A DNA stretch of 64,000 bases from contig CDLV01000007.1 in NCBI GenBank assembly GCA_001244265.2, forward strand, positions 434,001 through 498,000, written 5' to 3'. This document shows, piece after piece, positions 1 to 64,000 of this stretch (within the stretch, counting starts at the first letter, position 1; each line of letters opens with the position of its first letter). The notes below the pieces were generated by a model. That model ran no database searches and was not told where the DNA came from. It saw only the letters and a program-made list of their open reading frames with translations. A program made the translations under genes and the position numbers. This stretch comes from Microbotryum violaceum (taxonomy: Eukaryota).

Positions 1-2837
1 AGCAATAACAACAACAGCGCCAGCACGAGGAGAAGCAGCGTTGGTGGCCAAAGTCATCAGTTGGGTGGATCGTTGCCCTCTCCGGACCTGAGCCCTCCGA
101 GCCCCGTGCCCACTTTTGCCGAGGACGATTGCCAAGACGACGAATCAGAGGACCGACCCGAGAGTCCAACCCAGGGTCAGTCCTTGCACGTATACGGCTG
201 AGCAAAGCCAGCGGTTCTGACCCTTTTCACGATTCACTGTTTGCAGCCATGCGGGACAGCGCTGCCGATGACGCCACGGCTCTGCAGTTCGACCTCGGTT
301 CGGGCCATGCAATCAGTGGTCTTCTCTCCCTGCCCGACTTTGTGCGCCAATTCGACACTCTCCCGTCTTCGTTGCAGTCCTATTTCATCTTCACGTTCCT
401 CAAGCGCTCGCCGATTCCGGTGCTGCAGACGATCAACAACATCATCTCCCCCGCTCTGCGTCGTGACTTTCTCACCGACCTCCCTCCCGAACTTGGCGTC
501 CACGTGCTCGGCTTCCTCGACGCGCGATCGCTTTGTCGAGCCTCAGTCGTGTGCAAAGGCTGGCGACGGCTCGTCGACGGCGACTGGCGCGTGTGGAAGC
601 AACGGCTTGTGCGCGACGAACTCTGGATAGGCGACGGCTCGGAGGAGATCGAGGCCAAGGAGATCATCACCGGCACCCGCGAGAACCTGTTCCTCAAGCG
701 CTGGCGGGCCGGCGTGTGGGACAACGAGGCCGGCGTCTCGGCCGCCGAGGCCTGGGCCGGAGAGGACTTTGTCATGCACATCGAAGGTCTGCGCGCACAG
801 ATCGACTCGGACGAGTACCTGGCGGCCAGTTCTGCTTCGGCGGCACGCCGACCGTCGCAAGCGTTCCGGCTGGCGTCACCGCAGTCGTCGCGCGAGGCGT
901 CACCCTTTTCGCAAGGCCACTTCGTGCATCCATTCAAAAAGCTTTACCAGCGACGATTTGAAGCGCGCGGCAACTGGATGCACCGGACGCCGAAGAGCAT
1001 CAGTTTCGCTTGCAACGCCAATAACGTCGTCACGTGCCTGCAGTTCGACAAGGACAAGATCGTGTCGGCGTCGGACGACCACTCGATTCACGTCTGGAAC
1101 ACGCGCACGGGGGAAGCCAAGGCTCAGCTGCAAGGCCACGAGGGCGAAGTGTGGGCCCTGCAGTACGTCGGCAATGTCCTCGTCTCGGGCTCGACGGACC
1201 GCACCGTTCGCGTGTGGGACCTCGACCAAGGGCGGTGCACCCACACCTTTGTCGGCCACACCTCGACCGTGCGCTGCCTCCAGATCATCGAGCCGCAAAA
1301 CGTCAATCCCGACTCGAGCGGTGTCCCCATCTGGGAACCTCCATTCCCGCTCATCGTCACGGGCTCTCGCGACTGGTCGTTGCGCGTCTGGAAGCTGCCG
1401 ACGCCAGGCAAGGATGCTGACTACCAGCCGACGGTCCCGCAGTCGCCGACGGAGGAGAACACGGATCCCGGCGAGAACCCATACCACTTGCGCCACCTCG
1501 CTGGTCATCGACACGCTGTGCGGGCGCTGGCGGCGCACGGGCGCATCGTCATCTCGGGCTCGTACGACTGCCACGTCCGCGTCTGGGACGTTATGACGGG
1601 CCAGTCTCTGCATCGCCTGACGGGCCACACCCAAAAAGTATATTCGGTCGTGTACGACCATCGTCGCGACCACTGCGCTTCGGGGTCGTTGGACGGCACC
1701 GTGCGCCTCTGGTCGACCAAGACCGGCCAATGCCTCGCGACCCTGAACGGCCATTCGTCGCTCGTCGGTCTCCTTGGCCTCTCGCACCGCAATCTAGTCT
1801 CGGCGGCCGCGGATTCGACCCTGCGCATCTGGGATCCCGTCACGGGCGAGTGTCGGCACACACTCGCAGCGCATTCAGGCGCCATCACGTGCTTCCAGCA
1901 CGACGAGTATAAGGTCGTCTCTGGCTCTGACGGCACACTGAAGATGTGGGACGTACGCGATGGCTCGTTCACGCGGGATCTCCTGACAGGGCTGACGGGC
2001 GTGTGGCAGGTCGCGTTCGATCGACGGTTCTGCGTCGCAGCGATTCAACGTAACGGCCAAAGCGAGTTTGAGGTGCTCGACTTTTTCCCCGAGGAGAACG
2101 ACGACGACGATCCCGAGGAGGATAGCCACTCGGCTTCGGCCGGCGACGACGGGATGGGGGGAACCAAGGCGCGGAGACGCTCGCGCAGAAGGGAACAACG
2201 AGGCGAGGGTACGGCGGCGACAACGGGACAGAGCATGGACGACCTTATCATCGACTCGGAAGATGATTTGGATCAAGAAGACGACTACTCGGAAGGAGGC
2301 TTGGATGGAATGGAGGTCGGGCCCGACACGACGCAAGGCACCGGCGGGTTCAGCGCTCATCGGTTCCCTGCGCGTCGCCTCGACGGTCCGCAGGGTGGAG
2401 CAACATCTGACGCACTCTTTGGGGCTCCGGTTCTCGACAACACGATCGTGACGCCACAGAATGGTCTGACTCTGGCGTCCAGTGCGACGAACCCGCACCC
2501 GAATCGATCGCCGTCGCCGACGACGAGCCAGCGTCGCTCGTTCCCGGTCATGCTGCGAGCCGAAGAGTTCCCCCGACGCACTTTTGGCGATGCCGTCGTG
2601 CCCATCGCGTCCTTGGCGACAACGCAGACGACCCCCGCCGCCTCAACGTCTTCGAACGGTGCGCGACAGATCCGTCGCGTCGCCTCGGCGAACCGGCTGC
2701 ACTCGGCCTTCTCCACGCCCCACAACCACCAGGCCGCGATCGTAAGGGCCCACCTGGCCTCTGGTGCGAGCACAGGGCCAGAGAGGGGGCCAGAGGACAT
2801 GGATGTTGAAGCGGGCGAGCAACGGGGTCGGACGTAA
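1..2837 (+). CDS. CDC4: F-box/WD40 SCF substrate receptor (Cdc4/Fbxw7 family), 5'-partial
   Basis: F-box (DFLTDLPPELGVHVLGFLD) followed by WD40 repeats (GHEGEVWALQY, GHTSTVRCL, GSYDCHVRVWD). Frame 1 is open from base 1; intron 176-246 (GTCAGT...CTGAC...TTGCAG) joins it to the 129..2837 frame. Confidence 0.92.
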
Positions 2838-3850
2838 AGGTTTTCGGAGAGGAAGGGGTTTCTCTTTTTCCGGGATGGCCTGAAGTCAGGCTTTGCCCGC
2901 GATGTAGCGCAGTCTGTCCTTTGAAGTTGTGTTGTATTTTAAGACTTGACACTCGGATATGTAAGAACATCCCTTGGATGTGCGACACTGTTTGCAGGTC
3001 GAGGCGGGCACGCTACTGCGAGGACTCGAGGCTGAAAGAGGCGCGTCGCTTCGAGATCTCCACTTGCCCTCGGTCGCCGGGAGCTAGCGCTTACGTGGCA
3101 TCACGCGGGGAGCACGCTCGTCACGTGGTGCGGAAGCGCTCGAGCCTTTACCGGCATCCTGTCAGTCAGTGCACGCTCTTGCCTTGCTTCGGCCGAGCAG
3201 CAACCCCACTACGGCGAGCCCACACGGAAACAAACAGACTCACTCTGGTCACCCGGCGATTCGTCGGCCCAAAGTTTGCGACGATTGGATCGTTACTCCT
3301 CGCGGATCGCCCCTCTGCACGGGCTCACGGTTCGACCCACGTCACGGCAGGCGACCGGTAGGGCCAAAGACAGAGCTGCCCCTATCGAAACTGGACAGGA
3401 GATATGGCGCGACGACCTTCCCCTTCCTTTTCGGCCACGATCACCTCGCCACGTCCTGGATCAAACGATCGTCCTCCCTCGAATCGGGACACGACCACAG
3501 CATCCGAGACACCCCTTCGCCGCTGTCGTCATTGTCGTCGTCGTCACACACACGGCCCTTGCTTCAACTCGACGTCGACGACCACTCCCCTCAATTTACG
3601 ACTGATTCAGGGCACTCGAAGTACCCACACCACCCGCCCAAGAACGGCAGCGACCGCCGCACCATTCGCCGTCGATCCGTCACCGGCTCATCCCGCCGTG
3701 GCGCAGGTGCGTTCCTACTCCCACAACCGCTCCCAGTCGCTGTCCGAGCCTGTGCGCAACAACTCGAACAGCTCCGACACGCCGTCCCCGACCGACTCGA
3801 GCGATCCCAGCCACGGTGAGAGTTCCGGTTCGTCGTTGGGCTCGACACGG

Positions 3851-6800
3851 ATGGCTTCGCAAGCGGAACTCGTGAGGCGGCATCACACCCTGTCGACGTC
3901 GTCCTCGCGGCTCGTTCGGCTCGAGCGATCCCGTGCTCGGCTAGCTTTGTGAGTATTGGAGGCGCGGGTTATCTCTCTAGGCTGTCTTTGAATGTACCAA
4001 CGCTGTGAGGAATAAGTAAATCACTACTAACATCGAAGAGAACGTTTACGTCTCTATTTCGCATAGACAAGGCGTAGGTCTCAGTGAGGAGGATCAGGAG
4101 TACTACGTCCCGCCCTCGCCGATCAGGGGGTCGCTGTGGTCCGACGTCGGACACGACAGCAGCGATGCAGGTGGTTTCCCCACCTTCTTTTCTCCCCTTC
4201 CTCCTCGTCATCGACAGCGACCACCTTTGGTGCCGTCGGATCCAGACACACCGTGGCTGGCGGCGACCTGAGTTATGCCACATCACACCTCGTCGACCAA
4301 GCACACTCGGACGAGCCGACAGCGAATGCCCGAACGGCGCCCAGGGGGCAGGGTCAGGACCAGTGGATCAGCGATCACACGCGTTCCTTTCCAGCAACAA
4401 CAGAATCCTTATCGCCACCCTCGACATCGACTTCGACCGCGTACGTGCCTCCGCTTGCAGTCAAGCCCTCCGTCGTCACTAAAAAGTCGTCGTTCGTGGT
4501 GCTGCGAGGCGCCAAAGGGGACGCCGCGCTGAGCGAGCGAAGAACCGTCTCCGCCGCCACCCTGCCCCCAGCGTCCCCGATCGCCCAGTCGACGAGGCAT
4601 AACGTCGCAGCACACACCGATCCAGGGTCAACCGAACTAAAGCATCGAAATTCCCTCAAGGCTTTTCTCGATGCCGAAGGCACGGGAGGCCAGGAGGACT
4701 GGGAGCGGGGCCTCCTGGACGAGAGGGACCGCGAGGAGAGGCAATTGAGGACCGGCGGCATGCAGGTGAGCCTTGACTCGGCACGTTTCTTCTCTGCCTA
4801 GGTAGCAACGGTCTGACGCTATGCATTACGATTTTGTCTGCAGCACGACGCTGCTCCATCGGCATCGTTGGCGAATTTTGCCCCCCTCGACTCGGGCGAT
4901 TTCAATCCACACTCGCGCGCCAACGCGTATCATCACCCTTCGTCGACCTTTTGGCCCACGTCCGAGACCGACGTCATCGGTGCGCTCCGACGCCATCAGA
5001 GCCTCAGCAACTTTCATCGCCAGCCCAGCGAAACAGAGCTCGGCTCCAGCGCTGCTCCGTCCGAAGAGTGGGCCACAACGCAGCCGCACACCCGGCTCGC
5101 TAGTGCAAGCAGCGGGGACGAGACGCTGTACGGATCCATCGCACTCGCCTCGGCTGCGCCCATCACTAGCGGGACCACGCTCGGTCGCTCGCGGTCGAGC
5201 ACGAGCCCGGCACCGCATCACCATTTGCACCACACCTCTTCGCTGCGGTCGCAGGCGGGGGCCAACTCGTCTCGGTCACCGCTCAGCCACTCCAGCTCGG
5301 TATCGTCGCACCACTCGCTGCGGCATTCGAACTCGATCGGGCGGGAGCGGGGTACGCTGAGCCCCGTTGGAGGGTTTTCGCGGAGCCCATGGAGCCCCAC
5401 GGTCGAGGAAACCAAGGCGCTTGGGTCCATGAACGGCGTCGTCGGTGCGACGGGGCTGCACCGACGCGGGAGTGGGAGCTCACGAGGGAGCGCCCACGCC
5501 GCCGCCCTAGCAGGACGCCTCGACGGCAACGGACCGAGCGGAGCGTTCGTCGAAGAATTTGCCCAGCTCGAGCTCGCCTCTTCCTCAGCGCCTTACCCCT
5601 TGTCCAAGACCCCACCGTCGTACCACGACGACGCCCATCCTTCGTGGAGCCATGCGAGCTCACCTCGATTACCAGGAGCCACGGCTGTGAACCGTTCTAT
5701 GACAGCTCCCCAGGTCGTACCGCGGCGACTACCCCCGCTCTCAACGAATCTTGAGCAGGCTACGCAGGCGCAGCAGCAGTCGGCGGCCGCTCGCCATGGT
5801 CCCGCTTCGGCAGCAGCTTTTGTGCCCCCGATCGGGCATTCCCACGGCGGCAGCAGCGACATCCAGGCTTCACCTGACGAGTACGGCAGCGGCGGTGCCA
5901 CCGCAGTACCTGGCGGTGATGTCGGATCGTCATCGTACGAATGGCAACGGCAGAAGGAACTGCTGATGGGCGTCGCGCCACCTGCGAACCCGAACTCGGC
6001 TGGGTGGTCCAACGGGGCCGCTGCGGTTCCCCTCCTGGCGGCCGCCAACTACGGCGTCACAATCGCGATGCAACAGCAGCAGCAACAGATTCAAATCCTG
6101 CAGTCACAAATGCAGCAGGCGACCGAAGCCTTGAACTTGATGCGACAGCAAAGTCAGGTGCCCCTACAGGGGTCGGTGCCGACGCAGACACTGCCCTATG
6201 CCGCGCCCTACCCAATGCGTACGCCACCGACTTCCTCTTCGGCTGGTCGGTCATCGCCTTTGCAACACAGCTCGACGCCGGATCCTTCCCACCCCCGGGC
6301 CAGGCCCCGCCTGTCGTCGACATCGGCGTACTGGTCGCCAAAAAGGGGTACAACCCCATCGACTTTGACCTCCGGCCCACAGCTGCGCGCTTCTTCGTCA
6401 TCAAGTCGTACACCGAAGAGGACGTGCACAAGTCGCTCAAGTACGAGATCTGGGCCTCGACGGACCTCGGGAACAAGCGCCTCGACCGGGCGTTCCGCGA
6501 GTCGCACGAGCGCGGTCCCATCTACCTCTTCTTCAGCGTTAACGCGAGCGGGCATTTCGCCGGCGTCGCGGAGATGTTGACCCCTGTGGACTATTCGACG
6601 ACGAGCAACGTCTGGGCGTCGGACAAATGGAAGGGCGTGCTCAAGGTGCGCTGGATCTACATCAAGGACGTGCCGCTAAGTGCGCTGCGGCACATCCGGT
6701 TGAGCAACACGAGCGAGAACAAGCCCGTCACCTCGTCCAGGGATACGCAGGAGGTGCCGTTCGACGCTGGACTCGAGGTTTTGCGTGTCATCGCCACCTA

Positions 6801-7334
6801 CCCTTCGCGAACGACTCTGTTGCAGGATTATGGCTACTACGAAGCGCGCACGGTCGCCGGTCCAGGCGGCCATGGGGTGTCAGCGCCATCGTCCTCGGGG
6901 GCGACCCGCAGGTCGGCGGCGACGATCCCGCAGCCGCCAAAAACCCGCATTACGCACGCATGGCCGCCCACAACCAACAGCCTGCGGGCAACGGGCAGCA
7001 CCTGCAGTACCCTCAGAATCTACCTGCTGGCTCTAGCCCGGGGCCCTACGGCCCGCCGTCCCAACCGCAAGCGCAACTGCAGCTGCCACCATCGGGCCAC
7101 TATCCGACCACCGGTCCGGGTGCCTCGTTCCACCCCACACCGGGCTTTCACGGACATCCCTCGGTGCCGCCGCAGTACGGCGGCCACCCTTCGGCATACC
7201 AGCCTCTCTCTCTGCTGATGTATCCGCAAGCTTCATTACCGGCGCATCGCCACCAACAGCTCTCGGACGATGGCAGTCGTGGACGACGCTCGTCGTTCCA
7301 ACCCAATGGTTCGGGGCCCGGTGTTCCCTATTGA
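3851..7334 (+). CDS. YTH-domain (m6A reader-type) RNA-binding protein, multi-exon, with apparent frameshifts
   Basis: YTH domain at about 6340-6840 ([25 protein letters not shown]...[17 protein letters not shown]...SSRDTQEV). Low-complexity N-terminus is spread over ORFs 3404, 4136 and 4868. Start codon and exon boundaries are approximate. Confidence 0.8.
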
Positions 7335-7685
7335 GTCCCTCCGCCAATTCATTACTATCGATGGCCCGTATCGTGCCGTCCCGTACAACCCCTCTGTTCA
7401 TGATCGCCTTTCCGCCTCTACTTTATTCACTGTCGTGACCTGTTCTTGTTCGGACGTCTTGTTCCCCCTTCTTTCTTTCTTCTTGCTTCTCTTTGTTAGC
7501 ATCGTAACGACAGTGTACCCTTGCATATCGCCCTACGCCGGCTTCCCTTTTCCTACCCATCCTCTTTTAGCTGGAAATCTGAACCCGGCTCCACCCTCTG
7601 TAAAAGGGCTGCAGTTCCAGCGTATTAAAGACAGTGGGAGCACCTAGTTACATGTGGTGACACCCCTTTGATTGCGAATCTACTC

Positions 7686-9647
7686 CTACAACAACCAGAG
7701 AGCGCCCTCCTTGCCCATCTCTGCCTGAATGCTCGTCTTGAACCACTTGCCGGCATCGTCCTCAACGGTCGCTTTCTTGGCATCGGGATACGGTGGCAAG
7801 GCCGGCAGTTCATCGTCCGTGATCATGTGTATGGTGGGCAGCGTCTTGGGGTGAGGTAGCACCGAGGTACGAACGACTATCTCGCCCTTGAAGCGTTGTT
7901 CTTGCTGGATCTGCGCTTCGTCGCAGCCAATCAGTTTGAGCTCGACCCCGACCGAAGGCGCGCCGACGTGGGTCCTATCCGAGGCTTCGTCCTGCGTCCC
8001 GACGGGGCTGGGTAATCGCTGGGCGTCATAGTAGATCGAGTTCGCGATTGGCCCACAGATCGCCGAGTGCGCCAGCACGGACACGACGGGGATTCCCAAC
8101 GTCGCCTTGAACATCTCGGCTCGAGCCTGTTCTAACGGCGGACCCATCTCGTCGTCCGCCCCGCGGAGCAAGTGAAGAAGACGGCGCGGAGTCGCGTGAG
8201 GTGCGCGTCCTTGCGCACGCCCTTGAAGAGGAGCGAATCCCACACGGAATCGCGCGTGATGACGCCTTCGCGCAGCAGCCGAATCTTGCCGTTGCGCGAC
8301 TGTCGGATGATGGCCGCCGAGTCGCCGAGCATCCTGCTCAGAAGCAGGCGGTACAGCGGGAACGAGAGGCGCGAGGTCGGCCCAAACACGAGCGTGGCGG
8401 GAGGACCGTTCGATCGGGTCGGCGCGAGAAGTTGCTCGAGGTCCTCGTGCGTCGCTTCCTCCGGCAACGTGCGGAGCGCGAGAGAGCACGACGTGTAGAC
8501 GGTGAAGAGTGCAAGCCCGAAGCCGTAGGGCGTGCTCGGGTGGTGTAGGGACAGCAGCGAGTCGTAAATGGTGGGGCGCAACGGTTTCGGGGAGGAAAGG
8601 AAGAGCGTCGAAAACGAAACGATCGAGGCGGTAAGGTTCTGTGGGTGTTTGAGGGGTGGTGGCTCAGACGAGGGCGACGCTGTGGGTTTTGGCACCAATA
8701 TTGGAGCACTCACGATGTGGGTCAAAGGCAAGGCGACGCCGTCAGAGACGATCGTCAGCGCGACGTCTTTGAGATCAACCTCGTCCTTCTCCGAGAACGG
8801 GGACTTTTCGGCCGCTTCTTTGGCCTCGGCGAGGAGACTGCGCCCCGTGATCAAGAGTTCTGCAGCGACCGTCGGAGGGTCGTTCTCGACATCACCTCGA
8901 TCCTCCTCTTCGTCACTCGCGCCGAGCACGATCGTCTTGGCTTCAGAGGAGCCCGGAATGAATTGAACGGTCGAGAGGAGCGACGCCGAGTAGATGATGG
9001 CCCCGACCGGCTCGAGGTCGGCGGGGATTTTGCTCCCAGGCGCAATGACGATCGGTCGGTGGGCCGTCAACGACACGGCCAGGGTGGCGACAAAAGCGTC
9101 TGAGTGTGCAGGCAACAAAAATGCATCAGCACCAAAGAAGGCGACAGTCGGACTGGACTCGTGGCCGGCGCTGGCGCACGAGCGACAAAGGCTAGGTAGG
9201 TAGCAACAAACGGGGTGGACACCTACCTGCAGGATGCTCAATGACGACCGCAACAGGTTCATCCCCTTTGCCCAGGGTCGACAGAAGGCCGTGCTTGACG
9301 GCGAGCACGACGTCGAGCAGCTTGTCGCCGCGGTGGATCCACACGCTGCCTTGCTCGCCGCCTTCGAAGCAGGACTTTGACCGCTCGAGCACGTCGCGCA
9401 GTCGCTTCACGCTCTTGTCCGGTCGAATCGGGGCTCGGACGCCTCCCGTCGACGAACTGCCGTAGACGGGCGACTCGCTCGGCTTGCGCGTCGGGGCCGA
9501 GGTCGACTGGCGACCGAGCAAGAACGGGTGCGTCTGCGGCGGGGGAGGGCGAAGGAACACGGCGATACCGATCAACACGACCGCGACCACGCCCAACAGG
9601 ACGGTCGTGCGGTCAACTTTCATCGCAGCGGACAGTGGCGAAGACAT
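7686..9647 (-). CDS. Acyl-CoA synthetase-like (AMP-binding fold) protein with N-terminal membrane anchor, multi-exon
   Basis: N-terminal hydrophobic helix, then HPFLLGRQS...RKPSESPVY, REG...WDSLLF...R, HVGAPSVGVELKL and GEIVVR segments that resemble ACSL-type proteins. Spread over ORFs 9192, 8132 and 7686. Confidence 0.6.
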
Positions 9648-10494
9648 GGTGGTGGGGTGGGGTGTGATGGGACGACACTTCAACGGTGACGGCACCGCAA
9701 GAGCGAGAGGAGAGGCGAGAGAGCCTCCGCTCGCAAGTGGAGCGCCGAATGCATGCCTTGAAGCCGTGAAGAAACGGTCACCGGGGAGATTCGACTGCGA
9801 ATGAAAGCGAGAGCGACCTGATGCATTCACTTGAAAATGACGGCTCTAATTGATTGAGCTAAGCAAATGCTTTGCTTGATCGAGGACGAGGCCGCGATGT
9901 CGTGCAGCAGGTCAACGTTTTTTTGACGGCTTCCAACCGCACTCCGGCCTGTCGTCGGCGCGCGGCTCCTCCCTCGTCTCGTCGAACATACAGTCGCTCC
10001 CACCTCGAGACCCTTCGAACAGAGTGTTTTCTCTCTCCACTCTGTGGTGACAAACTTTCGGGCCCTTGAGTTAAGCACGTTCTCCAAGCGTGCTCGCGCC
10101 AAAGAAAAGACCAAAAGTTGTAAGGTATGCGCCCTGAAAAATGCTGACAATCTGTCGTTCCTGACCACTAGACCAAAGCAAGTGGGAACTAGACTCTTAA
10201 GTTCTAGATGCTCGACAATTACAGGATCTGGCCAAGACACTGATTCCCGCATTATATGCTACTACTGATTCAAGATTACACAAGATCTACACACGCTAAG
10301 AACAGCTTCGATCTATGCTTTCAGATTTTATCTTAAATCGAGGGAAATAATTTTCTTCAGAGACTAGTGCAGCAAAAATTAACGTCAAATTGAAAAGGCC
10401 GCTGCTGGAGGTGAAGGACCTTCCCCCCCATCCAAAATAATAACAAATCGGAACACGTCAGGGCGAGCTGGTCAGAAGACAAAAAGAAAAACCG

Positions 10495-10599
10495 TGCCCG
10501 CTGAGAGGATCGAACTCTCGACCTCCAGATTTCCCCCCAACCGGGAGTCACAGCTTAATACTATGAGACTAGCGTCATAACCAACTAGACCAAGCAGGC
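10495..10599 (-). tRNA. tRNA-Met(CAT), elongator type, 31-nt intron (10531-10561)
   Basis: Minus strand folds into a cloverleaf: acceptor GCCTGCT/AGCGGGC-A, A box TGGTCTAGTTGG, anticodon loop CT-CAT-A, T arm GAGAG-TTCGATC-CTCTC. T-rich Pol III terminator at 10481-10491. Confidence 0.95.
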
Positions 10600-10675
10600 C
10601 TTGATACGTGTCATCGGGGCGGGTTGTGTCATTACATTTTTGTGAGCATATCTGCTTGTTTCGCAGCTGCCAGGC

Positions 10676-10744
10676 CTTCACTTCACCTCACTTCACTTCA
10701 CCTCACCTCACTTCACTTCACTTCACTTCACTTCACTTCACTTC
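10676..10744 (+). repeat. (CTTCA/CCTCA)n pentanucleotide leader of family A element
   Basis: About 14 tandem units visible directly. Confidence 0.95.
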
Positions 10745-10800
10745 GAAATCGCCCTACCGCAGTCTTCGATACTCGAGTTAACAAGTGATACACCGACAAG

Positions 10801-13076
10801 ATGTCTACAGGAGACCCTGGGTCCCCACCGCCGGCACCGCCACCACCGGTGTCCGCGACCAGCGTCCAGCCACCCCGCGACCAGATCCCGATAAGCTCGA
10901 AGAAGACGCAAGCCACGGGCCCCGCCACCGCCGCACCCAACTATGCCGCCGCTGCGAGTCAGGCGACTCAGTCACCTGAACAACAGCAACAACAACAACA
11001 GCGTGCCAAGGCTCTGGGCAGCCTCCTACAAGCCATGGGTGCTGTACCCGGAAACCGCATGGATCGTTGGGTCCAGGCCATCTACTTCGCCGAACTCTAC
11101 CCCGTCGCCACCGCCACATCGCTGAAATTCTCGGCCTTGAACGCGAACCGGTCTGTCGAGAACATCTTTGATTACGCCCTTGAAGTGACTCTGTCTCACC
11201 AGAGCGCCTCGCGAGCGTCTCATGCCGACAAGACCGATCTCGTGGCCTGCGTCACGAGGCTGTTATCGCCGATCTCTCCTATCTGCTTTGAGCCTGGAGT
11301 TCCTCTGCCGGACCACCTTGCAGCCTATCGACCACAGATCCTAGGCGTACAACATTCATCAATCCTGCGTAATGGGGCGGCTCACCATCGCGTTACGGTT
11401 GGGTTCGTCACCGGCGAGGCCCGTGACGCTGCGCTTACGACGCCCCCTGCTCTCACTTGGCGATCGGCGAAGGCCCGCTTCGCGAAATCTCACAGGTTCC
11501 ACCATAACATGGTCGAGCTTCGAATCAACGTCGGTGTTCAAGGAGTGCCTTCCATGGATGTCATCATCAAATCGTTCCAATTACTAGTGCAGGACTTGTC
11601 AGGCAAGGGACATTCGTGCCAACTTGTGCAGGTTCTGCGCATTATCAGCGTGGACAACGCCTCGGCCTTTGCCCACGTTGCCGGAGACTACTCAGCTTTC
11701 CTACACTTCGATGACGACTCCCTGTTCAAACGCCCTAACACGACCTTGAAAGAGATCCTACCTTCGAGAATCGGCCTTCCCACTCGAGGCATCCCGGTCA
11801 CCGCCCTTCGCCATGACTATGAGAAGGAGGCGGCTTGCGGTAGGTGCCACTTCGTTGGTCACGTGGGAACCTGCGGACTGGATCAGGAGAGCAAGCGAAA
11901 GGAGGCTCACAACGGCAACGGCAACGGCAACACCAACGCCAACAAGAACACCATCACCAACGACACCAACATTGCGGAGGCCGAGGCCCCCATTCCTGTG
12001 CCGGTTGTTAACAGGATCGCATCACAGAATCGCTTCGCCGGGCTCGAGGTTGAAGAGGGACAGGAGGAAGCGGTAACTGGCCAGAGCGGACAGGGGCCAG
12101 AGGAATCGGGGGAGGAGGACGCTGGTGATAAGGCGGATGACGAGGACTCGGAGGACTCGGAGATGGAATCAGAGGCGACCGTGAAAACGGAGGCCATCAT
12201 ACTTAAGAGCGAGGACGAGTCGGTTTTAGAGGACTGCGGAGGATCCGATGGAGAGGTGATTGATGAGGATGAGGTGATGGCGGATGGAAGGGGCGAAACA
12301 GAAGGCAAGGTGGCGACGGAGATGGAGGAAAGGGAGGTGGCGACGGAGATGGAGGAAGAGGAGGTGGCGACGGAGGTGGACGATGTGGACGAGGCAGGGG
12401 GAGCGACGAAAGCGGAGAACGCGGAAGCGACGGACTTAGGGGAGACGAACAGGCTGGGCAATGACGACGACAGCGACGCAACAGCAACCGCCGCCACCGC
12501 TTCCCGCGAATCGACACCCCACGAACCAACCCCACCTTTGTCACCCGAAACTCTTGCCAAGTCGCTTCGCGAGGGGGAGGAGTGGGACAGGATCAGAGCT
12601 AACTGGGTTGAGCAGGCACGACTCGAGCGGGACCAAAGCATCGAGAGGAGGCTCGACGCTGAAACCCCTTTGGTGCGTCACAACTTTGCCACGTGGGATG
12701 AGGACGGTGAGATACGTTCCATCAATATCAGGGGGACCGCTTCGAAGTTCAAAAAGCCGGTAATGAAGAGGTCGCAGACTGCGGCGGACCTCAGTGACCC
12801 GAGTGACGAACCGACCGACGCCAAGCGAGTGATCATCAAAGGGAAGAGCCGCGTCGTTGTCAAGGATGGAACAGAGGGGCGGAGGGTGACGAGGTCGATG
12901 TCAGCGGCGGCGGCGATGCCGGTTGGCGTGACGAAAGTGGACCGAGGGAAAGCAAAGGGGTAGCCGAGGAGAAAAGATGGTCCGACCACGAGCCCGAGGA
13001 CGATGTCCTGCCCGCCCTCCCCCTCTTTGAGGACGTCACCACCGCCAAGAGCGCTTCGACCTCAACTACCCATTAA
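10801..13076 (+). CDS. LINE family A ORF1 (gag-like nucleic-acid-binding protein)
   Basis: Pro-rich N-terminus (GDPGSPPP), knuckle [13 protein letters not shown], long acidic tail. As assembled it stops at 12963; adding one G to the G-run at 12957-12960 extends it to TAA 13074-13076. Confidence 0.8.
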
Positions 13077-16000
13077 TGATTAAGCACACCATCATCACCT
13101 GGAACGTGAGGAGGGGCATGGGGGTCCCGGAGAAACGACGTGACATTTACAACTACCTATCCCTTTTCAAAGCATCGGCCATTCTCATACAAGAGCACTT
13201 CATCAGACCGCACCTCTGGCAACTCATCAAGGACGAGTACGAGGGCAAGCTCTTCATCAACCAACATTGTCTGACTCTAATTCCGGCTGACTCCCCCCTG
13301 ATCGACGCCGAGCTCTTGCGCACCCACTCGGCACTCGACGGCCGGCTCCTCGTCACGTCCTTTCGTCTGCGGGGCGACATCAAAATTCTAGAAATCAACA
13401 ACGTTTACGCGCCCGTTGACCCAAAGCAACGAGCGAAATTCTTTGACAAACTCTTATTTCACAAAACACAGAAATCCCACCTCCGACTCCTTGGCGGTGA
13501 TCTCAACGACTGCCCGCGCCCAGAAGTCGATCGGCGGAACCAAAGTCGGCGCGGCCACCACTGGCCAATCCTGATCGGCAAGCTCGACTCGGCCTACACG
13601 GACTGCATCCGCTACAAACACCCCATCACCCCATCCTTCACTCGCCTAATCCCAATCGCAAGCGACCCAACTCCTTCTCCCGGCTTGACTACTTTCTCCT
13701 GCAACGGACACACCAAAAAAGACTCGATCAGGCCTCGACGATCTACGACTATCCCAAGGAGCTTTCCGATCACCGACCGGTCTTGATTGTGCTGGCTCTC
13801 TCAGACGATCCTGATGCGACCCTCCCACAGCTCAGCCTACCTACCACATCAAACCAACTACATCGAATCAACACCACAACCTTTAAGACGGTGGAATTCC
13901 AGCGGATGATGGAAGGATGGTTGGAAGGGGCAAGCGGGGAGGAACCGGTGGGGGAGCTCGAGGTCATTCTGAAGGCGTGCAGGGATAGGGGTGGGGAGAT
14001 GGCGAGGAGGTTGCATCGGGAGCGGACGGAACGGATGGAGTATTTGGTGGGGAGGGTGCAGGATCTGGAGGCGATACCGGAATGGGGGAGGCGGAAACGG
14101 CAGAATGGACAAGGACGTCCGAGGAACTCAAGCGGGCGGTCGAGGAGCGCGCGCGCCTACTCCGGATCCGAGCCCACGTACCCGAGATCGCCTCCGAGGA
14201 ACGACTGTCGCGGCCGGTCCACGCCAAGCTCGCGGCGCGAAACTCGGACTCCAAGATCACAGCACTGCGCTTGAGCAACGGAGAGCTAACGCATGACATT
14301 GATGTCGCTCTTGACCACACGCAGGCGCATTTCCAGCGCCTCTACCACATCGAGCCTCGTGACCCGGACCGCGTCGACCGACTTCGGGACGATTTCCTCG
14401 CGCCGATCAGGGCGGCGCGGACTTGCGACGACCCGCGCTCGGATCCTCTCTTTCTGCGCCGACTCTCGGAATCCAGATCGACTTACTCCAGCGACCAATC
14501 ACCGAGGACGAGGTCGTGGCCGCGATCGGGACGACGCACCCGGGGCGATCGCCGGGACCGTCGGGCGTGCCCTACGAACTCTACCAGACCGCACCCAAGG
14601 CGTGGGCCAAGGTGCTGACCAAGGCCTACAACGCGATGATAGAGCGAGGCTCACTCTCTCCCAAGCAGGGCCAAGGACTCGTGCGCCTCATCTTCAAGCG
14701 ACACAAGAAGAATGCTGATCGCGCCGAACTTTCGGCGTACCGGCCGATCACCCTGCGCGAGTGCGATTACAAGATCTTTACCAAGGTCTATGTCGCCCGT
14801 TTGAACCAGATTCTACCGATCTCCTCCCGCCGCAGCAGCACGGATTCGTCAAGGACCGCCGATCGGCTGACGCTGCACTACACCTTCGTCTCCTGATCGA
14901 GGAAGTTGGCGCGCGCAGGACCGAGTTCCCCGCGGCCGCACTCTTATCTCTTGACCAATCGTCCGCCTACGACCTCGTCGAGCATGACTGGATCTTTGCC
15001 ATCTTTGACGCTCTGGGCGCTCCTGCCACCTTTCTTCGCGTGCTGAGGATGCTCTACTCGGGTGACTCGACCTCGGCCCGCTACATCATCAATGGGTTCT
15101 TGACGGCGCCGGTACGACTGACGTGTGGGCTCGGCCAAGGGGACCCGGCGTCGTCGTCGGTCTGGGACATCGTGTTTCAGCCGTTTCTGGATGCTCTACA
15201 CCGTCGAAACATCGCGCTGAATCTCTCCATACCTGCACTTCATCCGTACCCACAGAGCCGCGCCATTACATCGCTTGCTTTTGCCGATGACGTTGTCGTC
15301 GCCGTCGCGGGCTTGGGGTCACTCAACTTGCTCGATGACCTGGCGCTCGACTGGAGGCATGCAACGAATGGCCGGCTCAACACGGACAAGACGGTCGTCC
15401 TACCGATCGGACGCCGCTGGGACCCGGGGCAACGCCCGCTCGTCGTCAAGGCCGCAGGCGAGTCGCTCGAGTGGATCGGCCTCCCCTTCGACCCGAGCGG
15501 CGACACCGAACTCGCCTACGCGAATCTCATCGAACGCCTCGAGGCGACGCTGGAAGGGGTTCAGCATCGCTGGCTCACACACCACACCCGTGCCTTTTAC
15601 GTCAATCGGTACGCCATCCCCAAGATCCTGCACTTCCTTGCAGCCGACATCCCGCCGCCCGAAGTCGTCAAGAAGCTCGATGACATGCTCGTCGATTTCG
15701 TCCGTGGGGGCAAGGGCAGGACCAGCTACGGCAGAGATATCGTGTTCACAGCCAAGCTCAAGGGGGACTCGGGTGATCAGGATGCAGGACGTCGTGGACG
15801 CGGTTGCGGCACGGATCTGGGACGTTCTTCTCGGCGGTTCGGGCGCGATCTGGCAAGGACTTGCGCGCGTGGCACTCCAGCGAGCTCAGTCCGACCTCGA
15901 CCTGGCCACCGATCTCTGGCCACATCCATCCACTCCCATCCCCAGCGACCTCCATCCCCGATGGCGAGCAGCATTGGGGGTTCCGAAACAGCAAGACGCG

Positions 16001-17169
16001 CAGGTCAACCCGAGGACCTTGACCACCGCGAACCTGCTCGCGCTTCCCACCTTGCTCGGCAGCCTCCACACCCCCATCAGAGGGAGACAGACCATCGACG
16101 CGGTTCATATACCTGACTACCTTCGTCTCCAGGGCTACCCGAAGGTGGCGGATCTCTACCGGCGCGAGTTGTATGCGGGTGGGGGGTTTCACCTTTGGAC
16201 GCCGCCGGCGGATGTGCTCGGCGACAACAGCGAGTACGATCGACGCGGGCTCCCGCAGCGACTGGCAATCGCGGCCTGGTACCGGTTCACTGTCGATCGA
16301 CACAAGAACACGCCCTTGGCGGTGGCGGTGGCGGCAGGACGGCTCAACGTGCCTCCCCGGATCGGCACCAGCGCACCGCTCGAGGCGATTATCCCCAAGC
16401 CCGTGGCCCGCTTCGCAATGGAGCAGCGCCTTCCGGACCCGGTGCTTCCACAGCAGGCGAGCCAGTACAAGCTGCTGAACATGGCTCGACCGTACACCAT
16501 CCGTCGCATCCGCCGGGTCCTGAACGCGAAGGCCTTTACCAACACGCTCGGGCTCAAGGGACCACCGCAGCCGGACGACCTCAGGAGCTTTTGGAAGGCG
16601 GTCAACTCGAAGGCACTGACGGCGAGGGAGAGGGAAGTTTGGTTCAAGCTGATTCTCCGCTTCACCCCGACGCGCAAGCTGCAACACCAACAGAATCACG
16701 ACACTTCTCCCGCGTGCCTCGTCTGCGAGGCGCCGGTGGACGACACCGACCACTACTTTTTCGACTGCGTTGACTCTGGGAACGTTTGGATCGCGGCAAG
16801 GAGCGTGCTCTGCGACGCACTGGGGCTCGACACGATCGACAACACGCATTACACGGCTGTTCAACGCATGTTCGGACTTCCGAAGCTCAAGGCCAGTCTA
16901 CGCGATCAAGAAGGAGCGGGAGGACGATCGAAATATTCACCGGGCTGGTCTTGGAGATGATCAGCAGCGGGAGGTGGGGGATGCAGAAGTGGGGGACGAG
17001 GACGGAGGGTGTTGGGAGAAGGAGGATCATCTTGGAGGAGAGGTTGAAGCTGAGGGCGGGAGGAGCTTGGGGAGGAGAGGGCAGTAGAGGCTGGGTTCGA
17101 CTTTCCCCCACCACCACCACACACACACACCAAACTCTCGTGACATCATTTTCTCCTACTGTACACTAA
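13076..17169 (+). CDS. LINE family A ORF2 (AP endonuclease - reverse transcriptase - CCHC finger), several frameshifts as assembled
   Basis: ITWNVR, LIQEH, NVYAP, GGDLND, SRLDY and SDHRPV (APE); SPGPSG, YRPITL, QHGF, GLGQGDP and AFADD (RT); CLVC...HYFFDC. Confidence 0.9.
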
Positions 17170-17742
17170 ATAGATCGCTTTCATCTTTCATTTGTTACAG
17201 GTTCACCGTTGCGGATCATGGACCATCTCGCGATTTGGCGTCGACTCGGTGTGGCTCGCGCTCTTCGGCTTCGGGGTTCTGAGTCAAGGGAGGGATCAGC
17301 GGACACAGGCAGAAAGTCGGCTTTGAGGGGCCAGGGACTGCCGATGGGGAGGTTTTGAGGGACCTTCACCGCGTCTTGTTGTGACTGAGCAGAGACTTGG
17401 AGCGTCGAGGGTCGTGGTGGTTGCGCAGTCGTGCTCTTGTCTTCGTCTCGACCGAGTGGGAAGTGGCTGTGGGGTGGGCCTTCTGTCGTTAGTACATTTC
17501 TTTTCTTTCTTTTTTTCTCTTCATCTCTCTTTCTCTCTCTCATTAGTCTCCTGGGGGGGAGCAACCGCTTGGCTAGGGCATTTGAATCCGAATCTCGGAT
17601 TGGTGGACTTGGCTCGTTTCTCGCACTTTTGCGGGCGGTTTGTGTTATCATCGTAGTCTTCCATCTAGTTTTTTTCCGTAGGCCAAAACAGGGGGAACAG
17701 GAACTGGGGGCAATATGATGAACGTTTTCTACAAAAAAAAAA

Positions 17743-19577
17743 GTCACAGTTCCAACCATCAAGTCCGAACTCCTTACGCTCCCGAATTGCTCTCGCTTCC
17801 GCCTCGCCTCCCTTCACTCTATGCTGAAGGTGCCAAGCACGCATATGACGATGCGGACGCAGTGGCGAAGTTTGCGCAGATCGCGGACCTGTACTGGAGG
17901 GACGAAGGGAAGGGCTGGGCTCTGGTTGGTCATCGACGCGGGTTCTGGCAGCACTCTAAGGAACCCGCCCTACAGCACGAGCACGTGTGGTCGCGCGTGG
18001 GTCAGTTGCTCAAGGCGAAAGCCTTGCTGCCCAAGACCGCGTTGCGACCTGCTCGGATACCTCTCAAGGAGGCTCCCCGTCCTCGGTGCTTCAACTTCTT
18101 TGGGCTCACCCGACCGTTCACTATTCGCAAGCTTCGTCGGCTTGTGAACGTGGTTCGGTTCCCAGGGAGGGAGGATCGTGTCAAGCGTTTCCGTGATGGG
18201 ACTTCTCAGAGCGATAGGAAGCGCTTCTGGAGATGGCTTCATGACCGGTTTGCGTCTGCTGTGGAGCAGGACACCCACTGGCGGCTCATGTACGACGTGA
18301 CGCCGACGCGCAAGAGGCAGCATACTCAGGGTCATGCCTCTTCGCCGACGTGTCTGTTCTGCGGCAACGATGCAGCGGTCATCGAGACGGTGTCGCACTA
18401 CTTTTTCGAGTGCGCGTACTCGACCAGCTTCTGGGGTGGGGTGCTTCGCATTCTGTTCGACAAGCTGGGCATCGAGGATACCGACGTCGATCCGTCGACG
18501 TTCACTCCGGAGCAGCTGACTATGGGGCTCCCCCTTTTGCGGGGTCGTGGGAGAACGACCTCGAGATGGATGTGGGTTCGGCTGGCCTGCGCGATCGGCT
18601 TCCAGCGGCTGCACCTGCTCCGCTGGCGCGTTCATCAGCGGTTCGAGAAGGACCGCGTCGTGGCCCCTCCCTCGATCCCCAGTGCACTCAGAGCGTTCGA
18701 GCGAGATTTTCTCTCTCGAGCGGGTTTTGTGCCTGGGGCTCGAGATTGGGAGGTGTGATGACCGACGGTTTTTTGTTCTTGGGTGGATCGGCAAGCCAGG
18801 TCGATTGTCTTTGCGTTGGAGGCTTTGTGAAGTTTTTCCCTCTCCTTTCCCCCCTTTTTTTCCCTTCCCTTCCTCTTCTCGTTCCTGTTGCTCGGTTGTT
18901 GACTACGCTTCAGCCACTTTTCCTTTTACTCCTAAGCCGTGTGTTGGATTCCGTTGAATGGTTCGTTCGTTCGCGTTGGTCAAGATCTACGGCATGGCTC
19001 GGGAAGGAAGGTCGCTCGTTTCTGGTCAATATCCTCGCGTCAAGGCGAGGCTCGTTTCGTTGTTCTGGATCGCTTTTCTCTCGGCCCCGACGGCTCAACA
19101 GCCAGCACTCGAGATTCAGCCAAGGGAGGACATCAGGCGCGGTCGGGGTGACGAGTAGCTGGGGCTTGGCTGCGGCCTGTTAGTCCCTGGGGACCTCTAC
19201 CTCCGGCTTCGACCCCCTACCTTGGCCCCTCGGGTGTGTTCCCCTCCTCTCTGTCTTAGTATTCCTGGTTCTCCGTATCCCCAGTTGTGACTTTCTGTAT
19301 ACTCTCCCCCTTCTTTCTCTAGGCGCTCTTGCCTGGTTTTCGAGTATCTTTGCTCCCGCTCTTGGGACGTGAAGCGGCAGCAGTACTCACCGCCCGTTGG
19401 AGTCCGCGTTAGGTGCTCGGCGGGTTTTGATCTGCGCAGCGCTCTTTGCGCGCAGGGGTTTGACTTTCACCCAACTGCTTGCCGTCGTTGCTTTATAACC
19501 TCCTTTAGCCTTTTTGTAGCGGTCCCAGCCAACCCGAAGGATTGCAATTTATGAGCCCCAGTCAAAAAAAAAAAAAA
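17743..19577 (+). mobile_element. 5'-truncated family B copy; its first 12 bp lie at 10663-10674, split off by element A
   Basis: Near-identical to 24839-26812; ends in A14 at 19564-19577. Confidence 0.93.
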
Positions 19578-19582
19578 CGCAT

Positions 19583-20026
19583 GGGAGGGATCAGCGGACA
19601 CAGGCAGAAAGTCGGCTTTGAGGGGCCAGGGACTGCCGATGGGGGAGGTTTTGAGGGACCTTCACCGCGTCTTGTTGTGACTGAGCAGAGACTTGGAGCG
19701 TCGAGGGTCGTGGTGGTTGCGCAGTCGTGCTCTTGTCTTCGTCTCGACCGAGTGGGAAGTGGCTGTGGGGTGGGCCTTCTGTCGTTAGTACATTTCTTTT
19801 CTTTCTTTTTCTCTTCATCTCTCTTTCTCTCTCTCATTAGTCTCCGGGGGGGAGCAACCGCTTGGCTAGGGCATTTGAATCCGAATCTCGGATTGGTGGA
19901 CTTGGCTCGTTTCTCGCACTTTTGCGGGCGGTTTGTGTTATCATCGTAGTCTTCCATCTAGTTTTTCCGTAGGCCAAAACAGGGGGAACAGGAACTGGGG
20001 CAATATGATGAACGTTTTCTACCAAA

Positions 20027-20030
<4 letters not shown>
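19583..20030 (+). mobile_element. 5'-truncated family A copy (3' UTR only)
   Basis: Near-identical to about 17288-17732; ends in an A7 tail. Confidence 0.92.

Positions 20031-20086
<56 letters not shown>
20031..20086 (+). repeat. (CA)28 leader of family B element
   Basis: Perfect dinucleotide repeat. Confidence 0.97.
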
Positions 20087-20088
<2 letters not shown>

Positions 20089-20161
20089 GTGTGTACCGTC
20101 GTGTAGTGTGTACAGTCGCCCACCAACCGCTTCAAGAGCTACAGGACGACGACAAGAAGTG

Positions 20162-21865
20162 ATGCCGGATCCGCCCGGCCCACCCCCGCACCCGCCCAAC
20201 GCTCCGTGGGCTGGTGACGTGTTGAGAGATGAATCACTCAACACGGAAACCCGTGAGACGGTCACTGGAGGAACCGTTAATCCTCCAGCCTGGTCTGCCC
20301 AGGCTTCTCAGGCTCGATTGGACCATGAGAAGTCGATGCAGAAGGCTTTCAAAGCCCTTGGCATCGTACCATCCTCCAAGTCGACCCGCCGGCTGATGGT
20401 ACTGTTGCATGACCCTTCCAGCCCGCCTTCGCAGGCGCCGGCTCTCGCACGAGCTGCTCAAAGGGCGGTACGAAACGACGCGATGCCGGCCTCCAACGTG
20501 ATCCGAGTCATCATGGATGGTACTGGGTCCCCAAGAGGCCCTGTACAGATTGCGCTGCGTAAGCACTTTGGGCTGGCCGAGACGCCATTCATGTTCGCGC
20601 GGCCCGAGGGCGCCGAGCTTGACCCCGAGGTCGAGAAGCTCTTCTCGAAATGTGTGAAGCTGAACCCGATCGTGACGAAGGCAACGAAGAGGTTCCCGAT
20701 TGCTCGTCATATGTACGAGCTCGTGTTCGAATCCGACCAGGCCTGTCTCGAAGCCGCTGCAGCGGGTCCATTCCCCTATCACGGAAAAGAGATGGTCACC
20801 GAGCTCCCGAGTGTTTCCCCCCTAAACCACATCGTCCAGGTGCGATTCACCTTACCCTCCTCTTCCAGCGCGATTCCCGCTTCCGTGCTCCGAAAATCTC
20901 TCGACGCTGCTCTCACTTCCTCCTTCGGCCACGCTGGTTGCACGCAAGGGTATACCCTCATGCAATTACAGCGGGGCCTCGCGGTCGATCCGAACGGTGA
21001 CCCGATGGCCATGACCGAAGACGGGTTCCACTGCGCGTACCTTCGCTTACATGCTGATCTTTTCCAAGGCTCCACCGAGACGCAGAAGGCTGCGCTCAAC
21101 GCCGCCTTGCCACAAGAGATCGAGATCCTGGGCGCCAAGTACGGCTTGCGACACGAATTTGAGACGCACTACTGCGCCGTGTGCGATCGCGCCGGACACC
21201 AGTGGGGGGCTTGCAGGAAGCCGGTTTCGACTCCGGCCACCGCCGCCCCTGTTCCGGGGGCCTCGACTTCGACTTCGACTTCGACTTCGACCACCGGCTT
21301 CCGAGTTGCCGGAAAGAATGGGAAGCACGGTGGGCCTGCCGCATTGAACTCTCGTGCCTCTGGCACGAACATGATCCAGCTGGGACCTCGTGCTAACCCC
21401 GCAGGTGCAGCGACCGGCAACAAGGACGATGCGAACGACGGCGACGGTGACGACGACGACGACGACGGCGAATCGGTCGCTTCGACCGAACCGGAGGGCG
21501 GCGACACTGGGAAAGAGATGTTGACCCGTGCGACCACGGGCCCAACAAAGGAGACGCAGACGACGACAGCGGCGCCCGTTTCGACCCCGACCTCTCCTTC
21601 GCCTTCTACTTCTGCTCCGGCATCGCCTATGTCCGGTGGCACGTCGGAATCATCGGCAACCGCGACGACCTCGATAGCCTCGACGAGTCCTCGACGCCTT
21701 CGTTCGAGCTCGGCACCCGGCAACCGACGTGTCACCCGGGCGGGATCCGCCATGATCCACGGTGCATCAGGGGGTGACGACTCAGGGGGCAACAGTTCAG
21801 GGGGTCACAGGTCCGAGATGACCGAATTCGAGGGGGCGGCGCTGATCCAATTTATTCATGATTGA
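20162..21865 (+). CDS. LINE family B ORF1
   Basis: MPDPPGPPP start, CX2CX4HX4C knuckle CAVCDRAGHQWGAC, disordered tail. Its stop overlaps the ORF2 start (ATGATTGA). Confidence 0.85.
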   Translation: MPDPPGPPPHPPNAPWAGDVLRDESLNTETRETVTGGTVNPPAWSAQASQARLDHEKSMQKAFKALGIVPSSKSTRRLMVLLHDPSSPPSQAPALARAAQRAVRNDAMPASNVIRVIMDGTGSPRGPVQIALRKHFGLAETPFMFARPEGAELDPEVEKLFSKCVKLNPIVTKATKRFPIARHMYELVFESDQACLEAAAAGPFPYHGKEMVTELPSVSPLNHIVQVRFTLPSSSSAIPASVLRKSLDAALTSSFGHAGCTQGYTLMQLQRGLAVDPNGDPMAMTEDGFHCAYLRLHADLFQGSTETQKAALNAALPQEIEILGAKYGLRHEFETHYCAVCDRAGHQWGACRKPVSTPATAAPVPGASTSTSTSTSTTGFRVAGKNGKHGGPAALNSRASGTNMIQLGPRANPAGAATGNKDDANDGDGDDDDDDGESVASTEPEGGDTGKEMLTRATTGPTKETQTTTAAPVSTPTSPSPSTSAPASPMSGGTSESSATATTSIASTSPRRLRSSSAPGNRRVTRAGSAMIHGASGGDDSGGNSSGGHRSEMTEFEGAALIQFIHD

Positions 21866-24800
21866 GTCCCTCACCGTGTTGACGTTCAACGTCCGATCGA
21901 TCAAGAACGCAGTCAACCAAGTCAAAATCATCCGCTATCTCAAAACCCTTCGGCCGGCCCCTGCGGCCATTCTCCTGCAAGAGCACCACCTCAGCTACAA
22001 CGCGTTGCGCGAAGGCTTCGAGATTGCTTGGCCAGGAGCTTGTATTCGTTTCGCACCTCATGTCCTTACCCTTATACCCGATGGCTCACCTCTGGCGGGC
22101 CGCCTCCTCTCCTCTACCCCGGTCGTGTTTGCAGAAGCCCCTCAATTCGACGGTCGGATCCTGCGCTCGGTGTTTCGTCTTGAGGAGCTCGATATCGAGA
22201 TCATCAACATGTATGCGCCGGTCAAGGGGGAAGAACGTCGCGACTTCTACGGGCTCCTGCACTTCACCGCTCCGGGGCCCAAGACTCTTCGGATCTTGGC
22301 CGGCGATCTCAATGATTGTCCGGATGTATCGGTCGACCGAGTGGCCATCACCGATCGCGCTTGGACTCCTGTATCGCACTGGCAGACCTTGCTGTCAAAG
22401 ATCGCATTCAACCCACTCGACACGATCCGACAACTCCATCCCATCACCCCGGCATTCACTCGCCCTCACTACCTTGGTAGGGGGACAAACGAGAAATCTG
22501 CTCGTGGTCGCGGATCGATTATATCCTTGTCCAGCGCAGTTGGGCAAACCGGTTGTTGAGCGCTTCCACACTTTTCGATGCGCCCTGCTCGGACCACAGA
22601 CCTGTAGTTGCGACTTTCGCATTGCCTACATCGAACGCTGATGCCGAACCCCCCTTTCTCTTCCCTCTACGAGCGATTTCATTTCGAGGCTCAACCCAAC
22701 GGTCTTTGACGATCAAGACTTTGTCGCATCGATTCCCGGGTCGTCGACGAGGTCTATCGAAGGCTGGAGGGGACCGTTCCGCTCGGCGACGTCTATGACG
22801 CCGCTCTGCGGGCGGTTGCAGTCGCTGGCCATGCACGATACCGCTCGACTCGTGCCGACATGCGCCGACTGCGGGCCGAGAACCAATCCGTCATGGAGGC
22901 TTTGGAGGCACGCGGTGAGCACATGAATGAGGCCGAGCGCGATGCGTATGCTTTTGCCAAGTCGCGGTTGGACCAGTTGGCGGTAAAGGAGGCACAGTGG
23001 CTGCGCATTCGTGCGCATGTGCCGTCAGTCGACTCGAGGAAGGTCAATCGGCAAGCATTCGCACGCGTCTCAACCGCCGGAGTCGCCAGACGAGCATCGT
23101 CTCGCTGGAGGATGTGGATGGCACCGAGACCGTTGACATGCAGGAGGCGCTGGGCATTGCTTCACGGCACGCACAGTCGCTCTTCACGCCGGACCCAGCT
23201 CGTGGCGACCCGACGAACCCACGTCGGTCCCTGCTCGACCCCATTCGCGCGGCGAAATGCTACGATGACGACCGCTCGGACCCTACGTTCGGTCGTCGGC
23301 TGCCTCGTCAAGCGAGAGTGGCGCTTGACGAGCCCTTCACCCTCCTCGAGGTTGAAGCGGCGTTGAAGAAGACGGATTCGGGGCGATCACCGGGGCCCTC
23401 GGGCATTCCGTACGAGCTCTTCAAGGCGCTGCCAACCTACTTTGCTCCCAAGCTGTTGGATTTGTTCAACTCGATTTGGGAGGGGGGTAAAATGACGGCG
23501 TCCTTGGCAGAGGGGCTGGTGCGGCTTTTGCCCAAGAACAAACCGGGGGCCAATCTGAAATCACTGGGGGCATATCGACCGATCACACTGCGCGAGACAA
23601 CCTACAAGGTCCTCAGCAAGGTCTTGGTGGCGCGACTCAATGGGGTGCTCGGCGAGCTTTTGCCGCCGGCGCAACACGGGTTCATGCCATCAAGACGTTC
23701 AGCAGACGCGGGAAGTCATCTCACTCTCCTTCTCGAAAAACTCAAGTCGCTAGGCACTGAAGTTTTCCCCGAGGGCGCCCTCTTGTCCTTGGATCAGCAG
23801 AGCGCGTACGATCGGGTCGATCACGCATGGATCTTCGACGTCTTCGAGGCCTTTGGCTTTGGTGAGCGTTTCATTTCCCTGCTGCGCGCTCTGTACGATC
23901 CCGAGACTCTGGGGGTGCGCTACCTCATCAATGGGTTCCCCACGGAGTTGGTGCGGTTGCTGTGTGGTCTCGGTCAGGGGGATCCCCTCTCGTTCCCGGT
24001 TTGGAACATCACGTTCCAGCCCTTCCTCGACGCCCTCGTTCGGCGCGGGATCGCGCTCGACCTGCAGAAGGTGTGGCCAGGGGGGCCGCGTGCGCAGCTT
24101 ACGCATCTGGCGTTTGCCGACGATGCTGTGGTGGTGGTGGAGTCACCGGCGGCATTGTCGAAGCTGGAAACGCTGTCGCAGACGTGGTACGAGGCAACCA
24201 ACGGGAAGACCAACACGGACAAGACGCTGGTGCTACCACTCGGACCGAACTGGCTTCGGGACGAGACTGCGCAGGCGCTGCCAACGGTGCAGGAGGGGGA
24301 GAGCTTCAAGTGGTGCGGCTATGCCTTCTTTCGCCACGGTGACTCGAAACTGTTTTGGACCCATGTTCTTGACAGGATCAAGGCCAAGACCCGCGCCGCT
24401 GGAGACCGGACACTTTCGCCGAGTGGGAAGGTCTTCTATGCCAACGCTCACATCATCTCGACGGTCCTCCACGTGCTGTCCTTCGACATACCGCCTCAAT
24501 GGTTCATTAAGGCGGCGGAGACAGCACTTACGGATTTTGTCTGGGGAGGAGCAGGGCGAAATACCGTCGCTCGCGATTTCGTGTTCCAGGCTCGGGAGGA
24601 CGGTGGCTTGGGCTTGATTTCAATCGGCGACATCGTTCATTCGGTGGCGCTTCGATTTTGGGATGCTGTGGCGGGCTCGAACGAGGCGATCTGGGCGCCC
24701 CTAGCTCGCGAGAGCTGGAGGTCCCTCGTCGCTGCGACCCGCGATTTCAGTCCGTGGGGGTTCTTCAGCAGCACGGCTCGGGTCGAGAAGCTGTATCGCG

Positions 24801-25855
24801 ACTCGACGCGCTGGGGGGCAGTCGTTGCAGCTGCCAGGGTCACAGTTCCAACCATCAAGTCCGAACTCCTTACGCTCCCCGAATTGCTCTCGCTTCCGTC
24901 TCGCCTCCTTTCACTCTATGCTGAAGGTGCCAAGCACGCATATGACGATGCGGACGCAGTGGCGAAGTTTGCGCAGATCGCGGACCTGTATTGGAGGGAC
25001 GAAGGGAAGGGCTGGGCTCTGGTTGGTCATCGACGCGGGTTCTGGCAGCATTCTAAGGAACCCGCCCTACAGCACGAGCACGTGTGGTCGCGCGTGGGTC
25101 AGTTGCTCAAGGCGAAAGCCTTGCTGCCCAAGACCGCGTTGCGACCTGCTCGGATACCTCTCAAGGAGGCACCCCGTCCTCGGTGCTTCAACTTCTTTGG
25201 GCTCACCCGACCGTTCACTATTCGCAAGCTTCGTCGGCTTGTGAACGTGGTTCGGTTCCCAGGGAGGGAGGATCGTGTCAAGCGTTTCCGTGATGGGACT
25301 TCTCAGAGCGATAGGAAGCGCTTCTGGAGATGGCTTCATGACCGGTTTGCGTCTGCTGTGGAGCAGGACACCCACTGGCGGCTCATGTACGACGTGACGC
25401 CGACGCGCAAGAGGCAGCATACTCAGGGTCATGCCTCTTCGCCGACGTGTCTGTTCTGCGGCAACGATGTAGCGGTCATCGAGACGGTGTCGCACTACTT
25501 CTTCGAGTGCGCGTACTCGACCAGCTTCTGGGGTGGGGTGCTTCGCATTCTGTTCGACAAGCTGGGCATCGAGGATACCGACGTCGATCCGTCGACGTTC
25601 ACTCCGGAGCAGCTGACTATGGGGCTCCCCCTTTTGCGGGGTCGTGGGAGAACGACCTCGAAATGGATGTGGGTTCGGCTGGCCTGCGCGATCGGCTTCC
25701 AGCGGCTGCACCTGCTCCGCTGGCGCGTTCATCAGCGGTTCGAGCTGGACAAGGTCGTGGCCCCTCCCTCGCTCCCCAGTGCACTCAGAGCGTTCGAGCG
25801 AGATTTTCTCTCTCGAGCGGGTTTTGTGCCTGGGGCTCGAGATTGGGAGGTGTGA
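21858..25855 (+). CDS. LINE family B ORF2 (APE - RT - CCHC), frameshifts in the 5' third as assembled
   Basis: LTFNVR, LLQEH, NMYAP, AGDLND, SRIDY and [36 protein letters not shown] and GGLGL; CLFC...HYFFEC. Confidence 0.92.
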
Positions 25856-26836
25856 TGACCGAGTTAAGTCCTTCCTTCCCATTTTCCTCCCCTCCTTTCC
25901 TCCCTTCTTTTTCGGAGGTCGACTCCTCTTTTAGAAGCTGACTGTCTTGAAACTTGTTGCGCAGTGGAAGGCTGCGCACCTCTCTCTCTCTCTCTCTCTA
26001 CTTTGCGCAGTAGCGGTTTTCGTTCTTGGATGGATCGGCAAGCCAGGTCGATTGTCTTTGCGTTGGAGGCTTTGTGAAGTTTTTCCCTCTCCTTTCCCCC
26101 CTTTTTCCCTTCCCTTCCTCTTCTCGTTCCTGTTGCTCGGTTGTTGACTACGCTTCAGCCACTTCTCCTTTTACTCCTAAGCCGTGTGTTGGATTCCGTT
26201 GAATGGTTCGTTCGTTCGCGTTAGTCAAGATCTACGGCATGGCTCGGGAAGGAAGGTCGCTCGTTTCTGGTCAATATCCTCGCGTCAAGGCGAGGCTCGT
26301 TTCGTTGTACTGGATGGCTTTTATCTCGGCCCCGACGGCTCAACAGCCAGCACTCGAGATTTAGCCAAGGGAGGACATCAGGCGCTGTCGGGGTGACGAG
26401 TAGCTGGGGCTTGGCTGCGGCCTGTTAGTCCCTGGGGACCTCTACCTCCGGCTTCGACCCCCTCCCTTGGCCCCTCGGGTGTGTTCCCCTCCTCTCTGTC
26501 TTAGTATTCCTGGTTCTCCGTATCCCCAGTCGTGACTTTCTGTATACTCTCCCCCTTCTTTCTCTAGGCGCTCTTGCCTGGTTTTCGAGTATCTTTGCTC
26601 CCGCTCTTGGGACGTGAAGCGGCAGCAGTACTCACCGCCCGTTGGAGTCCGCGTTAGGTGCTCGGCGGGTTTTGATCTGCGCAGCGCTCTTTGCGCGCAG
26701 GGGTTTGACTTTCACCCAACTGCTTGCCGTCGTTGCTTTATAACCTCTTTTAGCTCTTTTTGTAGCGGTCCCCTGCCAGCCAACCCGAAGGATTGAAATT
26801 TATGAGCCCCGGTAAACAAAAACAAAAAACACGCGA

Positions 26837-26900
26837 CCTGTCCCAGCCATCTTCAACGATTGCAGTCTATGAGCCCCGGTAAAACAAAACAAAACACAAA
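26837..26900 (+). mobile_element. Degenerate 3'-tip remnant of family B
   Basis: cctgtcccagcc...gattgcagtctatgagccccggt plus (AAAAC)n resembles the family B 3' end (gtcccagcc...gattgcaatttatgagcccc). Confidence 0.75.
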
Positions 26901-27285
26901 GAATGCCGGTCGGAGTTGGCAACTTTGGATCCATCATCGCTGGCTGATGGATACTGTCATTGGATCCGAATTCCTGCGTGCTCGGGGCATGCCACAGATG
27001 GGTATACACATGATTTATATATCACGTCCCTCTGTAGACTCGTGCGATAGTCAGGATCATAACTCTTTAGTAAGCTGTGGCCCGTATGGTCACTGGAGCA
27101 AGTAACCGCAGTGCTCAGTGGCTCTCCACTCCTGCGCTCCGGCCCAGTCCGAGGAATTTGCAGCGAAAGCGCCTGGCGAAGGCCGCCAGTTCACGTGACT
27201 TCCGGGTCACGCCGTGAGCGATCTCGAGAAGCGTCGACTCGCCAACTGAGGCTTCTGCAGCAGCACAACTCGACCCTGAGACGCA

Positions 27286-28969
27286 ATGGTACCAACCGAG
27301 CTTTACCGGCTGGTGATGAACCACCTCTTCAAATCTCAAGGACATCACTCTATTCGTAATGTTCTCACCACATCATCGCCGCACCGAGCCTTGCATTCGA
27401 CGTGCAGGAGAGGAACAACGGCCCCATCGCAGGCAACGACGCCGTCTTCCTCAGCCCCTCTTGAGCGACCCTTGTTGATCCTGGGCCTCGAGTCATCGGC
27501 CGACGATACCTGTGCAGCCGTCATCTCCTCCGACTCTGCATTGACGCAACCGCGCCTCTTGTCCAACATCGTTATCCGCCAGCCCAGTCACGAGCGGTTC
27601 GGCGGGATCCACCCACTTCATGCCCAACATGCCCATGCCCGCAACATGCCTACAGCGATCCAGCGAGCGCTCAAGGAAGCACTTATTACACTGGAGCATT
27701 TGGATGGCATTGCGTTCACAAGGGGTCCAGGGATGATGGGCTGTTTGAGCGTCGCTTGTCACTCGGCCAAAGCGCTCGGTGCTGCAACAGCCAAACCGTT
27801 GATTGGGGTGCATCATATGGTACGTCGCATTGGTACTGCTTGGCTCTCAGTAAAACTTCATCAGATTTATAAGCAAATATACTAAGCTTTGTCTTCGTCT
27901 ATCTTGCACAGCAAGCCCATGCTCTGACCCCTTTCTTGACCTCGGCGATCCCACCCAAATTCCCTTTCCTCACGCTCCTACTTTCCGGTGGGCACACACT
28001 TTTGTTGTTCGCGTCTTCTGAAACTGAGTTCAAGATTTTAGCAACCACGCATGACGAGTCGATCGGGTACGTCCCACACCAAGTCTAAGGATGTCCAGTG
28101 AAAAGCGATGGGAGTCTGATCGACATTTTTTTTTTCTCGGCTTCTCACAGAGCTTCGTTCGATAAAGCTGCTCGAGACTTGGAGATCCCATGGTCCTTGG
28201 GCGCCGGGTCTCCCGGTGCCGCTCTAGAGGCTTTTGCATTCCCTCCCCGACCAAATCCAACAACATCAACAAGAACTGAACTGACGACGTCAACAGACCA
28301 AGATCTAGCCCCCCCTCCAGGTGTGGTGCCCCATTTCTCGCAGCCTTTTCCTCGCCAACTGGCCTTCTCCTTCTCCGGTGCTCGCTCGCAACTGGATCGC
28401 ATCATCGCCGACGATCCGAGTATGGAAGAAGGGAGGAAGAGGCTCTTGGCCAGGTCGTTCATGCAAGCCACGGTCAAACAAGTCGAAGACAAGGTCGCCT
28501 TGGCTCTGGGCATGAAAGAGCCCCGGGGGATGCGCGACGTGAAGCACTTGGTCGTGAGCGGCGGAGTCGCGAGTAATTCGTATCTCCGGACACGGTCAGT
28601 CAACTTCGCACAGAAGATGTTGTGCAGTCTGTGTTCTGATAAGTCTTTTCTTGGGACCTTGACAGGTTGCGAGAGAAACTGGACGATTTGGATCGCCAAG
28701 ATATCGAACTCGTTTTTCCGCCCCCTAACTTATGCACGGGTCAGTCCGGACTCGATGCCATAAACCTTGTTTTTCTGCTTCAGACGCTGATGCAACCCCG
28801 AAAAACTCCACTGCGGTGTCGTTGGCTTCACACTCCAGACAACGCGGCCATGATCGCCAACGTTGGCCTGTCCCGCTTACGGCGTGGCCGACTCGATCCG
28901 TTGGAAGTCATGCCGATCGCAAAGTGGAGCATTGAGGAGTGCGAGAAGGACTTCGAAGACAAGCATTAG
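27286..28969 (+). CDS. QRI7: Mitochondrial tRNA t6A threonylcarbamoyltransferase (Kae1/Qri7/OSGEPL1), multi-exon
   Basis: LGLESSADDT, FGGIHP, TRGPG, GVHHMQAHAL, LLSGGHT, FSFSG, VSGGVASN and CTDNAAMIA motifs; N-terminus resembles a presequence. Confidence 0.93.
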
Positions 28970-29095
28970 GGACTGTCGTTATGCAAAGCAGATGTCTCGA
29001 TCGAATAACAAATGCAACGCGTGATCCTGCGGCGGGGAACCATTCGACCGTTTCCGTTTTATTCTTGATTCTACAACAGAGCAGTAGGCGCTGGA

Positions 29096-30228
29096 TCAAT
29101 GAGGTGTCGGTTTGGAGCCTGTGAATACCATGTGATCAGCTTTCTAACTATGGGTCAGAATGAGGGATGCGTTCAGGGACTGACCATCGACTCGGAGATT
29201 CCTCGTTGCGCTCGGCAACGTGATGGTTGTGCCGTCGAAGTCTTTGGTTACTTTGATCTGACATCCCAGCCGTGATCTGTAAGAGAACCGAACAGAAGAA
29301 TGCTGGGTCAGATGCCAAGCTGGATCCTCGAGCACCACGAAGTCTGCCCTGTCGGCTTGTAAGCAACGTACGTATCTGTCAGGCCGAAAGCGAGATCCAG
29401 CATGTCATTCTGTTCGCCAGAGATGATTGAACGCATGTGGTCAGCACGTTATTTCCTGTATAGACAGAAGAGGCGTTCGCAGGCGTACCTCGTCGTCAGA
29501 AGGCTCCTCGAGCTTGTCATAGACGTCGTCCTCGAGTATGACGTGACATGTCGAACAGGCAACCGATTTCTCGCAGGCAGCTGTCAGTGCCATGAGGTTC
29601 ATTCGCGAGGGATTCGGTGAACAAATTTTGTGAGGAAGACGGACGGGGGAGAATGTGGTCAGCTATCCTATAGTGTAGCGTGATGCGTACGTGCGCTCAG
29701 AATGTACCTTCAATGTCGAGATCATATTCCCACGATATGTCGACAATGTCGTCGCCCTCATTGGCCTGCACAGTCTCGATCTCTCCGTTGGGCTTCTTGA
29801 AGTGCAACGTGATGCTGCGGTCGTGGCAATGAGAAAAAAAGGTCACTTCCTGGGCAGGAAATCACAATGTATGAAGAGGACGAGAATGTTGTGACTTGCC
29901 CTTGCCCATCCTTGGGTCGGCCCTTTCCTCCATGCGAGGTTGCTGTGAGGATCAGATCCCCTTGTTAGCGCAAAGAGCCGAGATCACGAGGATGTGCAGT
30001 ACAAGTAAACGCACGTCGTGCGGCGTGGAAAGAGCGCGAAGAAGTGCCCCTGAAGAAGGTGGTGCGACTGCGATCGGCGACGGTGGCCGCGACGAGGAGC
30101 GGGTGCGAAGTGGTTGCCGATCGGCTCAAGCACGACGAGGCGCGAGCGATGACGGTCGATGGTGCGACATGATGGTTCGAGACCACGTTCGAGACGAGTC
30201 TCGAGCGAGGCAATAACGATCTCAGCAT
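29096..30228 (-). CDS. YAH1: Mitochondrial [2Fe-2S] ferredoxin (adrenodoxin-like), many small exons
   Basis: Spliced translation gives ITLHFKKPNGE...DLDIE-AACEKSVACSTCHVIL...[25 protein letters not shown]...LPSATRN; Arg/Ser-rich presequence. Confidence 0.92.
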
Positions 30229-30449
30229 GGTCGTGTTCGGACGGGAAGCGAGCCTGGAGCGTCAGCGAGTGAGCCGGGCATCGGCTTGGCCGCCGGAGTG
30301 ACGACGATCGCAGACGATCGCACACACAAGTCCCAAACGCGCGGCTCGGCGCGCCTTGGCCTGCTCACACGACCTCCCCCCGACTACGCCGCACACAAGA
30401 CAACGGATAGTATTCGAACCAGATCGGGGCTCGAGCTTCGGGCTCCAAG

Positions 30450-32797
30450 ATGCCGCTCTTGATGAAGGAACGCCTCCAAGGGCAATCGGGCGAGGTGAGC
30501 ACTGCAGTGGTAGCCCCTTTACGCGTGGGGCACAGAGCGGGGACCTGACCGGCCGCTGACCTGATCGATCCATGACCGGCCCTGCAGTACCTTCCTCGCT
30601 TGATCGCGGTCATGTACTGCGTGTTTGACCCGATCGCCGGTCCGACTGTGGTCGAGCAAGTGCCCGAGGGGTCGGTCGCAACAGCGCTGTCAACGTTTCC
30701 CAAGCCCGCACCGACCTCATCCAGCCATCCCCGGGCTGGGGCTGAAACATCGATGGAACGTTCAGCGCTGCTCAACCGACAACGCTCGACCACGAGGGCG
30801 CGATCATCGACGCAGGGCGGTACCGCAACCGACGCGGTCGTGCGCTCCACCTCGAAACAACGCCTCACCGCGACCCCGGTCCTGTTCGACTTCAGCCCGG
30901 TACGAGAGTTCGTCATACCCAAACCCGAACTTTGCGGTCATCTCATCACCAAGGCGACGAGGACGTGCAAGATACTCGGCTTCCCCATCAGGTCCGTTTC
31001 CCACCGCCGCCGCCGTCGCGAAACGATCGGTGGCTCGCTCTAGCTTGCGCACATGGAGCCCCACAAAGCTGACTTCGGTCACTCGGACTCTGCCACCCAT
31101 GCGGCTCTTGGCCCCAATCTTTCGCTCCACAGAATCGTTGACGAGGAAAAGTACAATTCGACACGGTCAATCTACAATCGCAACGCCTTCATCTTCAATG
31201 TGTGCTTCATTTTTGAGCGCGACGCCGAGCTATCCGTGTTTGAACCCGTCGTGCGCAAGGTCGCTCGCACGCTCAGGGTTCTCGAAGTCAGTCGACCCGA
31301 TTCGAGCCTTGTCCAGACAATGAACTGCTGACGTTGTTTCCCACCTCTAGGAATCCTCGTCCTTGCTCTCAGACCCGCCACCTCACTTCTCCATGGGCAA
31401 CTTGCTTGAACAACTCTACATGGACCTCAACAACTTCTCCGAGGCCTCGATCCGCATCGGCGACTTTGAGCTCGAGCTCTTCCTGTCCCCTTTTTATGCG
31501 AATCCGAAACCGATCAAGAACAGCGATGTTCCCCTGGCGGTGTGTGCGCTCGAGCAGATGAAGCATCCGAGTTGGGATGTCACCCTCTACAAGGTTCGTT
31601 GGTCTGCTCCTCCCCGTTCCTCCCGAGCTTACCCGCCCAGCCCTCCGCCCCCCACAGATCTGCAGCTTCATCAACGGCATCAACCACGTCAAGGGCATCG
31701 CTGAGCTCGCCCAGGTCGACCTTCACCTCGCCCGTCTCTCCATTCAACACCTCGTCTTTTACGGTGCCGTCATCATTGTCGACCTGTTCCAGTACACCAA
31801 CTCGTACGCGACCTTGCCCTTGATCGCCGACGTCGTGCACACCATGGACGAGGCCGAGGAAGATGAAGGGATTCAGAACCTCGATTCAGAATGCCAGGCG
31901 TACGTCTACACGGGTGCCATGATCAACCCCATGCTCGCGAGCGCGACCCCTCCAACGGCGACGACGAACTTGGAAGGCTTTTCGGTCGGCTCGCTCCCGA
32001 ACTATCCATCCCCTTCAAGCGCGCCCGTGCCGTTCGCGAATTTGTTGGGCTACTATGCACAACTCCGACCTGGCGTGACGGTCACGCAGTGGTGTGAGAA
32101 ACTCGGCCTGGATGGTTTACCGATCGATGTGCGACGGCTGGTTCAGTTTGGCTGCATCAAAGGCTTCCTGCGGCGGGTCTACACCTACCCCGTCTGGTTG
32201 GACCATCCCAAGTTCCTCAAGCACCGGAACAGGGGGCGCCACGGGGATGACGTCGAGGGTGACGAAGGGACCACTTCATTCTTTCTACCGACCCCAAGCA
32301 ACGAAACGCCTTTGCATTCTGCCATTTCGACCCTGTCCAGGATGGAGACGAATGATGCTTCCCTCCTCGATCCTCTAAGCAGTGGCATCCTGTCAAGGCC
32401 GAATCGATCCAAGACAACATTTCACCCATCAGCAACGCCGGCAAAGACCAGGGCCGAGGTAAGACAGAGTGCTAGAAAGGGTAGAAGTTCTGGATCACCG
32501 GCGACGACGAACGTGCCACCCATTTCTCGCTTCCCGCCTTCTCTGCCGATGATGATGGACGGAACCTATCACACGGACGAGATTTGCGTCAAGTACTCAA
32601 TCAGCTTTAAGCAGCTCGAAGTCATCTTTAGGACATTGGGCAAAGGGCGAAGTGGGAAATACGAGGGGTCGCTCGGAGAGGAGGAACGGGGTGAGGAGGA
32701 GGAAGATGACAACGACGATCTCAGGAGGAGGCGGGACGACGAGAGCTTGCACAGTGGCTCCGACTATGGCGACCGATTGGTCCTTTTGTATGTCTGA
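30450..32797 (+). CDS. NPR2: Nitrogen permease regulator 2 (GATOR1/SEACIT subunit), multi-exon
   Basis: FDPIAGP...QVP, FVIPKPELC, YNRNAFIFN, INGINHVKGIA, DVRRLVQFGCIKGFLRRV and DGTYHTDEIC motifs. Confidence 0.92.
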
Positions 32798-33089
32798 ATA
32801 GCTCGAACGAATACCCTGTTGTAACATCGTCGCTCTGTAGGCACCGCCGAGCAGAGTACTCCTCCGAAACGCCCATATTGGCTCTCGGCTGCTCTGTAAA
32901 GATCTTTTTGAGCCCCGAGAGAGGATCGGTCTTTGTCCATTGCACCACGAACGCCTCAACCGAACCGATGCAGATCCCTTGCTGTCTGGAAGCCCCTGGG
33001 CAGACTCTGCCCCCTTGTATCCTCATAACCAGTTCTCCGGGATGCACTCGCGGGACAGGGTACAAACGGCTGTCTTGGTGTTGACACCC

Positions 33090-34475
33090 TCACAGTGCCG
33101 GTCTCGATGTGTGGCAATATAACTGATCCACTCCTCGTTCCGCTGAACGGTGAGGGTGGGGGCGGAACCGTTCCCACGGCGGCTCGGTCGCTCTCAAGCC
33201 TGTATTTTCCTCGTCGATTTTGCCCAGGCCGGCTTGTTCCTGTCGAGCACGGTACTGAGCAGCGTGAAGGGGCTCAAAGTGTTGTCGATTTCCCTGTGCG
33301 GTCGAAGCACGCGGAGGTGGAGGTGTCGCCGCAGGATGTCGCCACGGCGACGTGCGAGCTGTCGGCTGCGCAGAAGCGGGGCGGGTTGCGAGGGTTTGAT
33401 GGGGTGACGCCTGGGGTCGAGGGTAAGGTCGTTGGCGTGGGGACTTGGTACTAACGGAAGCCGAGCGTTGTGGAGGTGATCGGGCTGCGATTGATGAAGT
33501 TCTCGAGCGCGGTCCCGGCCACTCGTGGCTTTGCTTTTTGAGAGTCCCCGGGAGGGAATATCGGGACGGAGCAGCTGGGAGAGCAGCTACCGATGAGGGC
33601 CGGGCAGGATTGTCGGGGGCTTCGCGGCGAGTGATGGCATGATCAGGCTGGGCCTCGTGGAGAGTCAAGTGATCGTATCTCGGATCAGATGGAGGATGAA
33701 GCCCCATGGGCTTGTGGGGTAGGCGAAATTCGTGTTCGTGTCGCGGCTCGCGCGAGTCCACTAGAGCCCGTAACCGCTCATTCTCTTGTTCCAGCTCTCG
33801 AAACTTTCTGCACGTTCGGATCGCTCGGGTCAGCAGTACTCCTCATTATGGCAAATTGACTTGTCCCTGGCGTATGAACACTGACCCTAGCTCCCCCTTG
33901 ATTCTCTTAAGCTCTTGAACCAGCTTGGTCAAGTTTCCCTTCTGCCTCTCGCATTTGTGTCGGAGCCAAGCTACCTGCAGCGCGAGGTGGTCCACTTGCC
34001 AATTCGTCGCAGCGGAAAGTTCTTCGAGCGTGCGGACGAGCGGTCGGAAGCAAGGGGCGAGCTCATCAGGAACATTCTCGTCGAGGAGCATGAACTGAGT
34101 ATCCAACGAGCAGATTGCACAGCTTAAAGAAAGGGTTTCGAGCGTTGCGGTCGATGGAGGATCGCTCGGGGCGGGCTGGTGATGAGCGCTGGCCGTGGCC
34201 GTCGCAAGCTCGCTGGCGTGCCCGCTGAACGCACAGCGCGCACACAGGACATGGCAGCACGTCGTGATGTAGAGGTTATCCCATGGTTCGGTGAAGGGGA
34301 GGAGCACTGGATGGCTCTTCAAGCAACCTAGACAAGCGACCCACTCGAGCGGAGGGTGGGCGAGCGTGCTGCCGCCAGTGCCGTTAATTATCCCGCGTTG
34401 AAAGTGTCCGCTGCGCACGCTGCCACTGGCGCGACTGCTGATACCCTCGGGCCGATCCGCAGCGCGTGCTTGCAT
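33090..34475 (-). CDS. RING finger plus coiled-coil protein, Zip3/RNF212-like meiotic E3 ligase
   Basis: EWVACLGC...YITTCCHVLCARC...CAIC, then ...CFRP... and a coiled coil followed by a disordered tail. Confidence 0.65.
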
Positions 34476-35279
34476 GGTACGGCGACGACGATAATTTGAT
34501 GGCTGCGTCACAAGTATGGACTCGATGCACTAATCGATGTCCATCCACGAGCTCGGATTGTGATGGGCCGGCCACTCTCGTGTGGACATCACCATGGGCG
34601 AAGACTGACGTCATTGCAAGGTATCTCCTCTCCACGCCAAGCCGGTATGGTGTTAGACGCGCGACTAGATCGGTCGCCAGAGTTGCTTTGGTATTAGGTA
34701 TCTCGACTCCAATCCTCGCAGCCCCGGTAGTCTCGTAAACCAAGAGCTACAAGGTATTGCGAGCCCTAGTAAGGTAGTATGCTTGTACACTGCAACGTCT
34801 CCTCGGAATTTTTCGTGGTCATCATGCCCAACGACGCCAGTGGCGACACGGCTTAGCCACCATCCACCTTTGCAATGTCCGATCTCCGCGTTCCTGATCA
34901 AAAGCCACACAACACCAAAAAAAAAACCTCCGTTTTTGTGTTCTCATTTATCGAATACGGTGTTGGACTAGGAGATTTATAATGTTCTCAAGTTAGATCA
35001 TGATCCGGATGTTCAGACATCGGCCCGTTTTGAAAATTCCACGTGCTCACTGCAGCCTCATGTGCGCACAGGGCGGTCGGAGATGGCCTTCAGCGTTGTT
35101 TTATCAAAGTTGATTTCTAACTTCGGAACCCTGCAGTGGAGCAAGTCCGGTAAGGACATCGGAGTCGTACTTTAGGCCCCATAGCTCGCGATCTTGTTGG
35201 TCTGGCAACGCATTGAGCGCAGGTAGCAAGTCATATGGCTTGTGTCCTAGCTCAAAAAATAATATACTTATTAGTCGGT

Positions 35280-35468
35280 TAGTGGTGCTGTGGAGCAACG
35301 ACGACAGGAAAATGGGTGAATGGGAAACCACTGACCGCAAAGAGCGCTGCGCAGATCAAAACTCGCCGAGCACCTAGGAGTCCAACGAGCGGCGAGTCGG
35401 CTGCCGTTTCACACAAGATCGTAAGCAAAGACACCCAACTAGGGAGCACCCAGAAAGAAAGAGTACAC
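35280..35468 (-). mobile_element. Degenerate family B 3' UTR remnant
   Basis: taggtgctcggcgagttttgatctgcgcagcgctctttgc closely matches 19410-19449; flanks are diverged. Confidence 0.8.
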
Positions 35469-35479
35469 GTACAATTCTT

Positions 35480-35838
35480 CTGTAGAAGCCGCTGGGTATC
35501 GGGGATTACTGTTCATCATATCGCCCCCAATTCCTGTTTCTCCTGAATGGCCTACGGAAAAACTAGATGAAAGTAAATCTAGATGGAAGTGGACGATGAG
35601 AACACAAACCGCCCGCAAAGTGCAAGATACGGGCCGGTGTCCACCAATCCAATAACGGTATTAGAAAGCGGCTGCCCCCCCCCCCCCCCCCCCCCCCCCC
35701 TTCAGAGGAGGTGTAATGAAGCGGCTGCCCCCCCCCTTCAGAGGAGGTGTAATGAGAGAGAGAGAGAACAGAAATTGACGTACTAACGACAGGAGGCCTA
35801 TCCCGCACCCACTTCCCGGCTCGGTCGAGACAAAGACC
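35480..35838 (-). mobile_element. Degenerate family A 3' UTR remnant
   Basis: Diverged match to about 17445-17730 (ctcgaccgag..gggaagtgg, ggattggtggac, gcgggcggtttgtgtt, tttccgtaggcc); contains a poly-C expansion and an internal duplication. Confidence 0.8.
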
Positions 35839-35900
35839 TTTTTTTTTATTTAAGAAAACTGGGGCACATAAATTGCAATCCTTCCGGTTGGCTGGGACAG
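35839..35900 (-). mobile_element. Family B 3'-tip remnant
   Basis: cctgtcccagccaaccggaaggattgcaatttatgtgccccag followed by an interrupted A tail. Confidence 0.85.
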
Positions 35901-35914
35901 GAGAGCGAGGCCGC

Positions 35915-37011
35915 TTTTTTTTTTGTAGAAAACGTTCATCATATTGCCCCCAGTTCTTCTTCCCCCTGTTTTGGCCTACGGAAAAACTAGATGGAAGACT
36001 ACGATGATAACACAAACCGTCCGCAAAAGTGCGACAAACGAGCCAAGTCCACCAATCCGAGATTCGGATTCAAATGCCCTAGCCAAGCGGTTGCTCCCCC
36101 CCAGGAGACTAATGAGAGAGAGAAAGAGAGACGAAGAGAAAAAGAAAGAAAAGAAATGTACTAACGACAGAAGGCCCACCCCACAGCCACTTCCCACTCG
36201 GTCGAGACGAAGACAAGAGCACGACTGCGCAACCACCACGACCCTCGACGCTCCAAGTCTCTGCTCAGTCACAACAAGACGCGGTGAAGGTCCCTCAAAA
36301 CCTCCCCCATCGGCAGTTCCTGGCCCTCAAAGCCGACTTTCTGCCTGTGTCCGCTGATCCCTCCCTTGACTCAGAACCCCGAAGCCGAAGAGCGCGAGCC
36401 ACACCGAGTCGACGCCAAATCGCGAGATGGTCCATGATCCGCAACGATGAACCTGTAACAAATGAAAGATGAAAGCGATCTATTTAGTGTACAGTAGGAG
36501 AAAATGATGTCACGAGAATTTGGTGTGTGTGTGTGTGTAGTGGTGGGGGGGAAAGTCGAACCCAGCCTCTACTGCCCTCTCCTCCCCAAGCTCCTCCCGC
36601 CCTCAGCTTCAACCTCTCCTCCAAGCTCCTCCCGCCCTCAGCTTCAACCTCTCCTCCAAGATGATCCTCCTCCTCCCAACACCCTCCATCCTCGTCCCCC
36701 ACTTCTGCATCCCCCACCTCCCGCTGCTGATCATCTCCAAGACCAGCCCGGTGAATATTTCGATCGTCCTCCCGCTCCTTCTTGATCGCGTAGACTGGCC
36801 TTGAGCTTCGGAAGTCCGAACATGCGTTGAACAGCCGTGTAATGCGTGTTGTCGATCGTGTCGAGCCCCATTGCGTCGCAGAGCACGCTCCTTGCCGCGA
36901 TCCAAACGTTCCCAGAGTCAACGCAGTCGAAAAAGTAGTGGTCGGTGTCGTCCACCGGCGCTTCGCAGACGAGGCACGCGGGAGAAGTGTCGTGATTCTG
37001 TTGGTGTTGCA
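35915..37011 (-). mobile_element. 5'-truncated family A copy
   Basis: Near-identical to 16680-17742; A10 tail at 35915-35924. Confidence 0.93.
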
Positions 37012-38211
37012 TTTTTTTTTTTTTTTGACTGGGGCTCATAAATTGCAATCCTTCGGGTTGGCTGGGACCGCTACAAAAAGAGCTAAAGGAGGTTATAAAG
37101 CAACGACGGCAAGCAGTTGGGTGAAAGTCAAACCCCTGCGCGCAAAGAGCGCTGCGCAGATCAAAACTCGCCGAGCACCTAACGCGGACTCCAACGGGCG
37201 GTGAGTACTGCTGCCGCTTCACGTCCAAGAGCGGGAGCAAAGATACTCGAAAACCAGGCAAGAGCGCCCGAGGGGCCAAGGTAGGGGGTCGAAGCCGGAG
37301 GTAGAGGTCCCCAGGGACTAACAGGCCGCAGCCAAGCCCCAGCTACTCGTCACCCTGACAGCGCCTGATGTCCTCCCTTGGCTGAATCTCGAGTGCTGGC
37401 TGTTGAGCCGTCGGGGCCGAGATAAAAGCGATCCAGTACAACGAAACGAGCCTCGCCTTGACGCGAGGATATTGACCAGAAACGAGCGACCTTCCTTCCC
37501 GTGCCATGCCGTAGATCTTGACCAACGCGAACGAACGAACCATTCAACGGAATCCAACACACGGCTTAGGAGTAAAAGGAGAAGTGGCTGAAGCGTAGTC
37601 AACAACCGAGCAACAGGAACGAGAAGAGGAAGGGAAGGGAAAAAAGGGGGGAAAGGAGAGGGAAAAACTTCACAAAGCCTCCAACGCAAAGACAATCGAC
37701 CTGGCTTGCCGATCCACCCAAGAACAAAAAACCGTCGGTCATCACACCTCCCAATCTCGAGCCCCAGGCACAAAACCCGCTCGAGAGAGAAAATCTCGCT
37801 CGAACGCTCTGAGTGCACTGGGGAGCGAGGGAGGGGCCACGACCTTGTCCAGCTCGAACCGCTGATGAACGCGCCAGCGGAGCAGGTGCAGCCGCTGGAA
37901 GCCGATCGCGCAGGCCAGCCGAACCCACATCCATTTCGAGGTCGTTCTCCCACGACCCCGCAAAAGGGGGAGCCCCATAGTCAGCTGCTCCGGAGTGAAC
38001 GTCGACGGATCGACGTCGGTATCCTCGATGCCCAGCTTGTCGAACAGAATGCGAAGCACCCCACCCCAGAAGCTGGTCGAGTACGCGCACTCGAAGAAGT
38101 AGTGCGACACCGTCTCGATGACCGCTACATCGTTGCCGCAGAACAGACACGTCGGCGAAGAGGCATGACCCTGAGTATGCTGCCTCTTGCGCGTCGGCGT
38201 CACGTCGTACA
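37012..38211 (-). mobile_element. 5'-truncated family B copy lacking both 3' UTR intron-like segments
   Basis: Near-identical to 25386-26812 minus two segments; A15 tail at 37012-37026. Confidence 0.93.
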
Positions 38212-38281
38212 ACCCCAGCGGTTGAAAAAGAAACCCTAAAGTCTATATACTACCCACTTCCCTCTAGTAGTATTGAACCCG

Positions 38282-38372
38282 GTCTTCGTAGCTCAGCTGG
38301 TTAGAGCGTCCGACTGTTAGCTCATGCCGCACATATATCGGGAGGTCGACAGTTCAATCCTGTCCGAGGACG
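38282..38372 (+). tRNA. tRNA-Asn(GTT), 17-nt intron (38320-38336)
   Basis: Acceptor GTCTTCG/CGAGGAC-G, D arm GCTC/GAGC, anticodon arm TCCGA-CT-GTT-A...A-TCGGG, T arm GACAG-TTCAATC-CTGTC. T8 terminator at 38376-38383; TATATA at 38244-38249. Confidence 0.96.
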
Positions 38373-39028
38373 ATATTTTTTTTCGTGCGGTTCGGCAACC
38401 CCGCGGATTATCCTCTGCACGTGACGTTACTTTTCTCAGCTACTTACTTATCGCCATCGTCGGTTCCCGTAGCTTTCTGTCATCATGATTACTACGGTAA
38501 GAGAGGGTAACGGTGGTTCGGGGAGCTGCATGTTGCGGACCTCAGCTGTCGTCTCGAGTCACTGCAGTGTTCAATGTTGAGCCAGGAGACCCTGTTGAGT
38601 GTTGTGTATGGCAGTCTGCGTAATGACAAGAGCGCAAGTTTTGAACGAGTGGTCGGTCCTAACTAGCACGACTTTGAGCACAGCTGGGCGTGGATACAGT
38701 GCATGAAAAAAGGACGTCGCGGTCGATGTTGCGCCATCCTCAGTTATAGGATCTGGGGACCAATTTTGGAGCTCGGCCGCCTAGATCCTACATCATAAGG
38801 ATGCAAAAAAAAAATCGAAAATCATACTATTGTGCCCACATGAGAAGCTCGAGAGTGCCATGACCTTTCTGTAGAGGTAACAAACCCATAATCACAACCC
38901 TCGACTTAGGCCCCGGCCGCCGACATAAACCAGGAGCCTCGCCGGCTATGTTTGTTGGTCTCGCGCCGACTTCTTCAACGTGCTACTCTACTCGGGACTC
39001 GTTTGGGCCCACTGGGCGGCGAGGTGGT

Positions 39029-40104
39029 ATGCAAGGCGTGTACAGCAGTCCCGCCCATCTTTTGCCGTCGCTGCCTTCGACGAGTAAACGCAGCCGCTCG
39101 TCCTCTCCTGGTGGACCCGCTCGTTCGGCCAAGGTCAGCACACCGGCTGCGAGTACAACATCTCTTACACTACGGCAGCTGACGACTCTTTGCCACACGC
39201 ATATGTGTGCCACTAGAAACCAGCGCTGTGGACGACCCACCCTCATCTGCTTAACAACGCTCAGTCCAGCGAGGTCGATCGGTCGAGTGCGCCGTGGTCA
39301 GGCCATATCAGCGCGAGTCCGATCGATTGGGTCTCCATGACCGAGTCCCTGTATCTCGCTACGCCGCCCGCCGAACCCACTGAGCCGATCACGTTTGATG
39401 AGCCCGCGCAACTTTTCCACCGACCTCATCACTCAGCGGTGCTCGTCGAGGAACGGCGGAGGGTTGAGGAAGGCGACGACGACGAGGAACCTTGGGAAGC
39501 AGATGAGCACGAGCACCACGATGGCATGGCAATCGACAACGATCATGAGGTCAGTACTGTGCCTGATCGGGAGACTGCTTCTCGGATGGGGCTTTCTCGG
39601 GCGGCGAGGACTGACATGAGACCGTGGTCCCTCCCTCATAAGATGACGGGCACAGAGTCCACGCGTGATCACCCCCAGACTCCACATCGGCAAGACCATT
39701 ATCCAACGGCACATCCCCACCAAGCCCCACCCCTGTATGATCATCTCGTCGGCTCTCCTTTTGCTTCCACTTCGTCGTCGTTCGCGATGCTCAACCCGAT
39801 GGGCACCTCCACGTCGCGCTCGGCGTCCAATTCTTCCTCGGACCATTCTTCGTCGTCGTATTCGACCTCTGACTCGAACCTAATACAGCGGCAGCCCATG
39901 GGGTACCAAATGGACACCGGGTTGGACACGGCGCATGCGAACCACCCCCACCATCGTCCGGCGCCGGCAACATCAATGAACACCGCCAAGCGTGCGGAAC
40001 CGGTCGCCACCGGTTGGAAAGTGTCGATGGGGTATCGAGCAGACTGTGAGAAATGTGTCATGAGGGTGCCGGGCCACTATCTGCATTGCCATGATGGTCG
40101 GTAG
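39029..40104 (+). CDS. Hypothetical fungal protein with C-terminal Cys/His motif
   Basis: ORF 39337-40104 ends in MGYRADCEKCVMRVPGHYLH; probable upstream exon from ATG 39029. Confidence 0.55.
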
Positions 40105-40600
40105 TTTAGACGCGGGGAATTGTTTCATCACGTTCTGTATATTCCTGATCTCGCATTTTGCATGTCTTGTTGTAACCCTAAAGCCAATTGTAACCACCGT
40201 TCCAGTCAAATCGGATGCGTTGTTCTCGCTGCTAGGGTCTTATCATTCGGTTCCATTGAACCATTGCGTGCGCGAGACGAATCGCTTAGAGACCAATCCA
40301 CGTGACCAAACCAGTCTTCCTGAGAGCTGCCCAACCCGGCGACTAAAACTCGGAATGTCTGGAACGAGACCGGTCAGAAAATAATGGATTGGAATGAATG
40401 TAATCATGCTAGCAGTCACAGAGGTTGTTTACCACAACACGTCTCTTACGCTCTCTCCAGCAATCTCGCTAGTGTCTGTGTCTCGCTCTCGCCAGCTCTC
40501 GCCGGCCTCTACCGAGTTATGCCCGAGTTGATCGGCCGGGCCCATACGGCTTCGTCTTCTGCCACACCGAATCGCAAGTCCGACCCATCCAATCTCGGCA

Positions 40601-42069
40601 ATGGCTTCCACGACCTGCACCCGCAAGGGCTGCGGCAAGACCTTCGATGAAAGCAACAACACCCAAGCCGTAAGCACTACTTTGTCACTCGCCATCGATC
40701 ACGATACACTTGCTCCCCCGGCTTCGACAGGGCTGGTGACTGACGATTTCGCGCCTTGCTCGGGTTTCCTCGACGTTCCATAACGATTTCGCGCCGCGTT
40801 GTGCCGCACGATTGCCTTCCCTTCTCTGTAGGACTGCCAATTCCACCCTGGAGCTCCTGGTCAGTGTATTCTCATACAACGTGTTCGCATGACTTTTACC
40901 GTCTGACACGACCATTCTCCGTTGGCAGTCTTCCACGAGGGTATGAAATCGTGGTCGTGCTGCGCGACAACCAACAAGCCCGTCACCGCGTTCGACGAAT
41001 TTCTCGCCCTGCCAGGCTGTGCGACGGGCACCCATTCCTCAGAGAAACCTGTCGCACCGCCGAAACCGACGGTCGTCGAGAGCACGCCTGTGCCCGTCGC
41101 GACCGGCGTCAACGGCCAAGAGACGTATGGCGCCCCCGTGACATCATTACCCCCACCCCCTCCCAGGGCCGCTTCCTCTTCCTCGGCGACACTCAAGGAC
41201 CGACAACCCGTCTCGACAGAATACGTCGAAGAGCAAGACGATCCGTCCCTGACCGTGCCTGCGGGTGCTCGTTGCAAGCGAAGAGCTTGTGGGGCGACGT
41301 TTGAACCGTCGACGTCGCGACACGACACGGAATGCCAGTACCACATCGGTGTCCCGCTCTTCCACGAAGGATCGAAAGGCTATTCGTGCTGCAAACGACG
41401 CGTATTGGACTTTGACGACTTTCTCCGGATCGAAGGGTGTCGATCGGGGAAGCACTTGTTCGTCGGGCCGAAACCCAAGTCGGGTCAGGAAGAGGAGGAT
41501 CAGTTGGTCGAATGCCGCGTGGACCACTACCAATCGCCGAGGAGCGTGTGCGTGTCGATCTTTGGCAAGCAAGCGGACAAGGATAGGAGCTCGGTCAGGT
41601 TCGAAGTCGAGGAGGTGAGTAGGCTGAAGGCGCCGGGTGTGGGTTTGCAAACGAATTCGATCGCCCTATTTGCTCACCTCGACCCGGTCCGATCTGATGA
41701 TCTGATTTAGATGCACGTCGATCTCTTGCTACCTTCTCGCAAGCGCTTTACCAAGTCGTTCTCACTCTATGGTCCGATCGATCCCGCAACCTCAACGTTC
41801 AAGATCCTCGGCACCAAATGCGAGGTCACGCTCGCCAAGGCTGATGCGAGAAGCTGGCCGTCCATAACTAAATTGAGCGAGGACGTCGGCTTCATCCCTC
41901 AGTTGGCATTCAGTGCGGGTGAGTTTCACTCTATGAGCCCATTCGAGCTTTTGATCTGTTCAAGAGGAAGCGGAGCTGACGATGTGGTTTGTCAACGGCA
42001 GGGGGCGGACGAGGAACGGTGGGTGCCAAAGAGGCGATCCTCGATGATCAGAACAAGATGGCTCGATAG
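40601..42069 (+). CDS. CHORD-CHORD-CS Hsp90 co-chaperone (CHORDC1/Rar1-like), multi-exon
   Basis: CTRKGCGK...FHPGAPVFHEGMKSWSCC; CKRRACG...FHEGSKGYSCC; CS domain CRVDHYQSP...KCEVTLAKADARSW. Confidence 0.92.
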
Positions 42070-42569
42070 ACGCATCAATAATTTCCTTCTAAACGTTTAG
42101 GTATGACCTAGAGCTGTGCGTCGACTTTGCAATGAGCATTCAAAGACGAGCGACCTCAAGTTGAGATGCCTTTCTGTTGGCAAAAATTCTCTTTATTCGA
42201 GCGCCTTCCGGTGCAAGAGTGTTTACACAATTCCATGGGAATAATGACATGGTGCTTTAGTATTAGACCGAGGGGCACCACAATCACTAGGCTGACCAAG
42301 GTGGGGGTGTTGTGTATCTCCCCGGACTTTTTGGGTCACTTGTGTTCACCGAGCCATTGCTGCCGCGCTTCGATATCGAAGCTAACTGAGGCAGACTGAG
42401 GTTAGCCAGTCGGGCTAATTGGAATTGAGACGGGCCTAACTGCGCGTGCAGGGAAGCCATACCCCTGCTCCGCACCCAACACACACACCCACACGCCCAC
42501 ACGCCCACACGCCCACGCACGACCCCGCACGCACTCACTCAGATCCACTTTTCTGAAAAAACCCACACG

Positions 42570-43520
42570 ATGACGGTCCTCGGTCCCTCCCTCTACAAAC
42601 AAGTGCAAGCCTCGAAGGGCCTGTACAAGTTCCTCAAGCCGTTCGCGGACCGCTTCGCCTCCGTGGCCGGCTACCGAGCACACGGCCTCAAGTACGACGA
42701 CATCTTGATCGAGGAGAACCCCACAGTTCAAAAGGTGCGTGTTGGGTGCTACTCTGTGGGCTGGTAGTCGATGAATGGAGGACGCTGGATTGCTTGGCAC
42801 GACACGCCGTTCTCAGCAGTTGCGGAGGAAGCGAGCTCGCTGTCGTCGGGCCAGACCGCACACCTTTGTCCTCGCTCCCCGGTGCGACCGAACATCCCAC
42901 ACGGGATGCGCAGAGTATGCAAACATTGTCACTGACTCCACCCCAACTCACTTGCAGGCCCTCGGTCGGTTGTCGGAGCGAGAGTCGTATGACCGAGCGT
43001 TCCGCCTGCGTACCGCGAGCATGTGCGCGATCGCCCACCAGGAATTGCCCAAGGACAAGTGGGTGCCCAAAGACCAGGTCAGTGTTTGATCGTAGTCACA
43101 CGAAGGATGGTGGCTGAGTGCATGAGCGCATCCGGGGTGGTGGTAGCGAGAGAGGGTACACCGGGCAACGAGTCACAGCGGCGGCGATATGGGTGGCTTT
43201 GTGCTCGAAGAGATCCGCTGACGCTATTGCTTCAACTTTTTTCATTTCACTTGGTTTCTGCTCGCACATCCAACTCGACGATACCTCTTGCGCTGCTCGT
43301 GGCTCCACCTCGCGATCTTCGGCCAATCCGCTTGCTCCGAATGCGATCACCGGGACATAACCGAATGACGTCGCACATATCTCGCGTCGCATGGTGTCAA
43401 CTATTCTGAACGTAATCGGTCCACAATCGTCAGGATGTTCGTTACCTCAAGCCCCTCGTCGCCGAGATCGAGCAAGAGGCCGCCGAACGCGCCACGTGGG
43501 ACTCGGTCAAGAGGGCTTGA
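42570..43520 (+). CDS. QCR7: Cytochrome b-c1 complex subunit 7, three exons
   Basis: AGYRAHGLKYDDILIEE...ALGRL...YDRAFRL...LPKDKW...DVRYLKPLVAEIEQEAAER. Confidence 0.94.
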
Positions 43521-43910
43521 AGAAGGATTTTGCGAGCATGAGGATGGATGGAGGTATCGATGACGATTGCAGGATGTAATAGGTTTCGGGGAGGGCGGAA
43601 CCTTGTAGATGTTTTGGGGTTTCAGCATGATAAATCTTTTCCGAGAAGGAACACTTTTCACCGGTCGAAAGCGTGCTTCGCACCTCTTGTGATGGCTCTG
43701 CGTGGCGTCGAGTTTGGGCTCGGCGCAATTTGGGCAACACCGGTTCAGCGCGCGAGTCAGTCAGCTATAGTCAGTCGCCACTGTTCGCCACTCAGACAGG
43801 CGCCGCTCCTTGTCGCGAAAGGTTGTGCCGCGCGCAATCCTGCCTTCCGCCGCCCCTTGGTCCGATCGTGCTGCAGCCAGCCAGCAGCGCTGCATCAGCG
43901 ACGAGGCAGG

Positions 43911-44293
43911 ATGCCAGCGCCCTTGCCCCACCAAGCAGCTGTAGGATCAGCGCTCTTGGAGTCGGCCAGAACCTCGTTGTCTCCGCGTGGCCAGGATCAT
44001 CTCGCGCCGTCGTCGCCCATTCTCGTTGGCACGTCGGGATCGCACGATCTGTCGAACCGATCATCGCCAAGACCCGAGTCCGAGATGGGCGACTTCTCCC
44101 AGCTCGACAGCCGCGATCTGCGTCAATGGGAGCAGGACGCCCAGTTGGCCCAGTCGATGGCCCGACCTACGATGCTCAATGCACTCGCTCGCACTCGCAG
44201 CAACACCGTGCTCGCGACTGGCCACGGCGTCGGCGTCGGCGCAGGGGCGACTCACTCGCACTCGCCCGATGCGACAGCGACCCTCGATCAATT

Positions 44294-44329
<36 letters not shown>

Positions 44330-47300
44330 CCACACGCCCCAGCGCAACAACAGCAGTAGCAGTGGCGATCAGGCATACCCTCACTCGCACCACCAACACC
44401 AGTCGTCCGTCTCGCGCCGCCCTGGCTCCGTCTCGCACCAGGCCAACGCGATGGATCACCTCGCCGATGACTTGCAACGTGACGTGCATCATCACCGCCA
44501 ACATCACCACGAACATGAGCACAGCACGAGCATGTCCGTGGGTCGGCCCCCCATCACCCCCGCCGGCGGTTCGAGTCGACAACACGCGCTCTCGTCGGCG
44601 AGCCACCATTCGGGCAATAACCGGTCGACCCCTTTGAGGTACGGCGCGGGGCCTTCCTCAGGCACGCCCATTAGCTTGCAGCACACCGCAGCCGCCGCGC
44701 GCTTGTACCGTCATCATCGCAACGTGTCCGAGTCATCGCTCGATTCGCAAGGTGGCGCCTACATCGACCATCGTCGCCAGCCCCACTCGCTGTCGCTTGG
44801 GACGGGGGCGTCGACGAACGCACGTTTCGGCGCCTCGGCAGGAGCGGTGCCTGCCGCGAGCGTTCTGGAGCGAGCTGGAATGGTCGCCCGCAGCCCCGAT
44901 GGCTACGGTGGCGCCCGCCTGTTCCCTAATCCGGGACGTCGACGCAGCGAAGGAGGTACAGGCGACGACCATGACGACCACGATGGGGCTGGCGACAACA
45001 TAGACGAGCTTTCGCTCGGCCGAAGCGCCGGCGGCCCCCACGATTCGGACATGGTCAATTCGGTCCTGTCGTCGCGCACAGCTCGAGATGGTCCGTCTCG
45101 AGACCACGACCTGTCGAGTCGCGATCTGGACGAGCACGCTCTCAGCATGAGCCCCGACGAACGCCACGAGCATCGCCCACGAGCCCACCTCGACCGCCGC
45201 GATTCTCGTCAGTCGTATCGCTCGACGACCGAGGGCCACCTCATGGACGATGTCGATGAGGACCATCATGCGAACCACCACGACATGGGTCGCCACTACT
45301 TGAACGATGCGTCCCGCCGAGAGTCGTTCGTCGGTCCCCCCGAAGACGACATTTGCTTCCCCACCCACGGCGCCGCGGCCGAAGTCGATCTCATCGACAT
45401 GGGCCACCTCGAGGACCAGCTGCATCACCATCATCATCACCATGACGACCATCATGACCAGTTCAACGGCGGCGTGGCGGGGGTGCTGCCCAACTTCCCT
45501 TACCCCTTCGACTTTGGTGCCCTGGAGGAATTTGCCGATCGCGAAAAGGAAGGACTGCCGATCCCGGGCGCAAAGCGAAGAGGGGTCAAGATCGCCGGCG
45601 GCCAGCCGCGCGACACCCTCGGTGTCTCCCCGCCGGGCTACGGTGTCTCTTCAGCGACGTCGCGTGGCGGCGCTTTCAGCTCTGGATCCGAGAGCGGCTT
45701 TGGGGGCGTGAGACGTCAGCGCAAGCTCAGCGAGAGCGTTGCCCCGGGTCGGTACCGACGCAAGCTCGCCTTATTCGAAGGCACCGGCGACGATGCGGGA
45801 TCGTCACGAGGCGCCAACACCGGTGCGGCCGATCGTGACGGCGTCGCGAATGGCGGCTCGCATTCCATCCTCGACACCAAGACCCCGCTGCTCGACAAGA
45901 ACGCAACCGCTGCGGCGAGCGGCTATGGATCGAGGGGTGGTCCAGCGGGCGGAGGGGGCGGCGCCGCTCTAGGTGCTTCTCGGCCTTACCGTTTCTCCTT
46001 CTATTCGAATGCTCTGCCCTCGACCATTCATGCGCGGTCGCTGGCCGAAATTCCTGCCGAGAACCAGACCTTTGAGGAGCTGTTTGTGGGTCGGAGCTCG
46101 TCCCCGACAACGGCGGTCGACGATGAGACGAGCTTCCGCCAGAGCACGGGAACGATGGACCCCAAGTTGGCGTTCTCCCCGCCGAGCGGCACCGAGACGG
46201 GCACGCACACGCCGAATCACGATCATGCACCGGCGGGTGCCCACGGCGCGTCTGCCTCGGGTGCCCGACCCTCGGGCGTGCCTCATGGTGCGCAGGTGAG
46301 GGCGGCCCACGCGAGGAACAACTTGATAAGGAGCGACGTCGACGCCGAGGCCAACACCTGGTGGCTCGACGTCCTGTGCCCGACCGACTCGGAAATGAAG
46401 GTCCTCAGCAAGGTAAGCTCTCTTGGTTGGCTGTCGTCGGTGACGAACAGGGTGGGGTGCTCACTCACACGTTCCCGATCTCTCCAGGTCTTTGGCATCC
46501 ATCCGTTGACGACGGAAGATATTCAAATGGAGGAGACGCGCGAAAAGATTGAGCTGTTCCGCAATTACTACTTTGTCTGCTTTCGCTCGTTCGAGCAGGA
46601 CCCATACTCGCCGACGTATCTCGAGCCGCTCAACATGTACATCATCGTCTTCCGCGAAGGCACCTTGTCGTTCCACTTCCGCGGCACGCCTCACCCGCAG
46701 AACGTGCGCCGCCGTATCAAGCAACTCAAGGACTACATCAACGTTACAAGCGATTGGATCTCGTACGCGTTGATCGATGACATCACCGATGCGTTTGGAC
46801 CGCTGATTCAAAACATCGAATACGAGGTCGACTCGATCGATGAGCTCGTGTTGATCTTGAAGGAGGCCGAGCAGAGCGACATGTTGCGGCGAATCGGCAC
46901 GTGTCGTAAAAAGGTTATGGGTCTGCTGCGATTGATGGGCAACAAGGCCGATGTCGTCAAGGGGTTGTCGAAGCGGTGCAACGAGAACTGGTCGGTCGCA
47001 CCCAAGTCGGATATTGTAGGTTCTTTCGCAGTCTGTGCATGCTAGACGTCATTCATCGAGGAAGACTGATCATGTGTACTTTGGGCTCTTGCAGGGTTTG
47101 TACTTGTCGGATATTCAAGATCACATCACGACCTCGACGCAGAACTTGACCCATTACGAAAAGATTCTTTCCCGGTCGCATTCCAACTACCTCGCACAAA
47201 TCTCAATCGAGATGACGGACGCCAACAACCAGATCAACGACGTACTGTCCAAGTTGACGGCGCTCGGTACGGTGTTGATTCCGATGAACTTGGTCACCGG

Positions 47301-47516
47301 TCTGTGGGGTATGAACGTCCACGTGCCTGGTGAGGATGCGACGGGCTTGCACTGGTTCTTCTCCATCTTGGGCTGCCTCGGCGCGATCGCTATTGGTGGT
47401 GCTTGGCTCACGTACAAGGTATGTCGATTGCTTGTGGAAGGGGATCAGACTATGTAGACCCGTCGCTGACCCGTGGCTCTTTTCTTTGTTTACAGGTCTT
47501 TGTCCGATCCAACTAG
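43911..47516 (+). CDS. ALR1: CorA-family Mg2+ transporter (Alr1-like)
   Basis: WWLDVLCPT, FGIHPLTTEDI, REKIELF, YLSDIQDH, GLWGMNV signature and two C-terminal TM helices; long disordered N-terminus. Confidence 0.88.
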
Positions 47517-47869
47517 GCACCGAGCTGCCTCATCGACCCTCTTTTCTTCTGCATCGTAGATTTCTGCTTCTGGCCTTCTTTTTTTCGCATTCGTCTACCT
47601 TCTTTGAATTATTTCTCAAGCGTACCCATGGTGTTGGTCGAAGTATGGCCTAGACTGTTCTCTTTATATGGATCTTCTTGCGGTGTGCTCTGCTGTGGTG
47701 TACTATGCAACGGACGAAGAATTCATGCTAGGAGTCCCCCAGTCCTGCCCCGTGTCGATTGTTCCTGCACTTTACTAGCATACCTCCTGCGATAAAGGTT
47801 GCTATTCAATTACAACAACAAGAATAGCACTACCGTGGAGACAAATCGCGCGCCGTTCGTGTCACTGTC

Positions 47870-49053
47870 TCAATCCCACCCCCCAACTTCGGTCGAACAA
47901 AACTCTTCCCATGCCTCGGGTCCCTGACTCGACCAGGTCCCTTGAATTAAAGGTTGGGTCGCGAGTAGCGACATGGCCGCTTGTGTTTCTTGTGCGGTTG
48001 GGTAAGCTGTGTCTGTGTTTCGATTTTGTTTGTTCGAGGTGGGTTTAGGATCGGACGTGCTGGCGGGGAGCGGTGGGAATCGGATCAAGGTGTCGTTGAC
48101 GAGGGATCGGACCAAGGTGAGGGATTGGGTGTAGCTTTCGGTCAAGCTCGTCAGGCCATCAGCTGGGTGTGTGGAAGAAGAGCTTTGTGTTAGCCCTTTT
48201 CACAAGTGAACGAATGAAGAAACTTTGCGAACGCTTTCTCCGACTGCGAACTGCCTACGAAACGAACCAAATTGAGCCAAGGGCCAGGTGACCCAGAGAG
48301 GATCCTTAAAGGCGAATGGGATGCCACGCGTTGCGGAAGCTTCCAAGAGCAAAGATTGGAGGCGATCGTCTTGAACCTGGAGGGCGTTCGCAGCTTGGGT
48401 CTGTTGTAAGGAGGTGCAAGGGGATCAGCCCAGATGTTTGGAGAGGAAGAATTGGCGCGCTGGATTCAGAGCGTACGAGTGCTTCGAGGACGTCGTTGAT
48501 GAGACTGATGTTCTCGGAGAGCTTGTGGGATTGGGACATGATGTAGGACGTTCGGATGATCGAGGTGCGAGTTGCCGGGGGTGCAGGAGACGAAGTAGAC
48601 GAAAAAGCCTCAGCGGCGGCGGCTGGGATCGTCGCGGCGTCAAAGACTTTGAGCGCGGATCTGTCAACTCTTCGAGAGAGGTAAGAGTTTGAAGACTGGT
48701 CTAGTACGAGTTTGGACTGACTGTACTTCGGAATAGAGCTCGATCGCACTCCTGATGCGGCCAACGAGACCCCTCAACACGAGCTCGTTCCACTCCCTGC
48801 GCAGCCTGCGATGGTCGAGCAGGATCGTCCTCGTACGTTTGTGGTAGGACGTTTCGGACGAAAGAGGTACTGGACCCCTGGTCGGTGTCGTCACGGCTGA
48901 GGATGCATGGGTCGCGCGACGGATCGGGGTCGACGACGAGGAAGGGCCATAGTCCGAGTCGACGTCGTACGGGTCTGGGGTGTTGTAGGTCGCTTTCCGA
49001 CGCGCAGAGGGCGGTGTCGAGGCGCCCGTAGAGGAGGTCTTGCCTCGTGCCAT
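47870..49053 (-). CDS. Hypothetical protein, multi-exon
   Basis: ORFs 48664-49164, 48306-48764 and 47870-48145 on the same strand, separated by intron-like gaps. Confidence 0.5.
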
Positions 49054-49391
49054 GAGCGTCTTGGCGCGGGAGTGATCAGCGGGGCATAGGCCGTGTGGGG
49101 GTGAGGCAGAGGCAGAACACGAGTGCGATCGGGAGCGCTGCGAACGGAGCTCGGCCGGCGTCATTCATCGTTAGCCCGGAAGGAATTGGGCATTAGTAAA
49201 TGCGCCGCGAGTCTGGTTACGGGTGGGTGTGACGTGTGACGACCCCACATGCGACTAATACATGAGAGCGGCGCGGCAGGCCGGTCACGCTCGCCGTCCG
49301 CGCCTTTCCCGTGTCACTCTCCAGTCTCGCCAGCTGTCAGTCGCCGTGTGTGTGTGGCTCACCATCAGTCTCCACCACCCCACCGACTAGG

Positions 49392-52300
49392 ATGAATTTT
49401 TCGTCCTTCAAAGCACTTGGCCAATCGCTGGGCGCGTCCTTGTCCGATCTCGAGGCCTCGCTGGCGCAGGTGATCCCCGACTCGGTCACAGCCGGCGCTT
49501 CGTCGTCGTCGTCGTCGTCGTCCTCGGCCAGCGCACAGCAGCAGCAACTCCGTCAGAGCCGAGGCACACCACAACGGCAGACTTCTTCTTCTTCGCAACG
49601 ACGCACCGCCGCAGACTCGACCTCGTCGACGCCCTCGCCCTTGCCGCAGCGCAGTTACGGCGATGCGTTGGCGCGGGCAACCTCTCCCACTTCTCCACTC
49701 TCGTCCCTCTCCAACGCCGGTGCCAGTCTCCCGAGCGCCTCTGCCGTCGCCGATTCGTTCAGGGAGCGGCTTCGAAAGGGGAGGCAGTCGATCGAGTCGG
49801 CGAGCAAGTCCTCTATCGACCTCGTGCGCTCCCAGGCTCAGGCCGTGACCCGCGCCACCAGTCCCACCGTGTTCGAGGCCGACGAGTCCCTTGGCCAGTC
49901 CAGGACGCCGTACAGGGACGATGACACGCCCGTGTCTCCGAGATCTTCGAACGGAGCTAACGGTACGCTCGTCGATCTCAATGCTTCAAGCTCGAGTTCG
50001 ACCTCGGTGCCAGCCAGAACGATTACGCAGTCGCCACCTACGAGGAGCTCACCTTTGCGCCTCCACTCGGCATCGTCCACTTCTTCGCTTCGAGCGGCGC
50101 GCGGACCCCCCATGCCCAAGCAGGACTCTTTGCTCATCGACGTCGAAGAGCCGACGGTATCTACTCCCAAGTCCTTACTCGACGATGACGATGAACATGC
50201 CTCGGACCCCTTCTTCCCTCGCGCTTTACCTCGGACATCCCAAGGCATCCTATCCCCGACCCTCGTGCCGACTTCTCCGCCGATCGGGGGCGGTAGTCCT
50301 ACCAAACAGCAGCAGACTCCCATTCCGCCTCCCCTCCCTCTACCCAAAACGGCTCCACAGTCTTCTCCAGCTCTCGTCAAAACACCCACTGCCGCTCCCG
50401 CTCCGGCACCGACCCCAGCCCCAGCCCCAACCCCGGCTCCGGCTCCGGCACCGGCACCGGCACCCGTTTCAGCTCCTGCTCTCCGTTCCACTGCACCTTC
50501 CGCGACGTCATCAGCTTTACTAGTCCCAAATACCACACCGGGAGACGACGAGGACGATGATGACGATGGTTCAGGCTGGGGGGACTTGACGCTCGATACG
50601 CAGGAGCACGATGACGAAGAATCGGAACTTACGGAAGCGGCGGCTCCACATGTCGACAAGGTCGAATTAGTCGAGAGGACTGTGCCACCAGCGCTCGTGG
50701 TAGAACTGATTCCGTCTCCGGAGCTTGTTGTTGAAGCGCCCCAGGAATCAGTTACAAAGGTCCAAGAGTCCAAGGCCGAAGAAAAGGTGATGCCGGTGGC
50801 ACCTTTGAACTCTGCTCTCGGGGCTTCACCCGTCATCGACGACGAGAAATACTCCAACCCGGAGGACGTTCCTACACCCCTCACTGCAGCCATGCGGGAG
50901 CCGCCTGTCGAAGAGGTTGAGGAGGTACCGGTCAAGGCGGTTGAGTCTGTCAAAGAATCGCCAGCTGAAGAACCTGCGGTCCCCGTCGCACTAAATTGGA
51001 CCGTCGAGATCCCTGAGGAGGGGCCTGTGGTTGAGCTCGAATCGACCAATTCGGATGCACCAGCGCCGGCAATTGAGCTTCTTGCGACGCCAAGGGACGT
51101 TGAGGAACCCCCAGCCTCAGTCGAAAGCGAAGCCGGATCCGGATCCGCTTCTGCGATTGAGCATGTCGTGCCCGAGGTCGCCGATGTGCACGCGACCGCG
51201 GTTGAAGAAGAGCCGGAGGTCCCTGTCGAGGCCGAGGCCGAGGCCGAGCCTACACCGATCGAACCTGAAGAATCGGCTGTGGGGGTAGCTCCAGAACCTA
51301 GCAACGACAGTGAGGAAGACCTCACTCCGAAGGAAGAGGAAGAAGTAGAGCCGATCGCAGCACCTCCCTCACCCCTAGCGCCAGTGGTCCAAGCGCCCAG
51401 CACCGAACCCAATCCCGCTCAACCTAAGATGGAAAGTCTCGAGTACGCCTTGCCACAACTTCCGCCTGTATCGACTCTAAATGAACCCGTTAAGGACATC
51501 GTCGAGCCCCCCACATCAACGCTCGTTGCGGAGCCTGACCTACGCGAAGCCGAAATCGAGAGCTTAGCTGTCGAAGAGCCCCGGCCACAGCTGGAAGTCG
51601 TCGCTGAAAAGGTTGAACCCGAACCCGAGCCCGAGCTCGAGGTCAAGTCCGAGCCTGTACTCGAGGAACAGGAGGTCAAGATCGAGTCCGAAGCGGCGGC
51701 CGAGGTTCTAGCAGAAGTCAACACGGAGGAGCCAGAGATCGCGGCTCCATCCGAGGTCAAGTCCGACCCCGAGGTGACCATCTCTGAGCCCGAAAAGCCG
51801 CTTCCTGTTCCCGTACCAGAAACAGAGCCAGAGCCGTTTGTCGCAAAGGAAGAGGAGTCGCTAGAAGTCGAACGCGAGGAGGCGCTAGCAGTACCCATCG
51901 CGGCGAGAATGGGAGAGCCGTTTGTCATTGACGCTGCGCCAGTATCAGAGCTGGAGAGCAAGTCGGAAGAGACTGCCCCTCGAGGTGCTGCGGATGGCGC
52001 TCGGTTAGCAGGTTAGTGAGAGAGTCTCCAGTGATCTCGTCACTTCCAAAGCTGACCTCTCTCTGCTACAACTTGCAGAACTCACCTCGGCCCATGATCG
52101 ACTGTCGACGCTCAAGTCTTCTTTGGACAAGGTCGTCACAACTCTCTTCCCGGCCCTCACGAGCGGTATCTCGGATGTAGGCGCATTCGAGGGACATGTC
52201 CGAGGGCTTCAAACCAAAGCCGAGAGCTCGACTGCGGAAGTGAACAAGTTGAATGGTCAGCTGAAAAGTGAGTCTCTGCGGCTTCTCATTTCAAGGGAAT

Positions 52301-54166
52301 CAGAGTATCTAACCATTTTTTGCGCTTCGCTTCATCGTGCACAGAGCAATCGGATCGGATAGAGGAGCTGCGGGACACGCATCGCCTCGAGCAGCAATCA
52401 TCCGTCGCCGACCTCGATGCCCTTCGGGATTCTCTTGACACGAAAGATAAGCTCATTGCTTCCCTCGAAAGTCGCTTGAACCACGCAACGTCTTCTTCGC
52501 AAGATGCTCAGTCACTCGCCTCGCGCCAAAATGATGAGTACACTAAGCTCAAGCTCATCGCCAAGGAGGAAGAAGAGAAGCGCGTCAAGGCTCTGTCGTT
52601 GCTGCGCGCTTTGAGGCAAAAGCTGGTCAAGGCCGAGAAGGACAAAGAAAACGCCGAAGAGGAACGGGACACGGCCAAGGCCGATCAGGACCGTGCGAAC
52701 GAAACGCTCAAATCCGACCGCGCGAGATTCGACCAAGAAGTCATTTCCCTGCGTGCGGCGCAAGAGTTGCAGTTGAGCAAGATGCGATCGTCATTTGACC
52801 GCGAGGTCGCTTCGTTACGACAGCAGCACGAGAGGGACTCGGCTGCGAAAAAGTCGCAGGCCGAGTTGGACGTCATCACGCTCAAGGCTGCGCAGGCTAA
52901 GGAGATTGCGTTGCGCGACGCGAGGATCAAGGAGCTCGAAGAGACGGTCAAGGGTGTGACAGGGTCAAGGGACGAGACATTTGCGCAGGCGCAAGCGCGA
53001 GCGGCCGAGTTGGAGGCGCGTGCCGCGAGTCAGATGAGCATCGAGTCGCAAATGAAGGAGCTCGAATTCGAGGTCAGCGAACTGCGCGATCGCAATGCCG
53101 CGCTTGTGGACAAGGCCGAAACGCTACGCAAGCAGCAGCGCGATGTCACGAGGGACGAGAGTGCGTATCGTCGCGCGCTCGCTGACGCCGAGGCTCGACA
53201 CGAACAGAAGGTCAAGGATCTCGAGACACGGATTCGCGAACTGGAAATGGATCGTATCGAAACGGACGAGGACTGGGGCCGCAACCTGCAGGAACGACTC
53301 AAGGAAGTCGAAGGCATGCGGTTGGCAATGGCGCAGAAAGACCTTGACTACGCCGAGTCGGTGCATCGGATGAGGGATCGTGAGATCAAGATTGAGGAAG
53401 GGGAGAAGCAGAGGAAGGAATTAGCAGCGCAGCTGTTCGAGGTCGAAGGGTTGCTCAAGGCGCTCAAGGACGACAATGAGAAGCTTGTCCAAGCTGAGGT
53501 AAGCTCAGAGGACGGAGCGCAAGGGGAAGTTGGCTAATTGTTGCTGTCACTTTTCGCACATTCTAGGCCGCCGCTCGTGAAGAGTTGAACGACAAGGTCG
53601 ATCGAATCACGGCGCTCGAGAACCGTGTCGAAGAGTTGCAAAACAAGGAGTCGTCCTTGCGCTCGAGTCATAAGGTGCGAGCGAGTGGGGGCGCGAACCG
53701 GGTGCCTCATTGCTGATGGCAATCAATCGCCTCTTGCACTGCGTACAGGCTTTGCGCGAGGAGCTTCGCAAGCTGCAATCCGGGGTTTTGCTTTCGGAGA
53801 AACAGCGTAATCCAGGCGTCGGCTTCTTTTCGAGCTTCAACCAGTCTTCAACCTCGGTTGCGACAGATGGGACCCTCCAATCGCCGCCGATTGGATCGTT
53901 TCCTTCGACGATCTCCACGCGCAGTGGACCGGCGCCGATAGGAGATGACGAGGCACTTAACTTTGAGTACATCCGGAACGTGATCCTGCAGTTCCTTGAG
54001 CGACCCGACATGAGGGTAAGTCATTTGCATGATGATGTGCGGGAATGGTGACTGATTTCAGATCGCTCCTCACGCTTTCCAACAGCCGCATCTGGTCGGA
54101 GTATTGGGTGTGATTCTGCATTTCACACCAGCCGAATCTAGACGATTGGCTGCGAAGGCGGGATAG
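49392..54166 (+). CDS. GRIP-domain coiled-coil golgin (Imh1-like), multi-exon
   Basis: Ser/Pro/Glu-rich N-terminus, long coiled coil, C-terminal NFEYIRNVILQFLE...LGVILHFTPAE. Confidence 0.88.
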
Positions 54167-54523
54167 GCGGTGGTTCGGATTTTCTGTTTGGACTGCGGAA
54201 CATTGCTATGTCGCTCCTTTCGAGTTTTGAAGATGCAATGTGACCAATAGTACAAAGCTTTTCTCACGGGTTGACCGGCTGCCAAAGCGCAGAATATGAA
54301 TAGTCTGAGGCTTGAATAAACAGTGAAACACATAGTATAATCTTTACAAGCTGACTAGCACCGCGATGGAGATCCTCGAAGCTCTTCGCAGCTCGACGGG
54401 CTTGCGGCGGACAGTTGCGGACTTCATAAGGACGAGTGGACGTACGGCGTGCTGCCGGTTTCGCCCTTCCCAAGCTTCGCTCGCTACGCGCACCCTTATC
54501 ACCAGTCGGTTCGAGAAGACATC

Positions 54524-56533
54524 ATGGCACGAGGTCCAACAGTAGCAGCGGGTGTCTGGAAGAAGGACAGTGTCAAGGTACGCTGGTTACCCGTCGTCAC
54601 AACGTGTAGCTGGCCACGCCCGTCATGTTCACGTGCTGACTGGCCGACTGGGGAGACGAACCATCGACCCCTTCTCGCTTACTACTGTCCAGGATGTCGC
54701 AGAGTCGATAGGAATCGCAAATTTGCCGGACGAGGTAGCTTCGGCACTAGCAGGAGACGTCGAGTACCGGCTCTGGGAGATGATCGAGGTCAGCGTCAAT
54801 CGCTGGCGCGCTTCAGCACTCGGCGCGAGTCCACCTCAGCTCACCGACCGCACTCACACACCATGCCATACAGGAATCCATCAAATTTATGCGCCATTCG
54901 CGTCGCACACGACTCAAGGTCGAGGACGTCGATAACGCGCTGCGCGTTCGCAACATCGAGCCGTTGTGGGGTTTCGCCTCGTCGTCGAACCTGCCCTTCA
55001 AAAAGACCGTCACCTCCACCGGCGTCGTCTACCACGTCGAGGACGAGGAAATTGATCTTAGCAAAGCCGTCAAGGTCGACCTGGCCGCCGTGCCCCGGGA
55101 GGTCAGCTTCACGGGTGAGTTTAGGCTCGAGTGTCAGCAGGGTCGGTGACGTAGGCAATGGGATTCTAAATCAAGTCTCTCCACATAGCACATTGGCTGG
55201 CGATCGAAGGTGTCCAGCCCTTGATCAAAGAGAATCCAACACCGGCAGGTGCGCTCGTCCTTGGCTCTTCGGACCTCTCCGACTCTTGGGACTTCACACT
55301 GAGCCTTGACTCTGACCTGCAGAACTGGCGAAATATGCCCCCAAGACCTCGCTCGGTACGAATGCCCTGAGTTCCGGATCGACCTCGACCGACTCGGCCG
55401 CACAGGGTGGAGCGATCGTTACGCCCTTGGTCAAGCACGTGCTGTCCCGCGAGCTGCAGCTATACTTTACCCGTCTCACGGATGCACTCGCGACGACCGG
55501 TTCGGGAGCGGGCTCAGAGATGCGTGAAGCCGCTTTGGGCAGCGTACGCAGTGACCCAGGTTTGCATCAATTGGTACCGTACCTCATTCAATGGGGCGGA
55601 GAGAGGGTAGGTAGCAAGCCTCAGGCCGTCGACTGGTGCAACGTATCGTTTGGAATGCTGACGGGTGAGAAGCCTTCTATCTCGATGGCACAGATTGCTA
55701 CGCACCTCAACGATCTTACGGCACTCGAACGAGCATTGGATCTTTTCCATGCCATGCTCGAGAACCCCACTCTATTCATCGAGCCTTACGTACGTTTCAC
55801 GCACTCTATTCCACCTCGACGAAGAGGCTTTTCCGCTGAAACCTGCTTGCTCCGACATCAGTTGCATCAATTGACGCCTCCCGTGCTCACATGTCTGCTT
55901 ACTTCATCGTTGCCTCAAGCCGGTCCCAACTCTTACCCCATTCCCCTCACAATCCGGACCTCGGCGGCTTCGTTGCTTCACCTCATTCTCTCCCGTCATT
56001 CGGATTCGTACCCGTCTTTGCGGCCCCGCATTACGCGCACGCTGCTGCGCGGTCTCGCCGGTCAAGCTCGAGGCTTGGGGGCTCGATGGGGTGCCGCTCG
56101 AGGCTTGGCGGCGATCGGTTCGAACGGGGCCACGGGTGTGAGGGAATGGTTGGGCGGTGGCCTTAAAAGCCTGGGCGAGACGTTGGAAGCGGAGGAAGAG
56201 AGTGAGGCGGGCGAGAGAGAGCAAGTCGTCCGGGAGGTGTTTGTGAGTCATTCACCAAGGCGGAATTTCACCGCTGTGAACGACCAAGGCTGATGCAAAC
56301 CATTACCTGCTCTCAAACAGAACGCTCTCAAGGCCTCACTTCTGCCGAGTGACCTGGTCTCCGCCGCGGACGGCGAAACGGAAGTGGCTTCGCTGGAGCA
56401 GCTCGAAGACAGGTACGGGCGACTGTTCGGGAAGTGTGTGCTGGAACGGTGGGACCAGGGTGGGAAGGACGTGTGGAAGTCTGTGTCCGGAGCTCCAAAG
56501 GCCGAAGCGAACGGAGATGCGATGGAAGAGTGA
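54524..56533 (+). CDS. TAF6: TFIID/SAGA subunit 6, multi-exon
   Basis: DVAESIGI...DVEYRL...KFMRHSRR...NIEPLWGF; HWLAIEGVQP; KHVLSRELQLYF; DPGLHQLVPY. Confidence 0.95.
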
Positions 56534-56768
56534 AGGGTTTTTGCCAGAGGTCGGGTACCTACGTATCTCAAGAACCTTTGTTGTGCGAGCTTCAGTCTGG
56601 CATGTATGAAATTAGACTGTGTGATCTGCGGAAGAATTTGCGTGCGCACAGACCTGCACAAGCCTACACGGACCTGCACAGACCTCCTCTTGTCCCACCG
56701 TGCGCGCGTGGCTCTATCCTCTTCCTCACTCTTCTCTCCTCCATCCTCGCGGACAGTTGCGCTGAGCA

Positions 56769-58626
56769 ATGGGGGACGACGAGTACTCGCCTCGGGACTA
56801 CTCGCTCGTTGATGCTCGTCATCGGCGTGGGTTGTCAATGACGTCACCAGGTGGGGCCGCACCCGGGGACTCGATGTCCATGTCGACGTCGCCTATGCAT
56901 TCACCCGCGTACGAGCCACTCGGACCGCATGCTCGAGGAGCGAGTGCGACCGCGCCCCCGGAAGCATACCAGCCGACCTCGCCGCATCTGCCATCCCATC
57001 TGGGCACACCTCAGGGTGGTTACGTACCGTCAGTGCCGATGCTGCCTCCATCGGCGTACTCTGCGCATCAACATCGCCCGCAGCTGCTGCCGCCGCCGCC
57101 GCCGCATCAACACCACCGTCGTCATGGCCACCGCTATGGATCGCACCAGCCGCCATCACTCGGTCAACAGGGCTCAGTGCCACCGTCATCATCGTCTCCA
57201 TACCCGCCAGCTCGTAGTTTGCAGTCAGAGTACGACCCCATCGCAGCGAATGCGAATGCGACGCCGGTCCGACCGCATCGACCTCCCAGTCGATCGTACG
57301 CGACACCAACGACAGCCTACTCGCATGCGCGTACGCTCGCCGATTGGGAGCTCCAACAGCCTCACCCATCACGCCCCTCGCCGCGATATCCACTGTGTCA
57401 GCCCGAGTACGATCCTCTTCAGGTGCACTTTCCACAGCGCACATCCCCCATCTACCACAGTGCATCAACTTCCCCCTTCGATGAGGACGATCCTTCGACC
57501 CCTTTGGTCTATCTCTGTCGGCCCATGACGATCAAGGCCTTCCTCGCTCTCAAACCCCAATTCGCGACCCACCTCGAGTTGCGCTTCGTCGCGTCGCTCA
57601 AGGATCTCGCTTCCGATTTGCGACAAGCCTCATTCCTCGACCCCAAGACCAAGAGATCCAAGCGGCTGACCATCGTCTCGGCCGTTGGTGGCACAGATGC
57701 TTTCATTACTCGCATCAAGAATCAGATCACACAACGACTGGTGTGGAAGGAGGTACGCGACAAGGACCAGTTGGTCGATGCGTTGCGCGTCGAGCGAAAT
57801 ACGGTGACGAGGTGGAAGGATCGCCAGGAGATTGAGAAGGGCTACCAGCAGATCAAGGCGACGCAAGAAATTACAACTCATCTGGGGGTGCTCGTCGCGT
57901 CGTCGAATGGGCATAATGGGAACAATGTCGATGGATCCGAAGAGGATGTCAAGCCTGATATTCGGTGGTTGCAAGAGCGCGAGGACGACGACGACCAAGA
58001 GGAGGAAAGAGCGTTGTATGGCGAACAAGGAGAGCGGACCAGGAAACGGAGAAGAGAGTCGAGTGGAGAAGAGGCCGAGCTGGGAAGGGTAAGGCGCCCG
58101 GGCGTATTGTCTTGACCTTGCGAGCACATGCGAACGCTAACACCCTGGTACATTCCTCAGCTGCCTCCTCCGGGACCAGCTCGACTTTATCATCTGTGCA
58201 GCCAACCTCGCCGGCGGGCGACCGAGCGGGCTCGTGCTCAAGGTCTGCTTGTCGACGCCTTCACACAAAAGGTCGACTCGGAGCTACAACTGGGCGAATG
58301 GGATCACGGGGAGTGGACGCTCTTCGATGAGGTTCGTCGGCCTGAATGTCGAGTTGTTGAAAGCTCGCTCTGACCTCCTCGGTCTTGCGTCCTTACAGTC
58401 ATTGGAGCCCATCGAGCCGGCCTTGCAGGTGCTCATCGCTCGAGCCATCAGGGACGCTGCCTATCCGCCGCATCTTCGATTGTACGACTATAGAACCTCG
58501 CGGGATCAGCTTGAGTATAGTGTCCCTTGGTTCACGAAGCTGCTTCGCCTCGTAAGTGACGCCGATAGCTCTCTTCGAGAATCGTCAGTGCGGCGGAGGC
58601 TGATCGTCATCGTCAAGCCCCTCTAG
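56769..58626 (+). CDS. Hypothetical protein (Pro-rich N-terminus), multi-exon
   Basis: 448-aa ORF with a GTAAGG donor near 58089 and further probable exons to TAG 58626. Confidence 0.5.
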
Positions 58627-60750
58627 ATCGAGAGTCGAACGGAGGTCCTGACGGCCAATCAACGATCCCCACCTTCAACATCAACAACTTCACCATCAGC
58701 CCACTCACAATCGCAAGGAAGGCTCCTACGTTTTGGACGCTAAATTTTTCTCCTTATAGTCATTGCATCGGAAACCCCCTCTGTACTTTCTTGCGCTCCA
58801 GCGCGGTGGTCCGTCACGGCCTCTCAGCGCCTTGAGACCATCATCGTCCTATTGGAAGTTTCGTCTTCTTCGACTTGCGCGTGTCATCCTGGCCAAAGCT
58901 TGCCGAGCCGCAGAAGTGAGCTCTTTGAAGACAGCCAGCAGCTCTGCGTCGATCGTTCAGTGGGAAGCGGTCCACGACACCGTGTCCCAGCACTCTACAC
59001 ATGGACGGGCCTGAAGCGGACGTATGATGCAGGTGTGGACTAACTTGTTGCTGTGAGTCTACGCACTGATCTGTGAGGCAGATCACTGGCCGCACGGCTG
59101 GGAGTCTGGATTCAGAGTCAAGTGAGAGAATCCCGGGGTCTTGAACGGCGTTCTGCGTTGTTATTTGCTCGAGACGGTCAAGGGTCACCATCTCGCTATC
59201 GCCTTTCCCTTGTGTTGATATCCCGAGCAAGAGCGTCGCAAGCTTGGCAGGCTAACGTACCATGATCGCGAGGCCCAGCGAAGAGGTGAGCACGTGTAAG
59301 TTGGAGCCCCTAAGTGGAGGCGACGTTTGGCTGAGTGTCGTCCAAACGAAGCCGCACACGGCCATGGTCGAGGTAAGTCCCCTGTTCTCGTTCGTATTCT
59401 TAAAAGTGTCGATTATCCGTGTAGCTATGTGCTATGGTAAGAAAATCATAATACGTCGCATTACTCGTCCCTGGAGTGCGATGCTGCCTTCTCGTTGTGG
59501 TCATGGTAATAGGTAACCTTCCTCACGAGCACAGCATTGCCGGATCGCACTTATAGCATCCTTTCGTGCTCGAGGTTTGAGGGAATTCGGATTTATGAGA
59601 TAATGGTCCCAATACGATGCGTGCGATGACGTGAGGTAGGCGCAGCGGTAGTAGATTTTTTCTGATACTCCAAGGCTTCGGCCTTGTGTCTGGCCATGCC
59701 CCGAGAAGGTTGTATAGCACGAGCGTCGTCGACGTGTTCCTTTCAACTGATCTCCAACCCATCGTTAATTCGTGCGGCATGTTCCAAGTCAAAAAAGGGC
59801 TGAAAAAAGCTGGGCGAGTGAGCATTCAATTAGCTCAGAAGCAGCCAAAGAATTACAACTGAACGTATCGAAATGGACTACTTCAAATTGGGGTGAGATT
59901 TTGTCTTCCTTGAAGTAATAAGCCGTCCAGTACAACACGTCATCGAACGCCGTTTCGTCGAGCTCCGATGCAAGGGTGGAAAAGTCCCCCAAAACTCGTC
60001 CGCGCAAGTTCGGGGGAAGGTCTTTGAGCAGGTCGGTCAGATGTCTGAGGTTGTTCAAGGAAGGTGGTCAAACGTCGTCCGCCTTCTTGAGGGCAGCAAT
60101 CAGTCGCAGCGATCGATGTCCCGTCTTCGTGTGCTTTGACAAGAGTGGCTACGCGCGTTGTGCCTCCTCCGGTAGCGAAGGTCCACGCTGCTAATTGCGA
60201 GATGGAGCGGTCTGTGCGGGAGTGAAGGCACAGCATTAGTAAGCGACTTAGCCGTGTGAAACATGTATGACTTAACATTCGTCGACGCGATGACAGCAGA
60301 TCGGAAGCAATGTGCTGGTGCTACTCACAACAAAAGGGTCAAAGATGTAAGCAGTCCGGGACGGTATCGAATCCCCCTGGATCTTTTCCGGAGATCACCG
60401 TAGTCCGGTGGAAATGATGAATCAGGCTCGTTCCATTCTTTTGAACCGTTTAGTCACCTGTCCCAGCCAGGTGTAGCCAGGTGCTGGAGCTCACCAGGCG
60501 CGGCATTAAATCTCGACCCCTATCTCCCGAGGCGAGGATCCTAATCGAGCGCCTTCCGGAGATCTTGACCCCCTGGCGCCTCCAAGAGGTCAATCTCAGC
60601 AGACACATGTCCATTTTTGCGAACTCATTCGTATTTATTTCTATGCAATGAAGAATCAGGTATTACACCAAAAAACAGAAGAACTAGAAACTAGTAAAGT
60701 GCAGAGCGATAGTTTCGTCTTTTTTCTTCGTTTCCACTCAAGCCGACGAA

Positions 60751-61355
60751 TTAGTCGACCTCCTCGACCGAGGGCTCGTCAGCTCCTGCACCGGGGAAGC
60801 CACCGCTCGGTGCGGCACCGGGTGCACCGCCGGGCGCACCTCCTGCGGCACCGTAAGCCTTGGTCATGATGGGGTTGGCAACGGCCTCGAGCTCCTTCTG
60901 CTTCTCGGTGTACTCCTCCTGGCTGGCCTCGGAGGAGGCATCGAGCCACGAGATAGTCTCCGTGATGGCCTTGTCAAGCGACTCCTTCTCGGCGGCTTCG
61001 AGCTTGTCCTTCAACTCCGACTCGATCGAGTTGCGCAAGTTGTACGCATAGGTCTCCAAACCGTTCTTGGCTTGGATTCGAGCGGCGGCTTGTTCATCTT
61101 CCTGCTTGTATTGCTCGGCTTCGCGCACCATACGCTCGATCTCGTCCTTACTGAGGCGACCCTTGTCGTTCGAGATAGTGATCTTGTTGGACTTGCCGGT
61201 CGTCTTGTCGGCGGCGGAGACGTTGAGAATACCGTTGGCATCAATGTCGAAGGTGACTTCGACCTGCGGAACACCACGGGGGGCGGGGGGGATGCCAGAG
61301 AGCTCGAACTTGCCGAGGAGGTTGTTGTCCTTCGTGCGGGCACGCTCACCCTCGT

Positions 61356-61386
<31 letters not shown>

Positions 61387-63191
61387 GGCGTAGGTCGAGA
61401 AGGTCTCGGACTTCTTAGTGGGGACGGTCGTGTTGCGGGGGATGAGCTTCGTCATGACACCACCGGCGGTCTCGATACCGGTCGAGAGCGGGGCGACATC
61501 GAGCAAGAGCAAGTCCTGGGTCTTCTCGGACGTGTCACCGGTGAGGATGGCGGCCTGGACAGCGGCACCGTAGGCAACGGCCTCATCGGGGTTGATGGAC
61601 TTGTTAGGCTCCTTGCCGTTGAAGTAGTCCGAGACGAGTTTCTGGACCTTCGGAATACGAGTGGAGCCACCAACGAGGACGATCTCGTGGACGGAAGCCT
61701 TGTCGATCTTGGAGTCGCGAAGGACCTTCTCGACGGGTTCCATGGTGCCACGGAACAAGTCTTGGCACAACTCCTCGAAGCGAGCACGAGTGATGGAGGT
61801 GTAGAAGTCGATACCCTCGAAGAGCGAGTCGATCTCGATGGTAGTCTGCGCGGCCGAAGAGAGGGTTCGCTTGGCACGCTCGCAGGCAGTGCGGAGACGA
61901 CGGAGAGCACGGGCGTTGGACGAGAGATCCTTCTTGTTCTTGCGCTTGAACTCGGCGACGAAGTGAGTGACGAGTCGGTTGTCGAAGTCCTCACCTCCCA
62001 AGTGGGTGTCACCGGCGGTGGCCTTGACCTCGAAGATACCCTCCTCAATGGTCAAAAGGGAGACATCGAACGTTCCTCCTCCGAGATCAAAGATGAGGAC
62101 GTTCTTCTCGCCGACGGTCTTCTTGTCGAGGCCGTAAGCGATGGCGGCGGCGGTGGGCTCGTTAATAATACGGAGGACGTTGAGGCCCGAGATGACACCG
62201 GCATCCTTGGTGGCTTGTCGCTGCGAGTCGTTGAAGTAGGCGGGTACAGTGACGACGGCGTTGGAGACGGTCGTGCCGAGGTAGGCCTCAGCGGTCTCCT
62301 TCATCTTCAGCAGGATCATGGATGAGATTTCCTCGGGGGTGAACTGCTTGGTCTCGCCTCGGTATTCGACCTCGATGACGGGCTTGGTGTCCTTGGCGAT
62401 GACCTTGAAGGGCCAGTGCTTCATGTCGGACTGGACCTCGGAATCGCCCCACTTTCGGCCAATGAGTCGCTTGGCATCGAAGACGGTGTTCTGTGAGAAT
62501 GGACAATTGGGCAGCGAAAGGTCAGCGACGATGCTCAGCGTTGAATTTGGGAGACATGCGACCAAGACGAAACAAGCAAAAGTGTGCAACTTACGTGAGG
62601 GTTCATGGCGACTTGGTTCTTGGCGGCATCACCGATCAATCGCTCCGAGTCGCTGAGGTGCGAGCGAGCGCGGCGGCGGGCGCGGCGAGCGGGCGGGCGA
62701 GCGGAACGAGATGGAAGGTCAAGGAAGCATTGCGTCAGAGCGCGGGAAAAACGGTCGACCGAGTGACGTGGGAAAGAGGGTACAAAGAGGTGCAGGCAGG
62801 GTCAGTGAGATGCACTAATACGAGGAAAAGAAAGTGTGCAGTTACTCACGTGAAGGCTACATAGGAGGGAGTTGTTCGGTTACCTTGGTCCTGAGATGAG
62901 AAAAAGTTTGGGGGCAAACGTCAGCGAATCGCCGAGGACGACGAACTGGGTCTGATTGCGCCCCTGCGCCGGATGCAATGACTTACATTGGCGATGATCT
63001 CAACTCGGTCGTTTTGCCAGACACCGACGCAAGAGTACGTTGTGCCGAGATCGATTCTACAAGCGGAAGAGCACGGGTAGGAAAAGAGAGATGTCGCTGG
63101 GGTCAGCAAGCGGGTCCAACGGAACGAGCGACGGAGGACGACGACGACGACGATGAAGAGTCACTCACCCGATAGCCTTTCCAGCGGACAT
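60751..63191 (-). CDS. HSP70: Cytosolic Hsp70 (SSA type), several short 5' exons
   Basis: [43 protein letters not shown]-terminal EEVD. Confidence 0.98.
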
Positions 63192-63370
63192 GATGTGTGT
63201 ATGAAGAGTAGGTAGATGTGGTGTGGTGGGGGGTGAGTGCGCGTTGGGGTGTGTGTCAACTTGGGATGCAGTAAGTGAAATGTGTGGAAGGAGGGAAGGA
63301 GAGCCGACGTGAACGACCGGGACAAAAGTGACGACCGAACACGCGCGCGCACGGACCGCTCCCCAATTCC

Positions 63371-63455
63371 TTCGATGAGATTCCACGAAGCACTCTCGGG
63401 TTCGCTTCGGGTCGATAGCATTCCACTCGCCTCCACGCGATTCCATGCCGTTCCA
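63371..63455 (-). promoter_or_regulatory. Putative step-type heat-shock element array upstream of HSP70
   Basis: TTC (GAA on the minus strand) at 63371, 63381, 63401, 63421, 63441 and 63451, with near matches at 63411 and 63431: exact 10-bp phase. Confidence 0.6.
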
Positions 63456-64000
63456 CCGGGCAAGAAAAGACGTTCACCTCGTTTCGCTTGGGATGGGGAC
63501 GTTGGACTTAATCGATAACGGTTCGGCACACCCGACCTGAACAGGATTTTTTTTTTGACAACTTCACAATTATGTACTACTATGTACTACCACGAGTTTC
63601 GGCTGCCGAGGCTTCTGGATCAGCAAGACTTGCTCCCTCTTACATATGTTGACAATGTGTGCGGTGTTCCTGTGTCGGCAATGCAAAAGATAGCGACGAG
63701 TGGCATTGCAAAAGATAGCCACCCTTTGAAAAATCAATGTGACAGGGGCCTCGATCGAGAAGGGTCGGCGCAGCTCGTCGCGTCTCGCCACGCCTCCAAA
63801 ATTTGAATGTGAGGTGAAGTACGTGAACGAGTCCCAAGAGTCGTCAGTCCACAAGCGTTTTTCTAGACGTTGGCATCGAAGGAAAAGCATGCTCGTGCAA
63901 GGAACCTCCTCGTCAACTCGACGCCGGCCGTCGCATTTCGTCATTTCTTGGCTGGTGCCCGCGCTCCCTGCCCGCGAGCGCCGTCCGGACCTGGAAAAGC

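Follow-up and report, generated by a model that had tools for sequence, protein, structure and literature searches.

The window, by which we mean the whole 64-kb stretch of Microbotryum DNA that was analysed, contains two tRNA genes, both with an intron (Rfam RF00005; ARAGORN with introns allowed). tRNA-Met (CAT) occupies 10495-10599 on the minus strand (RF00005, 46.2 bits; ARAGORN Met(cat)), with its 5' end at 10599 and a T-run terminator after the gene on that strand. tRNA-Asn (GTT) lies at 38282-38372 on the plus strand (Rfam, 53.8 bits; ARAGORN) and is followed by a T-run. No further tRNA genes were detected in 10300-38600 at looser scan settings. A third ARAGORN prediction, a “tRNA-Pro” with a 1012-nt intron, was rejected as an artefact. 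Upstream of each gene is a short spacer that separates the tRNA 5' end from the first base of a LINE. The Met spacer (10600-10662, 63 nt) presumably represents the footprint region of TFIIIB and Pol III, while the Asn spacer (38212-38281, 70 nt) carries a TATA-like “tatata” some 32-40 nt before tRNA-Asn. The original prediction held that the two flanks have no obvious sequence in common and that the tRNA genes and their proximal flanks are intact. Consistent with this, both tRNA genes are intact, and the similarity between the spacers is not above that of shuffles (local score 14 versus a shuffle mean of 13.6, reached by 233 of 500 shuffles).

Both tRNA genes bear a stack of LINEs. Self-BLAST, tblastn with the A and B ORFs, Pfam and direct reading of the sequence together identified ten copies in the window, belonging to two families (A, B) and arranged in two stacks of five. 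All ten point their 5' ends at their tRNA gene: the five of the Met stack are on the plus strand and the five of the Asn stack on the minus strand. The junctions lie 63 nt (5'-truncated B copy) and 75 nt (full-length A copy) from the mature 5' end of tRNA-Met, and 70 nt (the B copy heading the stack) from that of tRNA-Asn. These results bear out the earlier claims of ten copies or remnants in two tRNA-abutting stacks, of uniform orientation, and of gaps of 63-66 and 75 nt at tRNA-Met and 70 nt at tRNA-Asn. Across the 64 kb, tblastn found no A- or B-like coding sequence outside the stacks. By our own estimate, the chance of both stack heads falling in a 20-nt upstream band in the correct orientation is ~5e-8 per window, or ~0.01 once 250,000 windows are allowed for. 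The genome is compact, and the remainder of the window is filled with genes.

On the basis of their sequences, families A and B are classified as L1/Tx1-like, APE-type non-LTR retrotransposons of Microbotryum. Their ORF2 proteins comprise an N-terminal APE (PF03372), an RT (PF00078) and a C-terminal CCHC zf-RVT domain (PF13966), with no RNase H found in Pfam at E up to 0.01; this APE-RT-CCHC order, the absence of RNase H and the poly(A) end are traits of the L1/Tx1 group. The ORF1 proteins of the two families are unrelated, whereas their ORF2 proteins are 48% identical in the RT region. Among solved structures (PDB), an intact B-type ORF2 matches human LINE-1 ORF2p best (E 1e-22), and the nearest named relatives outside Microbotryum are proteins annotated at source as “Transposon TX1”. 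No Dictyostelium proteins are among the 82 ORF2 matches returned by a word-limited search. Many ORF2 homologues in annotated Microbotryum assemblies are located on short contigs with several LINE or Copia ORFs. As a point against tRNA targeting, these contigs may represent TE clusters that need not lie at tRNA genes.

The Met stack is headed by a 5'-truncated B copy that has been split by a later insertion. Its first 12 nt (10663-10674, plus strand) are identical to positions 24827-24838 of the full-length B copy, and it resumes at 17743 with B position 24839, directly after that match. The chance of such a 12-nt match is 6e-8 by our calculation. The remainder of the copy (17743-19577, plus strand), matched to full-length B by self-BLAST and sequence reading, ends in poly(A) and is 98.5% (24839-25862) and 96.7% (26014-26834) identical to it. 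Between the two pieces is a full-length A copy of 7068 nt (10675-17742, plus strand; Pfam Exo_endo_phos, RVT_1 and zf-RVT). It begins with “cc” and a (TTCAC)n repeat (10677-10745), followed by ORF1 with one CCHC knuckle (10801-12963), ORF2 in shifted frames (APE from 13031, RT from 14719, zf-RVT at ~16590-16790), and a 3' UTR with poly(A) ending at 17742. An additional G is present at 14083 and at 16917 in 4 of 4 runs, which indicates that the copy in the window has 1-nt deletions relative to the majority. The insertion point of this A copy falls between B positions 24838 and 24839; the joint is blunt, with neither duplication nor loss of target, and lies in B coding sequence and outside any poly(A) tail. 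Given that it lies 12 nt inside the truncated B copy, it arrived later. Its landing site, 75 nt from tRNA-Met, was LINE sequence with no relation to the flank originally present there.

Further from tRNA-Met, an unassigned 5-nt interval (19578-19582) precedes a truncated A copy (19583-20030, plus strand) that comprises only the 3' UTR and a poly(A) end, is 98% identical to 17285-17740, and is followed by a (CA)n repeat at 20031-20086. The full-length B copy, identified with Pfam and tblastn, spans 20087-26834 on the plus strand, or starts at ~20031 if the (CA)n is included. It encodes ORF1 with one CCHC knuckle (20162-21865) and ORF2 in shifted frames with APE, RT and zf-RVT (21846-25855), and its 3' UTR contains a 151-nt variable segment (25863-26013). 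An additional G is present at 22479 in 3 of 4 runs, and at 22737 and 23037 in 4 of 4. In the 3'-end alignment, mismatches of this copy concentrate in its last ~95 nt (26738-26834), which resemble the tails of the small 3'-end B remnants and look like an older B fragment. In contigs of X9 and X19, an A 3' end is joined directly to 26714/26738 and continues into the distal flank, and contigs of organism B do not carry the full-length B copy at the Met locus. Homology or recombination may have brought this copy in, possibly at least 0.5 kb from tRNA-Met. A 3'-end B remnant (26836-26898, plus strand), recognised by alignment with the B 3' end, forms the distal end of the stack. Beyond it are unique flank and a Kae1/TsaD gene (Pfam TsaD 27280-28763).

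The Asn stack, all on the minus strand, is headed by a 5'-truncated B copy with a poly(A) end (37012-38211; self-BLAST, junction read directly). It begins at B position 25386 and is 100% identical to 25386-25862 over 477 nt. Next to it lies a truncated A copy with a poly(A) end (35915-37011), which begins at A position 16680 and is 97.5-98.5% identical to 16680-17743. Three remnants follow: a 3'-end B remnant (35838-35914; sequence and alignment, 79% identity), a diverged A-like 3' remnant (~35505-35837; 69% to the A 3' end, 70% to the metagenomic copy described below), and, most distally, a diverged B-like 3' remnant (35255-~35500; to the B 3' UTR, 82% by self-BLAST and 77% in a second comparison). 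Identity to other copies is 95-100% for the two proximal members and 69-79%, in that second comparison, for the three distal ones; judged by these identities, the stack is ordered by age, with young copies nearest tRNA-Asn and old ones distal. The seamless joints between poly(A) and the next 5' end could be template-switch chimeras, in which case the stacks may record closer to five independent events than ten.

Two sequences from outside the window point to additional junctions. In organism B (run X9), a contig of single-copy depth runs from 10655 through nine other letters to B position 18117. With this joint, B meets the flank of the same tRNA-Met at another point, 56-65 nt out, in the same polarity as the copies in the window and with the A copy absent. 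The sequence favours a different B junction at this flank in a related strain or species, though the joint could alternatively be explained by a 7.5-kb deletion. A single contig carries the joint, and its shorter side spans 30 letters.

The second sequence, locus L001, is derived from a metagenome and carries an A copy of 77-85% nucleotide identity (2880-9022 aligned to 10722-17742) that, like the A copy in the window, has TTCAC-like repeats at its start and poly(A) at its end. The copy has a 98-nt 5' extension. On the opposite strand, this resembles a spacer of 62 nt and then the 5' half of a tRNA, in the same polarity as in the window. This half and the tRNA-Met of the window have a 10-mer in common, at tRNA positions 7-16 in both, where ~0.009 such 10-mers are expected by chance (our calculation); Infernal gave no match for the half at E up to 10. 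The extension fits 5' transduction from a progenitor located 62 nt before a third tRNA gene. In L001 the A copy interrupts a Copia gag ORF, and no tRNA gene was found on the 12.4-kb contig. Taking the copy out gives back the gag frame, with target sequence neither duplicated nor lost. This insertion is off-target, and the copy is the only external one (one of one) with visible flanks.

Taken together, these data indicate that A and B probably form a convergent, TRE5-like homing lineage of LINEs with a preference for integrating in a short interval upstream of tRNA genes. The targeting claim is based on three tRNA loci, two seen directly and one inferred from L001, with 5' junctions at 63 and 75 nt for tRNA-Met, 70 nt for tRNA-Asn, 56-65 nt in X9 and a putative 62 nt in L001. 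The original prediction of position- and orientation-specific integration is strengthened by the nesting of A in B, the age order at tRNA-Asn, the X9 junction and the L001 extension; on the other side, the sole external copy with visible flanks is not beside a tRNA gene. In the proposed mechanism, A and B would integrate with their own 5' end facing the tRNA, at a distance of ~56-75 nt before its mature 5' end. Each new copy would land beside the tRNA gene and displace earlier copies outward, so that the copies of a stack line up head to tail and the youngest is closest to the gene. An element protein would recognise TFIIIB, TFIIIC or Pol III within the pre-initiation complex of an active tRNA gene, APE would nick the DNA just outside the footprint of the complex, and target-primed reverse transcription (TPRT) would follow. 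By analogy with Dictyostelium TRE5-A, contact between an element protein and the Pol III machinery would be the most likely basis. ORF2 is the likelier seat of the targeting determinant, as A and B have unrelated ORF1 proteins but are 48% identical in the RT part of ORF2. Directly observed at these loci are the anatomy, the positions of the junctions, the orientation, the order of nesting and the polymorphism, whereas the protein contact, the role of ORF2 and the extension of such targeting to the whole genome are inferences.

The stacks might instead reflect a preference of LINEs for earlier LINE copies, through insertion into or beside poly(A) tails and homologous 3' ends or through template-switch chimeras, with only the stack founders near a tRNA gene by chance or site tolerance. 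The abutment of poly(A) to 5' ends without a spacer would be expected from this, as would the merging of the full-length B 3' end with an older fragment in a copy absent from organism B contigs, and other contigs likewise show an A 3' end followed by a 5'-truncated B in the same orientation (19972 to 23939, 17713 to 19469). However, the full-length A copy lies 12 nt from the head of the truncated B rather than in its tail, and the youngest copies at tRNA-Asn are nearest the tRNA, the reverse of what insertion into tails predicts. Two founders of the same orientation at 63-70 nt from two unrelated tRNAs, at a probability of ~5e-8, and another head junction at the same tRNA-Met in X9 also make this explanation unlikely. 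Random integration shaped by selection and ectopic recombination, whereby copies in a gene-dense genome survive only at harmless sites, for instance upstream of tRNA genes, and recombine into arrays, appears a little less probable again. It accommodates a compact genome with genes filling the rest of the window, an off-target L001 copy in a similarly harmless place inside another transposon, and an X9 joint that is possibly a deletion, but leaves unexplained both the 20-nt band with a single orientation (10/10) and the A/B-free intergenic DNA elsewhere in the 64 kb.

It could also be argued that the APE reads a DNA motif that happens to lie upstream of tRNA genes, as in the Tx1 and R1 clades. 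The closest named relatives from outside Microbotryum carry Tx1-like annotations, and the Tx1 clade includes many target-specific families (PMC4640811). Rather than the single target sequence of Tx1/R1-type elements, the sites comprise two spacers no more similar than shuffles, B coding sequence and Copia gag. The two resolvable A targets, B coding sequence in the window and gag in L001, are unrelated to each other, and sequence varies while position relative to the tRNA stays. We therefore regard a sequence-specific endonuclease as very improbable.

Among known systems, the proposed tRNA-directed integration by A and B most resembles that of TRE5-A, TRE5-B and TRE5-C of Dictyostelium discoideum. 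These elements likewise have two ORFs, an ORF2 of APE, RT and zinc finger, and a poly(A) or oligo(A) tail. They also insert within a tight interval before tRNA genes with their own 5' end turned to the tRNA, form tandems where a tRNA gene is already occupied, carry additional nucleotides at 5' junctions, and include sister families with unrelated ORF1 proteins (PMC5391098, PMC5006619, PMC5911963). For TRE5-A, the 5' end is always toward the tRNA 5' end, and tandems and additional 5'-junction nucleotides are described (PMC5391098). In A and B, tandems at occupied genes are seen as two five-copy stacks, with A inside an older B head. The original prediction placed TRE5-A insertions about 50 bp upstream in this orientation; the TRE5-A window is 47+/-3 nt (40-54), and that of A and B, at 56-75 nt, lies further out. 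The hosts differ, being a basidiomycete fungus and an amoebozoan. Whereas TRE5-A makes target-site duplications of variable length, both resolvable insertions here (A in the truncated B, and L001) are blunt, with no duplication or loss. Contact of ORF1p with TFIIIB is a feature of TRE5-A; for A and B such a contact is hypothetical.

NLTR-B of Polysphondylium pallidum, which inserts 39-64 nt upstream of tRNA genes, and NLTR-A of D. purpureum are unrelated to the TREs and gained tRNA-upstream integration independently (PMC5006619, PMC5911963); they have RNase H and amoebozoan hosts, in contrast to A and B. Among fungi, homing to Pol III genes via contact with TFIIIB or Pol III subunits is described for the yeast elements Ty1 and Ty3 and also for Tj1, Tyl3/Ylt1/Tyl6 and Tca8 (PMC5911963). 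As the original prediction stated, the tRNA-targeting Ty1 and Ty3 are LTR elements; they use an integrase, whereas A and B are non-LTR elements using TPRT. Their distances are also unlike those of A and B, Ty3 inserting at the transcription start site and Ty1 periodically over ~1 kb. L1/Tx1-group LINEs, such as that encoding human L1 ORF2p, have the same APE-RT-CCHC order and poly(A) tail. Zorro is a fungal L1-like element. L1 has only a loose preference for T-rich nicks and makes target-site duplications, and Tx1-clade specialists recognise DNA sequence; unlike both, A and B keep their position relative to the tRNA gene and not a sequence.

In the literature covered, tRNA homing by non-LTR elements is documented in dictyostelids only, the fungal elements listed are LTR elements only (Ty1-4, Tj1, Tyl3 and others), and a 2018 review describes the target specificity of fungal LINEs as unresolved (PMC5911963). 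Our literature search found no earlier description of tRNA-targeting LINEs in fungi, in agreement with the original prediction, which knew of none. On balance, we lean towards regarding A and B as the first fungal non-LTR elements, and the first outside Amoebozoa, to read the position of the Pol III complex rather than sequence, in at least two families, with a tether in ORF2, blunt insertion 56-75 nt before tRNA genes in one orientation, and a convergent origin within an L1/Tx1-like lineage of a gene-dense fungal genome.

If true, this would represent a third independent safe-haven solution, after integrase-based and amoebozoan TPRT-based homing, and would open the question of how a TPRT machine gauges distance and polarity from TFIIIB or Pol III. 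It would also bear on the design of programmable LINE-based insertion tools. The host, a yeast-like basidiomycete, is genetically tractable, and many of its relatives and strains have been sequenced. Within it, two families with unrelated ORF1 proteins would serve as a natural experiment on whether the tether is in ORF1 or ORF2, and the finding would bear on the part that TE stacks beside tRNA genes play in shaping the chromosomes of Microbotryum.

The window is gene-dense fungal DNA with a GC content of 53-65%, and its proteins comprise WD40/F-box, Kae1/TsaD, NPR2, CorA, CHORD, TAF6, and Hsp70. Opposite an Hsp70 gene (60751-62628, minus strand), a plus-strand frame at 60688-62325 gives a match to Pfam NAD-GH; we take it to belong to a known spurious antisense-Hsp70 family and not to be a second gene. 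Two tRNA genes are detected by Rfam and typed by ARAGORN (introns allowed): tRNA-Met (CAT) at 10495-10599 on the minus strand and, on the plus strand, tRNA-Asn (GTT) at 38282-38372. No further tRNA genes, and no tRNA fragments in the LINE stacks, came out of a looser Rfam scan of 10300-38600. The “tRNA-Pro” with a 1012-nt intron called by ARAGORN at 23499-24603, within ORF2 of a family B copy, is a false positive; Rfam is empty there.

Copies of the two LINE families, A and B, were defined by self-BLAST, tblastn, and direct reading of junctions. These approaches confirm the ten copies in two tRNA-abutting stacks of the original prediction. In the Met stack, where all copies are on the plus strand, a 5'-truncated B copy (10663-10674 and 17743-19577) is split by a full-length A copy of 7068 nt (10675-17742). 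After 5 nt (19578-19582) follow a 5'-truncated A copy (19583-20030), a (CA)n tract (20031-20086) that precedes a full-length B copy reaching to 26834, and a 3'-end remnant of B (26836-26898). The Asn stack, entirely on the minus strand, consists of a 5'-truncated B copy (38211-37012), a 5'-truncated A copy (37011-35915), a 3'-end B remnant (35914-35838), an A-like remnant (35837 to about 35505), and a B-like remnant (about 35500-35255). The uniform orientation originally described holds for all ten copies, each having its 5' end toward its own tRNA gene, and tblastn found no A- or B-like coding sequence outside the stacks in the 64 kb.

The junctions reveal the order of events at tRNA-Met. At 10663-10674, 12 nt match B 24827-24838 without a difference, the stretch that directly adjoins the sequence with which the truncated B copy resumes (17743 = 24839); the chance of this match is 6e-8. 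The truncated B copy joined native flank 63 nt from tRNA-Met, and the full-length A copy entered later, 75 nt from the tRNA gene and 12 nt inside the B copy, with its target neither duplicated nor lost. Because it is nested, this A copy is the younger of the two, its target was no poly(A) tail, and the distance to the tRNA gene was kept though the local sequence had switched from native flank to LINE DNA. At tRNA-Asn, the spacer between the tRNA 5' end and the first LINE base is 70 nt (38212-38281). Gaps first given as 63-66 and 75 bp at tRNA-Met and 70 bp at tRNA-Asn are read as 63, 75, and 70 nt. Since both spacers are bordered by 5'-truncated copies, the junctions there arose at integration; for this reason the idea that LINE 5' transduction brought in the tRNA genes is rejected. 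Within the Asn stack, identity to other copies is 95-100% for the two tRNA-proximal copies and 69%, 77%, and 79% for the three distal ones. Judged by these identities, it is the young copies that adjoin the tRNA gene, an order predicted by repeated insertion at a fixed site; tail insertion predicts the reverse.

Both families encode APE (Exo_endo_phos), RVT_1, and zf-RVT domains, as found with Pfam in the long frames between the tRNA genes, and their RT regions share 48% identity. ORF2 homologues of 65-99% identity occur exclusively in Microbotryum species, and among named relatives the next in line, at 30% identity, are Chlorella proteins labelled “Transposon TX1”. Sister families of 38-43% identity also occur. 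Among solved structures, an intact B-type ORF2 (P0003) is best matched by human LINE-1 ORF2p (E 1e-22), with R2 ranking behind. On the basis of these domains, homologues, and structure match, A and B are classified as anther-smut LINEs of APE type, probably L1/Tx1-like. The ORF2-breaking frameshifts in the full-length copies of the window are private 1-nt deletions in G runs, and the frame is kept in most copies of relatives. This follows from the collapsed contigs of four sequencing runs of relatives, where one more G is present at 14083 and 16917 in all four runs and at 22479, 22737, and 23037 in three or four. Intact ORF2 proteins, 1388-1395 aa long, are also annotated.

A single CCHC knuckle is present in the ORF1 protein of either family, and the two proteins are otherwise unrelated (BLASTP E 3.5, hhalign probability 0.9%); homologues of both are confined to Microbotryum. 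No Pfam domain was matched in A ORF1, and the ESM Atlas gave weak leads to RNA-binding and zf-CCHC clusters (best score 0.91). An AlphaFold model of A ORF1 from a 16-sequence alignment was unusable (mean pLDDT 35.4), and its beta-alpha-beta pattern is no evidence.

Full-length copies open with simple repeats, in A (TTCAC)n at 10677-10745 and at 2877-2910 of a metagenome contig, L001, and ahead of B the (CA)n tract; such repeats may be transcribed 5' ends varied by slippage or may be added at integration. The (TTCAC)n tract is A's own length-variable 5' end, since the L001 copy likewise starts with TTCAC-like repeats; repeat number differs between A copies of two species. A 151-nt CT-rich 3' UTR segment of full-length B (25863-26013) is missing from both 5'-truncated B copies and has variants in other B copies (loose contig ends of runs X9, X14, and X19), and is thus a variable 3' UTR module. 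A 460-nt unit considered as a separate element proved to belong to the A 3' UTR, given that the L001 copy spans 10722-17742 with the same poly(A) end.

Logan contigs of the four runs were compared over window positions 10300-28300. In X9, which derives from a related strain or species (organism B), a contig of single-copy depth (28.7) spans tRNA-Met and its spacer to 10655, followed by nine other letters and then B 18117; this joint comes from a single contig whose shorter side measures 30 letters. At the same tRNA-Met, organism B thus has B joined at a different point, 56-65 nt upstream, and lacks the A copy; alternatively, the joint could represent a 7.5-kb deletion. Full-length B is absent here in organism B, as X9 and X19 contigs fuse an A 3' end directly to B 26714/26738 and extend through the distal flank into the Kae1 gene. 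These joints, together with the concentration of mismatches of full-length B in its final ~95 nt, which resemble the tails of the 3'-end B remnants, suggest that it was fused to an older B fragment via priming on homologous DNA or recombination. As a result, this copy alone lends no support to a fixed-distance model. X9 differs from the window at 8 positions in about 320 nt on the tRNA-Met side (10344-10619) and at 5 in 1563 nt on the distal side (26738-28300), perhaps reflecting a different history on each side of the stack. The k-mer depth of LINE contigs in X9 is 7-48x that of single-copy flanks, which is read as multi-copy and not as a copy number. One contig of X19, an RNA-library-like run, lacks two GT..AG stretches of the Kae1 gene (27818-27911, 28065-28150). 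X19 contigs also cover A and, more thinly, B, and the LINEs are thus present in RNA-derived contigs; three CT..AC-ended joints in A (11665-11761, 13697-13777, 13697-13844) resemble introns of antisense transcripts.

A metagenome scan with the ORF2 alignment returned three loci, of which L001 (12,388 nt) alone is close; L002 and L003 are under 2 kb with 23-25% identity. The alignment scan found no relatives in viral contigs. The A copy of L001 is missing an internal part of its RT and is inserted in the gag ORF of a Copia-type LTR element (gag, pre-integrase, rve, SH3; on the minus strand at 259-2781 and 9023-9364). The gag, although split by A, continues in frame across the insertion with neither duplication nor loss. 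Several annotated Microbotryum proteins merge LINE and Copia domains, a hint that nesting of the two element types may be frequent. The L001 contig contains no tRNA gene, which counts against tRNA homing. Ahead of the TTCAC repeats are 98 extra nt, which on the opposite strand read as a 62-nt spacer and then 36-38 nt resembling a tRNA 5' half. This half and tRNA-Met of the window have the 10-mer TTGGTCTAGT in common, at tRNA positions 7-16 in both (about 0.009 matches expected by chance). Infernal called no tRNA in L001 2779-2900 (E up to 10), returning two chance-level matches only, so the resemblance rests on the 10-mer and its position. The simplest reading would be 5' transduction from a progenitor 62 nt upstream of, and head to head with, a third tRNA gene, with an off-target insertion afterwards.

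Chance placement of both stack heads in a 20-nt upstream band in the right orientation has, by our own estimate, a probability of about 5e-8 in a single window, rising to about 0.01 across 250,000 windows. No shared target motif is seen to direct the insertions: the Met and Asn spacers have no motif in common and are no more alike than shuffles, in keeping with the lack of obvious common sequence first reported, and the two A targets that can be resolved, one in B coding sequence and one in Copia gag, are unrelated to each other. Some of the seamless joints may stem from LINE-into-LINE insertion and template-switch chimeras, which would cut the independent events to about five; these processes leave unexplained the nesting of A in B, the age order, and the two founders with equal distance and polarity. 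Selection by itself is not enough, as it yields neither a 20-nt window nor a single orientation.

Searches of the main text of freely accessible papers turned up no account of fungal LINEs that target tRNA genes, or of this behavior in Microbotryum, in line with the original statement that no such description was known. The TE tables of Perlin et al. 2015 may bear on LINE locations. The literature compared includes parts of PMC6101501, PMC4640811, and PMC10886601. The Microbotryum genome paper lists 392 LINE copies and 134 tRNAs, and targeting is not mentioned in the sections consulted (PMC4469406). In the portions consulted of a 2018 review, the tRNA-targeted non-LTR elements listed are dictyostelid only, and the target specificity of fungal LINEs is described as not elucidated (PMC5911963). 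According to excerpts of work on the Dictyostelium element TRE5-A, it inserts 47+/-3 nt upstream of tRNA genes, just outside the TFIIIB footprint and with its 5' end always tRNA-ward, forms tandems, and encodes an ORF1p that binds TFIIIB subunits (PMC5391098, PMC5911963, PMC5006619). A and B behave like the TRE5 type in insertion window, orientation, and tandem formation, but lie 10-25 nt further out, have blunt joints where TRE5 makes TSDs, and inhabit a host of a different kingdom. They are not Tx1-type sequence specialists.

The proposed targeting upstream of tRNA genes by APE-type basidiomycete LINEs is thus partly supported; it gains from the nesting, the age order, the X9 junction, and the L001 extension, and is qualified by the off-target L001 copy: tRNA specificity is incomplete. 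What the junctions show is integration that recurs 56-75 nt upstream of tRNA genes, in one orientation and with blunt joints. By analogy with TRE5-A, this could be achieved through tethering to the Pol III pre-initiation complex. Given that the ORF1 proteins are unrelated apart from the CCHC knuckle, either both would have converged on one partner or the tether would reside in ORF2, which is weakly favored. A and B most likely constitute a convergent, TRE5-like lineage of tRNA-homing LINEs in a fungus, a reading we consider probable, with the Pol III tether standing as an analogy.

Follow-up and report, generated by a model that had tools for sequence, protein, structure and literature searches.

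How did a 7-kb retrotransposon come to lie 12 bases inside another element, just upstream of a tRNA gene, and what selected that spot? The question is raised by the window analyzed here, a 64-kb stretch (64,000 nucleotides) of Microbotryum violaceum contig CDLV01000007.1, in which layered copies of two families, element A and element B, adjoin tRNA-Met. With a probability of roughly 85%, we propose that A and B integrate by target-primed reverse transcription (TPRT) in a narrow zone upstream of tRNA genes, stacking by position and not by sequence. The observations that bear on this proposal are the anatomy of the elements, their nesting, their geometry and the apparently independent hits at one site. 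The parts of the stack at tRNA-Met (stack 1) are listed below.

10495..10599, minus strand: tRNA-Met(CAU) with an intron of ~31 nt (Rfam, 46.2 bits; anticodon loop read); its 5' end is 10599 and a T-run terminator lies just past 10495
10600..10661, no strand: flank between tRNA-Met and the stack, 62 nt, common to other lineages only to 10655 (-56)
10662..10665, plus strand: the left of two CGCA, which may mark a duplication of <=4 bp (or microhomology) made by the truncated B
10663..10674, plus strand: B sliver, the truncated B's first 12 bases, severed by A (12-mer match)
10675..17742, plus strand: element A, 7,068 bp (ORFs, Pfam, tandem repeat, poly(A))
17743..19577, plus strand: remainder of the truncated B, the C-terminal part of ORF2 with zf-RVT and then the 3'UTR (self-BLAST, Pfam)
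19578..19581, plus strand: the right-hand CGCA of that possible pair (checked against A at 17285)
19580..20030, plus strand: an earlier, 5'-truncated A comprising the terminal ~450 bp of the element, with A7 at its end
20030..20086, no strand: (AC)28 array between the short A and the long B, possibly from the B 5' end, old flank or a tail
20087..26834, plus strand: long B copy with an A-rich tail, 5' limit approximate (ORFs, Pfam)
26836..26905, plus strand: short remnant resembling the B 3' end, which forms the outermost layer of the stack (similarity judged by eye)

Rfam found both tRNA genes of the window, while ARAGORN called only the second, tRNA-Asn.

Both families have the same domain order. 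Pfam matched Exo_endo_phos and then RVT_1, plus zf-RVT, in A and B alike and gave no match to RNase H in either. Element A opens with a (CTTCA)n array (10676-10744), followed by ORF1 (10801-12963, 720 aa, one CCHC-like knuckle) and by an ORF2 with APE, RT and zf-RVT, which extends from 13031 to ~17090 and lies in six frames in the assembly. The 5' end of A is provisional, being read from this single copy, since contigs stop inside the (CTTCA)n array. In the long B copy, ORF1 (20162-21865, 567 aa) also carries a CCHC knuckle, ORF2 (21846-25855; APE, RT, zf-RVT) has frame breaks in its APE part and the 3'UTR carries intron-like segments. Self-BLAST revealed no LTR or TIR in A or B. Poly(A) tails are present at 17733-17742, 19564-19577 and 37012-37026, and 5' truncation is common in both families, with starts at 16408, 16679, 17285, 18117, 18287 and 18421. 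By domain order, poly(A) and 5' truncation, without terminal repeats, A and B are classed as APE-type (L1-superfamily) non-LTR retrotransposons. As to the L1 or the Tx1 clade, the only clue is the name 'Transposon TX1', assigned automatically to the closest named proteins from outside Microbotryum (~30% identity).

The ORF2s of A and B are related (48% identity in RT), and BLASTP detected no similarity between their ORF1s. Annotated Microbotryum proteins match B ORF2 at up to 99% identity, and an A-related protein in M. silenes-dioicae shows 82% identity in RT. Among solved structures, human LINE-1 ORF2p comes closest (E 2e-28), with R2 at 1e-18. For ORF1, Pfam gave no domain match even at E = 10. 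An Atlas feature search pointed to RNA-binding clusters of CCHC and ZCCHC3-like type (0.85-0.91), to be taken as leads and no more. A HMMER search of 1.84 billion representatives yielded 20 proteins, 16 of them at 64-99% identity and 3 at 26-31%, and the AlphaFold model, built on a 9-row alignment, had a mean pLDDT of 54. A scan of metagenome contigs for related LINEs identified three loci: L001 at 43% identity, and L002 and L003, which are fragments of 1.4-2 kb. On the 12.4-kb contig of L001, the only usable one, no tRNA was found even with E up to 1, and the element abuts a copia element.

The first-pass annotation of this DNA had claimed that A split an earlier B copy precisely, and rereading the junctions bears this out. 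GCAGCTGCCAGG occupies 10663-10674 and is followed directly by CCTTCACTTC..., the start of element A. At the other end, the poly(A) of A (10 A) gives way to GTCACAGTTCCAACC from 17743. In the long B copy both junction strings adjoin, at 24827-24838 and then from 24839 onward, and ...CAGTCGTTGCAGCTGCCAGG followed by GTCACAG is likewise unbroken in contigs of three other public runs (X5, X10 and X11). The join in B falls within a run of three G in the intact element, of which two lie here at 10673-10674 and one at 17743. Since the run is split 2 + 1, the break points are exactly complementary and no base was duplicated or lost when A inserted. The base at 10662 is C where B has T at 24826, so the B-derived sliver is 12 nt long. 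By self-BLAST, 17743-18765 and 24839-25862 share 98.5% identity; over the whole remainder, compared with 24839-26834, the values are 98.5% and 96.7%. This remainder ends in the poly(A) at 19564-19577, and a 152-bp intron-like segment present in the long B copy is missing from it.

The 12-mer GCAGCTGCCAGG occurs exactly twice in the 64-kb window, both times at the junction sites. This is weak by itself, since shuffling of the whole window gave a mean of 0.55 matches with <=1 mismatch, and at least two matches in 9 of 100 shuffles. What counts is position: the 12 bases before A match the 12 that precede B's resumption, a coincidence of ~4^-12 at a fixed place. Additionally, the 15-mer GTCACAGTTCCAACC occurs twice in the window (17743 and 24839), compared with 0.01 expected. 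A had been described as lying inside the 5' end of B. It does sit 12 bp inside, and the nature of that end is refined here: the split B starts at the equivalent of 24827 in the ~20087-26834 copy, so that its "5' end" is a truncation point and not B's true start. As A interrupts B, A is the later arrival, in agreement with the earlier view that the tRNA-proximal element is the younger.

A clean insertion without duplication at a defined position of B could also arise if A were sequence-specific for a site in B, with the tRNA incidental. Tx1 inserts into another transposon in this manner, and the 'Transposon TX1' names of the nearest relatives outside the genus (~30% identity) point the same way. 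However, GTCACAG is not what follows other A copies: their 3' flanks are (CA)n at 20031, GCGGCCTCGCTCTCCT in the second stack of the window (stack 2), and AAC plus B from 18421 in X1. Moreover, contigs of X5, X10 and X11 run uninterrupted across the site in B, and the A copy of X10 adjoins the tRNA flank directly. B-site specificity is thus largely refuted, and we assign it a very small probability.

Could the junction instead be an artefact, with repeat copies misjoined in the long-read assembly? Errors of 1 bp in length do seem to occur in the assembly: relative to the window, all four runs have a single gap in the unique flank, and all four add one base at eight places in A (13644, 14083, 14473, 15761, 15770, 16917, 17068 and 17345), six of them in G runs. 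An ORF2 in six frames would be odd in the supposedly youngest element, A, unless such errors account for it. Additionally, the right junction (between 17742 and 17743) is bridged by none of the contigs listed from runs X1, X5, X10 and X11. A false join, however, would not yield exactly complementary break points in B without gain or loss. In X1, a single-copy contig of 38.5 kb that matches the window passes from the unique flank into the 12-mer, as far as 10668, six bases in; its 59 further letters lie inside masked repeat, without comparison to the window. X1 may be the window's own sample, so this support for the left junction is not independent. As the first-pass annotation had argued, simple misassembly is opposed by these data, and we consider it highly improbable.

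CGCA is present at 10662-10665 and again at 19578-19581, around the unit formed by the 12-mer, A and B, in both places where it had been noted as a possible target site duplication. Three of the four bases of the left copy (GCA) are B sequence too, and the CA of the right copy may belong to the next A copy. Because its bases are shared in this way, CGCA is weak as a duplication, which amounts to <=4 bp or to microhomology. The duplications are short throughout: 0 bp for A, <=4 bp (CGCA) for B at tRNA-Met and <=2 bp (TG) for B at tRNA-Asn, the other tRNA locus of the window.

A CGCA duplication around the whole unit would fit equally well with a one-step composite. Here a B-A-B read-through transcript from another locus, 5'-truncated 12 nt upstream of A, would have been reverse transcribed from B's poly(A), so that the nesting happened elsewhere and not at tRNA-Met; the frequent 5' truncation of both families is in keeping with this. 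Yet the truncation must then fall within 12 nt of A in ~4.7 kb of upstream B, a chance of ~0.3%, whereas in-place targeting predicts a sliver of 0 to ~13 nt from the spread of the junctions (-63 to -76). Among the rows listed, which leave out 138 loose-end rows, there was also no contig with a longer B ahead of A's 5' end. We regard the composite as very improbable. Under integration in place, the nested junction is ordinary biology, and its value is as clean evidence on the order of events and on sequence-independent site choice.

Other lineages carry other insertions at the same tRNA gene. In X10, the contig at tRNA-Met follows the flank to 10655 (-56), continues with ACTCGA and enters A from 16408, placing the junction at ~-63. 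The X11 contig follows the flank to 10655, then reads ACTTTCATT and enters B from 18117, with a junction at ~-66. Both leave the window at 10655, and neither allele has the 12-mer there. With this and the differing sequence after other A copies, the refuting conditions set in the first-pass annotation have come out negative as far as they could be followed. The flanks of X10 and X11 each differ from the window at 15 of 1,056 bp (~1.4%). Three lineages thus have three different tRNA-Met-proximal elements within ~13 bp of each other, and by their junctions the X10 and X11 insertions look like independent hits on one tRNA-Met spot. In the window, a k-mer search for A or B sequence in the odd stretch 10656-10662 gave no more than scattered 8- and 9-mers. 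Between 10655 and each element there are 6 to 9 unexplained nt, so the junction positions are uncertain by a few bases.

The X5 flank contig ends at 10541, inside tRNA-Met and short of the junction. In X1, a joint from 10526 to 18124, with only 20 letters on one side and unread letters between, may stem from a further tRNA locus carrying B; the joint is too weak to build on. Stacking also shows at other loci, where contigs pass straight from a poly(A) end into a truncated element: 17742 plus AAC to 18421 (X1, another locus), 19539 plus A14C to 13493, and 19579 plus G to 19167. Word depth rises from 76 in the flank (X1) to thousands over A and B and increases toward their 3' ends, which fits many 5'-truncated copies, although depth is not equal to copy number.

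The second tRNA gene of the window carries a stack of the same construction.

38282..38372, plus strand: tRNA-Asn(GUU) with an intron, the second target (Rfam, 53.8 bits; ARAGORN)
35294..38211, minus strand: stack 2, every layer with its 5' end toward tRNA-Asn (self-BLAST, sequence read)
38211-37012, minus strand: layer 1 (tRNA-proximal), B truncated at B position 18287
37011-35914, minus strand: layer 2, A truncated at A position 16679, then a 16-nt filler
35898-35840, minus strand: tiny B 3' end
35837-35511, minus strand: A-like relic, 80-87% identity
35431-35294, minus strand: B-like relic, ~82% identity

Identity in stack 2 falls from 98% to 80-87%, the outer layers being the most diverged. 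In stack 1, the older A copy at 19580..20030 is 98% identical to 17285-17740, an alignment of 442 bases showing 1 substitution. The young copies differ from one another by 0.2-2.1%, and their order of arrival does not emerge from these values.

A stack of A and B copies is found at each of the window's two tRNA genes (2/2). All 10 LINE pieces found in the window lie in the two stacks with their 5' ends toward the tRNA, an orientation shared by the X10 and X11 alleles, and no RT or APE domain was found in any of 23 other long ORFs. The other long ORFs with Pfam matches are ordinary cellular genes, and the window is gene-dense. Measured from tRNA-Met, the 5' junctions fall at -64 for B and -76 for A; the B junction beside tRNA-Asn falls at -71. 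With the X10 and X11 alleles, this gives five junctions from -63 to -76, a small sample to generalize from, as it covers two tRNA loci and two alternative alleles; for the published M. lychnidis-dioicae assembly, 134 tRNAs are listed (PMC4469406). At the integration points the bases have no relation to one another: they are old flank, the A/flank joint and B coding sequence. The suggestion that the site is chosen by distance from the tRNA, even after the local sequence has been replaced, is thus upheld at all five junctions, whose target sequences have no common feature.

Random integration followed by survival only in harmless spots upstream of tRNA genes would also concentrate the elements there. 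In a gene-dense window, selection against insertions elsewhere is plausible. Selection leaves unexplained, however, the 13-bp spread of the junctions, the single orientation in 10 of 10 pieces and three independent hits on one spot in three lineages. We consider this explanation very unlikely, if a little less so than the others weighed above.

We infer that A and B integrate in place by TPRT with near-blunt cleavage. The 5' end of the element always faces the tRNA, and the 5' junctions observed fall between -63 and -76, counted from where the mature tRNA begins. A stack would grow as each newcomer lands between the tRNA and the prior element, or a few bases inside its 5' end. At tRNA-Met, the first arrival would have been a 5'-truncated B, which joined the flank at -64 and may have duplicated 4 bp (CGCA). 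Before the arrival of A, the locus would have read ...GCAGCTGCCAGGGTCACAG... at tRNA-Met. Full-length A would then have integrated in place between -75 and -76, 12 bases inside B, with cuts blunt or nearly so, such that B was split without duplication or loss. Given the unrelated bases at the integration points, the target is most likely measured from the Pol III complex of the tRNA gene (TFIIIB/TFIIIC) and not from DNA sequence, as proposed for TRE5-A. Tethering of the elements to Pol III factors is a speculative extension of this mechanism.

Strict target choice is known among APE-type elements of the L1 superfamily, such as Tx1, Keno, Mutsu and Dewa, some of which insert at small-RNA genes. 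Tx1-group elements recognize a DNA sequence and insert within it. The targets of A and B, in contrast, differ in sequence, and only the distance to the tRNA is constant. In Saccharomyces, the LTR elements Ty3 and Ty1 target upstream of Pol III genes through Pol III factors, according to PMC5911963. Unlike A and B, these have LTRs and an integrase, and Ty3 inserts at the transcription start and Ty1 up to ~1 kb away.

The nearest parallel is TRE5-A (DRE) of Dictyostelium discoideum, described in PMC3159450 and PMC5911963 as a tRNA gene-targeted non-LTR element with two ORFs, of which ORF2 comprises APE, RT and a zinc finger. It integrates ~50 bp upstream of tRNA genes with its 5' end toward the tRNA 5' end, and its copies are often 5'-truncated (PMC3159450, PMC5911963); its retrotransposition has been followed with a marked-element assay (PMC3159450). 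A and B resemble it in having two ORFs, in the APE, RT and zinc finger of ORF2, the position upstream of tRNA genes, the single orientation and the 5' truncation. The distance differs, -63 to -76 here against the 40-54 bp stated for TRE5 in PMC5911963, which also reports that TRE5-A ORF1 binds TFIIIB. Additionally, the host is a basidiomycete fungus here and an amoeba there, and the duplications here are 0-4 bp. Unlike TRE, A and B showed no A/B/C-module structure in their UTRs and have instead the (CTTCA)n array and intron-like segments. On distance and orientation, A and B would fall within a TRE5-like functional class, defined by geometry.

PMC5911963 describes two further dictyostelid non-LTR elements, NLTR-B of Polysphondylium pallidum and NLTR-A of D. 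purpureum, that came to target the region upstream of tRNA genes independently of TRE5. The insertion range of NLTR-B, 39-64 bp upstream, overlaps that of the A and B junctions. Both NLTR elements have RNase H in place of the zinc finger (PMC5911963), whereas A and B have zf-RVT and no RNase H match. Table 1 of this 2018 review places non-LTR integration adjacent to Pol III genes only in dictyostelid amoebae (PMC5911963). Our literature search, with Repbase, subscription journals and supplementary files outside its scope, turned up no description of LINEs that target tRNA genes, either in Microbotryum or in another fungus.

We lean, by a slight margin, toward the view that basidiomycetes evolved their own TRE5-like system, in which two LINE families insert 63-76 bp upstream of tRNA genes, head-to-head, without regard to sequence and by almost blunt cleavage. 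On this view, tRNA loci would be ordered stacks that record successive insertions and differ between closely related lineages, and such differences between Microbotryum lineages could serve as markers. Retrotransposons of compact genomes classically settle at fixed positions beside Pol III genes, and finding this for LINEs of a fungus would add a separate origin, in organisms amenable to genetics. TPRT would then be seen to follow a protein landmark as opposed to a DNA sequence, a point of interest for the design of safe-harbour insertion tools. Having two families for comparison could help to locate the targeting determinant: with unlike ORF1s and related ORF2s, the distance ruler of A and B may sit in ORF2, and not in ORF1 as proposed for TRE5-A.

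The DNA of the window is eukaryotic and gene-dense with a G+C content of ~58%, and an Rfam search identified two intron-bearing tRNA genes:

10495-10599, minus strand: tRNA-Met(CAU), intron-bearing (Rfam, sequence read)
38282-38372, plus strand: tRNA-Asn(GUU), intron-bearing (Rfam)

A stack of copies of two LINE families, A and B, is present at 2/2 of these genes, and no LINEs were found in the window outside the two stacks. Pfam finds neither RT nor APE domains in any of the window's other 23 long ORFs, and those with matches are ordinary cellular genes (F-box/WD40, YTH, NPR2, CHORD, CorA, TAF6, Hsp70). Stack layouts were obtained by self-BLAST and reading of the joints.

Layers of the two stacks, outward from the tRNA gene
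Stack 1 (tRNA-Met), layer 1: 62-nt flank
Layer 2: 12-nt B sliver
Layer 3: A, full-length
Layer 4: remainder of truncated B, tail A14
Layer 5: CG
Layer 6: 450-bp A 3' end, tail A7
Layer 7: (AC)28
Layer 8: long B copy, about 20087-26834
Layer 9: short B-like relic
Stack 2 (tRNA-Asn; all elements minus), layer 1: 70-nt flank
Layer 2: B truncated at position 18287, minus
Layer 3: A truncated at position 16679, minus
Layer 4: 16-nt filler
Layer 5: tiny B 3' end, minus
Layer 6: A-like relic, 80-87% identity, minus
Layer 7: B-like relic, ~82% identity, minus

The 5' end faces the tRNA gene in all ten LINE pieces of both stacks (10/10). In stack 2, the old A-like relic contains a run of ~30 C and a duplicated 30-nt unit (35650-35740).

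The first-pass annotation described element A as nested within an earlier B copy, and this junction was confirmed base for base. Element A (10675-17742; 7,068 bp), whose poly(A) occupies 17733-17742, begins directly after GCAGCTGCCAGG (10663-10674) and is succeeded by GTCACAGTTCC... from 17743. The long B copy has GCAGCTGCCAGG (24827-24838) directly abutting GTCACAGTTCC... (24839 onward); each string occurs at just two places in the window. Because A divides the GGG spanning the B join into GG + G, 0 bases were duplicated or lost, which agrees with the annotation, and CGCA is present at 10662-10665 and 19578-19581 as it had reported. To compare other genomes, public runs were searched with 8600-11000, part of which was found in 20 runs from 6 studies, and Logan contigs of four runs (X1, X5, X10 and X11) were compared over 9600-19640. 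Uninterrupted B, with ...CAGTCGTTGCAGCTGCCAGG ahead of 17743, occurs in contigs of X5, X10 and X11 (3/4 runs), and therefore continuity is the normal state of family B. Among the contigs listed, none bridges the right junction (17742/17743). The nested A-in-B junction is real; a misassembly does not easily account for it, as it would hardly yield exactly complementary break points. Taken alone, the junction is ordinary. A one-step composite B-A-B insertion is a rival, but it needs a truncation ≤12 nt from A, an event we put at ~0.3% by our own arithmetic.

Junction distances were counted from the mature tRNA 5' end. At tRNA-Met, B-derived sequence begins at -64 and A at -76, while B begins at -71 at tRNA-Asn. 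Target duplication is 0 bp for A. For B it is at most 4 bp at tRNA-Met, where the candidate repeat is CGCA and its GCA belongs to B as well, and at most 2 bp at tRNA-Asn, where the candidate TG likewise matches B. The three integration points (a flank/A joint, B coding sequence and a second flank/A joint) have unrelated bases. TATATA lies at 38245-38252, some 30-37 bp upstream of the tRNA-Asn gene, and the TATA-like or A/T-rich motif ACAAAAATGTAAT at 10632-10644, 33-45 bp upstream of tRNA-Met; LINE junctions are found ~25-40 bp beyond such motifs at both genes.

Other genomes carry different elements at the same tRNA-Met. A 38.5-kb X1 contig at single-copy depth matches 9600-10668 without substitution and has 59 additional letters within the masked stretch 10669-10750; it fits the assembled left junction, and X1 and the window may derive from one and the same sample. 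X10, which has the species label of X1 and comes from another study, shows 15 differences over 1,056 bp of the flank, and its contig runs through the flank to 10655, then ACTCGA, then A from position 16408. X11, under a different species label, likewise shows 15 flank differences, and its contig continues from 10655 with ACTTTCATT and then B from position 18117. The X5 contig stops inside the tRNA and so gives no information on the junction. Thus three lineages have three different tRNA-proximal elements at one tRNA-Met, with junctions at about -63, -64 and -66. With the later A (-76), there are four independent hits in one 13-bp zone, in a small sample of two tRNA loci and two alternative alleles. 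The 12-mer GCAGCTGCCAGG, whose presence in the empty allele would have spoken against nesting, is absent beside the flank in both the X10 and X11 alleles, and the overall interpretation of the first-pass annotation is supported. The runs' contigs also join poly(A) ends straight to truncated elements (for example 17742+AAC to 18421, 19539+A14C to 13493 and 19579+G to 19167), which places stacks at further loci.

The simplest account is that target-primed reverse transcription recurs upstream of the tRNA gene at a fixed distance, with a scatter of ~13 bp. A newcomer landing slightly beyond the last element's 5' end would leave a sliver of the older element on the tRNA side, and on this account the 12-mer is such a sliver of B; one landing slightly nearer the tRNA would move a flank piece outward, as may be the case for the CG after the B tail and the 16-nt filler of stack 2. 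Random insertion followed by selection leaves the spacing and orientation unaccounted for. That A is sequence-specific for a site in B is contradicted by the 3' flanks of three other A copies, which differ, and by the X10 A copy, which adjoins tRNA flank. A lies inside B coding sequence, which shows that the zone goes on being hit after replacement of its original DNA. This, and the fact that no target motif is common to the sites, favours a protein landmark. By analogy with TRE5-A, TFIIIB/TFIIIC on the tRNA gene would be the obvious candidate.

Both A and B have the domain order Exo_endo_phos (APE), RVT_1, zf-RVT. The nearest solved structure is human LINE-1 ORF2p (E 2e-28), with R2 weaker (1e-18). 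A and B share 48% identity in the RT. No BLASTP similarity was found between their ORF1s, yet each of the two begins proline-rich, has a single CCHC-like knuckle and ends in a low-complexity, acidic tail; Atlas feature searches returned CCHC and ZCCHC3-like RNA-binding proteins, as leads only. B ORF2 matches annotated Microbotryum silenes-dioicae proteins at up to 99% identity, with many matches also from M. saponariae and M. intermedium, which places the window in an anther-smut fungus (Microbotryum). An annotated A relative in M. silenes-dioicae has an RT 82% identical. A LINE on a metagenome contig (L001, 1-12388) has 43% identity to B ORF2 and the same order (ORF1, APE, RT, zf-RVT); its 5' end adjoins a copia-type LTR element, and no tRNA was found on the contig. 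We class A and B as LINEs of the APE type and L1 superfamily with a TRE5-like mode of working, the likeness to TRE5 being a functional one.

A ORF2 is broken into six frames in the window assembly. Among the indels listed, all four runs have one additional base at 13644, 14083, 14473, 15761, 15770, 16917, 17068 and 17345, 6/8 of these sites being in G runs, and with the 8 bases restored A has just two long frames (622 aa and 790 aa). The unique flank (9600-10655) has one gap in the window relative to all four runs. Homopolymer length errors may therefore be present in the window assembly, at ~1 per kb, which if real would produce false frameshifts, and A may in reality be nearly intact. Positions 17780 and 19509 likewise have one more base in all four runs' contigs; with these included, the sites are mostly G or C runs. 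Contigs of all four runs also link A position 16029 to the earlier position 13090 through TAAA, which is a rearranged or nested A copy common to all four genomes.

Both long elements start at or beside a microsatellite: (CTTCA)14 lies at the A 5' end (10676-10744), and (AC)28 at 20030-20086 precedes the long B copy. These arrays may be part of the elements, untemplated additions or old flank. An X11 multi-copy contig (depth 306 versus 29 for the flank) runs 36 letters upstream of 10751, and therefore some or all of the (CTTCA)n array belongs to A.

A segment of 152 bp (25863-26014) follows closely on the ORF2 stop of the long B copy, with a GTTAAGT start, an internal CTGAC, a (CT)n tract and a CAGTAG end. 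It is precisely missing in both truncated B copies (18765/18766; 37735/37734) and so looks like a spliceosomal intron of the 3'UTR, in which case a spliced RNA would have been the template for some B copies. All four genomes also contain intron-bearing B copies, as the loose ends at 18765/18766 in each run show. A second intron-like segment of 87 bp in the B 3'UTR (19235-19321; GTGTGTT...TTCTCTAG) is present in both stack 1 B copies and precisely lacking from the tRNA-Asn B copy (37268/37267).

The geometry of A and B agrees with that of TRE5-A, which inserts ~50 bp upstream of tRNA genes with 5' end facing 5' end (PMC3159450, in excerpt). In the table of PMC5911963 the distance of TRE5 is 40-54 bp and that of NLTR-B 39-64 bp, and passages of the same review state that TRE5-A ORF1 contacts TFIIIB, that B-box mutations abolish TRE5-A targeting and, as far as those passages extend, that tRNA-targeting non-LTR elements come from dictyostelids only. 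In the M. lychnidis-dioicae genome, LINEs make up 7% of TE sequence, and the excerpted text draws no link to tRNA genes (PMC4469406). Full-text searches of the literature, outside which Repbase, subscription journals and supplements fall, found no report of tRNA-targeting LINEs in Microbotryum or other fungi. The Microbotryum A and B elements appear to be a new and probably independent case of position-specific LINEs upstream of tRNA genes, in a basidiomycete.

Follow-up and report, generated by a model that had tools for sequence, protein, structure and literature searches.

The stretch of DNA analyzed (the window) covers 64 kb of the Microbotryum violaceum genome. The genes surrounding the elements described below are fungal in style, and include F-box/WD40, YTH, TsaD/Kae1, NPR2, CorA, TAF6, CHORD and HSP70 genes. 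A strong match to PF10712 ('NAD-specific glutamate dehydrogenase') at 60688-62325 (+) is on the strand opposite the HSP70 gene, which occupies 60751-62628 on the minus strand. We take PF10712 to be a known spurious family representing the antisense strand of HSP70, and the match at 60688-62325 not to be a gene. The window also contains copies of two LINE families, A and B. Three copies of family B are distinguished by the presence or absence of two segments in the 3' UTR, which are referred to as introns 1 and 2. The features needed for the following analysis are:

20098-26828 (+), longest copy of family B, with introns 1 and 2 both present; delimited by self-BLAST, Pfam matches and the A-run at the 3' end, the 5' limit being approximate
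20108-21865 (+), ORF1, 585 aa, without a Pfam family
21846-22559 (+), apurinic-type endonuclease part of ORF2, a weak match, in a frame that differs from the reverse transcriptase (RT) part in the longest copy
22931-25855 (+), RT and zinc-knuckle part of ORF2 (RVT_1, zf-RVT), closed by the stop codon TGA at 25853-25855
25863-26013 (+), putative intron 1, GTTAAG...TAG, containing a (TC)11 tract as well as CTGAC, which lies 72 nt before the 3' end; weak by host standards
26479-26567 (+), putative intron 2, GTGTGT...TAG, in which GTGAC lies 32 nt before the 3' end; present in the longest copy and copy 1, absent from copy 3
26812-26828 (+), A-rich 3' end of the longest copy, placed by alignment
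17743-19577 (+), copy 1 of family B, without intron 1 and with intron 2; 5'-truncated at the equivalent of 24839, ending in A14, directly behind a family A poly(A)
37012-38211 (-), copy 3 of family B, without either intron; 5'-truncated at the equivalent of 25386, with junctions at 37735/37734 and ~37268/37267, ending in A15
14719-17742 (+), long copy of family A, with RVT_1 and zf-RVT ORFs at 14719-16960
19583-20030 (+), 5'-truncated family A fragment, 450 nt
35917-37011 (-), 5'-truncated family A fragment, 1095 nt

In the longest family B copy, which starts behind a (CA)n run at ~20031-20097, the ORF 22997-25855 matched the Pfam families RVT_1 (9.2e-22) and zf-RVT (2.7e-06), both above their cut-offs, and the match of the ORF at 21858-22559 to Exo_endo_phos (4e-04, 20.7 bits) fell below the curated cut-off of 24.5. 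The best solved relative was human LINE-1 ORF2p (2.3e-28, versus 9e-19 for R2), atlas neighbors are named LINE-1 ORF2, and all family B copies end in an A-run. By these sequence features, family B is an L1-like, APE-type LINE with a poly(A) end.

For comparison with the window, four sequencing runs (X2, X5, X16 and X17) were used, all of them as assembled contigs and not as reads; only X17 behaved as RNA. Where the runs cover the positions concerned, they indicate that the longest copy is not intact, being one base short at three places: behind 22737 and 23037 according to all four runs, and behind 22648 according to three of them. Restoring the three missing bases gave a frame of 1125 codons running from 22481 to the ORF2 stop. 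The endonuclease part at 21846-22559 is still out of frame after this repair, so that the endonuclease and the RT are set apart by yet another frameshift or by some other cause.

Comparison of the window with itself resolved how the copies are arranged. On the plus strand the order is family A, poly(A), family B copy 1 (17743-19577), poly(A), the 450-nt family A fragment (19583-20030), poly(A) with (CA)n, and the long family B copy. On the minus strand it is family B copy 3 (38211-37012), poly(A), the 1095-nt family A fragment (37011-35917), and poly(A). The interval 19583-20030 was considered as the 5' end of family B and rejected, as it closes with a separate poly(A) (...TTTTCTACAAAAAAAAAA) and is a 3' fragment of family A; a matching piece precedes copy 1, 17285-17748 being equal to 19580-20038. 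An internal deletion or a large splice joining 20038 to 24839 was ruled out for copy 1 on the same ground, the upstream piece being a family A fragment; since 19583-20030 belongs to family A, copy 1 is a plain 5'-truncated copy.

Both family A fragments lie directly behind a family B poly(A), and copy 1 of family B lies directly behind a family A poly(A). These arrays may have arisen either by insertion of the two families into each other's A-tails, or from chimeric cDNAs formed by template switching. Diverged copies (~79-80% identity) of the last 55-66 nt of the family B tail were found at 26843-26897 (+), adjoining the poly(A) of the long family B copy, and at 35842-35907 (-), behind the family A fragment that comes after copy 3. 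It seems that older family B tails, or sites beside them, serve as landing places for new insertions. A diverged, old family B-like fragment at 35294-35462 yielded no alignment for the part preceding the end of intron 2, and was uninformative.

The 3' UTR of family A contains CT-rich, intron-like GT..AG segments of its own, at 17488-17546 and 19784-19840, and also at 17095-17200; they read GTTAGTACATTTC...CTCTCATTAG and GTTCGACTTTCC...TTTGTTACAG. They are kept in every family A copy in the window that reaches them, and therefore offer no contrast of presence and absence. A 35-nt tandem duplication (CTTGGAGGAGAGGTTGAAGCTGAGGGCGGGAGGAG) is present in one family A copy (36536-36595, minus strand) and not in the other (17096-17117, plus strand).

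The earlier note on this DNA had described, in the 3' UTR of family B, a segment of 151 nt with fixed GT...AG boundaries, containing GCTGAC and a (TC)n tract, and exactly missing from both truncated copies. Direct reading of the letters bore out this description in every part. The segment, intron 1 (25863-26013, plus strand, GTTAAGT...CAGTAG), contains GCTGAC and a tract that is (TC)11. It lies in the 3' UTR, since the ORF2 stop precedes it, with 7 nt between the stop codon and its first base. Across it the longest copy reads GTGTGATGACCGA before the donor, GTTAAGTCC to GCGCAGTAG from the first to the last letters of the segment, and CGGTTTTCG after the acceptor. At the corresponding site copy 1 passes from GATGACCGA directly to CGGTTTTTTG, with its junction at 18765/18766 and CGGTTTT downstream, and the junction of copy 3, on the minus strand at 37735/37734, is identical to that of copy 1. 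The boundary cannot be slid in either direction, because the last exon base is A and the last base of the segment G, and the first base of the segment is G and the downstream base C. The segment is thus GT..AG on the sense strand of the element, with no alternative register. Its ends carry neither a target-site duplication nor a repeat.

Alignment of the three family B copies within the window revealed a second large indel, intron 2 (89 nt, GTGTGTTCC...TTCTCTAG, that is GTGTGT...TCTAG). It is retained in the longest copy and in copy 1 (19234-19322, 99% identical), and missing from copy 3 only. Its boundary can be shifted by a single G in each direction, and of the three registers that result, one is GT..AG. 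Introns 1 and 2 are the only indels of more than 10 nt among the three copies, and both are compatible with GT..AG. The copies represent three states: both introns present (longest copy), intron 2 only (copy 1), and neither (copy 3). An alternative donor, GTTAGT, is located 55 nt upstream of the intron 2 donor (giving 26424-26567), and would use the same acceptor and branch-like motif.

Copies 1 and 3 come from separate cDNA insertion events, and neither is a duplicate of the other, as their truncation points (equivalents of 24839 and 25386), their 5' flanks and the neighbors of their tails all differ. The family A fragments that trail them are of unequal length (450 versus 1095 nt). Both copies show the hallmarks of target-primed reverse transcription, a poly(A) end and 5' truncation, together with a deletion bounded by the element's own donor and acceptor. 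Target-site duplications cannot be read for these copies, because they sit in or next to the tails of other LINEs. Intron 1 is exactly absent from both of these processed copies, and copy 3 lacks intron 2 as well.

Such absences could in principle result from deletions at the level of DNA or of reverse transcription, by end joining, replication slippage or template jumping, with the GT..AG ends arising by chance. To estimate this chance, every deletion of 60-160 nt that the 973-nt UTR allows was enumerated; 535 of 86,153 (0.62%) were compatible with GT..AG in any equivalent register, corresponding to 0.0062 per event and ~4e-5 for both. The UTR was also scanned by rule for introns of 50-200 nt with a GTNNG[TC] donor, a YAG acceptor and a branch-like motif 12-45 nt upstream. 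Only two candidates, with a common acceptor, were found: intron 2 to the base, and the form 26424-26567 that begins at the alternative donor GTTAGT; intron 1 fails the rules. The last 40 nt of both introns are 75% pyrimidine, versus 59% in the remaining UTR. Deletions free of microhomology do occur, and the weak splice signals of intron 1 would be in keeping with such an origin. Slippage and template jumps, however, usually use microhomology, of which there is none at intron 1, and the identical junction recurs in two independent copies. Together with the low chance values and the coincidence of intron 2 with one of only two predicted introns, these observations make deletion without splicing highly improbable.

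The element introns were compared with host introns removed in the RNA run. From the X17 contig across 27226-32673, introns were accepted if they read GT..AG or GC..AG on one strand; 4 of the 15 joints listed (of 18) had no canonical reading and were dropped, leaving 11. The four dropped joints are probably indels between species. The 11 host introns are 64-127 nt long, with G at +5 in 10 and a CAG acceptor in all 11; NTRAY occurs within 60 nt of the 3' end in 9 of the 11, at a distance of 3-48 nt. One of them, at 29815-29899 (minus strand), has GC..AG ends and is confirmed by the X17 RNA contig. The same contig joins genes on opposite strands, which implies that neighboring transcripts overlap.

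Against this set, intron 2 is host-like in its extended 5' splice site (GTGTGT, with G at +5), in the position of GTGAC at 32 nt and in its length of 89 nt, and departs only in its TAG acceptor. Intron 1 has A at +5 (GTTAAG), the same TAG acceptor, a length of 151 nt that exceeds the host range, and as its sole NTRAY a CTGAC 72 nt upstream. The TAG acceptor thus distinguishes both element introns from all 11 host introns, a small sample. Judged by the signals of the 11 host introns in the window, intron 1 would be a weak intron. Its GTTAAGT might, we presume, pair in the manner of GTAAGT if a single T were bulged out.

A self-splicing (group I or II) intron was also considered. No Rfam match better than E 0.32 was found in 25500-27000, and neither intron folded better than its shuffles; as far as Rfam and folding tell, self-splicing is excluded. 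In the minimum-energy fold of intron 1, CUGCGCA pairs with UGCGCAG before the acceptor and (UC)11 is looped out, at an energy no better than that of shuffled sequences (z -0.58). Such a fold would shorten the path from branch to acceptor and hide an upstream CAG, which at this stage is only an idea.

A private insertion of intron 1 into a single copy would have argued against splicing. Instead, a contig of run X16 (contig 8, 2060 nt, 24623-26683) spans both introns, with 14 differences from the window, and at four positions (T 26021, G 26223, C 26316 and C 26362) it matches copies 1 and 3 and not the longest copy; both introns are thereby found on a consensus-like copy. A contig of run X17 (contig 10, 22649-25879), from a sister organism ~6% diverged in host exons, enters intron 1 by 17 nt, and the donor region therefore exists in that organism. 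A metagenome search with the 27 nt preceding intron 1 gave 0 matches.

The opposite order of events was also weighed, in which an intron-less ancestor resembling copy 3 gained segment 2 (as in copy 1) and then segment 1 (as in the longest copy), through insertion or duplication of CT-rich sequence with fortuitous splice-like ends, so that the copies would sample three successive master lineages. With three copies, a history of two gains is no less parsimonious than one of two or three losses. The surrounding UTR is CT-rich, and an exon stretch at 26074 starts with GTGAAGTTTTTCC, resembling the start of intron 1. The ends of the segments, however, show no target-site duplication or repeat, and outside family B no further copy of either intron was found in the 64 kb, apart from (TC)n matches; the dispersed copies and terminal duplications of an introner or other small mobile insertion are thus lacking in the window. 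In the shared UTR, the longest copy has 11 private substitutions (excluding 3 alignment artefacts at the intron edge, 26013-26016), and copies 1 and 3 have only 4 and 3; the longest copy also has the three private 1-nt deletions behind 22648, 22737 and 23037. The copy that carries both introns is the most decayed of the three in the window, and an intron-bearing contig with consensus letters exists in X16. By these counts, the intron-less copies are young and an intron-bearing, consensus-like form exists; the low numbers of private changes in the intron-less copies do not fit a simple order of late gain. Stepwise gain would furthermore require all three forms to have been active side by side at near-identity, the copy with both introns and the copy with neither being 100% identical over 477 nt, and would leave the exact sense-strand GT..AG ends as a coincidence occurring twice. 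On the sequences compared, a single alternatively spliced master would explain the data more simply than three co-existing master lineages, and we regard stepwise gain as improbable.

Mis-assembly of a multi-copy repeat might likewise have produced either the introns or the intron-less junctions. The element is indeed multi-copy, with a summed contig depth in run X5 (DNA) of 244-3817, versus 33 in single-copy flank, a figure that is not a copy number. The intron-bearing form is nevertheless present independently in X16 contig 8, and the window contains the intron-less junction in two copies whose contexts, orientations and private substitutions differ. An assembly artefact is extremely unlikely.

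The four runs were compared for spliced transcripts of the element. The RNA character of X17 is apparent from the removal of 11 canonical host introns; X2, in comparison, contains an unspliced host intron at 31594-31657 and has DNA-like depth ratios. No joint 25862/26014 or 26478/26568 occurred among those listed (15 of 18) in the four runs, and the element contig of the sole RNA run stops at 25879. A contig containing such a junction would be ambiguous, since intron-less DNA copies exist and could be transcribed. Contigs of X17 and X5 end near the start of intron 1 (at 25879 and 25870, respectively), and two from X5 begin at 26014; contig ends of this kind probably reflect branching of the assembly graph, and were not used as evidence. 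Between X17 and the window, the LINE RT region (22649-25879) differs by 3.2% (104 of 3231 letters) and the host exons (27226-32673) by ~5.9% (170 of 2894), and the element is thus more alike between the two organisms than are the host genes.

The earlier note had proposed that both spliced and unspliced RNAs of the element were retrotransposed. At the level of sequence, this proposal is well supported by the second GT..AG segment, the independence of the copies, the host-like intron features and the X16 contig. We consider it probable that family B carries two inefficiently spliced U2-type (GT-AG) introns in its 3' UTR, and that spliced and unspliced RNAs have both been reverse-transcribed. 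Among the observations that lead to this reading are the exact, unslidable GT..AG absence at an identical junction in two copies, and the second GT..AG segment with its independent pattern of presence and absence.

In the proposed mechanism, transcription of the element would extend across the 3' UTR as far as the poly(A) site; the RNA contig from the sister organism covers 22649-25879. The host spliceosome would then remove intron 1 and intron 2 independently from a part of the transcripts, as suggested by the splice signals and the three states, with the suboptimal signals accounting for partial and independent removal. Whichever isoform is bound would be copied by target-primed reverse transcription from the poly(A) end. 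As both introns lie behind the ORF2 stop, every isoform would code for both proteins and keep the poly(A) end, and poly(A)-ended family B copies exist in all three states, those of copies 1 and 3 being 5'-truncated. The introns would be inherited only through unspliced RNA, so that they could persist only while splicing removes them inefficiently or reverse transcription favors unspliced templates; unspliced RNA would thus be common among the templates. An intron can survive in an RNA-replicating element only if its signals are weak.

The closest precedent is provided by the SpIREs of human LINE-1, in which spliced L1 RNA has been reverse-transcribed and integrated, leaving copies that lack exactly the intron (Larson et al. 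2018, PMC5860796). As in the SpIREs, the RNA of a LINE (which family B is by sequence) appears to have been spliced at its own donor and acceptor, with the intron exactly missing from copies. SpIRE splicing is located within the 5' UTR or between the 5' UTR and ORF1, which damages the promoter or ORF1p and renders the copies dead ends. Family B differs in having short, fungal-type introns behind the ORF2 stop, so that coding capacity is kept, and in that its two introns behave independently. For L1, splicing has been demonstrated in RNA; in family B, the putative splicing is read from genomic copies.

Spliceosomal introns have also been reported, according to Maxwell et al. (2006, PMC1636488), in transcripts of Tad (a LINE-like element of Neurospora), L1, kangaroo-1, Penelope and Athena. 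Like family B, these are retroelements with spliceosomal introns in their transcripts, and one of them is a fungal LINE. The TART introns described there are in antisense transcripts, in contrast to the GT..AG ends of family B, which are on the sense strand.

Retention of introns after retrotransposition is known from Penelope-like elements (Arkhipova et al. 2003, as described in PMC8557442), in which, as would be the case in family B, a UTR intron of a retroelement persists through rounds of retrotransposition. According to that source, these elements encode a GIY-YIG endonuclease, their unusual mechanism is thought to explain the retention, and the intron is in the 5' UTR and overlaps the promoter. 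Family B, by contrast, is an ordinary APE-type, poly(A)-ended LINE, for which retention would be best explained by inefficient splicing.

The further view of the earlier note, that an intron in an element replicating through RNA is unusual, holds only in part, as the SpIREs and the introns of Tad, L1, kangaroo and Penelope are in print. A limited literature search found no description of introns in a LINE of Microbotryum or another basidiomycete, nor of 3'-UTR introns in a fungal LINE. Judged from the sequence, the observation is well beyond chance, and most likely constitutes a clean, though not unprecedented, record of retrotransposon splicing.

A functional lead is offered by spliceosome-coupled RNAi (SCANR) in Cryptococcus neoformans (Dumesic et al. 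2013, described in PMC5851062). In that account, the transposon transcripts of a basidiomycete carry poorly spliced introns, and the weak signals of intron 1 are what the model needs. For family B, read from sequence alone, the likeness may serve as a lead, and does not imply membership. Microbotryum lychnidis-dioicae is reported to have core RNAi genes (PMC4469406).

As to the role of the introns, it is a guess that they are tolerated or favored, with intron-bearing transcripts being better expressed in intron-dependent basidiomycetes; equally, by analogy with SCANR, it may be guessed that weak introns could mark the transcript for spliceosome-coupled RNAi. A more elaborate scenario, which we think rather unlikely, is that, in this basidiomycete, taken to be intron-dependent and RNAi-proficient, the transcript must contain an intron in order to be expressed or exported, that intron-less progeny are poorly expressed dead ends, and that the weak introns are sensed by spliceosome-coupled silencing. 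The proportion of copies with and without introns would in that case serve as a genomic read-out of a conflict between splicing and replication.

If the splicing reading is true, the genome preserves a history of how the element's RNA was alternatively spliced, in which each dead copy fixes the isoform of its source. The spliced RNAs would stay competent, as the introns lie behind the coding region, unlike those of human SpIREs. The efficiency with which each intron is removed from reverse-transcribed RNAs would become a question that can be asked of genome data alone. It would also be testable whether active full-length copies always keep their introns, which would point to a benefit, through intron-dependent expression, or a cost, through spliceosome-coupled RNAi.
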